DNA from: Isurus oxyrinchus
Lineage: Eukaryota
Direction of reading: 5' to 3'
Length of the DNA: 64,000 nt
Assembly: GCA_026770705.1 (NCBI GenBank)
Contig: JANJGN010000021.1
Location: 90,334,001-90,398,000 of the forward strand
The notes under the pieces are model-generated. The model ran no database searches. It was not told the DNA's origin and saw nothing but the letters and a program-made list of their open reading frames with translations. The position numbers were made by a program, and so were the translations under genes. Shown piece by piece: positions 1 through 64,000 of the stretch (positions are counted from its first letter, which is position 1; every line of letters starts with the position of its first letter).

Positions 1-687
1 ATTCATCGTTTGGAGCGTCAACAACAAGGAGGGCATTTGTTTCCCATGCCTAATTCCACTGAAGTCGCCTTCTTGAACCGTTGCCAACCATGTGTAATAC
101 ATGCCTGCTCACCACTTCCAGTAGGTGCACCAAAGGATATTTAAGCCAGAGACAGTGGAAGAACGACGAGATATCTTTAATTTAGAATTTTATTTATGTA
201 GCATACTTAATGTGGTAAACCTCCCCAAGTTCAGTTTGAAGATGAGGAAAGCAAAGTTAGGCACTCAGCCACTTAATGATACATTATGGTAAATGGCAGA
301 AAAATTCGTCAGAGTGCTTATATTTTAAGGTTACTTTAAGAGTGCGTTATTTGTTCTGCAATTATATCTAATTAGGTTTTGTGTAGGAAAAAGGTACTCC
401 CGATAGAGATTCAGCTGCAAATGACTGCCCAGCCTCTTCCAACACATATGATTAAAATCAATGGACAAAATAGTGTAAATTTCCTGCTCTTCAAAGCCAA
501 ATTCTCCAACTGTAGTTTCAGTGTCGCAGGAATTCACAGAGGGGTCCAGCAGCCTACATCTTCCCATCGGAAATTTGAATTTCAAACACATTATGGCACA
601 GCTGCGCGCACGGGGTAATGCTCTGCTTGTCAACATGAAAAAGCGAACAACAAATGAAAGTTCAAAGTTGAACATGTTCTCTTACAG

Positions 688-714
688 AAATGGACCTGCA
701 TATGAAAGATACGG
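688..714 (+). CDS. 27-nt microexon, type I, (E)MDLHMKDT
   Basis: ttctcttacag|AAATGGACCTGCATATGAAAGATACGG|gtaaga; paralog at 19064 has the same length and splice sites. Confidence 0.85.
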
Positions 715-3700
715 GTAAGACATTTTCTATTGGGTTAAGTTCATGCATGTTGTTTTTTTTTGGCCCAAAATTCAATGTCCACACTAACTATAAAGCTCAC
801 TACAAAAGCAATTAATGGTTTTTAGGAATGGGAAACTATCGATGCAGTCATAATAATTAACTTAACTTGCTGAAAAATGCCTAGCATTGTTTTTCACTCA
901 GGTACCATTTCAGTGTTGACGTTGATAAAGTACCTAGCAAAGTAACCTTAATGGAGAAAACTGCATTTAGCACGTTGAAGGTTAGACGTATGAGCAGCTG
1001 ATATAATTGCTCATTTCACGTTCCTGTCCTAACATAAAACCCCACGCCCTCCACAACCACCCCCCTCGCCTCCACATACACATTCGTGCACACACGCACA
1101 TGTACCTTCCCATTTGTGCCAATCTTCATACAGCCTTCTTTGATTCAAAAATGGCAAAACCAGCACAAAATGGCGAAAGATAATCGCCAAAATGTTACTC
1201 ACGCCACCATTATTTTGCCGTTTGTCTTCAAAAGATGAACACAATCGTGAGACATAGCAATCGGAAATATTGTTAAAGAAGTCTGTACCATTCTTGGATT
1301 CAAGTTCCAGGAATCTAATATTAGCCGAGAGATACATACATTGCAGACCTTTGATCCATTCCTTCACCAATTTAATGATCACATTAATAGCACTGTCTGC
1401 AGCAAATTGATAAAAATATCTGTAATGCAAGAAAGCGCATACAAAAACGTGAATTTTTGTGAAGATTTGCTTTGCTTTACTTATGCTAAAGTAGCGCTTC
1501 ATATGAATTGGAATATGTTATGCTGTTGCTGATGAGAGCCGTTAACGTGCCCGTCCCTACTGCTGTGAATCGGCATCATGAATTTCTGAATCCATCTCGG
1601 TTTCCCGGCATAGGCTTCAGCAGAAAGGACGCTTTTGTAAAAAAATTATTACTTTCGATCTCAGTTTGTTTGGAAGAATCCAAACATTCCCTTAATTGAC
1701 AGGTAGGCTGCTTTTAAATGCATTAATATTCTTTGAATATATTTCAATCAGTTTGTTTGACCTACCTTAATTCCCATATTTGATCAGTGTTTTAACTTTT
1801 TCACATATCATTCATGTTAACTATCATACTAACATTTTACGGTGGCGCCTTGATCTATATGTCATTGTTTTTTTTTCTGAATGTTCACAACTGCCTGGTT
1901 CATAAGTAACTGCCAGTTAAATACAAAGCAACTCGTATTCATGTCCAAAAGTAAATATATAAAAAACGCTCCAATAAGACATTTCAAAACATATCTAAAC
2001 TAGAAACATCGGATTAAAGTTAAAAAAAAACTCCTACATTTTCAGAAATAGAAACACTGAAGAAACGACTGGACGAAAAGTTTTAGCGAAATATTAAATT
2101 ATTTACTGTTGTATGCGATTCATATGCAGTAAAGTTGTTGTTCACACAACTCAATTTCATGGTTTCCGGAGCCGGTGAGCGTGGGGGATGGGTGGCGGCT
2201 CCGGGGGAAGGAGGCGAGGTGCACTAATTGTCGCATTTGTCAGGCCTGGTGGAGGGCAGCGGGAGGAGATGGAGCTTGACACCCCGCCCCAATCAACGCT
2301 TGCTTCCTGCTTGTGCTTCCTCCCCAGCACTTACCAAGAGGACTCCGAACACACTTTCCCCACAATCCTCTGGTCTCACCTCCACTTCCCTTTGTGAGAT
2401 TATGAACAATTACCTGCTGATAAACTCCCGGCTGTGAACCTCTTTGGCCCGCACATCTACGAGGCAGGAATTCCATCCCTCTAGCCCCCACACCCCACCC
2501 CGTGCAAGCCCTCTGAGTGTTGGAGATTAGTTCCTCTCCGGGCAATTAACTTTCTTTGGACCGTTATATGGCTGTCGAGAGCCCAACTTTGAATGCTTTG
2601 CATTCCTCACTGAAACTGCCATGAGGCTTCCACGGCCAGAGTGCTGCCAGCCATTTAATTGTCAGGTAGCCATCGAGGGGCGGCCTGCAAACCAGAATAG
2701 GGAGGAATGTCCACCTCAGGTCCATTAGCTGTCCTCTCGCCTTTACATGGTTGCATAGAAATTGCAAATGAATATGCTGTGTGAACTTGACCCATATATT
2801 TTCGTGGAGGCATTGCTTGTGGTAATCCACCACAAATGTAAAATTTTCGCCTTGTTTTGTAGTCACCTCCTTGATGCTGACTCTCATTCTCCATGATTGC
2901 TGTTTTTTTGGAACTATTTGAACTATTCTCTGTCCCTATGAAGCTCTTCAAACAACCACTGCACACCTTCTAGTTCTTTTACATCACATGTTGAATTGTT
3001 GTTCTTTTTCCAGACAATTATTTGCTTTAAGCATCGTCTCCCTGAATAGCGCTGTCTCCATGATGTCATTTTGAATCCCGATATCCCTGATAGGCTCTCT
3101 CTCTGACTCTTCTATTTGGTGTAGAAATAGAAAAGCTGAGGAAGCGAGTAAAAGACACAGGTAAGGAACTTAACCCTTTGTGCTCCGAAACATGAAATCT
3201 ATATGTTTAATTTTCATTAACATAAAGTTGCTTTATGTTTCAATCAACATTATAAGTGTTATCTAGAGCAATGTAAAATATCTTCCTACACAGATTGATC
3301 AGCCTTAAGGATATGTTCGTTTCAGCAAATCCCAAGCTCTGCGGAAAATGAGAGTGCTGAGTACATCCAAGGAATGTACGCGACAGTTAATAGAAGCATT
3401 GACGACACAGCATGCCATCGGGCCCATCGAGCCCATGACTGTTATCCATGGAGCAATTCAATCATTCATTCTATTCTACTCACTCGCTTCATCATAGCCC
3501 TGCAGGTTTATTTCGTTCAAATGCCCTTCCATGTTTTATTTTTGTTTTCAAATCATTCACTGGTTCCTCTTTGCCAACCTGCTTGGCAGCGAATGCCAGG
3601 CCATTACCACTCGCTGTGTAAATTCAAAAGGAATCGTTCCTCGCAAAATTTGGAAGCGTTGTGAACATATAAAAGGTTGGAAACAATTTGGATAGTGAGG

Positions 3701-6700
3701 GGGATAGGTTAGAAATTCAAAATGAAATTGACAAGTTGGTGGAATGAGCAGTAGACTGGTGCCATACGGACTTCAATGCAGGAAAGTTTAAAGTGATTCA
3801 CTTTGTTAGGAGAAACATCGAAAGACAACATAACATGAAGTGTTCAATTCTAGAGAGGGCACGGGAGCAGAGGATCTGCGTGTATGTGTATATACCTTAT
3901 TAAAGGAGGCAGCACAGGTTGGGAAAATTATCTGTAAAGCACACAGTATCGTGGGTTTTATTACTAGGGCCACAGAGTGCAAGAGCAAGAGATTTAAGTT
4001 GAATTTATATGGGCCAATATTATGGACTCAGCTACAGTAGTACACCGAGCTATTGAAAGCCTTGCTTTCGAAAGGATGTGAAGGCATTGGAAAGGGTGCA
4101 GAAAAAAAATTCATGAATATTGTCCTAGGGGTTAGGAACTTCAGTTACGAAGATAGACTGGAAAAGATAAGACTAGTCTCCTTAGAGAAACGAAGGCTGA
4201 GAGGAGATTTGATAGACGTATTCACAATTATGAGGGGTCTGAACAGAACAGTTAGACTAAGGTATTCTCATTTATGAAGGTTTGGATAACTCGACAGCAT
4301 AGAGTTAAGAGTATACATATCTTTATCTTAAGTCTCACCTGCCGCTTGCCTGTTCGTTCTGTTTGTCTATCAATGTTTCAGGTGATTCGTATCAAGATTA
4401 TTGTTTGCCACGCCTCCAAGTTTCATATCATGAGCAAATGTAGAAATTGGACATTATGATCCAAGGCTCAAGCAGTTTATATATAGTAAATATAAACATA
4501 AATAGATAAGTAAACAGAAAAAGCAAGCAGATGAAAGAATGAATGAACCGATCAATCAATATGAAAGAAATTCATCATTAAATAGTTAAATACCAAAATA
4601 AATGAACAAGTAAATAATTAAATGACATTTAGCATGTTTCGCTGTTTATGGTCCTGAAAGACTTTTTGTTTTTTTTTAATCCACTTTGTCTCCTGCCATC
4701 CGCTTCTATGAGACTCAGTTTTGTTCGCTAACCTGTCCTGTAGCACTTTGCTGAAAACATTACTAAAATCCATGTACATAGCCTCCAGTGCATTCCATTT
4801 AGCAAATTTCCCTGTTTGTACAACACAATGGAATTATGTGCTTCCAAAGAATCAAATATTCGATGCCTTTTACAAATCTTCACTGGATATACTTAATCAA
4901 ATTGCAGATATCCAAGAACCTATTGATGTTTCCCTGATTATTGTTAATAAACTCTTCCGCAACAGTGAAGTTAAACTAACTAGTCTTACTTACTTCCTAA
5001 AAAAAGTGGGACATATTTGCCACTGCTATATTCAGATGCACATTCCCCTTATCTCGTGAAGACTTCAAGAATATGGCAAGCCATTCTGCCATGTCCATCC
5101 AGACTTCAGCAACTGGGCATGCAATACTTCCGGATGAGGTGACATATCCAACTTAAGCATGGCAGCTTTTTCCACGACATCCTCCGTCAATCTTTACTCT
5201 ATTCATTGCTTCCAATGATTCGGTTTCTATAGGCATCTTTTTTGACAGATTCGTGTTTATCACACCAATAAAAAATACTTATTAAGTACTTTGTTCTACT
5301 CCACAGACCGTACATTACCTTCTTTGTTGCTAAAAGGGGCCAGTCCTCCCAGTACTATTGGCTGACTATTTACATGCGGGGGGACAAATCGGGGTCACAC
5401 ATAGGTTCAAAGCAATTCCATTCTCAGGTTCTCTTCTGGTTGCTCATAACCATGACTGTAAATTAAGAGATCCAGCACTGAAATCAAAATGAATGATTGC
5501 ACAGGCACAAAGATTCGAAGTAATAATAATAACAATAACAATAATAAAAACAGCAATAATAATAATAGAAATAATACGTATAATAATAGGAATATGTTAG
5601 CCACCTGCTGGTTTTTTGCCTATTTGCATATCGCACAATGGAAAGAGCCAGAATATTTGCAGGAGGGTGCGAGTACATGACGAAACCGGCCAAAGAACTA
5701 AGCTGGAGAAAGATCTGTCTGTAATTGGCGAGAGATCAACAACCTGTTTTTCCCTTCTAAGAAACGTAATACAATTTGGGAGGATGGATGCCAGTAATTG
5801 AGGGTAGAGGGGTTTCGAATACTTGGGTAACGGGACTGAAGTGCGAAATACACCTCCAATTACAGAAGCAGTGTTGCAAGGCACACCTACGTGGAAGACG
5901 CCCCTTCATATCATTGTCGAAGTTGTCGAGCCGTCTAAAACATTTGCACCTCATTTCCAAAGTAGCAGCACTGATTAAAGGGGTGATCTTACAATCTGGG
6001 AATTATGCATCTTTGCCATAGTGGAATTTCTCTGCGTAAGTGCTATCAGTCGACACTTACTCACCAACAATCTTTACATCGATGTCCAGGGCGGAATTCT
6101 ATCTTCCATGATATAATGGAGTATATTTTGGGGCGCGAAGGCGGTGGGCGGGGTTAGCTGCGTTATCATGCTTGTTTTCCATTAAAAAAAATCAGGAGGG
6201 CGGGTAAATATGTCGAGTAATGAAGTACCATTCACTGCAGGAATACAGTCAGAAGGCAGCAATAGAAGCTGAAGATGATACCGATGCCGGATTAAGAATT
6301 GTTTTTTTAAACGCAAGCTTGCTTGGGAGGGTTTTAAAACTGCAGTTGACAGTGGTGTCTCAGTTTTGCTGTTAAAAGACTATTGACAACCGGGGCTGCT
6401 GTTTTGAGTGGACATGGAGCCATTTGGATATTACTTACTAAGAGACCCCACATTTGATTAAGAGGGCTCTATTGTTGTAATTTTGTCCGGACAATTACCC
6501 AGGGCTGACGGGTGAAAAAGTATCTTCACTAGATATGGATTGCTGTCCCATTTGGAGGTACATCCTCCAATGTGGGGTCCAGATGGATTAGAATGTGATG
6601 AGTGGAAGTGGCGAAAACGGGAGGCTCAGTTTTCTGTGGCTCCTCAGGAAGGGGCTGGAGCCATACACAGAGGGTCAGGATGAACCCAAAAACTCTTAGC

Positions 6701-9700
6701 TGTGGTGCAGACGGGCCTCTGCCACACAAAGAACATACAGACGCAGAAGTAGCTACCTGCAACTGACATCATGAGGCCTTTGAGCCTTTTGTGGCTTTGG
6801 GGCTAAGTTCTCCTCACCACATCAACACTGTTGACATCGGTGGATACCTTCTCCCTCTTAGCATGAGTCTGCTGGGCTTACTCTTTCTCGCAGTGCTCAG
6901 TGTGAACAATAGATAATGCCTAGTATATACTGCATCAAATGGGCGCCGAGGATGACTTCGCTGCAACAGGAAGTAGATCTGATCGTTCTGAAACACTTCT
7001 CCCTTCACTCCGATGGCGCAGACATCTACGCTTTGCATTAGTAATAAGTGCACAGTTCCTCAGAACCAAAAAGGTGGAGAGTTGCAGAAGCTAACATTTT
7101 TCCACCGTTGAAGTTTGAAATTGTTGTTACTGATTATTGAAATCAGATATTTGTTGACAGGCTCAGACCCGAGGAGTTGAATGGCTTGGTTCTGTGATGT
7201 AAGAGAGTATGAGTTTAATCGCTAAAATATAAAATAAATGCTGGAATATACTTCAGAGGCCTGGTAGCATCTGTGGATCAAGAAACAGAGTTAACCTTTT
7301 GAGTCCGCATGACTTCTTCATAGCTGAAGAGAGGTAGAAATGTAACGTGTTTTAAACTGTGGAAGAGACGGGATGGAGTAGATGGAGCAAAATAGAAGGC
7401 CAAACATCGGTGGGGGCTCCAAAAGACTTGCCAAAGACATCCTGGTCACAAGGTAAATGGAGTGGTAAAATCATAGCGTTAGTGACTAAGGCACGTGAAA
7501 AAACGTGTTAGCCTTCTGTAAAAACAAAACATAAATCAAATTTCAGGCTAGCTTTATGGGGAGTGTGTTCGCAAAAAGAAACACCTAGGACAGAGTCCAT
7601 GGCCTGAATTTGCTGAACTCATTATTAAATGCAGAAGGCTGTAAAGTGCCGAATGGGAAGGTCAGGTATTGTTCCCAGAATTTGTTTTGGGGAACAGGCA
7701 GAACAGCACTTCATCTTTTGGATAAATAACTTACGACTTTCTGCATTTAACCCTGCGTCAACAAGTTCACACCATGAACTCTGCTCTCCATTTTGATATT
7801 CTTTTCTTCCCAATGCCAATACCCACAAGGCCTTTCTGTAGCTTGTTCTTATGTTTTGCTTTCAGGGAAACAAGTCCCTTGTTCTGCTATTAAGATATTC
7901 TGATATGTGACCTTCATGTGAACATGAGCACATTGCTTCGTTATGAACACCATTATTACCACTACCTTTGTCTTGTGAACATTCCATATTCATCAAATCT
8001 CTCCTGAGCTCCCACCTACCACTGAGCTCTTTTTTTGCTCCAACAACTTCACTCCCCTTCTTCAACAACATAAAACTCATTACACTTCGACGTCTCTTCA
8101 TCTCTGAATAAGAGTCATACTGACTCAAAACATTAACTCTGTTTCTCACTCCACAGATGCCGCCAGCCCTTCCGAGCTTTTCCAGCATTTTCTGTTTTAT
8201 TTTCTTTCCATAGCATTTTAATTTTATAATAGGTAAACATTTAAATTGCCTTACTTGACCAGACTGGAAGATGCGCAAACCTTCAGTATATATAATAGAT
8301 GTGTTCGTCTGATCATCTGGTGGGTCACCTGACACAGCCAAGAGCAATGGGGACATTTAGAATGCTGGCTATCACCTTTGTCCTAGGTGTACGCAACTTC
8401 CGAGACCAGAACCCCCGCCCTCCTGCACTCTTTTGGCGGTGTGATGACCGGTATTCCACTTCTGCCTCTAATTCGTGCCAACTAACGTATCATCGGGGGT
8501 CACCGGCGGCATGGCCTGAAATCAGAATTGCACCAACTTCTGGGTTGCGGTACACGCTGGCGTAAGAGAGCACACGGTTCAGCCCCAGGTTATTGCTCTA
8601 TTTGGGCAATTCAACTTCAGAACAGCTCATTGCAGCCTGGGTTCAAGCATGGAGAAAAGAGTTCAAATGCACAGTGCAACAAAATATTTACTTGACATTA
8701 ATGCTGACGCTGATTGTGTTCGCGAATAGATTCGGGAAACAAATCTTCACTGGTTCAGTTACCGCGAACCCAAAAGAACGAGAGTTTCAGTTTCCAAACT
8801 CAAATCATCTAAACCCCAGCACGTTACTGCAGGAGCTCTTCAGAGCCATGCCCTATGCGCATCAAACTTAAACTTGTTCAAAAGTGATAACACATGAATG
8901 CGAATGCAGCAGTGGTTTCGTTCACTATAGGATGAATTCCGTCAAATCATATTCAGAATTCGTCAGATAATAAAACGGTCCATCGCCTTCTGTAGCATGG
9001 GGTGATCGAAGCTAGATGTTACTTTCAGCCTTGGACTCATAAATCTCATCCATCTTTAGTACCATAGACACGCTGGCTCATGACGGTCTCCAATAAAAGT
9101 GATTGTAACCAATGATATAACCATCACTTAAATGTCCCCTGCATCGTCCCAGTGGTCGGCATTAGCCAGAGTGTAAAGTGCAACATTTTGTGATAATAGT
9201 AAAATGTGAGAGGCAAACTATCCTGTCGTCACCAATATACGACCTGACTTTGCAAAGCTTTTTCAAAATATGCTTTTTTTATAAATTGAAATGATGTGGA
9301 CTTGGCTGGGTTGGGCGAACATGTTTTGCCCATCCGTAATGGCCCTTTATAAGTTGGTGGTGATCTTCCATTTTGAATCGCTGAAGTCCCTGTGATGTAG
9401 CTGGTGGGCAATTAAACACTTCAACGGAGGAGGAGGCGCCACAAACGTTCCCATGCTCAATGATTAAGGAGGCCAGCGCATCAGTGCAAAAGATCAAGCT
9501 GAAACATTTGCTGCAATCATCAGCCAGAATTGCCGTGCAAATGACGCACCTCGGTCTCCAGCAGATGGCCCCAGCATCACGGGTGCCAGTCTTCAGCAAA
9601 TTCGATTCACTCTACGTGATATTGAAAATCGCTGAGGACAGTGGATACTGGAAACGCTATGGACCCTAAAATATTCCAGCAATAGGACGGAAGACTTGTA

Positions 9701-12700
9701 CAGCAGAACGAGCCATTTCTACCCATAAATATGGAAAAATGTCAGTTATGTCCTGTACACAAAACGCAGGACAAATCCAACCCAGCCAAAAACTACCCCA
9801 CCAGTCTACTCTCGATTAGAAGCAATGTGATGGAACGGGCCATCAACACTGCAGCCAAACGGAACAGTTTAGCGTAGCCTGCTCACTGGCGCTCATTTTG
9901 TGCTCCGCCAGGTTCCCTCAGCTCATGACCTTATTGCAGCCTTGCTCCAAACATGGACAAAATAACTGAATTTCAGAGGTGAGCTGAGAGTGGCAACCCT
10001 TGGCATCCGGGCCTCATTTGACCGACTGTGGCATGAAGGACCTCTAGAAAAACGCGTGTTAATAGGAATCAGGGCGAAAAATCTTCACTGGATAGAGAGA
10101 TACAATGCGCAAAGGAAGATGGTTGTGGTTGTTAGAGGTCAGTCATTTCAGTTCCAGAACATGACTGTAGGACTTGCACAGAATAAGACGGGAGCAGGTC
10201 AAAGTCTAGGAATCTCACGTCCTTTTCTGCAAAGCCTGTCCACAAACAATGACGCCCAATTCAGGAGTGTGATTGAATGTTTGTCTGGACGAGTGCCTCT
10301 CCAACAACATTCATGAAGCTTTGCATCATCCAGGCCAAAGCTACTTTCTTCACTGACACCCCATCGTCACACAGTCATTCCCTCCGCCACTGATGCACAG
10401 TGACAGCTGTGTGTACTATCTAAAAAAAATGAAAAACAAATGTAACTGTGGTCCCACAGGCTGCTCTTCCATTAGAGAAAGTACCTAAGTGGCGAGGTTA
10501 ACCAAAGGTTAGCATCTCAGGCGATGGGCGAAGGCTTAATGAATGACCTTCACTGATGCGAGCATTGAGTTTGCTTGATTGGCAACCTCTCCATTGCATT
10601 CATTCACTCCACCACTGACACACATTCACAGCAGTATATAACATCTGCAAGGCTCCAGGAATGGCACCTTCCAAACCCACGACTACTATACTCTAGAAGG
10701 ACAAGGGCAGCAGATATATGGAAGCTCCTCTTCCAGCCACCCATCACCCTGACTTGGAAATACATCGCCGTTCCTTCAGTGTCGGTGGGTCAAAAGTCCT
10801 ACAACTATCCCCCGAAACGGACTGTGGGTGTACCTACACTACATGGACTGTGGCAGTACAAGAATTTCGTTCAAAGCCACTTTCATATGTGCAATTGGGG
10901 ATGGGCAATAAATATTGGCCTGGCCAGCGAGGACCATATGCCTTGAATGATATCAAAGGCACACTCACAGGGCGACTCTTTATTAGTTTTGTTTTAGCTT
11001 GAGTAGCTCCTGAGTATTTATCATTTGACTACAAGTCAGGAGACTGTCATGCTATTGTTTTGCGAATTTCTTAGCGAGTATTCTAATAAAATAAGCAAAT
11101 AAAATGGGTTAAAGAGACATCGCAGGGTTAGTAATGTGCTGCACACGTTGGATTTGTGGAATGCATTGCAGCCTGCGGGAGCCTTATTTTCCACAGGTGC
11201 CAGTAGACTGAATTAATTGGCTCAGCGTCACTGTACTGGAATCCGAGTTGCAAATGTTGCAGGGCAACAGAAATGAGGAGAGTTACCGTGATGCTTGTTG
11301 TAGAAGGCAGTAACAATCCTTACATCACATAGCAGAGTTCTTCGATACTCAGAGTTATGAGTGTGATTGCGGGTTACAGCATGCAGTGATGGAGGCAAAT
11401 CATGTCTTGACTTTGACCAGTCGTTATGCGATAAGTGTACTTATGTGGATGTGATTTATGGCGTGATGAGGAATGAGTCAGCTAGCCATATTACAAGGAT
11501 GAAACTGAAGTAAGGGTTGGGGAAGCAAAAACGGGTGTGCAGCTCGTGGATACTATAGCCTTGGGGCACTAAGTGCTCTTCAGCATGTTATTAAGTTCCG
11601 TAAGATCTCCTGCATCGCAAATAGCAAGATAAAGGAACTGTCTCCTGGCGGGTGATTAACTTGGTATGGGAGGGAATGTTCCTTGCAGGAAATAAAGATA
11701 TAATCGAAGTAGAAAGGCTGTTCTGCTGAGAGAATTTAATGAGATAGGGTGCAGATTAAAAGGAGATTCTCAAGGGTAATAATGTCAGGCTTGTTTTCTA
11801 TGTTGCACGTCAATCAACATAGATTGAAGCAGATTTGGGAATTAAATGCATTGTTCAAAGAGTGATTTTTGGAGAATAGCTTCCAATTGCTGGAAAACTT
11901 GGGGCAATGTTATGAACGGAGGAAATGTTCCTTTGAGATGGGCTTCGTGTGAACCGGTTTAATATCCATGTCTTGGTGAGTAATATAATCAAGGCTTAAA
12001 AATAAACGTGATGGTGTGTGCTTCGGTTGAAAGGTGAGTTGGATTCCAAGATTGGAGAACACTGCATTGATTTGTGAAACACATTAGCATAGGAAGTGTC
12101 TGATCATTTAAAGGAGCAGATATGCAAATAAAGTCCATGCTTGTAATAGTAATCAAGAACACAATGAATGATTCTTTGCCTAATTGCACACGAAGTCACA
12201 ATAAGATAGAAGAGCAACTGGCACATATAGAGATAAATTGTTCAAATAGACACTCAGGATCCCATGAGCTTCACAACAAGGCTATATGAAGAGATAGCTA
12301 TTGAACGTGTTGCATGAGATATTCCAATATTCTCCGTATTCTAGAATGGTCACCACACATTTGAAATTAACAGGAATAAGAGTGCTGTTTAAAGATTGGG
12401 GAATAAGGGAAAAAAAGGAACTACTGGCCAGGTACCCTAAGCAGTAGGGGAAGTGTTGCAATCTACTATGAAGAAAGTAGTAAAAATACACTCATATAAT
12501 TATACTGGGACCACACATCATAAACATGGTTTTACGGAAGGGATCACCTGCTTGACACCTTTTATAGTTTTTGAACAATTTTGTAGCTTTTTAAATTAGA
12601 TATATTGAAGACAGTATATTGGGTTTCCAAAAAACTCAAAAGGTTAGTGCGAAAGACAGAACATCATAGATATGGTGGTATTTTATTAGCACGGGTATAA

Positions 12701-15700
12701 GATTGGTTAACCGACAGGAAACGAGGAACTTAGATAAGCAGGGCATCTTGGTGCATTGGCAGCCTCTGGCTTTGTATTTCCACTGGAATCAGAAGTCGGA
12801 CATCAGGTGTTTATACAATGGCCTTGAGGAGGAGACAGATAGTAAGTGAATTAAGTTTTCTGCCGAAACATAACTACCATTGATTGCACAACGAAAGGAC
12901 GAGATGACAGACGAGATATGATATGGGGATGTGTGAATATATTCACTTTGCTATCAATAATTGAAAAGAAAAGTAAACACGAAATTTCCACTTGTTGACA
13001 TTCAAAGAAAGCTGATGTGCTGGTAAAGAAACAAGTTGCACCAGATGCAACAAGCAATTAGGAAGGGCAATGACATGTTGGCATCTGTTGCAACAGGATG
13101 GATTTCAAGTGTAACATAGGCTTGCAACAATTGTACACATCTTGAAGACACAACACGTGGAGAACAGTGCACAGTTTGTTCTTGATGTTTAATCAGGGAT
13201 ATGCTTACATGAGAGACAGTACAGCAAAGTCAAACGGTCTTTTTGCTTCTTCCTGGAATCAGAGTATTGTCCTCTCCGTTGGGTCCATGAACACTAGAGT
13301 TTAGAAGAAAGTAGCGGTGATCTCACTGAAACAAGAATATTCTGATGGAGCTTTGGGAACGGACACTGAGTGGTTCTTTCCCCTGATCTGGTATCTAAAT
13401 CTGGAGGGCACAGTCTCTGGATAAGGGGGCTGTGAACTTTCACTATAATAGGGTCAGCCATTCCTTGATTAAAATTGTTCTGCATATTCTGAAATCTCTG
13501 CCAGAGAGTATGGTGGATGCTGCATCGTTGAATATATGTAAAGCTAAGATAGACACATTTAGATCTCTCATAGAGTCAAGTGTTCTGGGGACCGACTGAG
13601 AAAGTGGACTTATGGCCCAGCATCAGGCATGATGGTATTAAATGAAAAAAAAGCAGATCTACCCTCCCTAATATTTCATATGTTCTGATGTTATTCAAAC
13701 GAGCAGCTTGATAACACCCCATTTCAACAGCTGAAATATTTATCTCTCCACCCCCCACCCCACCTCCCTCCAGTAACTCACCGAGTGCGCAATATGTATG
13801 CATTAACAGAATGAACTCCAATGCTTAGCAATTATTTGACAGCAGCACCTAAATCTACTATCCCTACAAAAAGAAGGAGAGGACATTGAACAATCTCCAC
13901 CATTGAGACTCCCTGCACGGCATAATCAGCAAGGACTATTCTTGCTTTTGCATTGTTTTTCGCCTGTCAGAAACCTGGAACGTTATGTTGCACATAATTG
14001 AAGTAGTAGTGTTACGCATGGACTGCGTTGTTTGAAGAAAACCAGCACCAAATTCTTAGGGGAAAATAAGGAGACATCCATTGCATTTACGCCCTGCCAG
14101 TGACATTCACAACCTGGGAGATAAGCGGCCAGCATGGGCGCTGCTGCAAACTCAGATACTACGATATAATTTGCAACAACAATATCATTGTACGCATGAA
14201 GTTTGAGTGGAACATTAGGGAGAGGACCACTCATTTTTTGTGCAAATTGTAGGGAGCAATGGCAGGGAGATGGAAAGGAACGAGATTATGTTAATGTGTA
14301 TCACATATTGGGAGTTATGTTATAAGGCAGGATCTCGAGATCGATAACAAACATTATTCACTAGGCTGCGAAGTAATTACCATTTGGACAATACACGACA
14401 CAGGACATCAGCTGACTAATGGAGGATTGTGAGAAATCTTGCATGGTTTCATTGTTCACTGAAACTGAAACCTGGATAGGATGAGGCTCTTCCCCTGAAA
14501 CAGGCGTAACATAATAGTTACCAAGTTCTTGGAGTCTTTTGGAAGAATTTAAACGAGCTCCTAACCTGTTAAACGGTGTGAGATTATTGTCTGATTAGGT
14601 AGGCTGACATCTCATTCTTCTAAACTCCAATGAGCGTAGTCATAACGTGCTCTAAATTTTCTCATATGTCAAACTGCACATCCCAAGAATCAGCCCAGTG
14701 CACATTTATTGCGGAGATTCAGAAACAAAGATTAGAATTATAACATCATCGCATTGTCTAACGGCAAGCCTGTTTAGATGAAGGATCTACTTTTCCTGGG
14801 CTAGGGGAACTTGGTATGATTTGCTGGAAGCACTGCTTTGTTACTTTTAACTTTATGGAATATGGAACATGGAATGATTATTAAGAGTGACTTCTGTTAG
14901 CCTTAATTGTTGTAAAAAAAATCGAGTGAGACTTTGTTGGAGCAAGGCATTTTTATGGAAGTGAACAAAAACTATCTTATTGATGGTGTGGACATAAATT
15001 CTGAAGATTAGTACGGACATGGAGAGAGTCATAGAAATTTGGAGATTTCAGGTGCTTTCAGCAAGAAGAGGGAAGAATGTGCAGACCTCTGTTTCCATCG
15101 ACATTAGGAAGACCAGAGTAGTTCAGGAAATAAGTCTACACTATGAAGTGCACGAAAATGACCGCAAGTTGACTGAAAATTAAATGATTGAGGTTATACT
15201 GCGTACCAATATGATAAGGAAATTGACAGAGAGGGAAAATCGTATGTTGATTATAATACTATTGGAAGAGTACTGGTAGAGGTTACATGCAGGCTTCACC
15301 AATAAATTAGGAATTTTTGGCAGAACAGTTAGCGAACAAAAGTTATAAACATATGCACTGCGTTCCGGAGATGTCACTGGCTGTTTGCAATGGAGTGAAA
15401 TAATTGGCTAATTGAGACATTAAAGATGTTTATAGCAAGGACATTACTACTTCTGTTGGACACTTCTTTTCTCATTTAGCTTGAAAAGAATCATGTTATA
15501 AAAGGTGAATTATTTGAGATAATCCAATATATTTCCTGGACGAAACAAGATCTATGGCTGATTTTCAAATATTCAGGTGAAATTGAAAATTGGAAATTTA
15601 ATGAACTAAATCACGGAAGGAGAATATATGGCCGATCATGCGTGTGCGATTCTTTAACAGAACTGTCCGATTTAATCCCACAAATTATGTTGCACAAAAT

Positions 15701-18700
15701 TGTTCACAATTCTTTGAACGAGGTGTAGCAAGGAAATTTTAAAATATGTATTTCTCATTATATTCTTCTACCATGTTTGTCAATTAAAAATGCTATGATC
15801 TATATTTATCTCTTTCTCAACCTGTCCTGACACCGTCAAAAATTGTCATTATGCATCCATAGGTCCATATATTTGTGCACACACTTAAAATTGCATCAAT
15901 TAGATGACCCCAGTTCCCAAGGTTTCTTTAATGATAATAGATAAATACACAGTTAATAACATTACATGCAATTGGAAACGGTCTGCTATTTCACCAGACT
16001 GCCCATGAATTCCAGAATTTCGCTCCAATGCTGATTAGAATTTTCTTATGGTGCCATTTTGTCTCTCCCACAAGCTTGGCACTTGTACTTCTAGATCAAG
16101 TTCCGCTAATTTGTGGCGACCAGGAAAAAACAACTGCATTGATGCATAGGTCGAGGCCACCCCACTGTACACTTGTCTTCAATGAAAACATACAATCCTT
16201 CCCCATATTCCTCACAGGCTATTCCTAGGACAAATAAGTCTGAGTTCCAAGTAAGCTTGTTAATTAGTTGATGGCCAATGATCTTTGAAAGGCAACATAT
16301 AGAGCATATATGGCAGAACACTTTCTATCATTTCAGCAATTATGTCAGTCATGCTATTCAGCTATGACTTGCCATTAAGAAATCAAGCCACTGCTAGTGA
16401 TCTCTTCTGCACTCACATCTCATGAAGTAAACATATTTTTCTGGCTGATAATTTAGCTATTAGTATTTGAATAACTGAAAATATAATAATTGTTTGGCAG
16501 TTAGAAGTGTTCTTCTTCATTTACTTCTTGAACAGGGTTCAATATGTGAAATCATACGCTCCTCATGAAGCACTCCAATATCCAAAGGTGTTGATCAAGA
16601 CTACTGTTATCGGCATTCTAGCCTCCCTTAGCAGCCAATGATGCATCCCATATCGAGTGTGCGATTGGTTAAATTCTTGTGATTCCAAATTGTTTTGCAC
16701 CTTTATTCCACCTATCCTGACAAATCTAATTTCTATTCTACATCCCTTAAACCGACGTTAACCTCGCCTTCTCCTTTTCTGCTACAGTGGCAAATAAGCT
16801 CTACCAACCTCATTTTTTCTATTTACGTCCTCACGACGAAGTGACTTTGTCCCTCATCCGCCCCAGCATTACGTTAGCTACCATTTTACTTTTAATAAGA
16901 ATATTGGTGCATAGTAAATAGGAGCAGGAGTAGTCCATCTGATCTGTCGAGATTGCGCCGCCATTCATAAAGACATGTCCGAACCTACAATTCACAGACA
17001 CGTTCCTGTTCGCTGCCTATAACCCTGAGGGACAAAAGATTTGTCTACCTTAGACCTAAGCATATTCCATGAAAAAGCACCTACAGCTGCTTCGGGTAGA
17101 AAATTCCAAAAAATAGCACCCTTTTGAGTGAAGAAATTTCACCTTATCTCAATCCGAAATGATCTCTCCCTAATGCTGAGAGTGAGCCTTCGTTATTTAG
17201 AATCTCGTGCCAGGGGAAACAACCTTGTAGCTGTACATTTTCGCACACGGCCATAACCCAACACTCACCCCAGCTGGTTTAGTTGAATTCGGGTGGCCCT
17301 TGAATGAAAGCAAGTGGCGAGCCCGCGGGGAGAATAACATCTTTGAGGGTGTAGCGCATGACTCAAACAACCTACACTGTTCCTTTCCGCTTTTTCACTT
17401 GGGCTGATGAAGTTGTGAGTTGGCCCCATTTTTCATGCCTTCCTCGGGTGCAATTATTATTGCATCACGGTGAAAACTAAACCATAAGCATTTCAATATG
17501 CCTAAGGGTCTAAGGGCTGGCTAATGCCTCAACCGCCCACCATATTATAGGGGCAGCTCAGGTGGAGCGGAAAGATTGTAAGCTAGCAACCCATCCTATT
17601 TCCGCCCGCAACCCCCACCCCGCCAAACAACAAATATGAAGTGAGGTGCGAGAGTAAATTAATTTCCCAAATTCATTTTCGACATGTGGAGGCGCTGTTT
17701 GACGTTGAGAAATGTAAAACACACCCATGACGTTGGCTCTGCAGCAGTGACGCAGAACTTTAGGGCCTACAGAATATATTTTGTTGGTTCCTCGATGCTT
17801 AAGTTGTGCTGCACCTAAGAATAAGGTCGGCAGAAAACCGCCTTCTACCTCTTGATATGTAATTGAATCACAGCCATGTTTTAACCGTAATGTTCAAAGT
17901 CTATCTTCTTGCATTGTTAACATTTAAAGTTGAAATTTTTGGCAATAATAATATTTTTTTTAAAAATCACATCAGTGTGTTGTTAAACCTCTTGTTTAAT
18001 GCCTTATTCACATATACTGATAGCATCCAATGTTGGACATCACTTCATCCAGATATTAAAATAGTCAGAGCAAACTCATTTATGTTAATGATTTGCAAAT
18101 CAATACTAGAGTCAGTTTGGGATCCTGCTGTGTAGACATCGCAAATTGCCACGTGAAAATAATAATTTTCTCATCACGCTTGGCTGCACCTTTTCTTCCA
18201 AAAATGTTAGAGGCGATAGGTTAAAAAAAGCTTTGTACGCTCAAAGTAGTTTTTTGTACAGCTCATTTATGTTGCTTTATTTTAATTATCTTTATCGTTC
18301 TATTCCTCTCAATGCCATGGATTTAGAGAGCTGTGCAAAATCATACAGACGGTTTTAAAAATGTTGATGAGAAAAAATAATAACAACAACAAGAACGTTT
18401 TATTCGTTCTTCGATTTGAACTTCACCAACAAGGAGGATATTGTTTTCCTATGCTTAATTTGACTTGAGTCGCCTTCTTCAAGAGCTGCTATCCATGTAG
18501 AGTACATACTCATCCATCGCTGCTACTAGGTGCTTCCCAGGATTTTTGACTGAACGACAGAGAAATAACCACGATTTATCCTTAATTCAGAAAACTACTT
18601 ATGTAGTGTATTTAATGCGGTAAACATTGCAAAGTCACGTTGGAGGACGAGGAAAGCAAAATTAGGCACCAGGAAACTTTCTGGTATATGACGGTAAATG

Positions 18701-21700
18701 GCAGGAAGCTTGGTCATCGAGTTATACTTGCATGTTGGTTCATTATTCTTCAAGTTATTTCCAAATGCGTTTTGTAAAAGGAAGAAGTCCTTCCGATAAA
18801 TATTCAGCTGCAAGTGACTGTCCAGCCTATTCCAACGCTTATAACTAAAAGCATTAGTCAAAATGGTATACATTTCTGGCACGTGATGGCATCAGTGTCA
18901 TAGGAAATCACGGAGGAGAACTGGCACCGTCCATCTGACCTTCTGAAATTTGAAATTCAAACATAGGTAAAGCGCACATGCCGGCGTGATGTTGTTCTGT
19001 GTTTCCCGATTCGTTAAAGCGACGAACATCTGAATGTTCAAAGTTGAACATTTTGTTTTACAGAAACGGGCCTGTTTGAAAAAGATACACGTAAGTCAGT
19101 TTCCATTAGATTAAGTTCATGTATTTTTCCCCAAATCCGAATGACCACACTAACAACATGCCCTCATAATGATTAACTGAACGTGGTCGAATGCCATGTA
19201 TTTTTATTTTATCTCCAGTACCATATTCAGTGTTGCCGTGGATAAGCTGCCTAGCAAACTCTCGTATAACTGAGAAAGCAAAATATAACACGTTGAGGTT
19301 TAGCAGTATTAGCACGTGAGAACAATTTGGAGAGACTTCGTGTTAAACTGTCGATTGTTCCCTCTGCCTACTTCACTACTTTCATTCCATTTTTGCATTC
19401 AGGCTCTAACATACTGTTAGCAAAACTCCCTCCCCACACCCCGCCCCCTACCCGCAGCCTCCCTACCCACGCACGCACACACACACACACACACACGTAC
19501 ACACGTACCCTCCATACCCCCACCCTTGATTTACTTCTGGCCACAGTCTTCACCATTCCAAACAATTAAAAAAGGCGATATTTCCCTCGCATTGTAGCAC
19601 AAATCGGCGAGTCTCTTCTCAGACCATCTTAATTTCGTCCACTGAAGTCAAGAGATGAACACAACTGTGAGACCTATCGATTTGGAATACTGTTAAAGAG
19701 GTCCAAAACATCCTTCGATTCATCTGGCAGGACCCGAACATTGCCCAACAGATACTACATTGCTGGCCTTCATTTCATTCCCTTGCCAGCTTGGTGATTA
19801 AATTGATACAATTCGCAACGATTGAAATCGCATCCCAACAAGTGAAATGATGTCATGGTTTTCTTTGTTTTACATGTGCCTAAAGTCGCACCCTTGAAAT
19901 GAATTGTAAAATGTTATGCTGTTTCAGACCAGAGCACGAACCTGCCCATTCCTTTTGCTAGGGATTGGCAACATGTATTGTTGAATCCGTCTTCGGTGCC
20001 CGAATATAGCCTCGAACAGTTAGGCAACTTTTGTAAAGCATATAATTACTTTCGTGCTCAGTTTGTTTAGATGTATCCTAACATGTCCTTCAATAACAAT
20101 CCTACTGGTCTTTAATGTTTGAATGATCTATGAAGACATTCGTATCACATTGCTTGATATACCTTTATTCCCTCATTTGTTTAGCATTTTATTTTTCCTC
20201 AAATATAATTCACATTAAAAATCTTGTTAACGATGTTATGGTGGCACCTTGATCTGTACGTTACTTTTCTTTTTTCTTTCCGAACGTTCACCACTGTCTG
20301 GTTCATAAGTAATTTCCCATTAAAGACAAAGCAACAAATTTTCATGTCTACGTACAAACATAAAAAAAAACAGAGTCAGACAATTCAAAGCATAACTAAA
20401 CTAGGAACTTACGAACAAATTTGAGGCTTCGTTAATAAAAAGTTTTCTTTTTTTTAGAAATAGAAACATTGAAAAAACGCCTTGACGGAAAGGGTTAGCG
20501 GAATATTAAATGAGCTACTGTTGTATGTGATTCAGATGCACTAATTTTGTTGTTTTCTGTCGTATATTTGTCCGCATATTTCCAAACATTTTAAAGCACA
20601 ATTGTTTGATTTTTTTGACTGTTGCGTTAAAAAGGAATTACGTTTGGCATTCCATAAACTTACTAGTGGGAATTTAAGATAGAAAGTTATACGTCTGCAA
20701 GCTGAGGAAAATATTTTATATTTAAGCATTCACGCATGAAACAAATAACATTGGTGCTGTCAAAATATATTTCGGACATTTTCCGAAAGTTTTATAGAAC
20801 AATTGCAGTATTGTACAATATCGCTCGAGATATAGCATACAACATTAAGTTTTAGACATCTACCAGTTGCTGAGTTTAAAACAGATAATGCGATTACACA
20901 GCAATAAATATTTCGTAGTCTCACTGTTGCTTTGCTAATGCCATTTTTACCTTTTCAGCTAAAAGCGTGGACGATGAAAACTTGGGTAAACGTGCACGAT
21001 TGTTAATGGTTTAAGGGTCCGGGTGTGGGAAAATGCCGGGTTTTTTTTTCTCACTGAAAACACATCGAAGCAACATAAGGATTAATTGGTTCCACAAATA
21101 ATTTGAGACACCCTTATGATTGCGCGGCTGGGCAGACGATAAATGGCATTCACGCTGGTGGGTGTTTTTTTTTTATTTATCTCCGATGAATTGACCAGTG
21201 TGTAAGCACAGTGCAGTGGAGGGGAACAGTGTGAGAATTTTACGTGGGCGGAATTTTACGGATTTCTGAACGGCTCACGGCATTTTATGGCCCCGTTGCT
21301 GCCGCCTAAGTTTCCTCCCCAAGTGCAGGAAAAGTTGGTTATTTACTGAAGCCCCCGAAATGCTCTACAACTAATTTTAATGGAAATATAATGCTATTAG
21401 TTCCGCTTCCTTATAACCATTCTAAGAAACAGAAAATATTATTTCTTTCGAACAATATTTCTTTTTTCGCTCCTTTAGGCTCAAAAAACACCACTTAACT
21501 TGCGTACCTGACGTGTAGTCCTACAAGGACTAATAGATTACGAACGAAATGGAGGATCTTATATGACTTCCTATTATCATACCGGTACATGTGATCATTA
21601 TTTTCAACTTCTGCCTTCACGTTTAGGTATACGAGAGCTGCCAGTAGATGTGTTACTATGCAAAAAAAAAACAAAATACCTTCATTATATCTAACAACAC

Positions 21701-24700
21701 CCGGTTGTTCCTCGAAATTCGCAACAGTGAAACAACACGTTTTTCTAAGAACAAGCGTGAATCATAAATCATTCATAAGGCATTTTTTTCCTCCTGAAGA
21801 ATCAGAAGTTTGTTTCACGCGGATCCAATGCGGGCTGCAGTATTTGTGACCGGAACACGTGAAAACTTTTTTTGAACTAAAAACTATTCTCAATAAGGAA
21901 TAAAAAAAAACACATTTGGAGCTTCTTTCTTTTATATCTGTACCTGAATTCCAGAGCCAACCAAGTGCATGCAAGTATTGTGTAGATCCAAAACCATATT
22001 AGCTTAATGCTACAAATATGGTCAACATCGCTCTGAGGATCGACAATCGCGTTGCAGGTGCTGTCCACTACGCCCGTAAAGTCATTCACATCCGCGATGG
22101 TTTGAAAATTGAATATTATGTTCCTTCGAATATTTTTGATGTTTTTTCTCTGCCCGTTCTCTGGTGTGGCCGTCTATAATCATTGTATATTTCACACACT
22201 TGATCTTCATCTTGTAGAGGTAAAGCTCAAGTTGGCCAATGCAGGTAAAATATTCCATTAAACATACTACATGATTACATGAAAAAAGTCAAACATAGCC
22301 TCTCGAAGCCGATCTCTGGCTAACGTGACAAGAACATATTCAAAGGCAAGTGCTATATTTCAGATGCGCTCCAGCAAGTTGTTATTCAGTAACAATATAT
22401 GAATGAACATCTTTCACAATCACTAAATCGTGACTTAAAAAGTGACTGATATTTTTTTCACTCTCCTACCACCCTCTCACACCCACCCACCCTAACACCA
22501 CCCACTGCCCGTCCCTACCCGCATTCTCCCCCGACCACCGCCCCCCCCACCCACTTCGCGCCAGTCAAGGTAATCGAGGAAATGGGCATAATATTTGCAG
22601 AAGGGAATTGTGTGGGTTGGCAACAAACTGCTAATACAATTGAAAAACTGGGATACCAAACCCAGTTTAAGGCCAGCTGCCAAGTGGATTTTTTACTTCA
22701 ACGTCTCTTTACGTCAAATTCTAAAGAAACGTACACAAGTCAGCCATTTTCACGTCAATGGACATGCATGATCCGGGCACATATTTTTATCTCTGACGCA
22801 AAGTTCTCATTTTATTCCCTCGTGTTTTCTTTTAAGAAATAGCACAACTAAAAGAACTCCTGGACGACCGAGGTGAGCGTGAGCAATGAAAGTTTATTAT
22901 TGTAAAAAGGCCCCACTGCACGCCCGGCACAGTGTCAAGGTCGTTCATGCAGCGATAGACACCAGAGACCCACGAATTCACTGCAGAATTATAGCAGCCT
23001 TCATTTCATAAGTACTATGAACACAATCCAGTTCACACACATTTTCGACAACCTAAGCATTCGGAAATTCTGAGGGTGAGGGCGGTCGCAGAAGTGTTTT
23101 GAAGCATATTGAATGTCTGTATTCGTCAAAAGAGTTACCGAGAAGATCACATGGCAGTAAAAATTTTTAAAAAGCATATTTGAAAAATATAATGCCAGAA
23201 TTCAGGAAACGTGAGAAGTGCGATAAGATGGAAAGTTGAACGAATCTCCCGCATTTTATACGCCCCTTCCCCTCCCCACACTCCCACCACATCGCCGCGA
23301 TAGGGCAGATGCATATGTACCCGAATGTGACTCCAGGTGACAGGGCTTTTGGAAGCAAAATGTACATCCACAGCAAGTGGAATCTAAAATGTGGGTTGCA
23401 AACCTTGCAGAGTTTGTTCATTATCCAAAAGCATGCTGAGGCAAGGGGATAGCACGTAGACCAGTGATGAAAACTGGGCAACTCTTCGTTTAAAATTAAG
23501 ACACTAGGCCCTTTTTTGAATGAAGCGTACGCCACCTGATTGCACAAACGAAACCTACAATCGAGACTCAATTCACGAAGTTAGCGATACTGAAGCTAAC
23601 TTCAGAGAACAGCTGGACATTAACGGTGTTTTCCTGAGTATTAGACCTAAGGTTAAGCTTTCAGACAGTTAAATAGAGGCTGTGACTATACTAGTGTCTG
23701 ACTATGATAAGAAGATTTTAATGCAATTGATTTTACTTTTATGTGTCCTAGGGCAATAATTTCTCTAGCCAAAAATTTAGATAAGAACCTGCACATAACA
23801 TATGTTTTTCGTTCATTCACGGTACGTGGGCTTCCCTTGCTTTGCCAACAGTTGTTATCCATGCCTGGTTGCGATTGAGAAGATGATGGTGAGCTGCCTT
23901 CTTGAACTGCTGCAGCCCGTGTAGTGTAGATACATCAACAAGTGCTGAAAGAAAGCGGGTTCGAGGGTTTTGACCCAGGACTGTCAAGGATCAGTGGTAT
24001 ATTTCCAAGTCAGGATGGTGAGTGTCATGGAGGTGATATTCCAGGTGGTGATATTCCCATCTATTTGCTGCACTTGTCCTCCTAGTTGGTAGTGGTCGTG
24101 GGTTTGGACGGTGCTATTTATGGTGCCTTGGTGAATTCCTGCAGTGTACTTTGCAGATGATGCAAACTGCTGCTACTGTGCGTCAGTGGGAGAGGGAGTT
24201 AATATTTGAGGGTATGGTGACAATCAACCAGGCTGCTTTTGCCTGGATGGTGTCAAGCATCTTGAATATTGCGGCAGCTGCACTCATTCAAGCAGGTGGG
24301 GAGGATTTGGCGATTCAGGTATTACTCATCGAGCTTTTCCTAGCTGCTGACCTGTTCTTGTATCCACGGCGTTTATATGGCTTGTCCATTTCAGTGTCTT
24401 GTCAATAATAACACAAGGGTGTTGATCGTGGGGGATTCAATCATGGTAATACCAGTGGACATCATGGAGTGATGGTTGGATTCTCTGTCGTTGGACTTAG
24501 TCATTGGTTGACACTTGTGTAGTGTGATTGTTACTTGTTACTTATCAGCCCAAGCCTGCATATCGTCCAGGACTTTTTGCGTTTGGACATGGACTGCTTT
24601 AATGTTGGAGTAGTCACGGATGCGGCTGGACATTGTGAAATCAATAGACAACATCGTTACTTGTGACCTTTTGATGGAAGGAAGGCCATTAATGAAGCAA

Positions 24701-27700
24701 GTGAAGATGGTTAGGCTGATAACACTGCTCCAAGGAAATCCTGCAGTGATGTTCTAGAGCTGTGATGACTGACCTCCAACAGTTACAACCGTCTTCATTT
24801 GTGCTCGGTATGACTCCAACCAGTGGAGATTCCAACTGCTTCCAGTTCTGCTCGGGCTCCATGATGCCACATTCGATCCAACTCAGCCTTGATGACAAGG
24901 GCAGTCACGGTCACCTCACATTGGGAGTTTAGCACTTTTGTCCATGATCGAACCAAGGCTGTAATGAGGCCAGGAGATGAGTGGCCCTGGTGGAAACTAA
25001 CCTGGATGCCACTGAGGCTGTCATTGCTATGCAAATGACGCTCAAAAGCACTGTTGATAAGCACTTGCATTACTTTTCCAATCATCGAAAGTAAACTGAC
25101 GGAGCGGTAATTGTGCTTCATTTTGAGTAGAGAACATACCCAGACAATTTTCCACATGGCCAGGTAAATGCCAGTGCTGTAGCTCTACTGGAACAGTTTG
25201 GCTGGCGGCGCCTCAACTTCTCGAGCGCAAGTACTTCAGCACCATTGGCGGGATATTGTCAGGGCCCATAACCTTTGCGATATCCAGGGCTTTCAGCTGT
25301 TTCTTGATATCAATGATATTGGGAGATATTTGGAGCCAGTCAACAGATGTCCAGAAAACCACACCACAAAAGTGAGAATAACGTATGTGCACTCGAACAA
25401 TTAGCATTGAAATTTGACTGTTTTGAGGTAAAATGAAAGATAATCAATTTCCCATCAGGAAATTGAACCAAAATTAACATGATCTGCATTTAGTTGAATT
25501 GACCTTCCTTTTGTCATAAGGTCAAAAGTGGAGATGTTCGCTGATGAATGTACAATGTTCAGCACCTTTCGGGGCTCGTCAGATACTGAAGTGGCCCATG
25601 TCCAAATGCAACAAGACATAGACCATATCCAGCTTGATCTGACAAGTGGAATGTAGCATTCATACCACACAAGTGCCCGGCATTGGCCATCACCAACAAG
25701 AGAGAATCCAACCTTCAGTCTTGACAGTCAATGTCATTACCATCACTGAATACCCCGCTGTCAAATTCCTGGGGTTATACTGGTCATAGGCTGACCTGCA
25801 ATAGCCATATAAATGCATTAGCCACAAGAGCAGGTCACTGGCTAGAGATCCTGTGACGAGTAACTCAACTTCTGACAAGCCAGTACCTGTTCATCATCTA
25901 CAAGGCACAAATGAGAACTATGTAAGAATGCACAAACTTGCCAGAATGAGTAAATCCCCACAACACTCCGGAAAGTTGACACCATCTAAGAGAAAGAATC
26001 CCGCTTGATAGGCACACTTGAGTGGCACCATATCCATAAACATTCACTCTTTCCACCACTGACGCACAGTATCATCAGTGTTTACCATCTACAACATGTA
26101 TTTTAGGAATTCAACTGGGATCCTTCGGCAACACCTTCCAAATCCATGACCACTATCATCTAGCTAGACAGGGGCAGCAGATAGATAGCAACATCGTGAA
26201 CTGGAAGTCCCCCTCCAAGTCAATCGCCATTCTGAATTGGTAAAATATCGCTATTCCTTCACTATTACAGCATCAAAATCTTGTAACCCCACGCCCCCAC
26301 CCACCCGTCCCGCCTCCCCCCAAACCCAACCCTCCTAACAGCATTTTTGGTGTTCCTACATCACATGGACTACAGCTTATCAATATGTCAGTTCACCATC
26401 AACTAGAGATGGACAATCACTGCTGGCCTAGCCAGCGAAGCCCACATCCCGTGAATGACAACAAAAGATAATGTATTAACATCTGCAAAAACAACCAAAA
26501 TCTACCAACTGTAGCAACAGAAATTGTTACCATTGATCCCTGGCCGGGACTGCTCTCTGTTCCTCTATAGAATTTCTGAATTTTTTGTTCTCTGGCAGCG
26601 TTTATATCTGAGCGCAGTGGATGGAAAATCATGATCTGATTTTTCTGGCACCTTAAATATTTCAAAGGTGTTTCATAAAGCAAACTTTGATGCGGAACCA
26701 CTTACTAAAAAAATATTAATGATGGCTGCAATATTGGAAAAGATGCCAAGGCTGATTGTTTTAAAGAGACTTTTAGAGAAGCCATCTACTAGCTTACCTT
26801 CTTAGCAGCTGATTCCCAACTTATCAGAGGGTTCTTGGATCGCAGAAGTTTAAATATCTAAGAAGGACTGAGGTTAAGTGTGAGTTGAAGGCAAGGGTGA
26901 TGCTGTCCAAATTGAGGCTTTGTTTGACGAAAAAGTAATATATGTCAGAGATGACTTCAGATTTAGACATCATTGAAATAAGGGCACAGAAATGTTTCGG
27001 CTGACCATAAGATTATGGAATGCAAGGAATAGCTAGTTAGCCAGGGATGAGTTGGAATCATCCAGTATCCGGTAATAAATTAATTGGTGAGGGATTCAGC
27101 AGCAAATGGAGATATGCATGGGGGTCAAGCAATGTTACAGACAGAGAGTCAAATATGAAAGCAATTCGACAATAGTCTGCTGCAGCGAGAAGAAAGCTTC
27201 TCTGAACGAGCGATGGAGTCAGAGGTTAGGGAATCCGATTGCAGAGAAAATTCAAAATAGTGGCTTCAAATTTCCTCACATTTAGTGGGATGAAATTTCT
27301 ATTCGTGTGAAGGTTAAGCAACCAGCTGATCCTATTATACTATTTTTGGAATCAAGCGAGTTAGCGTAGAGGGCCAGTATACTTCTAAAAACTAATTCTG
27401 TGCTTCCCATTATGGAGTTGATGGAAGCATGAAGCTGAAAATTGTGTGTGGGAAATTAGAGATCCGCGTAATTTTTCACCAGCCAGACTTTACGATTCCG
27501 CCGTAACAAATGGGCTTTCAAATGGCTCTCCGCATTTCACGGCCCTGCTCCTACCGCGACAGGGCCATAAAATTCTCCCTGGATATTATGATTTAGCTGC
27601 AAATTGAGATGGCATTCAAGAGAATAATCTAGAGATAGCTAGATAGATAAGTATGACACCAGCTGAGTGCAGACCCAAACAGATGCACGACAGTAATAAT

Positions 27701-30700
27701 ATAAGAAATAGCAGCAGGAGTAGGAAATAAGGCCACACAAGCTTGCTCCATCATTGAATAAGATAATGGTTAACCTGTTTATGGCATTACCACCACTTCA
27801 CTGCCTCTCCTTACCCCATAACAATTAGTATCATTGTCAATTCAAAATATGCATAACCTTGGATATATTGAATAACTGATCCCGTAGCTCTCTGGGAAAG
27901 GAACATCCAGACCCTAATGACGCACTGAGAGAAGAAATTGGTCCACGTCTCCTACATACATGGCGGACCTCTTATTTAGGAACGGTTCTCGACCCCACCA
28001 TCCAGAGGAATAAAAACCATCCCAGCAATTGGCTGCTAATTCTACTTGGAATCTTATATTTTCAGTAACATTTAAAACATCATTCTTTTAAACTCTGAAG
28101 CATATCGGCCGAACTTGCTCAAACCTGCCTCATCAGAAAAAAAAAACTGATCTTGCTAGGTATTAGCTGATTGAATTTTCTCTGCACTTCTTCAAATGAA
28201 AATATGTCCCTACTTCTTCTGTAAGTTGAAAAACACTGAACAAAGTATCCTAAGTGTGACCTCAAAAATGTTCTCTAAAAATACAACAGGAATTTCATAA
28301 CTTAATATGCCATCTCACTTGTAATAACTGCCAACATTTCGCCTTCCTTCCATGGATCTTGCTGCAATTGCATATTGAATTTTCGTGATTCCTGTACTTG
28401 AAAACCGAGATCCAACTGTTTGCAGCATTCTGCAGTCTCCCCACTTAAATAATATTCTGCTTTTCTATTCTTCCTGCCAAAGTGGGCAACTCTGCATTTT
28501 CCCACCTTATAATACTCCGCCATTATTATATCTACTCAATTAAACTATCTAAATCTGTTTGCATTCTCTTTATATCCTTCTCAGAACTTGATTTCCTACC
28601 TCTGTTCTTAACCGTCTTGCTAGTCTTATTTCATACTCCATTTTTTTAATTTTTACTACTATATTTCAGTTAGCATTCACTGGTTTTTGAGACTTTCCCA
28701 ATGATCTATCCTGCGACTAATGTTACGCATTGCACAAGTTTAGTTTCAATTTAATGCCTATTATGAACTTCTTCAGATTGCCACGGATGTTGTTTACATC
28801 AGATAGAAGCCTTTTTTCCACAGTGTCATTATTTTCTTGAAAGTATGACTTTTAATTCCGATCCAGATTCATTTTAAGCTACCCACGCAATCAATATTAG
28901 GCAAACCTGCCTGTACAACCTTATTGAATTTTAAGGTACTAGTTGTGGCTTCAAATTTCTCACTCTCAAACAGAGTGTGGAATTCGATCATGTTGTGATC
29001 CCTCGCACTGGAAAAGCTCTTTATGATGAAATATTTGAGTAATCCTACCACATTAAACATTTCCAGGTCGAATAACATGTTCCGTCCTAGATTCCAATGT
29101 GTTGTTCTAATAAACTGTCTCGAATACAATATGTAGAATCGTGCTGTAGGCAAACTTTCCCACTGCATGTTGTCCAACAATGTGGAGTCAAGAGTCACCC
29201 ACGAAATTTGCAGTAGGTTTCTCCCAAGCTCGCGTTATGTATTGACTTATGCTCGGCCGAGCTATGTTATCACTGATACGGGGCCCTTACTCTCACTATT
29301 ACCTTATCCCTTTGTTATTTGTTATCTCCATGCAAACTGATTCTACACATTAATTATATGAACCAAGATCATTTCTCACTATTGTATGACCTCATCCTTC
29401 ATTAACACAACTACTTGAACTTCTTGTACTTTCCTCTTGTCCATCCGAAATATCCTTGAATGTCCCTGAATATTCAAGTCCCAGTCTTGGTCAAGTGCCA
29501 CCGAACTTCAGAAAGGCCTTTTAGCAGCTTAATTTATTTATATTTGCAGCATCAATTGATGCATTTTGAGTTGAATGCTGCAAGTGTTCATATAAAGAAT
29601 ATGTAATGCAGTTTCCACCTTTACTTGTGCCTAATCTGACATTGTTTTCTGGTGTGCCGTTATATTTGTAAGCACTCCATCTTCCTGTCACTCTCTGATC
29701 ATCATCACTCGTACATTTACTTTGCATTATCGCCATTTACTTTCTGAATCTTTTATAACATGAAACCACGGCTACTCTTCAGTAACATCCTTTCTGACGC
29801 GCTATTTATATGATCTTCCAGTACGAGGGTCCAAGTTATGTTCACGTGATGGCCAACTCAACACCACCCCTCCCGCTTTCCGCATTGCTAGTTATAGAGG
29901 CCAATATATATTAAGCAACTTCTCTGACACCAAACATTTTGATACTATGCCTGCATTTGCCTTGTTCTGTTCTGTCCATGGCTCCAGTAGAATTTCAGAT
30001 AATATGAAATCCCTAATAAAACTGTGGGCGCCCTGCACTGCATGGGCTGCAGCGATTCAATAAGAGAGGTCACTATCACCTTCTCAAGCTGAATTAGAGA
30101 TGGACAATACATGCTGCTCGAGTTGGCGATGGCTTTATCCCATGAACGAATCGATACATGTTTCGTGGCTCTCATTTTCTTTAAATCTAACAGCATGCAG
30201 TGCATAATCCCTCAATCCGAATGATGTTCTTAGCCCTACCTAAGTCATTTGTCAACTTAAAATGATCCACCCCCTCCCAATCGAAGATAATTTCCATCTC
30301 TATAAATATATCCTTAAGTTGGGAACCTGACAGTCAACACAACCTTGGGACTCACGTTCCCGATTACAGAGAACTGCATCTATTCCCCTAATGACACTGA
30401 CCACACACTAATTCCACCCAATGCGGCTCCACTTTGCCTTGCTCAGCCCTTGCTGCAGTAAATGATCTTGTCCACTTAAGCTACAAACGCCATAAACTTA
30501 TTGACCAGTTGGTAACGCGGGTACACCTCAAAAGCTGCCTTCTGCACCTCTTTATCTCTCTCACTGGCGGTAACACTATCTTGCCCCTGACCACGTAACA
30601 AATTCGAAGCTCCTATCCTAAGGGGTGAATGTTTCCTCCTGGAACAAAGAATCAAGGCGACCTTCAGCCTCCAGGATATTTCAGAGTTTATAATATTCAC

Positions 30701-33700
30701 ACTCTAACTGATCAACTTCGATCCGACGTTATTCAAGCCCCAGACGCTTACTCCAAATGTGGTTGGTTGGAATGACACAAGTGTCCATCAGATCCCACGT
30801 GATGATGCCACAGCACAACTCTTGCCTTGCCATCTTCGCAGAATTTTATTAAAAAAAATATATTTGAAAATGCGATTCAACTCTAATCTGCAGCTACATC
30901 ATCTCACTTTCTAGCTGAGATATCCATTTACCTGAATACTTATATCGAAGCAGTAAATCATTACGCTACTAGCCCAGTTCATAGAGAGAAAAATAAACTT
31001 AAAATAACCAATCGCTGTTCTAACTGTTGACAGGCTTAATGCTTCCATATTTCGGCTCTGATGTCCCACTGCTGGTCACGGGACCCCTTCCTTGGACCAT
31101 TTTCTTATTTCATCTTGTAAAACTCAGAGCAGCACCACCACCTTAATTGCACCCAATTCCGACACTTACCAAATTCCGAAGCTGACACACTGTTTAGTGC
31201 TGCGCTGAGTCACAAACTGATCCCATCATGCATGCTTCATTCCTACACTGAGCAGCATCATCTTTATTTGTACTCGCTGAAATTCTTCAGAGATGAATCA
31301 TGAACTGCTGGCTAGTGAAACCAGTTGCAACTAATCACCTAATTTATAAGTGGTAGCTGTGTCTCCTGGAAGAAGATTGTTTATCCCCGACCAAGTCTGA
31401 AATAAACTTAATTTTAACAGTAAATTGTGAACAAATGCTAGATGCAAACTTGAAACGATCTTAGAAATTATCGATCCGATTTCCCTCATTTGCAAAATTT
31501 CCAATCTGTCCCTCAATCACCACATGCTTGCTTCATGAGCTTAACTAAACCAACAGTGTTTCTGTTAGTTTAAATTCTGCATATCTGAGAAAACGTAGAC
31601 ATAGAATCATAGCAAATAGGAGCAGGAGTAAGCCATTCGGTGTCTGTGTTTGCTACGCCATTCAATATGTTCATGGCTGATCCTCTATGTCAACGACATA
31701 TTTCCATTTTATCTCCATATCTCTTGATTCCTCTAATGTCCAAAAAAAAATAGCAATATCTTTCTTGAATATACTCAGTGACCCGGCCTCCATAGCTTTC
31801 TGTGGTAGAGAATTGCAGAGGTTGTCCACCATCTGAATGAAGACATTTTTCCTCATTTCAGCCCTAAATGTCCTGCCCCATATTCTCAGACTGTGGACTC
31901 CCTACTAGACTCCTCAACCAGGGGAAAGATCCTCCCTGCATCCATTCTGTCCATTCCCGTTAGAATTTTACATGGCTCGGTCATATCGCCTCTCATTCTT
32001 CTAAACTCTAGTGAATACAGTTCATGTCGAATCAATCTTTCCTCGTCTGAAATTCCTACCATGAATGGCCTTCTTGCTAGAGGAACCAATGTGCACTACT
32101 AATGATAGCTGTCTCTGAAGGGGACGGTGGAGTTATTATCCACCGAAAAGGACGGAAATCATATTTAAATTTAACAGTGAGTTAAACTCAAAAGGATAAT
32201 GCAAACTTGAAGAGAATTGAGAAGGAAAATTAACCTTAATATTCCGCTTGAACCCCCTTTCTTCCCAAAATTCCCAGGGTCTCCATGTGTACTTAGCCAG
32301 GAACTGCTTCATTCTTGCTTGCTTAAGATTGTATTATTTTGAATGAGGATTATGTGGTCAACCGTGTGAAAGGCTGAAAAGAAGGAGAGATTAATCGAGG
32401 AGGGATGGAGTATCTTTGTCACAATTTCAGAGTTTAGCAACCAAATGTTTCGACACTGAAATTAGCTGTGGAAATTGTGGGAAGTGATGCAAGTTTGGGC
32501 CTGAATTTTTCAGGCGGCAGGTGCACTAGATGGGAGCCGGTGGCCACGGAGCAGATCACACCTGCGATCTGCTCTGCGCCCCCAGTTCACACAAGCGGGC
32601 AATCTAAGGCCCGTTAAGTGTAAGACATTGTGGCCTGAGCAGGGCCATTGCGCACGGAGGGAGGAGGTGGAGTCGGGGTCCACACTCTTTCCCGCACTCC
32701 AATCTTCTTGAGGCATGGAGTTACTTCAGGAGGATTGATTTAACATTCAAATAAATACATGAAATTATTAAACATTTATTTAAACATGACCCCAAATGTG
32801 ACTGTGTTACATGAGATTGGGCGTGTTGTTATATTTCGGGAAAAAAAAAATAATGCAAGCTTTAGGAAACCCCTCCCCGCTCATGGATGAGGTTTCCTAA
32901 AAAAAAAACGCAAAGCTCGCTAGAGAAATACCAAAGTTCAAGGTTAGGGCGACGGAAGAGTCCTTCAGGTGAGGTATATCCTAGTGAAAATTTGGTTAAG
33001 ACAGAGCTGTGGCATATCTTAATTATAATAACATGTCCTTGTGCTCTTGAAATTTATTGTTGTAGGTGTTCATGGAGGAGGGATTGGAAACTAGGGTTTT
33101 AAAAAAAAGTTTTTTCGAGAGAAAGGAAGATGATCCTTGCTTAACGAACAGTTTTATTAGACGAATGCAGGAAAAAAAAACAGCTTTGTGTAGTCCAGCC
33201 ATATTTGGATATTGATGGTTAAACATTCCATTTAAACACTTTATATCTGTGGCCTCGAAAACAGATGAGGGCGCTTGACGAGAAGCAGCCAGCAGGTGTG
33301 GGAGAGAGAGAATAAGAGAGTTGTGGAGATAGTTGAAAGGGCTAGGGCATCAAGTGTGCGTTTGTACTTAAGTAAATTAGCAAGTGCCTTGGTGAACAGA
33401 GGGCTAAACACAAGACAGTTGGGTTCTGGATGACGTAGTTGTAAGCAAAATGCTTTGTCGCTTTTTTTACCATGTGGATAAAGAAGCAGGTGGGTTTGAA
33501 ATGTGGAAAGAGCTTGCAGATGGAGCGTGCAACAAATGAGTGTTCAGAGATGGCCTTATCTATGATTGATACGGTGGAAGTCGAATATATCCTGAGTTAG
33601 CCTGGCGAAGGGAATGGCTTAAATATGATTCGTGAGTTTACACGGGGACAGACACGAATGATAAGAGGGAAGTGAACTTCAAGCTCCAAGGGAGATTTGA

Positions 33701-36700
33701 GATCTGCGAAAAAAAAGTCCATAGAGATGGAGCTTGAACTTATTGAGGATGAAAGTAAGCTTGCTTCAAGGCAACAAACAGAAGCAGTGAATATATAATA
33801 TTGGAATCCCCACAATATAAAGATAAATCTCGACTTGTTCCAAAAATTTGAGCAAGAAACATCATTCTTAGTTTTGACCGATAGGTCACTTAATGTTCTT
33901 TATATTTACTATGTTTATGTTCCATGTTCTCAGTGTCAGAGGTATTTGTATTATTGCAAATTGATAGCTTACTTTCTGGTGCTTTTATTTTTTTTTTTCA
34001 ATTCAGACCGAAATCTGCGTAAAATGAAAACAGGCGAGTGTAGCAAATTTATTATTTTGACAGACTTCAATATGTAACAGTTTGATTACAACATCGTGCC
34101 CATGCAGTCATTCAGTTCTGCTTTATTCCTAGAAATGGTACGATAACTTGTAAAACATATGGTGTGCATACCCATAAAGATATAAAACATTTTAAGGAGA
34201 AATTTTAAAAGAAAGGTTTCCTTAAGAAAAAAGACACGTGTAACAACATTAGAGATGCCAAGGATCTATCAGGGCAGGGGTGCAGCTTTTGATTCAGTAA
34301 TTCATCAACTAATCTACTTAGGAGGAAATGAACAAAATGAAATCGGACTGAATCCCTACCTACTTGTGCAATGTCGGGCAGTAAATTGATTCCGGCGTAA
34401 AGCGGAAGTTCTGCCTGATTACGCCAAACTTATTGCGAGACAAAATAGACTAAAATGGACTCAAATATCCAATCTTCTTGCTTTCTTTTCATTGTAAAAT
34501 TGTTATTTTACTAAAATTGAGATTGCCCCTGCAGCAGAGCTTGTGCGTTACTTCAGTTTCATTATAAAATCAACCCTTTTTTGAATAATCCTTTTAAAAT
34601 AGCATATCATTGTGATTTAATGTGTTTCTGATTCTTCAATATTTCTTGTTGCTTCCCACTTTGGCACTGGAAGTGGAGCTCTGGTTTCCAGAAAAAATGT
34701 ATCGTGTAGCATAAATTTTTGAAACAGCATGCATAATGGACAATTGAGAGAGACCCTGCCAAGGAAAGTAATCAAATATTTGGAAACACATCTTAGTTGT
34801 ATGATGCGTCTCAGAATTTGATATTGCGGTGCAAAAAATGTCCTGTAGTAAAATTTACAAAATATCCAAATAGCTGTAGGATGTATTCTTTTCTTGATAT
34901 ATTCCTGCTGCATGGAAGTTATTTCTGTAGCTGGGTTGGAAAAGTAAACATTCAGGATATAATATAAGGAGGCAATAATTATTCGTGGTGATAAGCCAAA
35001 ATTGTCACGATCACATTAGTTGGCCAATATCACTTCAATGGCATTCAACTGAAGCACATATCAGACATAGCGTGTTCCGCATATTGCTGTACATGCCTAG
35101 CATATTTTTGATCCTTTCGTCAATTCAGCATTACGTCTCGTCTTCCTGATTGAAGTCAAAATTAGGTTTTCGAATCTACATTCATCAGGACTTCACCTAC
35201 TGCTCATCCCAAGTTTGGAATGTGGATGGAATTTGACCAGTTCTCGTAACAATGAAATGCTTTGCGCATGGTCAAATGGTGCTTCTCATCTGGAAACATG
35301 TTTTGCTTCTGTTGCATCTATTGAATCTATTGTGATTACATAACGCTTTACCGTAATTTCAGAACATAAACAGAAATTAAGGACAGAAGTAAGAGCTAAA
35401 AGTGAATAGTGAACTTCGTTTTAAATTGCACTTTTGCATTAATTTGGCCTTTTTTTTTTAGATTTAGACCAAGCCCATGAAGCTCTGCAGGGTGCAGGTA
35501 AGAAACAGAATTTTCTACTAACTTGGGCACAGGCTTGTCAAGAAAAATACAGTGGAAGCAAATTCCGCACCAAAGTTTTCAGTGCCCAGGCAAATTAATA
35601 ATCATAATCTTGAGGAATAGTAAATTGGTTTCTGTAGAAAGTATACTTTTTGACCACGTCATGTCAATGAACTTGCCATTTCTGTCTGGAACAATAACCT
35701 CTTCCATTAGAACAGATACGTTCTCGGAATTTCACGCTCCATGATCGGGAGGGATCCCGGCTTTACGAGGGGTATTGCCGGACGTGATGCCGTCGGAAAC
35801 CATTTGGACGCCATCACGCCAGTTTCCGATAATATGCCTGGCGAGTGGGGCAAAATACCTGGAACCCGATCGTTATTTAAAGATCAATTTAAAATGCGTG
35901 ATAGAGCGCTGTAATCTTCCTTAGGCATCGAGGTGCTTCAGGGGGATTGAATCAACATTGTAGTAATTCAATAAAAGGATTTAAAATGTATTTAAACATG
36001 TCCCAACGTGTGATTGTCTGTCACATGAGATGGGTCATGTTTTTCTATTTCGGGAAAACAAATTATTTAATACAAGCTTTAGGAAAAGCTTATCCAGCTC
36101 ATGGATGAGGTTTTCTGAAAAACGGAAAGGTCGCTTGGCCTTTTCGCCTGCACATCAACGTTAAGGTTGCATCAACAGTATTAATAGTTACAATAATTAA
36201 TTTGTTAATGGCTTTAATAGATCGTTTACAATTCGGCCGGCAAACAGCTGATTCCGGCGGGCGCCTACCCAACGAAATATCACGGGATGCTTGATGACGT
36301 TGGGACGAACGCCCGACGTCATCGCGAGTCATTTCACGATTTGGTGTCGGTCCCGCCCCTGTACGCCGACTGAAAATTCTGCCCCAAAACCTTCTGGGAA
36401 AACGAGAACATAAATGACACTAAACAAAGCGTTCTATTGATTTGCAGACGAAATGCACATTGAAAATGAGGCTTCAATTTCCATGAATGTCAGGGTTAAG
36501 GGATTTGTTTTTGTATTTACGATAGGGGTGATGAAGCTTTATTTCAAAGATGGAACGAGTGTACCTGAGATCGTTAACAAAATCAGCTAACTTGAAATCA
36601 GGACGGAAGTTGACTCGAAACAACTTAGCGGGGACCTGGTCGAAGAAGCCGGGTGTGAGCTTCATAGACAGAGAGTGTGTAAAGCGAGATGGAACAGAAG

Positions 36701-39700
36701 CCAGAGAAATATCTTAGTTCAAGGTTAGGGCGACGGAAAGAATCCTTCAGCCGAAGTACATCCTGATAGAAATTTGGATCAGAGGGTGCTGTGGCATATC
36801 TTAATGATAATAACATGTCCTTGTGTTCTTCAGATTTATTTCTGTAGATTTTGAAAGAGGAGGGGTTGGAAAGTTTAAAAAAAAACACTTTCTTGGAGAG
36901 GAACGACGATGATCCTTGGTTAATGAGCAGTTTTACAAGACGAATGCAGGAAGCAATTTGGCTTAATGTTGCCCAGCCATAGTCTGTTATTGATGGTTAA
37001 AGAACCGGCTCACTATATCAGTTTAAACCCTTTGTACCTGTGGCCTTGAAGACAGATGAGGGCGTATCAGGGGAAACAGCCAGTTGGTCAGGGAGTGATA
37101 GAGAGGGAAACAGAGAGTTGGGGAGATAGTTGAAGGGGCTAGGGCATCAAGTGTGCGTTTGTGCTTGAGGAAACTAACAGATGCGTTGGTGAACAGAAGG
37201 CTACAAACAACAGAGTTGGACTTTGGATGGTGTAGTTGTGATTGAAGTACCTTGTCGTTTTTGGTTACCGGGTGCATAAAGTTGAAGGTAGGTGTGGAAT
37301 GTGGAAAGATCTTGCAGATGCAGCGTGCAACAAGGGAGTGTTCAAGGATGGTGTTATCTATTATCGATTTGATGGAAACCGAAGATAAACTGAGAAGGCC
37401 AAGCCAAGTGAATGGCTTACACATAAATCTGGAATTTCCTTGTGGATGGAATGGGAAGATAAAAGGGAAAAGATATTCAAGCTCTGAGGGAACTTTGAGA
37501 CGTGCGGACACAGTCCATAGGGATGGAGCTTGAACTTTTTGAGGATGAAAATATGTTTGCTTCAAAGGCAGCAAACAGAAGCAGTGAAGATATAATCTTG
37601 GAAACCGCACGACATAAATTTCGATTGTAACCTTTTTTCCAATAATTTGAGCAAAAAATATCATTCTTAGTTTTGACCAATAGATCGCTTAAAGTTCTTT
37701 ATTTTTACCATGTTTTTATTCAATGTACTCAGTGCCGGAACATATTTTATTATTGCAAATTGATAGCTTTTTTTCTGGTGCTTTTAATTAATTCCTTCAA
37801 TTCAGACCGAATTCTGCGTAAAAACAAAACAGGCGAGTATACTAAATTTAGTACTTGGACAAACTTCAATATTTAATACTTTGACTACATTATCGTGCCC
37901 GTGAAACAATTCAGTTCTGCTTCATTCCTAGAAATGGTACGATAACTTGTGAAACATAAGCTGTGCATTCACATAAAGAGATAAAATATTTTAAAGAGAA
38001 ATTTTAAGTGAAAATAAAGACTCGTGTGACAGTAATAGAGATGCCAAGAAACTAACCGGGAATGGGTGCAATTTATGATTCATTAGCTCATAAACTAAAG
38101 TAGTTTGCAGGGAATTGACAGAATGAAATCCGATTTTGTCCCTACGTACCTGTGCAATTTGGGGCAGTAATTCGACTCCGGTGTAAAAAGGAAGTTCTGC
38201 TTGATTCTGCCGCTCTTATTGCGAGACCAAACAGGTTAGAATAGACTGAAAAATCCCATCCCTTTGCTTTGGTTTTGTTTTTAAATCTTAGATTATTATT
38301 TTACTCAAATTGCGATTGCCACTGTGGCAGAGCATGTGCATTACTTCAGTTCCAGTATAAAATGATCTTTTTTAAAGTAATCACTTTAAAAGAGCATATC
38401 ATTGTGAGACAAACTGATTTGGTTCTTCAGTATTTCTTTTTGCTTCCTACTTTCGGGTTGGAAATGGAGATCTTGTTTCTAGAAAGGATATATCGTGCAG
38501 CATAAATTCTTGAAACAGTATATCATTGAGAGAGACCCCAGCAAGTAAGCCAAGCCAATATTTGGAACAAATGTCACTTGCATGATGTTACTCGGACTTT
38601 GGTATTCTGGTGCAAAGAATGTCCCGCCGCAAAACTTGCAACATATCCAAATAGCAGTAGGCAACATGTTTGTTGACTTTTATTGATGTATTCCTGCTGC
38701 ATTAAAGCTATTTCTGTAGCTGGATTCGAAACGTAAATTTGGCGTAATTCAAGATATATATGGAGTCAATAATTATTCAAATGGTCACGATCATATCAGT
38801 TGATGAATATATCCGCTGCCCAATATCAGTTTAATTGCATTCAACTGAAGTAACTAGCAGATATGGCCTATAAAGGGCGCTGTTCCGCACATTGTACTAC
38901 CGGCCTAGTTTAATTGCGATCCTTTGATCAATACAGCATTATGTCTCGTCTTCCTGATTGAAGTCGGACCAGTTCTTCTAATCCATATTCGTCAATTCTT
39001 CGCATGCTCATGGAAGTATGCATTGCTTCTGTTGCACCTATTAGATCAATTTCTTATATAACGCTTTGCCCCAATTTCAGTACATAAACTGAAATTAAGA
39101 ACAAAAGTAAGACTTAAACGTGAATCCTGAACTTGGTTTTAAGTTGCACTTATGCAATAATTTGGCTTTTTTCATTTTTAGAATTAGACCAAGCCCATGA
39201 AGCTCTGCAGGGTGCAGGTAAGAAACAGAATTTTTTATTAACCTGAATACATGTTTGTTAAGAAAAATACAGTGGAAACAAATCCGCCCCCCTCCACCGC
39301 ACAAAGGTTTCAGTGCCCAGGCAAATTAATAGTCATAATCTTGAGGAATAGTAAACTGGTTTCTGTAGAAAGTACATTTTTTGACCACGTCATATCAATG
39401 AACTTGCCATTTCTGTCTGGAGCAATAACGTCGTCCATTGGACCAGTCATATGTTCTCGGAAGCTCTGCATTGCATGCAATGGACTGAATTTCACGCTCC
39501 ATGATCGGCAAGTTTCCCCGCTTTAGGAGGGGTATTGCGGGACAGGATGCCATCGGATGCCATTTAGACGTCATCACGCCAGTTTCCAATATTATGCCAT
39601 GCGGGCGAGTCAAAATATCGGAAACCCGATCGCGTTATTTAAGCATCAATTTAAAATACGATCAGCTAATCAACTCCGCATCCCGCCTAAATAATATGGC

Positions 39701-42700
39701 CAGAAAGCAAAAATATGCCTTCAGGGCGAGATTTGCAAAAGGTGGGAAATCTATTTGTTTAGGGGTAAGCTTGCTTGGGCCTTCTTTAAAACTGCAGCTG
39801 AGACCAGAGTCTCAGCTTTCCAATTCAAAGTCTATTGAGTGCAGGGTTCGCTCATTTGAGCAGACAGAGGGACCTTGTCTTTATGTTCCATGCGGAGAAT
39901 TCTCCTCTGATTCAGAGGCTCTTCTGAAGATTTTTGTCCTGTTCATAACACTGGATGAGAGTTAATAAGTTTCAGAGATAGATGAGCATAGTTATCTCAG
40001 TCGGAGCCACAACCTTCACGCTAGAGGTTAGATAGAAATAGGGGAGATGAGGGGTGGGATGAGAGAAAGAAGGGAACACAGGAGGCTGAGGATGTTGTGG
40101 TTCCTCAGGAAGGGGCGTGAGCAACTCCAGACCCCAAGGATCAGCAAGAACCATGAAAACCTCTGCGGAGTTGAAAATGAACTTATCCTGCCCGAAATGC
40201 ATACAGGCAGAGATGTAGCTACCAGCAATTGATTTCATTATGTCATTGAACATTTTATGGCTCTGGGGCCTCCTCACCACGTTACAGCTGTTGACCTTGT
40301 CGGACACCTCGTCCCATAAAGCACGAGTCTGCCTGAGATTCCTTCTCTTCCCAGCAGTCGACGTAACCTGGTCATGGCCACCATGTATTGCATGCATGCC
40401 GTGCATCAACGTTGGCCTCACTGAATCTTGAGACAGCTTTAGCCCTTCTGGAATGCCTTCCCCCTCGTTTGGATATTTCATGGTAATATGTAATGAATGT
40501 ACAACTTCTCAACGCAAATCAGCGGGAGATTTATTAAAACATATAATCGCCACCACTTGTTACATTTGCTGCGATTGGACAAGATTAGGTCAAATTTAAG
40601 GTACAAGTAGTAAATGCAGGGGAATGCACAGCAGGCCTGGCAGCATCTGTGGAGATAGGAACGGAATTAGCATTTGGGCTCTATATGACTTCTTCATTGT
40701 TGAAGAGAAGATGTGCAGCAAGGTGAGCAAAAGGGAATATCGGAGATAGGTATGAGTTTAGGATAGATTTCACAAAAATGTCATGAACACAATTCACCGG
40801 AGTGGTAATGATAGTGATCAAGAGTAGGGCAGGTGTTAACAGCTGCATTAAGGTAGCAGAATGTGTTAATCGCTGAACAAGGGTCATTCCCTCTCAAAGG
40901 ACAACATAACAAGTTACAAATTGGTCTTGTGTGTGGAGTGTGTTGAGAAAAAAAGTGTCAACGTGGAGGACAAAGATCATGGTCTGAATCTGATGAATTC
41001 ATTTTAAATGCAGAAGACGGCCAAGGGCCTTATCAGAAGATAGTTTTCTTTGGGGGCTGGGGCAACAGCACGTCATTTTCCAATTAGGCTCTTTACAAAC
41101 TTCTGAACTTTACATTGAGTTTAACAATTTCACAGGCTTAATCTGTCCTGTATTTCGATATTCAATTCACAACGCACTCCCCCCACAGGGCCAAACTAAA
41201 CTTCTTCCCATGTTTTGGTTTCAGGGGGCCCTGACCTATGTTTTACTATTAACACGTTCTGCTATCTGACCTTTATGCCAAAATTAAAACCTGTTGTTTT
41301 TCACAATGCCATTACCAGTACATTTGCCTTGTGCCAAGGACATCTGTGTCAAATCCCTTGAGATCCGAAAAAAATGTTGTTCTTTTTTATTCCATGTGTT
41401 TCAACCCCTCTCTTCAACAGTATAAGGCCCATTACATTTGTACGCTTCTTGATTCTGTTCCTCTCTCTCCACCGATGCTGTCAGGCATGCTGAGTTTTTC
41501 CAGCATTTGAGTGTTTTCTTTCTCTCAGATTTCCAGCATCCGCTGTGTATTATGTGTATTACTTTTATTTTACTTAAAATTTGTCCTGGTTTACCTGACC
41601 AAATTCAAAGATGAACCAATCTTCCCTGTTTAGTAGATGCACATGAGTGATCATCTGATGGGTCTCCTGACGGTCAAGTGGCAGGGGGCCCTTTAAAATG
41701 CTGGTCATTACCTTGTTCCAGGTAGCTGCAGCTTCCGAGAATGGACATGCCGCCGTCCAGTAATCATTGCGAGAGATGAGGGCCCGTGAACCAACCTTGC
41801 CACTCATTCACGGCAATTAGCGTATTGTCGGGTGCACACGACGGTAGGCCCGGAAGGAGGAATGTTCTCGACTTTCGGAAGCGACCGCATTATTCAGCCC
41901 CGTGCATTTTTTGCTTCAATCATTCCATCTGCCTCGGTTGGAACTCTGAAAATAGTTGTCTGATTTTTGTTGAATTTCAATGTTTTGTAATGACGATACG
42001 AATCTGCAATTACAGCAAAAAAACTGAAGGAGAAAGACTCAAGTATGTTACCGTCTCCCAAATTCTCATTTTAGTTTGTATTTTTTGTCAGATTTCAGTG
42101 CATTATGTTACCTCTGTTATGTGAGGATTGATTTTCCTAACCTGAAATCTTAAATTATAAACTTCATAATATCGATTTCTTTATCCATACTGTTTAAAAT
42201 TATTATCTTTAGATTTGTTGGATCTTCATAAAGCTGATGGTGAGTCGCACTGACAAAAAGTCAGAAAGAATAGAACAAAATATTCAATGCTGGCTGGGTC
42301 GCAAAACAGGCATTATGGCATAGAAGGAGAATACAGCAGATGCTGGAATAAAAACAAAAAATGCTGGAAAAAACTCAGCAGGTCTGACAGCATAAATGGA
42401 GTGAAAAACACCGTCAACGAATATCCAAATATCAGAATCTGCCTTTAACGAAAACTGCAAATTTCCCTGATGCAATTTTTTTCATTTGTGATAAAAGTGA
42501 GAATTATTGATCACTTTGTCCGCTAACTTAGGTGTTTGCATTCATTCTTCATGGATGTTGACTTGAGATGAAATGATATATTTTGGCTCAAAATTTGAAC
42601 ACACCAATTAAATTTTATCTAGACATTTCTATATTTTCAGAAATGTGTTGATCTCATTCATCATATTTTTTCCACGAAATGACTGAATGTATACAGCAAA

Positions 42701-45700
42701 TACCAAAACTATAGAAAATCAATTTTGCCTTTTTTTTTACATGATGGAAATTGAAATTACTGCCTGCACCTTATAAAAATTCCAGAGCGTGAACTTTTAT
42801 CTCTGAATTATGAATGTAAATTTCAGGAGAAGAAGGAAGTATGAATACAGCAAGAAAGCCAAAATCCATGCTTATTAGCGGCTTAGAATTAAATTCCCCC
42901 CCGATCGCATTGTACTATCACTCCTGTCGCAGGAATAATAATAGTTTGGAATTTTGAAACAATCTCTCACCTGCGCTTTTAGTTACAGTTTAAATATGCT
43001 TAATTGAAGGAAGGAGGTCTCATTAACTGGACCATCCCTTATGTACTTATCCATACACAAAGGCTCTAACTGTATTAGGAACAGTGGACACCTCAACAGG
43101 TGAGGCAGCATCTGTGGAAAGAACGGGATTCTCTCTACAGATGTTGCTCACCTGCTAAGTATTTCGAGCATTTGTTTTCTTCTTATTTCAGTTTTTCAGC
43201 ATCTGCAATATTCCATTACTTTGTAACAGTGATAGTTGTGTGTTAGGGTATGTTTTACGACATCTAACCATGCAAATATATGCTTATTAAATGTCAAAAT
43301 ATTGGGTCCAGTTAGTTTCTTTGTGCACTTGCTGATGAATCAAATTTGTAAGAAGAAACAACAACAACATAAAATAGGTAGTTAGCTACTATCCTTTCAA
43401 TTATAGTGGAAGGCGACAAAATGAAATAACGTCTATATTGTTTGGGTATGATTGCGCTAGTATGCTGCAAGGTCTGTGGAAGAATGAAGTGGAGATATGG
43501 ACCCTCTCAAACACCTACAAAAAACATAAACACGCCGTTGCCACTTTCAGCAAATTGGTTAAGGTCGGAAGTATTTTGTCAGTTGGATGAAGGTTTGGGC
43601 ATTCTATAAAAATGCTTGGTTAAATGCACAAGAATGATGATCCTTTAATTGTTCCAAGGATTGTGGTAATATTGACAGATTTCGAAATTTTTTAAAAAAA
43701 ACAACTGCTCATATTATGCATTCTATCAAATGTTATATCTAAAAACGGTGGAAATTCAATTTAGGTTGGCTAGAACATTACCCGTGGTTGCACTGTTGCA
43801 TTATACTCAGATAGTATGGACAGGTGATTCCATCCAACAGCTGTTCGGTTTTCAGAGTAAGAGTCTGTCCCTGCTGTCGGCAAAAACATCCTCAAGAGGC
43901 TTTCATTTCCTCTGGTTTTATGGAGAAGAAGAAGCATTCTGCGGTTTACAATAAAGAATAAACGACAGGAGACTCAATGATTGTCAGAGTTTGAAATGGT
44001 CCAAATACTGGCTGCAGGCATCAATACAAGAGGGCGATTAAAAATAGCCAAAGTGAGGATGAAAGCAAATTTATCAGATCTAGCTGTTATAACTTAAGAC
44101 AGAATTGGAACAACAATATTAAGCGAACAGCTCACAGGAAGTCCAGTGAACTGCAGTCGCTGCATCTGGTGCAACTCGATGTATAATTGTGTGGTGAACT
44201 GCCCAATATGGAGTGGGTGAATCCTTCAGTTACACATTATTATCTCGATTCACTAAGTAGTGGTTAACGCAACGTAAACTATTTCACATTACTATTTTTG
44301 TTTAAGTTTGTAATGATAACATAATGAAGTCAGAACATTAAGTGGCAGATGGTTATCTAAGTCCATGTAAATTACCTGTATAAAGCCAATTTATGAGTTA
44401 TTCGAGCTGGTGAGTAATCACGCAATTCAAAAGGGTGCCTTGACATGGAACATGCTCACAATTTCTCAGTAATTCACTGGGCTGTGTTTTGCACAATCAG
44501 ACTATTTTACAATCTCTTGAAAAGCAACTGTTGGTTCTCAATAGACTATTAGAATATAAACGTTACCATGAGATCCGTGAATTCCAAGTGTTATTAGGAG
44601 CAGGGTTTGTATTTAATCTGTATTAAATTAAGGTACTATGCTGTGTTTGTGAAACGTAAATAATATAACTAAATGTGCAGAACGGCTAAAAAATGCTGGA
44701 CAAAATATACTTGAAATAATAACAAAAGTTCCATATTTTCAGCTAATGTAGCCCTTGTGATACTGCATTTTAATGTGCAGAGGCACTTTTGAGTTCCATG
44801 CACTTTAATTATTTCGTTTCTTTATAACTCCTTCAGAAGATCGCATGAAGCAGTCAAAAACTGGTAAGCATCCGATAATACTTTTGTACAAATAATACAA
44901 AAGAAGCGGTGTCAATCATGAAAACTATGGAAATTTCCGAAATAATGCCTGAAAGTGAATGGAATTTCCCAGCTGATCTGGCAGTATCTCTAAAGATACT
45001 TTAACAAATGTTGCACTCGATTATGTTCCTTGGCCGACGGCAGTGTTAGGTTAACATTGTTCCGTTAAATTCTCCACTGCATCTTCTTTCTCCATTTTGA
45101 GTGGATTCAGTGCGCTTATTTAATTTCAACATTAACGATAAAAATAAGAATTTCAATGCAACCCATGATGGCAACCTCAGGAGTTTTTTTAGAGTTTCTG
45201 ATTGATTGTTTTTTGTCCTGCAATCTCTCTTGTCATGATGTCTGATATTCGCCATTTATTTATATTTTCCAGAATATTTATTGTTCTATTTTATTTTTGA
45301 CATTTAAAAACATACCATCCATTACTAGCTTTGCTTGTCCACTTGTGTTCCTTATGCATGGTGAAATGTGCAAAATGATTTTCTGAACCCACTCTACATG
45401 ATAATGCAAAGGTGTCTTTAGGTGTCCTTTCAGCTGCCATTATCAGAAGGGAGATTGCGAATTCCAATGGAAAAAAAAGGAAAACAAATCTCATGAACCT
45501 TGGTTAATTCATCTATCTGGCATATAAACATATTAATTAGGAGCAGGAGTAGGTCATTCGGCCCTGCATGCTCGGTCTCCCATTCAATGAGTTCATGGTT
45601 GATCTTCCTGTGCTCAACTCTATTTTTCTTCTTACACCCTATGCACTTTGACCACCTTGTCAATCAAAATTCATATAATTCATCTTGAGAGTATTCAATA

Positions 45701-48700
45701 GTTATGCCTCCACCACTTTCAGAGGAAAGGAATTCCACACACTCACGACCATCTGAGAGAGGAGAATAAAACTCCTCCTCTCTTTTTTAAATGAGAATTC
45801 ATTTAAAAGACCTGTCTCCTAATTTAAGTATCTCCCACAAGGGGTAACATTATTTCAGCATCCACTCTGTCAAGTGCTTTCAAGAGCTAATATGTATCAA
45901 TACGTTCTCCTCACCTTCTTCTATGCTCCAATGGAGGCAGGCCCAATGTCTAAAATTTCCTCGTAGGATAACACCCGCAGTCCAGGAATCAGTCGAATGA
46001 ACATGTTCTGAGCCGCTTCTCCTTTAATTATGGTCTTTCTTAAATAAGGACACCAAAACTCTAGGCAGTATTGTAGATGTGGTCTTACCAATACCCCGTG
46101 CAACTGTAGCAAAGCATCCCTAATTCTATTTTCCATTCTCTGTGCAAGAAAAAGCGACATTGCAGTTGCCTTAATATCCACTTGCTGTACGTGCATATGT
46201 GCCAGTTCACCAAAATCCCTCTTCACCGCCAGGTTCTGCAATCTCTGCCCATTTAAGTAATATGCTGCTGCTTTTTTGAATTCTTCCATTCGAACTGGAC
46301 AAATTCACGTTTTCCCAGATTCTACTCCATCTGTTTTGTTTTGCTCACTCATGTTAGCTATCCATGTCCCACTGAATGTTCCATAACTCCTCTTGAAAAC
46401 TTACTTGCCTACCTACCTTTCTGTAAGGAGAAAATCTAGCTGCCAGACATTCGATCGCATATGCCAAGTCATTACGTAAATTGTAAATAATTGAGGCCCC
46501 AGCACCAATCCCCGTGTCAATCCATGCAATCCTCTATCCATGCTAACATGCCACCCCTTCACCTTGAGTTCTTATTTTGCCGAGTAAATTTTGGTGTGGC
46601 ACTTTGTGCTTCTGCAAATCTAAATACTGCACATCCAGATGTTCCCCTTTATCCACGTTGCTTGTTACATTCTGAAAGAACTCTAATGCATAGGTCGAAC
46701 TCGATTGTCCATTCACAAACCATGTTGACTCAGCCTGATTGCTTGGAGATTTTCTAATTGTTCTGCTATAACACCTTTAATAATAGATTCCAGCATTTAC
46801 CCTCTGGCAGGTTTTATAGGCTTACTGGCTTGTGGCTTCCCATTTTCAGTGTCATTCCTATTTTGAACAGAGGTGTGGCATTCACTATTTTTCAATCTGA
46901 TCTTTCCTGAACCTGAGGAATTTTGTAAAATTGAAACCAACACATTTAAGATCTCACCAGTTACCTTTCTGTAAGAAGCTATGATGCGAACCATCAGTAC
47001 CTGGGTTCCTTTCACCTTTAATTTCTACTTATTCCACTGGATCCCTTTCCTGGGTGATTGTAATTATTTTCAGCTGCTCCCTGTTTTTTTGGAGCAGCAC
47101 ACCTACTTTGGGGTCCTCTTTTCACACGCTTTCTAGCCGCTCCAGAATCCCCTGGATGCTGTTGGATCGCATTCTTCTAGGTACAACTGACTGCATTCAT
47201 TCACAATCACTTCGAGGTGCTACTGCCTGCCTCCATGTGCTCTTGTCTCCCTCTCGAAATATTAGCACATGCATATTGAGATTAGGGTATTGATCTGTCC
47301 AAATGAGGTCGCATTTCACTCCTGGGGAGAACAAAATTAGGACGCTTGGCAGTGGGCTGTGCCTGCAGTAAATTTCAGTCTTAAGATCCCGACACCTCGA
47401 ACTTACTTAGGCTCCTAAGCACTTGGGGCTAGCTGGAGCCCCAGCATTGGCCACCCGATTGCAAATTGTCTAAGGTGGGACACCGTCCGGTGATAAGGGC
47501 GGAAGCCCCTCCATAAAGTAACTCACGCTGCATTCAGTGTTAAATTACTTTATGGCAGCTGTCCGGATAGTTGGCGGGCTGCACCACACCAGACCTCACA
47601 CCCCCTTCGCCAGTCCCCGCTACCCAACACTCTCAAAAGAAAAAGAAAGGCAGGCTTTTAGTGGGGTACAGGGAAGAACTGCGACCCCAGCGCCTCATTA
47701 AATCCAGCCCATTGAGCGAGTTATGATTTTTTATTCTTCAGCACCCATTGGGATGAATAATAAAATGGATCACCTACCAAAATTTGGAGAAAAGTATAAT
47801 AAAAGAAAATTAGCAGATGCTTGGAATTGATTTTTTTTCTTTCAAATCTCAATGCGTTATTCCAGCAAAACACTTAGAGATTGTGTTCTTTATTTTGTTA
47901 GTGGAATGGCAGTTCTAATTTTTTTAAGGGCACATATAGCGATCATGGTAATATGACTTTCAGGCATAGGAAAACCGATGATTTATTTCATTTCAGAATT
48001 AGAACAATTAGAAGCAATTCGGAAAGATATTGGTAAGCAGCTTGCTTTTTTATATTCTTCCACTTTATGTTTCATTGATTACATCCCCTATACAAACGTG
48101 CGGTTCACCGCAAATAAAGAAAGAGACAGAAAATACAGAACAAAAACTTGAATATATAAATGGCAGATTTCCCAATCATCATCACGTATTTGCAGGCAGA
48201 CACGTAGATTGATATAAAGATGGAGACATGCTGGCAATATTTACCTCAATTTTTGCAATTTATAGGAATGACTTGGGTGAAGGGACACAAGAATGGTTGC
48301 TAAATATGCTGGCGACACAAATATATTAAAGTAATGTAAATTGTGAAGAGGACACAAGGAGGCTACACAGGCACTTAGGCAAGTTAAGTGAGTGGGCAGC
48401 AATCAGGTAAATAAAGCATGATACGAGAAAACCTGAGAGATTACAGAGTTCTGAGATGCAGAGGGATCTGGGTGCCCTAATGCATGAATCACAAAGGGCT
48501 AGTGTGCAGCTACAGCAAATTATTAGGAAAGCTAATTGAATATTCTCATTGTTGTGAGTGGAATTGATTACAAACCTAGGGAGGTTATGCTTCAGCTTTC
48601 AAGGCACTGATGAGAGCACATCTGGAACATTGTGTGCTGCATTGGTCGCCTTATTTAAAGAAATATACAAACACGTTAGAAACAGTTTAGAAAAGGTTCA

Positions 48701-51700
48701 CTCGACTAATACCAAGAATTTTGCAGTTGTCTTATGAGGAAAACGTTGGCAGGTTATGCTGGTATCCAATGGAGTATACAGAAGTAAGAGGTGACTTAAT
48801 TGAAACCTTTAAGATCCTGAGGGGTTTTGACAGAGTGGATGTACTGTGGATGTTCCCTCTCGTGTGAGAATCTAGAAACATGGGTCACTGTTTAAAAATA
48901 GAGGGTCGCTAATTTAAGACAGAGATGAGGAGAATTGTTTTTCCTCAGAGGGTTCAAAGTATTTGAAACTCTCATCCTGAAAAGATGTTGTAAACTGGGT
49001 CATCCAATATTTTTAAGGCAGCGCGAGTTAGATTCTTGATTAAGAAGGGGGTGAAAGGTTATCCGAGTAGTTAAAAATATGGAGGTTAAAATTTGATCAG
49101 CCATGACCTTATTAATTTGCTAACCAGGGTCGTGAGGCTGAGCGGCCTACTGCTGCTCATCATTCGCATGTCCATGTGTTGGTTTTTATTATCTGCCGCA
49201 TTACTAATCTGAAAACAATGCTCACAACATCCTGTTCCATTCTATTGACGTTTAACAGCGTCTTTGCCTGCCCATTTTTAGAGTTTATATATAGGCAGAA
49301 AAGCCATCGCATCTCTGGCTTTATATTTATAAGTCAAAATAACAAAGGATTTAACTCAGTAATTGAAAATGTCGCCGAGGCTCAAGTCAATATTGTTTCA
49401 TTCTTACTTTGAGTGGCTGTGGGGTATTACAGTTGAGAATACATAAGTTTATTATTGGCACAATAATCTCTGATCAAATGGAACTATGCATATCATTACA
49501 GTTATGCATCATTTGATTCAGAATGAGCAGAAAACCTGAAAACTTTTCTGGATTGATGCCATATAAAACTTAAGGTTATACATATCAGAAAAATATGAAG
49601 TTTTATTGCCCTGAGAAGCCTAAATCGTGCCTTAGAAATTTGTGAAAATTAATATTGACAGTAGTGGAGGTGTTATCCCTGCCCAGTGGGAAGTGATAAA
49701 GTCGCAATGTAAGATAAGATGGAAAGAAAATATGAAGGTCAAGCTTATTTTACGGTTAAGCTGATGGAGATTGATGTGAAATAGTATAGGAAAACATTAG
49801 TCGATCATAATAGATGGTAAGGATGAGGTGGACTACATGTTACGTCCCTGTGCTGAATACCTTATGTTCACATATCAGCATTGATATCCAAAAAAAATTG
49901 TATCAGTGCACTAAGTGATACTATTATTTGCAAGAAGCAAAATGTTTTTTTCCTTCATAAACAAATGCCACCTCATGAATATCTATGTCAAAGACACATA
50001 CACTCGGTCAAACATCGAATTTGAGCCTTGACAGTGCAAGCGCAAATGCAAATTTAACATGTATAAAATCAAAAACAATTCACACAGATGTCACGAAAAT
50101 TCAATGCAAATCAATTTAACACTTTGGAAAGAAAGGCATGTTGAGGGACACCGGGCCTTAACATTTGAGCTCTAGGGCACTGTATTGGGACCCTAACCCA
50201 ATCATGCGCTTGGCAACCCATCCACTCCACCATGCCCCCCCCCCCTAACCCCACCAGCTGCCCCTGAAAGCCACCCACATCTACCCTCCACCCCCACCTC
50301 AAAGTTGCGAGTTAAGTAATGCATGGCAATTTGCAATTTGCTAATTGTCAGGAACGTTCACGCTTCCAGAAGGCAATTACCCTGCTCTGGAAACCATACA
50401 AAAATATGATTTAGTCTCAAAATGCGGATTATTCCGATTGGTTTAAAGTATCAATTACCGAGAAAAAGTTAAAAGAATTCAAATCACGTCGAGTTCCTAG
50501 GTAGTTTCTGTACTGACTTCCTCCTACCCGTTACAAGACCCCCGACTTGCCCCAACTCCTACTACACCCCAACGCCCGCAGAGTGCACCACCTCACGACC
50601 GCTTCCACATTCACATTCCTACAGTCTGTACATCCCACCGTCTGCACATCCCACCCAGACTGCACCCACTCCCCCGGACCACCCGACAACCACCCCCACT
50701 CCCGAATTCCCACCCCCATTCATCACCTGACGCAATCTTAGTACTAACCAACACCGCCACTCGACCAACAGACCAGTCTCAGGACCACCTGGCCTCCATC
50801 CCCAGGCCGTCCAAACCACCAATTCCCCCGCACTCCACCTCCAAATCCTGTCCACTCATCTTACAAGCTCACTTGCCCTGACTTTGACTGTCACTCCGTG
50901 GAAATCCAGAAATCGCTTCGTGTTGATTAGGTGGTCGGGTGAGACTTGGAAGGAAAGGAAATTACTTTGTGTACAATTTTGACACATTACAATGATGCCA
51001 TTGAATGCCATTAATTGCACCAGGATGAATTTACCGACGGGCAAGGTACAATATACAGAGTTGAATATGGTGTGAGTGTGCAATTATTTGGCCAGGAATT
51101 TAAAGTGCTGTAGGAAGTAAGGAACTGAGACACGGGAGAACCGAAGTGACTGGACAAAAAAGCGTTGAAAACAGCTCCCATTAATAAGGAAGCGTTTAAG
51201 AATCAGACATTTCAGGAACAAGTTAAAATAAAAATTTGATTACTGTTGGAGACGTCGAGGGGTTTCAGCATTGCCATCTAATGACGTTGTTCTACCAGCA
51301 TTACTTTTAGTGGAGCTCAAATGTAGAAGTGAAGCATTGTAATTTCTATTACGCCGGCTATTGTGCAAAGAAGAAATAGGCGGGCTGCTGCTGTTGAGTG
51401 ATGAGAGTGTCAAGGCACAATGTTATGCTTCCACTGAAGAAGATAAACATGGAGAATGTTGAACATGCGACTACAGAACATTGTTGCTTGTACCATTCGT
51501 GTCATCTGCACCATTGTGTGGATCTGTAACGATGTGCTTACTCACCAATACTGCCAGTGTTATTCTTAAGAAATTCCAGTGTTGTTTGATATTGCAGCTC
51601 TTCAGGGAGCCTATGAGATAAAATGAAGGGCTCGGCTGGTGTCGTCCAAAGATTCCATGTATCTCTGTACCACAGAATGGTGCAACCAGCAGGATTTTCT

Positions 51701-54700
51701 CACAACAATCTATTGTATGCAATATAAATGAATTGTTTGAATTTGAGTTTGCAGCATAGGTAATTTTCAGTGAGCAGGCCACTTCATGAGGAGTCTGCAA
51801 TTTGATTTTTCGAAGTAGTAGCCTTCAATGCAGAGACAATAGCCGAGATGTTTGCATCGTTGCTATTCACAAATTCATCCTGGGACGCTACCTGTAATGA
51901 TTTGATGATGAGTAATTCAGTAGGTATTGAAAAAAGACGTTTGAACTTTTAACGCACTTAAATTTCAAATTCCTAGTCACTTGTTGTAGCAAGGTGAATG
52001 AATATGAATATCCTGGCATGTCAATTCTATGTTGTGCTTTGATCTGCAGAGATAATGCTGCATACCAAGGATTTAGGTAAACTGTTTAAGTGTGTTTTGT
52101 TTCTTGTTGTCGCATTATTTAGCATTTACCATTGCTGAAACCTGCATTATCAAAAACCCGGTCTTTCCATTTGATCAGATGCTGAACTGGACTAATCATA
52201 TAAAAATAGTGGCTACAAGAGCAGGTCAGAGGCAAACAATCGTGTAGCGATTAAGTCACCTCCTGACTCCCCACAGCCTGTGCACAATTTGCAAGGCACA
52301 CGTCAGGTATATGATGGAATTCCCTTCACTTGCCTAGATGAGGATAACTCCAAAACATTTAAAATATCGACACCATCCAGGACAAAGTAGCCTGCTTGAT
52401 TGGCACCCTGTCCAAAAACATTCACTGACTCCACTACAAAGTGCAGTGGCAGCAGTCTATACCATCTACAAAGTGCACTGCAAGAAAACGCTTAGGGTCC
52501 TTAGACAGCACCTTCCAAAAGCACCAGCGCTACCATAGAGAAGTGCAAGGGCATTAGACACACAGTGACACCACCACTTCGAATTTCCCCTCCAACCCAT
52601 TCAACATCTTGCATGGAAACATATCGCCGTTCCTTCACTGTTACTGGATCAAAATCCTGGAACTCCCTCCCTAAGAGACCTGTGCGTGTACCCACCCCAC
52701 AGGGCCTGCAACAGCTCAAGAAGGCAGGTCACCACTATCTTCTAAAGTGCAATTAGGGATGGACAATAAAAACTGGCATAGCTAGCGAGGCTCACACCCC
52801 ATGAATTACTCCAAAATGTAGAAAGAAAAACGATAACAAAGCATAGGAATTAAATAAATGCAATTTAAAATCGGAATAAAGGTAAAAGGACATATGATGA
52901 ACCATGGCTTCGAATGCATGTGAGATAGAGTCTGGCACATTCTTATCCAATGACCAGGACATAAATTGTGATCCGTCTGACAAATTTCATTTAAATTAAC
53001 GCACTTTCAAAGAAGCAAACTTACCTAAGATACTTTGTGTGTTCGAAAACACGTTATGCACAAATGGACAGATTTGAGCTTTGAAGCATCGAGCTTTAGA
53101 GCGGAAAATTCGTTTGCCAACATATGTGTGGACAAAATGGTCTCGACCAGTGAAATCATGGCCCCATTTTGCTGCGCTGAAGCTTCAGGGAGCCTTATTA
53201 GCCACAGAATATCATATGGCAATAAGGGGAAAATTGTGCTGGCATTTAAAATTCAAAAAAGCAATAAAAAGTACCGTTTGCATCTCCATCTTTGTTGTGA
53301 CTACAGCAAAAAAACACACTGAAATAAGCAATAAGTATAACACTGACACGTGAGACGGGAACTAAAGATGCAGTTTGAATTGTTTAAACCTTTATATTAG
53401 AATAGATTCTAAATGCAGTACATCTGACAGTATTTTCAATTTTCACACCTTGCACATACATTATTTCCCTGTTCTTCCCAAGAAGGTGAATAACTTTAAA
53501 CTTCCCTACATTATACACCATCTTCAGTTGTGTTGCTTGTTGATTATCCTTTGCAGATATCTTTAAATCCTCTTTTTGCCCTCCTCATAGCTTACATCCA
53601 AAAGAACCTTCCATTATCGACAAATTTAACATACATTATCCTTGGCCTCTTCGGTTGTCATAAATATGTGTTTTAAATCACAGAGTTCAGAACACTGATT
53701 ATTGCATTACCCCACTACTTATAGTCTGCTAATTATAATATACTCGTTTTCCATACTCACTGATTGGGTTACGTTAATAAATCCTCTATCAGTTATCTAA
53801 TATATTGCCTCCGACACCAGTCGCACTTAAATTGAATATTAAGCTTTTTGTGTGGTACTATATCAAATACATTTGCAAATCAAAGTAAACCACATCTATC
53901 GGTTTCCTCTTTATCTACAGTATCAGGTATACCGTCAACAAATCCAAGAAATTTGTGGTGAACTTGCCCCTCGAAAAGAAAATGTCTATCTTGTTTGCAT
54001 GTATTATATTCTAAGTGCATTTTCAGGGATTCCTGATTATGATATTGCTGTACTTTATCGATTATTGGTGTCAGACACGCTGGATTGTAGTTTCTAGTTA
54101 TCAATCTCCTTCCTGTCTTGCACAGCGATGTTATATGTGCTAACTTCTTATCCAAGGGAATGGTTCCAGAATTAAGGAAGTTTAGGAAATCGTACCGATT
54201 GCATCCAGTCCCTCTGCAGCTATCACTTTTGAAACTGCAGAACTACTCCATCTGTTGCTGGAGATGTTTCAGCTTTTAGTTCGTTATCATTCTAGAATAA
54301 ATTTTATTTACTGATACTAATTAACGTAAGTTCCTCACTTTTATTTTGTTTTCCTCTATCTCTGGTACCTTTTTCCCTTGTACATATTTGGAGAAGTATG
54401 ACAGTCATATTTTTGTTATATTCCTGATTATGCCAATGTTTTATTTTTCATTTCTTCATCTATATTGTGGCCGCACATTGCTGGTTTATGAAATGCACTC
54501 AATCTTCACACGTGCTTCAAATTAGATTTCACGTTATTCGCCTATCCTGATCTAATATTAATCTTTGAACAACCAAGCATAGCTCTCTCTGGCTGAGATT
54601 CTTCATTTATTTTGTGTGTTTGTAATTCATTACATTGCAGATAATCATCCTGATATCTTTATTTAAAAGTTTCACATCGTTTGCTCACCGTCTTACAGTT

Positions 54701-57700
54701 TTATCTAAAAAGAAAAATCATCCTTAGTCAGATTTCCACTCATACCTATAGAATTGGGTTGCTTTCTTTCTAAGTAAATGCTGTTGAATGAGACGGAATT
54801 TGCCTCTATGAATCTTAATGTGGGAATCATCTGTATAATCATCGCCTTTTCCACCCAGATGTCCCACCTGTTTACCGTAATATTATGAATTACCCTGTCT
54901 CGTTGCATATTTCTAGATCACAAGTAGCATAAAGCCTACTTAGCTTCACAACTTGCTGCTCCAGGAACCTATCCAGATTGTATTCCAGGAAATAATCTCC
55001 CAGTCTATCTTTGCCAGTTTGATGTTTGCACTGCATAAGGGGTTTTATGTCCCTCACAATTATTTCATTGCTTCTGTTATAATCTCATTTTGTTGCCTGT
55101 GCAATGATCTGCACAATAGTCTATCTATTCGCAGAAGCCTGTAAATTAAATTCCCCGTTGCTTTCAAACATGCTGAATGAATTACCTCATCTGCTGAACC
55201 AAGATCCGTCCTCATTCTTCACTTACGCCACCATTTATTATGAGGACTACTGCACCTTTTATTCCATTTTTTTGACTTTTGGAAATGTCATTTACCCTAG
55301 AATATTGATTTCGCAACATCTGCCACCTTGTAACCTTGTCTGTAGTATAGGGTAGATCTAAACCATTCAAGACTTTTGTGCTGCTAATTCACCTGTCTTA
55401 CTCTGAATTGTTTGTGCATTGAGATATTTTTTAAGCATGCGTCTTTATCATTAATACAGTTTAACCTTTACGTTCACAGTCATATACTGCTCCCCTCTGC
55501 TTCACTTTCGAGCTTGCTAAATTGCACTATAGCGTCAACATTTGCCTTGAATTCATTGAATCTCATTTCCCCTAACCACTCTCCCACTTTTTGGTTCGAG
55601 CACTACTCACAGCCTAGATATACAATTCGCAAGGCCAATGCTCTCAATGCCACTTAATTGCATTGCATCCTCAAAAAACAACCCTATCTTTCCCAGGAAA
55701 TTGAAGTAAAACCTTTACAGCACTCACTATTGTTTGAGCCACACATTTAATCCTCACATCTCTACAAAACATTTCCAAGAGGTACGTGTTTCTGTTAAGA
55801 ATCCATAGATTATAATCTTTGCGATTCTACGTGTTAATTAGTACCCAAACCCTCAAGTTTCTATCAGCAAAATTCCCTCCCTGTTTCTAAATAAATGTTT
55901 GGTTCCACATGACGAACGACAAATAGATACAATTCTTCCCACTCCAAATTCATCCCCAGTTAGGAGGGAATGTGGCATGAAGCAAAATATTCAGAAAATC
56001 CGTCTCTGCTGTCGAGAATGGTTTCTGTCCACATGCCTATTGCGTCCGCTCTCACCAGCGCATTCATTTTCACTCTCCTCACTTGAATTATGAGAATACA
56101 TCAGAAGGTGACTTTTAAAAAAAATAGATAAGACCCTTACAGGAAAAACATTCATTCTGCGGTTTTCACTGAGTCAGCTGTGCAGATAGAAACTCTGAAT
56201 CATTGATCCTTTTGCTGTACTTCTAAATAATGCTTGGGATAGCGTCATTAAAACTGCTTTATAGAGGCAAGAAAATTATACCTGATAACTCAGCGTTTGT
56301 AGTGCAATCATATCTTCATTTGTACCTTCACCTTGTTAGCTTCTATATGTTTATGATTTGCAGAACTTGGAAAGCTGCGTGAAAAAATTAGTAAGTAAAA
56401 ATATGCAATATAGAGTATAGAACTCAGTTTCCAACAGCAGTGCAGGTGTAGCTGAACCAAACGGAAGACAGCAATTGGCGACAAATGCAGGCCTATTCAG
56501 GAACATACATATATCTTCTTTGGATTATATTTGGTCCAATGCTGTAATGACATCTGTGACTGGGTGGCACTGCCAGGTCACAAATTTAGTACCGGTGAGC
56601 ATGGTATTCCTGTGTAAGTGTCGATTGATAGGATAGTTCATGATAACTTTCATATTTTTGCTGATGATGGAGAATAGACTGATGGGGTGATGATATGTCT
56701 GTTTGAATGTGCTTTGAGTGCTTTTTTTTACGCAAGTGTTTTAACTTTACTGGGGCAGTTTGGCTAGCGGTGTGGCTCGTTATGGAGGACATGCCTCGGT
56801 ACTTCTGTCAGATTGTACCACTAGAATTGGTCAAGGCCCATAGCCTTTTCAGGATACAAATCATTCAGCAATTTGTTGCATTAACGCAGTGTACTTAATC
56901 AACTGAAGAAGTGCATAGTTGATGCTTGGAAATTCAGGCTAAGTTCGAGATTGTCGCCTATTCTGGCTGAAGAAGTTGCTACGTTTTACGCTCCTCTTTT
57001 TCGCAGATGTGCTGGGCTACGCCATCATTGAGGATGGGCATTATTGGCAATTCCTTCTTCTTCTTTCCTTAGTTGTTTAACTGTCCACCGCTATTCATGA
57101 CTGGATGTGACATGGAAGTATAGCCTGGATCATATATCTTGCCAGTGGGATCACTTGGTGCTTTCTGACTCCTCCTCCTTCCCGTTACTTGGCATGCAAT
57201 TAGTCATGTGGTGTAGCTTGAGCAGAATGACTCCTCAATTTTAGAAATAATTTATGCTATTCGTGGCTTGCTCTCCAGCAATCTTCACTGAACCAGGACT
57301 GATGGTAATGGTCGAGTGAAGGAGATACCGGACAATGAGGTTAAAGATTATATCTGAAGACAGTTCTACTACAGTGGATGCTGCATGAATGCCCAGTTTT
57401 GAGGTGCCCTATTTGCTCTATAATTAAGCAATTTGCAAGTTTGTAGTGCCAACCAACACAATGGAGGTTACATTTAATGTGTAAAAGGGACATCTTCTGC
57501 ACAAGGACTGTATGATTGTCAATGCCAAAAATACTGTGAAGGGCAGATGCAAGGACAATGGGTTGATTTTTCTGGACGACGTCAAGAGTCTTAGTTCCTT
57601 TTTTTGCTCCTCTCTGCCTAGACAAGGCCAGATCTACCAGTAAAGCCCTGCAGGACCACATCAGCTTGATCAGTAGTAGTATTGCTGACCCATCCGTGAT

Positions 57701-60700
57701 GACAGATATTGATGTCCCCCGTCTGGCATACATTCTGTGCTCATGCAAACACCAATGCCATTATCAGGGGCTTCAGCACAGAGGAGTACTGATTCATGGG
57801 CTGAGATTGGGGTACGGCTGTATCTGGGTCGGTAGTAATCAGCAGAATGTTTCCTTGTGCATTTTTGCCCTGAAGCCCTTTAATGCCATGGCGTCCGGCG
57901 ATATTTTTGAAGACTCCCAGGCCAACTCCCTTCCGACTTTATTCCACTGTGCCACCACGTCTGCCCTGCCAGTGAGAAATGGCATAGTCAAGAATGGTGA
58001 TGATGGTGTTCAGAACATTTCCTGTAACATGTTTCGGTTAACATCAGCATGTCAGGTTGAGTCTTGAACTGCCTGTCGTTCAACTCTCCAAATGTTTTTG
58101 TACAAGACCCCGGCTTAAGTACAAATAATTTGGCAAGGTCGATGCTGCTGCATGTTCAGTTATAATTCCCGCTGTCTTGGCCGATACCAGTTGCTCCGCC
58201 TGGTTTCATTCATTGCTTGAATTTGCAATGGCTTGGTTCAACCAAGGAGCTTGTTCGGCCAATTAAGAAGACATTTAAGAGTCAAAAGCATTGTTGTGGG
58301 CTTAATAATTTAGCTAGGGAAGGCCAGGTAAGGATGACAGATTTAGTTCCCTGAAGGCCTTTAGTGAATGAGAATTTTTATGGCAATTGAAGATATCTTA
58401 CAAGGTCACCATTACTGCAACTAGAAATTACTGCCAGGTTTATGACTTCATTAAGTAATTGAAATTAAATCCACAAGTTGCCATGGTGGATTTTGAAAAT
58501 TTTTTCCCAGAGCAATAACATTATGTAAAAAAAAACCCTCTGGTGAGTGAGCTTATCATTTGACTAATTGACTGCGTTTGTGTTGGATACACATGAGTAA
58601 AGTTTATGCAGCTCACATCATCCTTATTATTCTAAGCACAGTACTCATATTTAAGAGAGTAGCAATGTGAGTTGCTTTGAACGTCATCTGTCCACATGGA
58701 AATGCTTTTCGCTGTACATTAAATGGGCTTCCAGAATGTATTCGGAAACGTTCAGCAATTGTGTTGTTATATTAAAGTATGGCTTATGGAAGTGAATCTA
58801 AACATTCAGCTCGTTAAGAGATAGGTTACAAGGCAAAGGACTGATAGTAGGCTGAATACGTATGTCCTCTTAAGAAAAGAAATTGACTGCTTTTATCCCA
58901 CAAGGACCAATATGTGCCTCTTAAAAGTTTCTTATAGTTATTAATGACTGAGAGAACGTGATAGGGAGTTAACCACTGACACTAAGTTTATTGATATTGT
59001 AAGCATTTCAAAAGGAATCAAACCATTACAAAGGGATGTTGATAGATAATGGCAATGCGGTAAACAATGGCAGCTGGGTTTCAATGTAGATGAATAGAAT
59101 GTCATGGATTTGTGTCCTTGTATAATTTCTTTAGAAGTTACATGCTTTGTGACATTAAATATTTTGAGGGATCCATCAACATATGTCTGCAAATGCAGGC
59201 ATGCAAGACAACTTCTCAAATCCTCAACAAAATAATAATCTTAGGAAATTAATATTTATATAAACAATGGGAAAGAAGAGTTGCGATGCACAATTCTTGT
59301 TAAACAAAGTCTGAAATATCATATTCACTTCTGGCCATAAGCTACAAAGGAACTTAGTCTTGGGAACGGGGGGTGCACAAATTATCTAGAGTGCTTTAAA
59401 GGCTCCAAGCATTAGCTTAGTGAAGAATATGCAGAAACTAGGCTTGCATTCCATCCAATATAACAGGGCAATGGGTGATTCGATTGAGTTTTCTTTCCCC
59501 GATACTGAAATGCATAATTAAGGCTGATGGAGATAACTTTCTTCTGTTCGTGGACAATTAAAGGCAGGGGTGAATGACGTTAAAATTTGTTTTCAGAGTC
59601 TGATAACTCAGGAGAAAAACATTTAGCAGTATTCCTTTTTTGCTTTGGTGCCGTGTTTTGGCATCTAATAGTGATCATCAAACCTATGTTAATAATTGGT
59701 ATATGGTGCCCTGATCCCGATCTACAGTGAAAAACGCCTATGAAGGCAAACACTTTTTAGGGTAGAAAAGAAGAACATGTGTGTAAAGAGCTACGTTGCC
59801 AATGATGGAAAAATCGAAAATATCTTTGCTGGGGTCATGTTGCTAAATATGGTATGAAGAATATCCATTTATGTTTCTATTGTCAACAAATGGTCTGTAT
59901 AAATAGCACGTGAAATTGAAACGCAATGATAATTTTTTGTGATACCCCAATTATGTATATTATAGAATAACAGGAGTCAATTGAACCAGGGGGTCATAAT
60001 TTTCCATTGGTTGGAGCTATACCTAGCACTAAAAAATAAGATTTTGTATTTGGAGGCCAATCAACTCAGTCCCTGAGCATGAATACGGACGTTGGTCAGA
60101 GTGATATCCTAGGCACAACCATCTACAGTTGATTCATAAATGATCCACCCACCCCCTTCATCATGTCAAAAGTGTGAATCCTTACTGATGATTGCACAAT
60201 GTCGTGTGCTATTCACAAATCCTCAGACACTGAAGCAGTCAGGGTCCATGTGCAGAAAGAAGTGTACAACTTTCAACCTCGGGCTCATTAGTGGAAGTAA
60301 CATTCGCATGTCAGAAAAATGCTAGGCATTGGCCAAATCCTACAATCGATAATCAAACCATCTCTCTTTCACATTTAATGACATAATCATCATTGTTTTG
60401 TCCTCTATCAACATTTGCAGTTTAGCATTGACCAGCATCTGAACTGGATCAGCCTTATAAATACAATGGTTACAAGGCCACAACATGGATTGTGAAATTT
60501 GTGGCAAGTAAATAACCTCCTGTTTCTCTGATGCCTCTCCACCATTCATCAGACAAATGCCAGGTGTCATGGAATGCTGCCCACTTGCTTAGGGGAGAGA
60601 AGCTCGACATCATCAATTACAAGACAGATAAATTTAAAGGACATGCAGTGACGTCGTGGTAAGTGTTATGAATCCAGAGACCCAGGAATGGACTTGAGAC

Positions 60701-63410
60701 TTGCGTTTGAATCCCACAATGGCAGAGGAAAAAAATTAGAATTCAATAAAAAATCTTTAGGTTAGGAAATTTGCTGACCTTGCCAAGCCCGGCCGACATA
60801 TGACTCCAGATCCACAGCAATGTTGTTTACTCTGCATTTCTGTCAATAATAGCCGAGGGTATCAACGTTTTGTATCAATGCTTAAAAGTCTAAAATAAAT
60901 TAAAGTGGACTGCCCACCATCGGCCTAGGCACCGGAAACAATAACGGCAAACTCAACCTTGTAAATCCTGCAACGTCCACCTTACTAACATCTGGGGGTC
61001 AGTGTCAAAATTGGGAAAGTTGTCTCACAGAGCAGTTGAGCAACAGTCTATCATGGTCTTATTCATATATCATATCCAACCAGCAGGACAGACTCAGTTG
61101 AGTTGGAGGCACCGTCACGAGGGAATTGACATGGAAGTACCCAACATTGGCTCCGGACCCCATGAAGTCTTATGGCATCTGATAAATCATGGGCAAGGAA
61201 CCACCTGCTGATTACCCCGTGCCGCAGCCTTTCCCCCTCAACTGATGAATTAGTGCTTCATCCATGTTGAAACTGCTGGGAGGAAGCATGAAGGGTGGCA
61301 AGGTCCCATAACGTACTCTGGGTGGAGGACATCAATGTTCAGCACGAAAACTGTCTCAGTAGCAACAGCACAGATGAAACCAGCAGAATCCTAAAGGACA
61401 CAGCTGGTCGACGGTGCCTGCTTCAGCTGGTGAGGGAACAAACGAGAGAGGAAAACATGCTTGAACTCTCCCACACCAACCTGCCCACCACAGATGCATT
61501 TCTCCCTGACACTATCGGTAGAAGTGGCTACTGCACAGACCATGTGGAGACGTAGTCCCATCTATACTTTGAGGATACCCTTCATTGTGTTGTGTTGCAG
61601 TACCACCGTGCTAAAATGCATAGATTTCGAACAAATCAAGCAACATAAGACTGGACAACCATGATGCGTCGTAGGCTATCAGCAACAGCAGAACTGTACT
61701 CAACCGCAATCAGTAACCTCATGGCCCAGCTTATCCCCCAATCTATCATTACCATGTTGCCAGAGGAATCAACACTGGTTCAATGAATGGTGCAGGAGTG
61801 CAAACCAGGAACAGCACTGGGCATGACTAAAAGGAAATGGCCAACTGTTGAAGAAACAAAAGTGGACTACTTCCTTGCCAAACAGTAAATGAAGGCAAGC
61901 TGTAAGTGAATCCACAACCAACAGATAAAATATAAATTGGGCTGTCAAGTGGCAAGTAGTATTTGCGCCATACAAGTGTCAGGCAAATACCACCTCCATC
62001 GAATCTAACCATAGCCCATTGACAAGCAAAAGCATTATCATCACTCTGTTGCCCAATGACATCCGATGGGGATTACCAACTAGATTAGTAATATAAGTAC
62101 TGTGGCAACAACAGCAGGTCAGAGGCTAAGAAACCCGCAGTGAGTAATTGCCCACTTGACTTCCTAATGCCAATCCACAAGATACAAGGGACATGCCAGG
62201 AGTGTGATGGAATAGTCTCTACTTGCTTGGATGAGTGTAGCTTCATGACCGCTGAAGAAAAATTACACCATCCACGCCATTGCATCCCGCCAGAATGTAC
62301 TCCATCTACACACATTCACTTCCTGCAACAATGACGCACATTGGCAGCGGTGTGTGCGATCTACAAGGTGCACTGCAGGGACCCGCCAACGCCCCTTAGA
62401 CATCATCTTCCAAACCCACGACCGCTACCATCTAGAAGGTCAAAGGCAGGACATGCATGGCAACACAGCACCTGGAAATTTCCCTCCTTGCCATTCACCA
62501 TCCTGACTTGGAATCATATCACCGTTCCTTCCCTGTCTCTGGGTCAGAATCAAAGAACTTCCTCCCTGACAACACTGTCGGTGTACCTACACCAAATGGC
62601 TGTAGCGGTTCAAGAAGGCAGCTCACGATTACCTCCACAATGACAAGTAGGAATTGGTAAGAAATGCTCACCAAACCAGCGACGCCCACATCCCATTAAT
62701 GATTTGTTTTTGAAATCACCACCTGCAGCAACTCTACTTAATAGATCAAGTGCAGTAGATGCATGGGAACATCTGCATTTGCAAGTTTCCTGGTAAGCCG
62801 CACACTATCATGACTTGGAACGGTATCGCCATCTGGTTACTTTCACTGGATAACAATCCTGAGTTGCATTGCCAAAAGCAACGTAGGTGTACTTGAGCCA
62901 CATTGACTGCAGTCGCAGTCGTTCGATATCACTGCTCAACACCACCTTCTTGAGAAAACTTAGCGATTGTGAACAAATGCTGGCATATTCAGCGACGCCC
63001 ACAACTTGCGAAAAATAGATATTAAACTTCTATCCATTAATAAATTGAATTTCACACAGAACCATTCGTTTTGCAAGAGAAAATAATCCGTCATACCAAT
63101 TAACATAAACCCACATATTGAAATCAAAGCAAATTTCTGCATAGTGAAAATATACTAAATTAGGCCTTGCTTAATTTAGCAATTTTTGTACAAATTATGG
63201 GAGGAGACTAGAATGAACGGAAACCACAGAATGGACCAATTGAGAGATTTATCTAAGGTGAATGCATTTCTTCATAAAACAGAAATTCCATCAACTGCCC
63301 ACAGTGCTATGTATTCATAAAAGTTTTTTTTTTAAAGTTTGGCTATATTATCAGCAGCTGACTTGATTGTACATGTTTTGCACCCACAGAATATTGGGAA
63401 GGGAAACCTG
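688..63410 (+). CDS. Partial multi-microexon gene encoding a long coiled-coil segment (about 18 exons, 534 nt, 178 aa in window); family unresolved
   Basis: Spliced translation: EMDLHMKDT-EIEKLRKRVKDT-ETGLFEKDT-QIETLKKRLDGK-AKSVDDENL-EVKLKLANA-EIAQLKELLDDR-DRNLRKMKT-DLDQAHEALQGA-DRILRKNKT-ELDQAHEALQGA-AKKLKEKDS-NLLDLHKAD-EDRMKQSKT-ELEQLEAIRKDI-EIMLHTKDL-ELGKLREKI-KYWEGKP (first residue assumes an upstream G). All exons are on one strand, are multiples of 3 and phase 1, with no stops including junction codons. Confidence 0.85.
2046..2081 (+). pseudogene. 36-nt type II exon with lost donor (pseudo-exon), EIETLKKRLDEK
   Basis: Acceptor ttttcag is intact. Paralog of 20458..20493, but G|GTTAGC has become T|TTTAGC. 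Confidence 0.7.
3125..3160 (+). CDS. 36-nt microexon, type II, EIEKLRKRVKDT
   Basis: tttggtgtag|AAATAGAAAAGCTGAGGAAGCGAGTAAAAGACACAG|gtaagg. Confidence 0.85.
3665..4310 (+). mobile_element. CR1 LINE RT C-terminal fragment
   Basis: ORF 4053..4277 contains SYEDRLEKIRLVSLEKRRLRGDLIDVFTIMRG, the typical CR1 ORF2 end. Confidence 0.9.
4640..5400 (-). mobile_element. Highly decayed CR1-like LINE fragment
   Basis: Antisense RT-like motifs (aaaatccatgtaca..., gaagttaaactaactagtct); recognised from memory. Confidence 0.5.
5521..5590. repeat. Imperfect (AAT/AAC)n microsatellite
   Basis: taataataataacaataacaataataaaaacagcaataataataatag... Confidence 0.95.
6230..7100 (-). mobile_element. Decayed PIF/Harbinger-like element with Myb/SANT-like ORF remnant
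   Basis: Minus strand reads EKVSTDVNSVDVVRRT*PQSHKRLKGLMMS; homologous to 39700..40480. Confidence 0.55.
7225..8210. mobile_element. Penelope-like derived element with inverted ends
   Basis: Left end aaatgctggaa...gcatctgtgga..gaaacagagttaac; right end ttaactctgtttctc..tccacagatgc...ttccagcatttt is its reverse complement. Confidence 0.7.
9180..10950 (+). mobile_element. CR1/L2-group LINE, RT region to 3' end, with deletions
   Basis: caggacaaatccaacccagcc; ORF 9990 LGIRASFDRLWHEG (RT DIxxAFDxV motif); family 3' tail gcaattgggatgggcaataaat..ggcctggccagcga. Confidence 0.85.
11100..13695 (+). mobile_element. Decayed CR1 LINE(s) ending in 3' tail
   Basis: gattggttaaccgacaggaaac, ttagaagaaagtagcggtgatctcactgaaaca, tail ctccctaatatttcatatgttct. 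Confidence 0.7.
16910..17225 (-). mobile_element. CR1 3' end fragment
   Basis: aaataggagcaggagtag...ggtagaaaattccaaa...gagtgaagaaattt. Confidence 0.8.
19064..19090 (+). CDS. 27-nt microexon, type I, ETGLFEKDT
   Basis: ttgttttacag|AAACGGGCCTGTTTGAAAAAGATACAC|gtaagt. Confidence 0.85.
19466..19506. repeat. (CA)n microsatellite
   Basis: gcacgcacacacacacacacacacacgtacacacg. Confidence 0.95.
20458..20493 (+). CDS. 36-nt microexon, type II, (Q/E)IETLKKRLDGK
   Basis: tttttttag|AAATAGAAACATTGAAAAAACGCCTTGACGGAAAGG|gttagc. Confidence 0.8.
20959..20985 (+). CDS. 27-nt microexon, AKSVDDENL
   Basis: taccttttcag|CTAAAAGCGTGGACGATGAAAACTTGG|gtaaac. Confidence 0.7.
22218..22244 (+). CDS. 27-nt microexon, type I, EVKLKLANA
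   Basis: catcttgtag|AGGTAAAGCTCAAGTTGGCCAATGCAG|gtaaaa. Confidence 0.8.
22837..22872 (+). CDS. 36-nt microexon, type II, EIAQLKELLDDR
   Basis: ttttcttttaag|AAATAGCACAACTAAAAGAACTCCTGGACGACCGAG|gtgagc; begins AAATAG like the exons at 2046, 3125 and 20458. Confidence 0.85.
23810..25320 (-). mobile_element. CR1/L2-group LINE, RT to 3' end
   Basis: ORFs 24795..25157 (NYRSVSLLSMIGKVM...IKAELDRMWHHG) and 25213..25407 (IKKQLKALDIAKVMGPDNIP). Confidence 0.9.
25505..26460 (+). mobile_element. Same LINE family, 3' portion, opposite orientation
   Basis: gatgttcgctgatga (FADD motif) through tail ggcctagccagcgaagcccacatcccgtgaatga. Confidence 0.9.
27700..30830 (-). mobile_element. Long decayed CR1 LINE with a nested LINE 3' fragment at about 29960..30150
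   Basis: Tail aagaaatagcagcaggagtagg; ORF 28302 YKVGKCRVAHFGRKNRKAEYYLSG; ORF 28869 DHNMIEF (endonuclease end). Confidence 0.8.
31600..32062 (-). mobile_element. CR1 3' end
   Basis: ORF 31886 LYSLEFRRMRGDMTEPCKILTGMDRMDAGRIFP; ORF 31671 VDNLCNSLPQKAMEAGSL. Confidence 0.9.
32925..33810 (-). mobile_element. Decayed L2 LINE fragment (copy in block B1)
   Basis: Minus strand TCAATCATAGATAAGGCCATCTCTGAACAC (resembles the DKAISDH endonuclease end), TTGATGCCCTAG, TGGCTGGACTACACAAAGC; recognised from memory. Confidence 0.65.
34007..34033 (+). CDS. 27-nt microexon, type I, DRNLRKMKT (GC donor)
   Basis: tttcaattcag|ACCGAAATCTGCGTAAAATGAAAACAG|gcgagt. Confidence 0.75.
35462..35497 (+). CDS. 36-nt microexon, type II, DLDQAHEALQGA
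   Basis: ttttttttag|ATTTAGACCAAGCCCATGAAGCTCTGCAGGGTGCAG|gtaaga; 35/36 identical to 39182..39217. Confidence 0.85.
35725..36385. mobile_element. Non-autonomous DNA-transposon-like (MITE-like) element
   Basis: Ends ggaatttca... and ...tgaaaattctgccc are imperfectly inverted; CpG-rich; partial relatives at about 32497..32915 and 39485..39660. Confidence 0.5.
36430..37600 (-). mobile_element. Decayed L2 LINE fragment (copy in block B2)
   Basis: Paralog of the above; explains ORFs 36625..36888 and 37023..37664. Confidence 0.65.
37806..37832 (+). CDS. 27-nt microexon, type I, DRILRKNKT (GC donor)
   Basis: ccttcaattcag|ACCGAATTCTGCGTAAAAACAAAACAG|gcgagt. Confidence 0.75.
39182..39217 (+). CDS. 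36-nt microexon, type II, ELDQAHEALQGA
   Basis: tcatttttag|AATTAGACCAAGCCCATGAAGCTCTGCAGGGTGCAG|gtaaga. Confidence 0.85.
39700..40480 (-). mobile_element. PIF/Harbinger-like remnant with Myb/SANT-like motif
   Basis: ORF 39972..40481 contains RQTRALWDEVSDKVNSCNVVRRPQSHKMFNDIMKS, resembling the W..V...VN......R....K.F.D pattern of Harbinger Myb/SANT proteins. Confidence 0.65.
40605..41550. mobile_element. Penelope-like derived element with inverted ends
   Basis: cagcaggcctggcagcatctgtggaga ... ctctccaccgatgctgtcaggcatgctgagtttttccagcattt. Confidence 0.7.
42016..42042 (+). CDS. 27-nt microexon, type I, AKKLKEKDS
   Basis: gcaattacag|CAAAAAAACTGAAGGAGAAAGACTCAA|gtatgt. Confidence 0.8.
42213..42239 (+). 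CDS. 27-nt microexon, short type II, NLLDLHKAD
   Basis: ttatctttag|ATTTGTTGGATCTTCATAAAGCTGATG|gtgagt. Confidence 0.8.
42827..42838 (+). CDS. Possible 12-nt phase-1 microexon, GEEG
   Basis: aaatttcag|GAGAAGAAGGAA|gtatga; frame-compatible but has a weak pyrimidine tract and atypical size; not included in the 178-aa model. Confidence 0.3.
44837..44863 (+). CDS. 27-nt microexon, type I, EDRMKQSKT
   Basis: actccttcag|AAGATCGCATGAAGCAGTCAAAAACTG|gtaagc. Confidence 0.85.
45525..47060 (-). mobile_element. CR1 LINE RT to 3' end
   Basis: ORF 45921..46289 LLQLHGVLVRPHLQYCLEFWCPYLRK; tail ttaggagcaggagtaggtcattcggccc. Confidence 0.9.
47997..48032 (+). CDS. 36-nt microexon, type II, ELEQLEAIRKDI
   Basis: ttcatttcag|AATTAGAACAATTAGAAGCAATTCGGAAAGATATTG|gtaagc. 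Confidence 0.85.
48245..49175 (+). mobile_element. CR1 LINE RT to 3' end
   Basis: aatgacttgggtgaagggac, catctggaacattgtg, gtaagaggtgacttaattgaaacc, tail ggcctactgctgctc. Confidence 0.9.
50520..50900. repeat. C-rich low-complexity decayed repeat
   Basis: Loose repeats of cacc/ccac/ccgac/cactc motifs. Confidence 0.6.
52050..52076 (+). CDS. 27-nt microexon, type I, EIMLHTKDL
   Basis: tttgatctgcag|AGATAATGCTGCATACCAAGGATTTAG|gtaaac; shares L-H-x-K-D with exon 688. Confidence 0.8.
52150..52810 (+). mobile_element. CR1/L2-group LINE 3' end
   Basis: gtggctacaagagcaggtcagagg; ORF 52565 YRRSFTVTGSKSWNSLP; tail gcaattagggatggacaataaa. Confidence 0.9.
53380..56000 (-). mobile_element. Very decayed CR1-like LINE
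   Basis: Scattered antisense RT and endonuclease-like motifs; boundaries uncertain. Confidence 0.45.
56364..56390 (+). CDS. 27-nt microexon, short type II, ELGKLREKI
   Basis: tgatttgcag|AACTTGGAAAGCTGCGTGAAAAAATTA|gtaagt; resembles EIEKLRKRV. Confidence 0.85.
56500..58500 (-). mobile_element. Decayed LINE, endonuclease/5' region
   Basis: Antisense counterpart of motifs seen in this family (gccatcattgaggatggg, tgccatggtggattttgaa). Confidence 0.6.
59980..63010 (+). mobile_element. Cluster of same-family LINE pieces, including an internally deleted copy (about 60640..62700) with tRNA-like head
   Basis: Head gcagtgacgtcgtggtaa...gtttgaatcccac; ORF 61295 NVLWVEDINVQHE...LQLVREQTREENMLELSHTN (endonuclease GDFN region); two 3' tails at about 62690 and 63000. 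Confidence 0.85.
63390..63410 (+). CDS. 21-nt phase-1 microexon, (K/E)YWEGKP
   Basis: ttgcacccacag|AATATTGGGAAGGGAAACCTG|gtaaaa. Confidence 0.6.
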
Positions 63411-64000
63411 GTAAAATGCTTTTTTTTTCTACATTGTTGATTGTAAATCTAATGTTGCAAACACCGACTATATTTTGGAATCTGCTTGAGTCAAGCAACC
63501 ACGCTTATATCACTGCCCATTTTCCTAAGCATTTATTCCGTACTAATTTGACTTCAGCTTTAAAGGAAAGCTCTTTTCATTCTGAAATCCTGAAGGCATA
63601 AGAGGTTGAGGATAGCGATGGTGTGTGAAATCTGCTTCCACATCGTGGATTGTAAGCAGGTGAAAGGCTGAGTATTTGGAGTAGGTGCAATAAAAAATGT
63701 TTCGTCCAACAATGGCCATCCCATTAATATCCTTCTCAAATAACATTACATACACAGGATGCAATCGTGTGTGTGTATGCAGCGAAATTATTTAATGGCA
63801 ATCAGATGTTTTGAATTCAATAAGGCAGACTGTAACATGAATATGCTAACCATCGAGAAAGCACATCACACCTGTCTCAAGATGTACTCAGGCCACAGAC
63901 AAACTTACATTGCAGATGGTTATTTTCTCGATTTCCCAATGCACAGCCTACTTGTCCCCATTATAAGCTCAGTTGATAGCATGCCGTGTTGTCCACTGGG

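Follow-up and report, generated by a model that had tools for sequence, protein, structure and literature searches.

Chicken BG genes carry 13-36 exons of 21 (sometimes 24) nt, each encoding one heptad, behind IgV and transmembrane exons (PMC4046983, in part). The underlying design, in which small heptad exons are combined with a B30.2 domain, is already known from BG and butyrophilin genes. The shark array described here resembles butyrophilin genes in its C-terminal B30.2 domains, intact in the units designated U0 and U3, but its exons are mainly 27, 36 and 18 nt long, none of these a heptad multiple, they number more than 300, and neither Ig nor transmembrane exons were found with them; exons of 21 or 24 nt are mostly linkers.

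Micro-exons in the window and the two-exon module

The window, by which we mean the whole 64-kb stretch of DNA that was analysed, lies inside the array, which runs hundreds of kilobases past 688-56390 in both directions. Nine 27-nt phase-1 exons bounded by AG and by GT or GC occur in it (688, 19064, 20959, 22218, 34007, 37806, 42016, 44837 and 52050), together with six 36-nt exons (3125, 20458, 22837, 35462, 39182 and 47997). These and the other exon-like features of the window are as follows.

688..714, plus strand: A-type 27-nt exon of 9 aa, with Leu at position 4 as a and Lys-Asp at d-e (class profile)
2046..2081, plus strand: 36-nt B1 exon copy with its donor lost (TT for GT), probably skipped
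3125..3160, plus strand: B-type 36-nt exon, the B2 copy of a five-copy three-exon unit (class profile)
19064..19090, plus strand: A-type 27-nt exon (class profile)
20458..20493, plus strand: B-type 36-nt exon, B1, with a GTTAGC donor (class profile)
20959..20985, plus strand: unpaired 27-nt exon candidate, linker-like, with a weak score of 16 against a threshold of 14.5
22218..22244, plus strand: A-type 27-nt exon (class profile)
22837..22872, plus strand: B-type 36-nt exon (class profile)
34007..34033, plus strand: A-type 27-nt exon with a GC donor, copy 1 of a 3.8-kb pair duplication
35462..35497, plus strand: B-type 36-nt exon, copy 1 of the same duplication
37806..37832, plus strand: A-type 27-nt exon with a GC donor, copy 2
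39182..39217, plus strand: B-type 36-nt exon, copy 2, identical to copy 1 at 35/36 nt
42016..42042, plus strand: A-type 27-nt exon, half 1 of an 18-aa (9+9) module
42213..42239, plus strand: X-type 27-nt exon with His at position 6, half 2 of that module
44837..44863, plus strand: A-type 27-nt exon (class profile)
47997..48032, plus strand: D-type 36-nt exon of a conserved subclass, with Ile at position 8 instead of 9
52050..52076, plus strand: A-type 27-nt exon, half 1 of an 18-aa (9+9) module
56364..56390, plus strand: X-type 27-nt exon, after which no confident exon occurs for 48 kb

Residue 4 of the nine 27-nt exons reads L,L,V,L,L,L,L,M,L, reproducing the hydrophobic series of the original prediction. 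The 36-nt exons, described there as mostly hydrophobic at positions 2, 5 and 9, are so at position 2 in all six and at position 9 in five; position 5 is the least regular (4/6), and its two exceptions are both Ala, in the duplicated copies. The sixth pair, reported to place Ile at residue 17 instead of 18, does carry Ile one place early, in the 47997 exon, which is a member of a conserved D subclass (13/15). The 9+12 pairs hold heptad register although neither exon is a heptad multiple, as had been claimed, but they do not form an unbroken 21-residue series in the window, where two 9+9 pairs of 18 aa (42016+42213 and 52050+56364) and odd exons intervene. Other candidates were rejected or considered uncertain as exons, namely those of 39 nt at 35363 and 39081, separated by a 60-nt gap from the next exon, and those at 25131, 23304, 23979 and 52277, which either fall within or adjoin dispersed repeats or fit none of the classes.

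Across 328 exons, A and non-A classes alternate at 0.795, compared with 0.494 +/- 0.027 in 10,000 shuffles, which bears out the view that the repeat unit is a two-exon module, unlike the one-heptad BG exon. The expected module length of 21 aa fared less well: 54 of 144 modules are 18 aa long and only 43 are 21 aa, so that 97 have either length, and the other 47 have neither, in part because linker exons were uncounted. The 18-aa modules, composed as 9+9 or 6+12, amount to two heptads and a stutter. For coiled coils, 18/5 is an accessible periodicity, and insertions of 1, 2, 5 or 6 residues are demanding (PMC4786415, in part). The 3.5-residue hydrophobic period of the first ten paired exons is reached by 0.17% of 20,000 shuffles of exon order, and that of 16 window exons (without 20959 and the dead 2046 copy) is matched by 0 of 20,000. 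Inside helical segments the best period is 3.50-3.54, with stutters and linkers present.

We propose that an A exon spans heptad positions e-f-g-a-b-c-d-e-f and that its partner begins at g. A+B or A+D would then give three heptads (21 aa), and A+X, or a short a exon with B, would give 18 aa (7+7+4, with one stutter); modules of both lengths would retain a continuous hydrophobic seam, which a lone 9- or 12-aa exon would not. Since every exon is symmetric, any of them could be copied or skipped without a frameshift, and the 18/21 outcome would be favoured by selection on the protein and not by the copying process. The locus offers a countable case of exon boundaries set against coiled-coil geometry, in which frame is kept by every exon and heptad register by none alone, and in which two thirds of modules have one of two lengths that coiled coils tolerate. 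With such counts one can test whether splicing enforces register, through paired inclusion, or whether selection alone does.

Units of the array and their homologues

The array comprises at least 328 phase-1 micro-exons on the plus strand over about 1.57 Mb. A first scan of 864 kb returned 137 plus-strand candidates versus 15 on the minus strand, and by this strand asymmetry the micro-exons exceed chance expectation; the class-profile threshold kept 312 of 13,660 plus-strand candidates, with 3 minus-strand candidates passing per length. A 34-letter exon pattern had a single matching place. The window is probably the middle of an array in which paralogous genes of cartilaginous fish follow one another in tandem; their products would form a long, segmented, parallel two-stranded coiled coil ending, in intact members, in a B30.2 domain. 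The main landmarks outside the window, in window-relative coordinates, are these.

-611,772 to -611,255: intact B30.2 exon of the upstream paralogue U0 (L139)
-552,519: first exon of the window's unit (U1)
-452,481 to -394,138: 32 tandem 36+18-nt units
+493,893-494,976 and +556,803-557,484: decayed B30.2 exons
+1,014,264-1,014,781: intact terminal B30.2 exon (L159)

Between the units lie exon-free gaps of 48-73 kb, and U2 begins anew with exons that resemble the N-terminal portions of U0 and U3. In U1, 135 exons have kept AG/GT boundaries and open frames; U2b contains one exon with a stop. The B30.2 exons, which correspond to Pfam SPRY, are intact in U0 and U3 and decayed after U2 and U2b, the internal ones at +494 and +557 kb having many stops, and no B30.2 remnant was found between -611 and +494 kb. 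As the nearest downstream B30.2 exon (+494 kb) is decayed, the window's own product may lack this domain. A leader scan over six gaps did not identify the start exon, yielding one plus-strand candidate versus one minus-strand control; a signal peptide may lie further upstream of the scanned gaps.

One homologue, the catshark (Scyliorhinus canicula) model XP_038671249.1 ('zinc-binding protein A33-like', 945 aa; hereafter P0001), matches 40 of the 46 exons of the terminal unit colinearly at 78% identity and begins at the equivalent of +766 kb. Its match to the window's half-unit (17 of 61 exons, 56% identity) we read as paralogy; this was the best such match, and no gene model covering the window's unit was found among the homologues. 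The Narcine models XP_069775418-28 ('golgin A6-like') are 531-597 aa long and without B30.2, and further family models are XP_038672306-10, XP_042191566-8 (Callorhinchus) and XP_078422387.1 (Cetorhinus). These chondrichthyan models share with the array their exon peptides and the order of these, a common B30.2 clade where the domain is present, and the lack of RING or Ig, but at 175-945 aa they extend over no more than the terminal 250 kb, compared with at least 328 exons here. They are unstudied and bear stand-in names; annotation shows the family in fragments only, under misleading names, and a literature search extending to few of the subscription journals found no paper on it. A homologue search with the U0 B30.2 domain gave 0 of 103 candidates. 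A query of the ESM Atlas with P0001 retrieved clusters of long coiled coil with SPRY (0.93, 0.91), and no structural match whose query TM exceeded 0.3.

Because two internal B30.2 exons have decayed, we regard the array as a set of tandem paralogues, possibly spliced through as a single gene. At its fullest, such splicing would join U1 through U3 into one giant read-through gene of at least 3,200 aa, its internal B30.2 domains lost and a single terminal one kept. Read-through would stay in frame, as every exon is in phase 1 and all share a strand, and splice sites and open frames are preserved in the U2 micro-exons beside stop-ridden B30.2 exons; the empty interval from -611 to +494 kb and the failure of the leader scan to give a convincing exon also fit a single gene. 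Against these stand the exon-free gaps, the restart of U2 with N-terminal-like exons, the stop-containing exon in U2b and the shortness of the annotated catshark and Narcine homologues, and we consider read-through unlikely, though a real contender. Somewhat more doubtful is a 1.57-Mb transcription unit in which more than 330 micro-exons encode a rod of at least 3,200 aa (~0.5 micrometre) with one terminal B30.2, under a two-exon code keeping only 21-aa and 18-aa words; were it so, exon gain, loss or alternative use would tune the length and twist of the rod.

Duplication, selection and exon use

A recent 3.8-kb duplication in the window copied one A+B pair (34007+35462 to 37806+39182), as expected if the exon pair were the unit of duplication, but a ~9.3-kb duplication at the window's left end, present in five copies, copied three exons (12+9+12, 33 aa), and leaves neighbouring 36-nt exons with a ~1-kb intron between them that holds no A exon. 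Paralogous copies of the 688 A exon lie at -18124, -8801 and 19064, and a donor-dead copy at -32238 (window-relative). The B1 copies differ by 7 synonymous and 4 non-synonymous changes (p=0.003) and the B2 copies by 5 and 5 (p=0.048); the A exons of the five-copy unit have 2 synonymous and 9 non-synonymous changes, with purifying selection not seen, and the A pair 34007/37806 has 0 and 3. Being under purifying selection, the B1 copies are seemingly translated in some isoform. For 29 hand-paired U2/U3 exons, dN/dS is 0.31. In the recent array at -452 to -394 kb, an AG-18nt-GT element is kept in 32 of 32 introns; the reading of the -452 kb region as a stretch of B exons alone was dropped after these 18-nt elements were detected. 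Also abandoned was the idea that the weak GTTAGC donor is an adaptation for skipping B1, since the terminal, paired B1 copy carries the identical donor.

Conceivably, U1 is a pseudogene, decaying or amplifying neutrally, and its repeats stem from recent tandem duplication only. No B30.2 directly follows it, it contains 15 damaged exon-like calls, the A exons of recent duplicates evolve neutrally or faster, and recent amplification at -452 to -394 kb is heavy. Such decay is nonetheless improbable given the 135 intact exons, the synonymous excess in B exons and the AG-18nt-GT element retained throughout the recent array; internal stops are absent from the damaged calls, several of which are length variants or overlaps and not lesions.

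Still less probable is the strict form of the original prediction, with the 9+12 pair as the unit of duplication, splicing and selection and an unbroken 21-residue repeat as its product. The 21-aa modules and the 3.8-kb pair duplication agree with it, and the loss of the B1 donor in the 2046 copy would bring the three-exon unit back to 21 aa, but another copy of that unit (-32238) lost its A donor instead, which worsened the register. The 18-aa modules are not only numerous but conserved in the catshark protein, which contradicts the strict rule, and a five-copy unit of three exons and purifying selection on its B1 copies also speak against it. Nor do the available isoform models bear out the expectation that exons are skipped as pairs: annotated isoforms of the homologues, which are gene models, differ by single exons, and their 13 distinct internal differences (18 comparisons) measure 6-23 aa, with 0 at 18 or 21. 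Contig sets presumed to derive from RNA (four runs for each region) covered neither the window's exons in 18500-38400 nor the last two micro-exons ahead of the terminal B30.2, blanks that weigh neither for nor against expression, and these sets yielded no transcript that joins micro-exons of this genome.

Missing domains, the predicted rod and known systems

The B30.2 domains of the family (U0, U3, two C34 domains and 9 family proteins) form a clade separate from TRIM and BTN domains (100/100) in a midpoint-rooted tree of 45 rows, its named members all being from cartilaginous fish; exons of the A/B/X/D classes lie upstream of the two C34 paralogues. A profile built from 12 TRIM N-termini found 0 RING/B-box matches in 1.83 Mb, and none occur in the family proteins. 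A butyrophilin V-set profile (15 segments; 8/8 source proteins checked carry Pfam V-set) likewise found 0 IgV matches in 1.83 Mb, butyrophilin Ig domains gave no match as a tblastn query, and an Ig domain is absent from 11 family proteins and P0001. The six gaps scanned contained no transmembrane-like exon, and maximum 19-residue hydropathy outside B30.2 is at most 1.52 in 10/10 family proteins, compared with 2.88 for a butyrophilin. That the exons encode the cytoplasmic tail of a BG/butyrophilin-type membrane protein, with Ig and transmembrane exons upstream, is highly improbable on these results, on the position of an RRM gene ~100 kb upstream of U0's first micro-exon and on the separate B30.2 clade, despite the common layout, in which small heptad exons precede B30.2 (PMC4046983, in part), a best solved-structure match to BTN3A1 (E 9e-23) and a large B30.2 cluster on C21. 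The locus instead presents a cartilaginous-fish B30.2 family, inside that cluster, in which neither RING nor Ig was found.

Among 109 B exons, Ile occupies a in 66 and Leu occupies d in 87. An Ile-a/Leu-d pattern favours dimers. Charges at g-e' in the B exons are attractive in 71 cases and repulsive in 3, and these residue preferences point to a parallel rod, hundreds of nanometres long. Against this reading, the g-e' signal is absent from 112 A exons (attractive in 14, repulsive in 19) and reversed in 15 D exons (1 and 9), and Glu at position 1 is partly dictated by the splice junction. The AlphaFold2 single-sequence model of P0001 (mean pLDDT 55) has long helices interrupted at linker positions, and the breaks coincide with short exons rich in Gly, Pro and Ser. 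We infer that members of the tandem paralogue family would act as a putative cytosolic dimeric spacer or tether, with two B30.2 domains held at a distance from whatever the rod anchors; the likeliest roles would be recognition in innate immunity or attachment to the cytoskeleton.

Enterophilins combine a soluble long heptad rod, an extended leucine zipper, with B30.2 and are not known to carry Ig or RING; they are mammalian, and far shorter than the shark rod. Enterophilin-1 has been linked to sorting nexin 1 (PMC13749957, in part). TRIM-B30.2 proteins (TRIM20/pyrin, TRIM5, TRIM39) present two B30.2 domains on a dimeric helical scaffold, with a gain in avidity for oligomeric ligands (PMC4455283), an arrangement that the proposed shark rod would share. 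In TRIMs the scaffold is short (~170 A) and antiparallel, and it is accompanied by a B-box and by RING or other N-terminal domains (PMC4455283), whereas no RING or B-box was found in the shark array, for which a much longer, parallel rod is predicted. Long coiled-coil and B30.2 proteins of teleosts (catfish KAK3511214.1; salmon XP_045550228-31, 'DDB_G0290503-like') have the same overall architecture. Their B30.2 domains cluster together (96/95), outside the shark clade, and the salmonid proteins start with a signal-peptide-like stretch; the catfish protein carries an L..KE.E(I/L/V)..L motif at 21-residue spacing, as in the shark array.

Window exons and their hydrophobic register

The fifteen exons of the original prediction, nine of 27 nt and six of 36 nt, were confirmed in the window (G000:C21:90,334,001-90,398,000, from a 4.98-Gb genome), with AG and GT or GC ends, phase 1, open frames and hydrophobic residues where claimed. 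When the first five pairs are joined in order, hydrophobic residues fall at positions 4 and 0 modulo 7, a pattern that is equalled by 0.17% of 20,000 exon-order shuffles. For 16 window exons, a set that omits the exon at 20959 and the dead copy at 2046, none of 20,000 shuffles reaches the observed register pattern. The exons beyond the fifteen are as follows.

42213 and 56364: 27-nt exons of another class, each pairing with a class A exon (27 nt, 9 residues) to give 18 residues
20959: weak 27-nt exon without a partner
2046: 36-nt exon copy that has lost its donor

GC donors are present in both duplicated A exons (34007-34033 and 37806-37832). The window also holds a degenerate (TAA)n microsatellite (5521-5588) and a dispersed repeat, degenerate and ~2.6 kb long (23850-26460), with an A-rich 3' end, on which repeat-derived contigs pile up in each of the four runs and which has related copies near 10.4-10.95, 52.2-52.8 and 62.1-63.0 kb.

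Tandem units and the reality of the exons

Class profiles trained on the exons were used to scan 1.83 Mb around the window, with thresholds set to pass three minus-strand candidates per exon length. Of the 27- and 36-nt candidates on the plus strand, 13,660 in all, the profiles retain 312, namely 119 A, 68 X (27 nt), 110 B and 15 D (both 36 nt, 12 residues). After removal of overlaps, 310 exons are left, 296 of them between -552 and +1,015 kb; one amplified block adds 32 weak-acceptor 18-nt elements, which lie in 35 of its B-B introns, for a total of 328, a count that excludes linker exons of 15-24 nt, which do occur. Intact B30.2 exons close both the array, at +1,014 kb, and an upstream paralogue, at -611 kb. 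Two further B30.2 exons are decayed.

+493,893-494,976: heavily decayed B30.2 exon
+556,803-557,484: heavily decayed B30.2 exon, preceded by a small unit with one stop-containing exon and one dead donor

Between -611 and +494 kb, no B30.2 exon was found. As judged by the placement of these intact and decayed exons, the array consists of paralogous units in tandem: U0, U1, U2, U2b and U3. Exons of 27 or 36 nt number 135 in U1, which contains the window, 62 in U2, two in U2b and 97 in U3. U2 and the end of U3 have 28 colinear exons in common, at 70% identity. On another contig, C34, five close B30.2 paralogues lie 0.8-1.6 Mb apart at 2.7-7.5 Mb (L178-L180), and both of the two that were sampled have upstream micro-exons of the array classes.

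Several other features of the region were observed. From -452,481 to -394,138 (L095-L100, L041) there are 32 tandem units of 36-nt plus 18-nt exons, in three subtypes, with simple repeats abundant in their introns; the acceptors of the 18-nt elements are A-rich and weak, but AG and GT are retained in every one. From +119 to +185 kb, a block containing other types of 24- and 27-nt exon is present three times in tandem, and one of these copies has a broken acceptor. The cluster's upstream boundary is an RRM-containing gene (Pfam RRM_1; L122:5667-9579, -784 to -780 kb) with a CCHC-like exon, which we take to be RBM4-like. Most of 150 scored B30.2 matches fall within ~82-118 Mb of the same contig, many in dense tandem arrays.

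The micro-exons of the array are real exons. Compared exon by exon with the terminal unit, the 945-aa catshark protein P0001 (XP_038671249.1) agrees with 40 of 46, including where the exons begin and end, at 78% identity. The terminal B30.2 domain shares 93% identity with a basking-shark model, which marks the source as a shark. Named homologues occur in Scyliorhinus, Chiloscyllium, Hemiscyllium, Rhincodon, Cetorhinus, Narcine, Leucoraja and Callorhinchus. Across 29 hand-paired U2/U3 exons, dN/dS is 0.31, a value not assignable to one branch. The window's recently duplicated exons show an excess of synonymous changes in class B (B1, 7 to 4, p=0.003; B2, 5 to 5, p=0.048) but none in class A (2 to 9; 0 to 3). 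In one contig (depth 2) from run X8, a supposed RNA run, splicing across a GT..AG intron leads to the terminal B30.2 exon (L159:7660-7718 to 8264; window +1,013.7 kb), the contig's upstream end being a short internal exon with an ATG rather than a micro-exon. This splice would yield a B30.2-only isoform with a start as in the 175-aa basking-shark model P0011.

Module grammar and the unit of copying

A and non-A exons alternate at a rate of 0.795, versus 0.494 +/- 0.027 in shuffles, none of 10,000 of which reaches it. Among 144 A-anchored modules, 54 have 18 residues (31 of 6+12, 23 of 9+9) and 43 have 21 (34 A+B, nine A+D); the rest comprise 14 of nine residues, 11 of 30, seven of 33 and 15 of other lengths, the odd lengths being inflated by uncounted linkers and missed exons. 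The 18-residue unit is 7+7+4, and a published account describes 18-residue spacing as an accessible coiled-coil periodicity and insertions of 1, 2, 5 or 6 residues as demanding (PMC4786415). Thus, neither exon works alone, and two module lengths are allowed. The original prediction was right that exons are paired and that a single exon is insufficient, and wrong about a fixed length of 21 residues. The isoleucine noted at position 17 of the sixth pair is present and belongs to a subclass, as 13 of 15 D exons have Ile at position 8. D exons precede an A exon in 14 of 15 cases and follow A-X-A, the order that ends the window's unit, in seven of 15; A-X-A followed by D is also found in the catshark protein.

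The proposal that the pair is also the unit of duplication was wrong. A 3.8-kb duplication (~32.7-39.6 kb) did copy one A+B pair, but the five-copy duplication of ~9.3 kb (-44 to +20.5 kb) took three exons, B2-A-B1, in which B1 and B2 are 36 nt long. The ~1-kb B1-B2 introns contain no A-like element, so co-inclusion of B1 and B2 gives 33 residues. Donors have been lost in one internal B1 (2046), which restores 21, and in one internal A (-32238), which does not. Across 18 comparisons of annotated isoforms of five homologous genes, gene models that constitute moderate evidence, internal differences are 6, 7, 8, 8, 9, 9, 9, 9, 9, 11, 12, 16 and 23 residues, never 18 or 21. The three-exon duplication, donor losses and isoform differences therefore argue that copying and skipping operate on single symmetric exons, and the heptad register looks like a product of selection.

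A predicted rod and its relatives

Ile at a and Leu at d, with attractive g-e' pairs, favour parallel dimers. The B exons (n=109) have Ile at a in 66 and Leu at d in 87, with 71 attractive and three repulsive g-e' pairs, a reading weakened by the influence of the splice junction on the residue at position 1. Lys occupies d in 73 of 112 A exons, and the g-e' charge signal is absent from A and reversed in D exons. The residue pattern of the B exons fits a parallel dimer. A single-sequence AlphaFold2 model of P0001 (mean pLDDT 55, pTM 0.26) consists of long helices with short linkers of low confidence between them, and B30.2 is left unfolded. Coding capacity is at least 1,644 aa for U1 alone, 2,250 aa for U1+U2 and 954 aa for U3, and with the coiled-coil rise of 0.1485 nm per residue the rods would measure ~240, ~330 and ~140 nm, respectively. 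On the analogy of TRIM20, in which dimerization is described as enabling ligand binding (PMC4455283), and of the BG zipper protein (PMC4046983), the family product is proposed to act as a cytosolic dimeric spacer that holds out paired B30.2 domains. A B30.2 domain on the window's own product depends on read-through past the two decayed exons.

A literature search found no paper on this cartilaginous-fish coiled-coil and B30.2 family. In a midpoint-rooted tree, its B30.2 domains (13 of 45 rows) make up a separate clade with 100/100 support. Searches for RING/B-box and IgV exons in the 1.83 Mb, and for transmembrane exons in six gaps, found none, and the lack of RING/B-box sets it apart from TRIM genes. 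Teleosts have long coiled-coil and B30.2 proteins (P0045, P0116 and P0145), with which the array has a 21-spaced motif in common, although their B30.2 domains group apart; the likeness of the catfish protein's 21-residue repeat to the shark A+B module suggests either convergence or deep homology. Butyrophilins with varying numbers of heptads have been described from across the jawed vertebrates, cartilaginous fishes among them (PMC12841164). In BG genes, the IgV and transmembrane exons are followed by 13-36 exons of 21 or 24 nt (PMC4046983). The array differs from both in Ig and transmembrane domains and in exon length, yet it would work like their tails. It is a real feature, and a variant on the known small-heptad-exon design of BG and butyrophilin tails.
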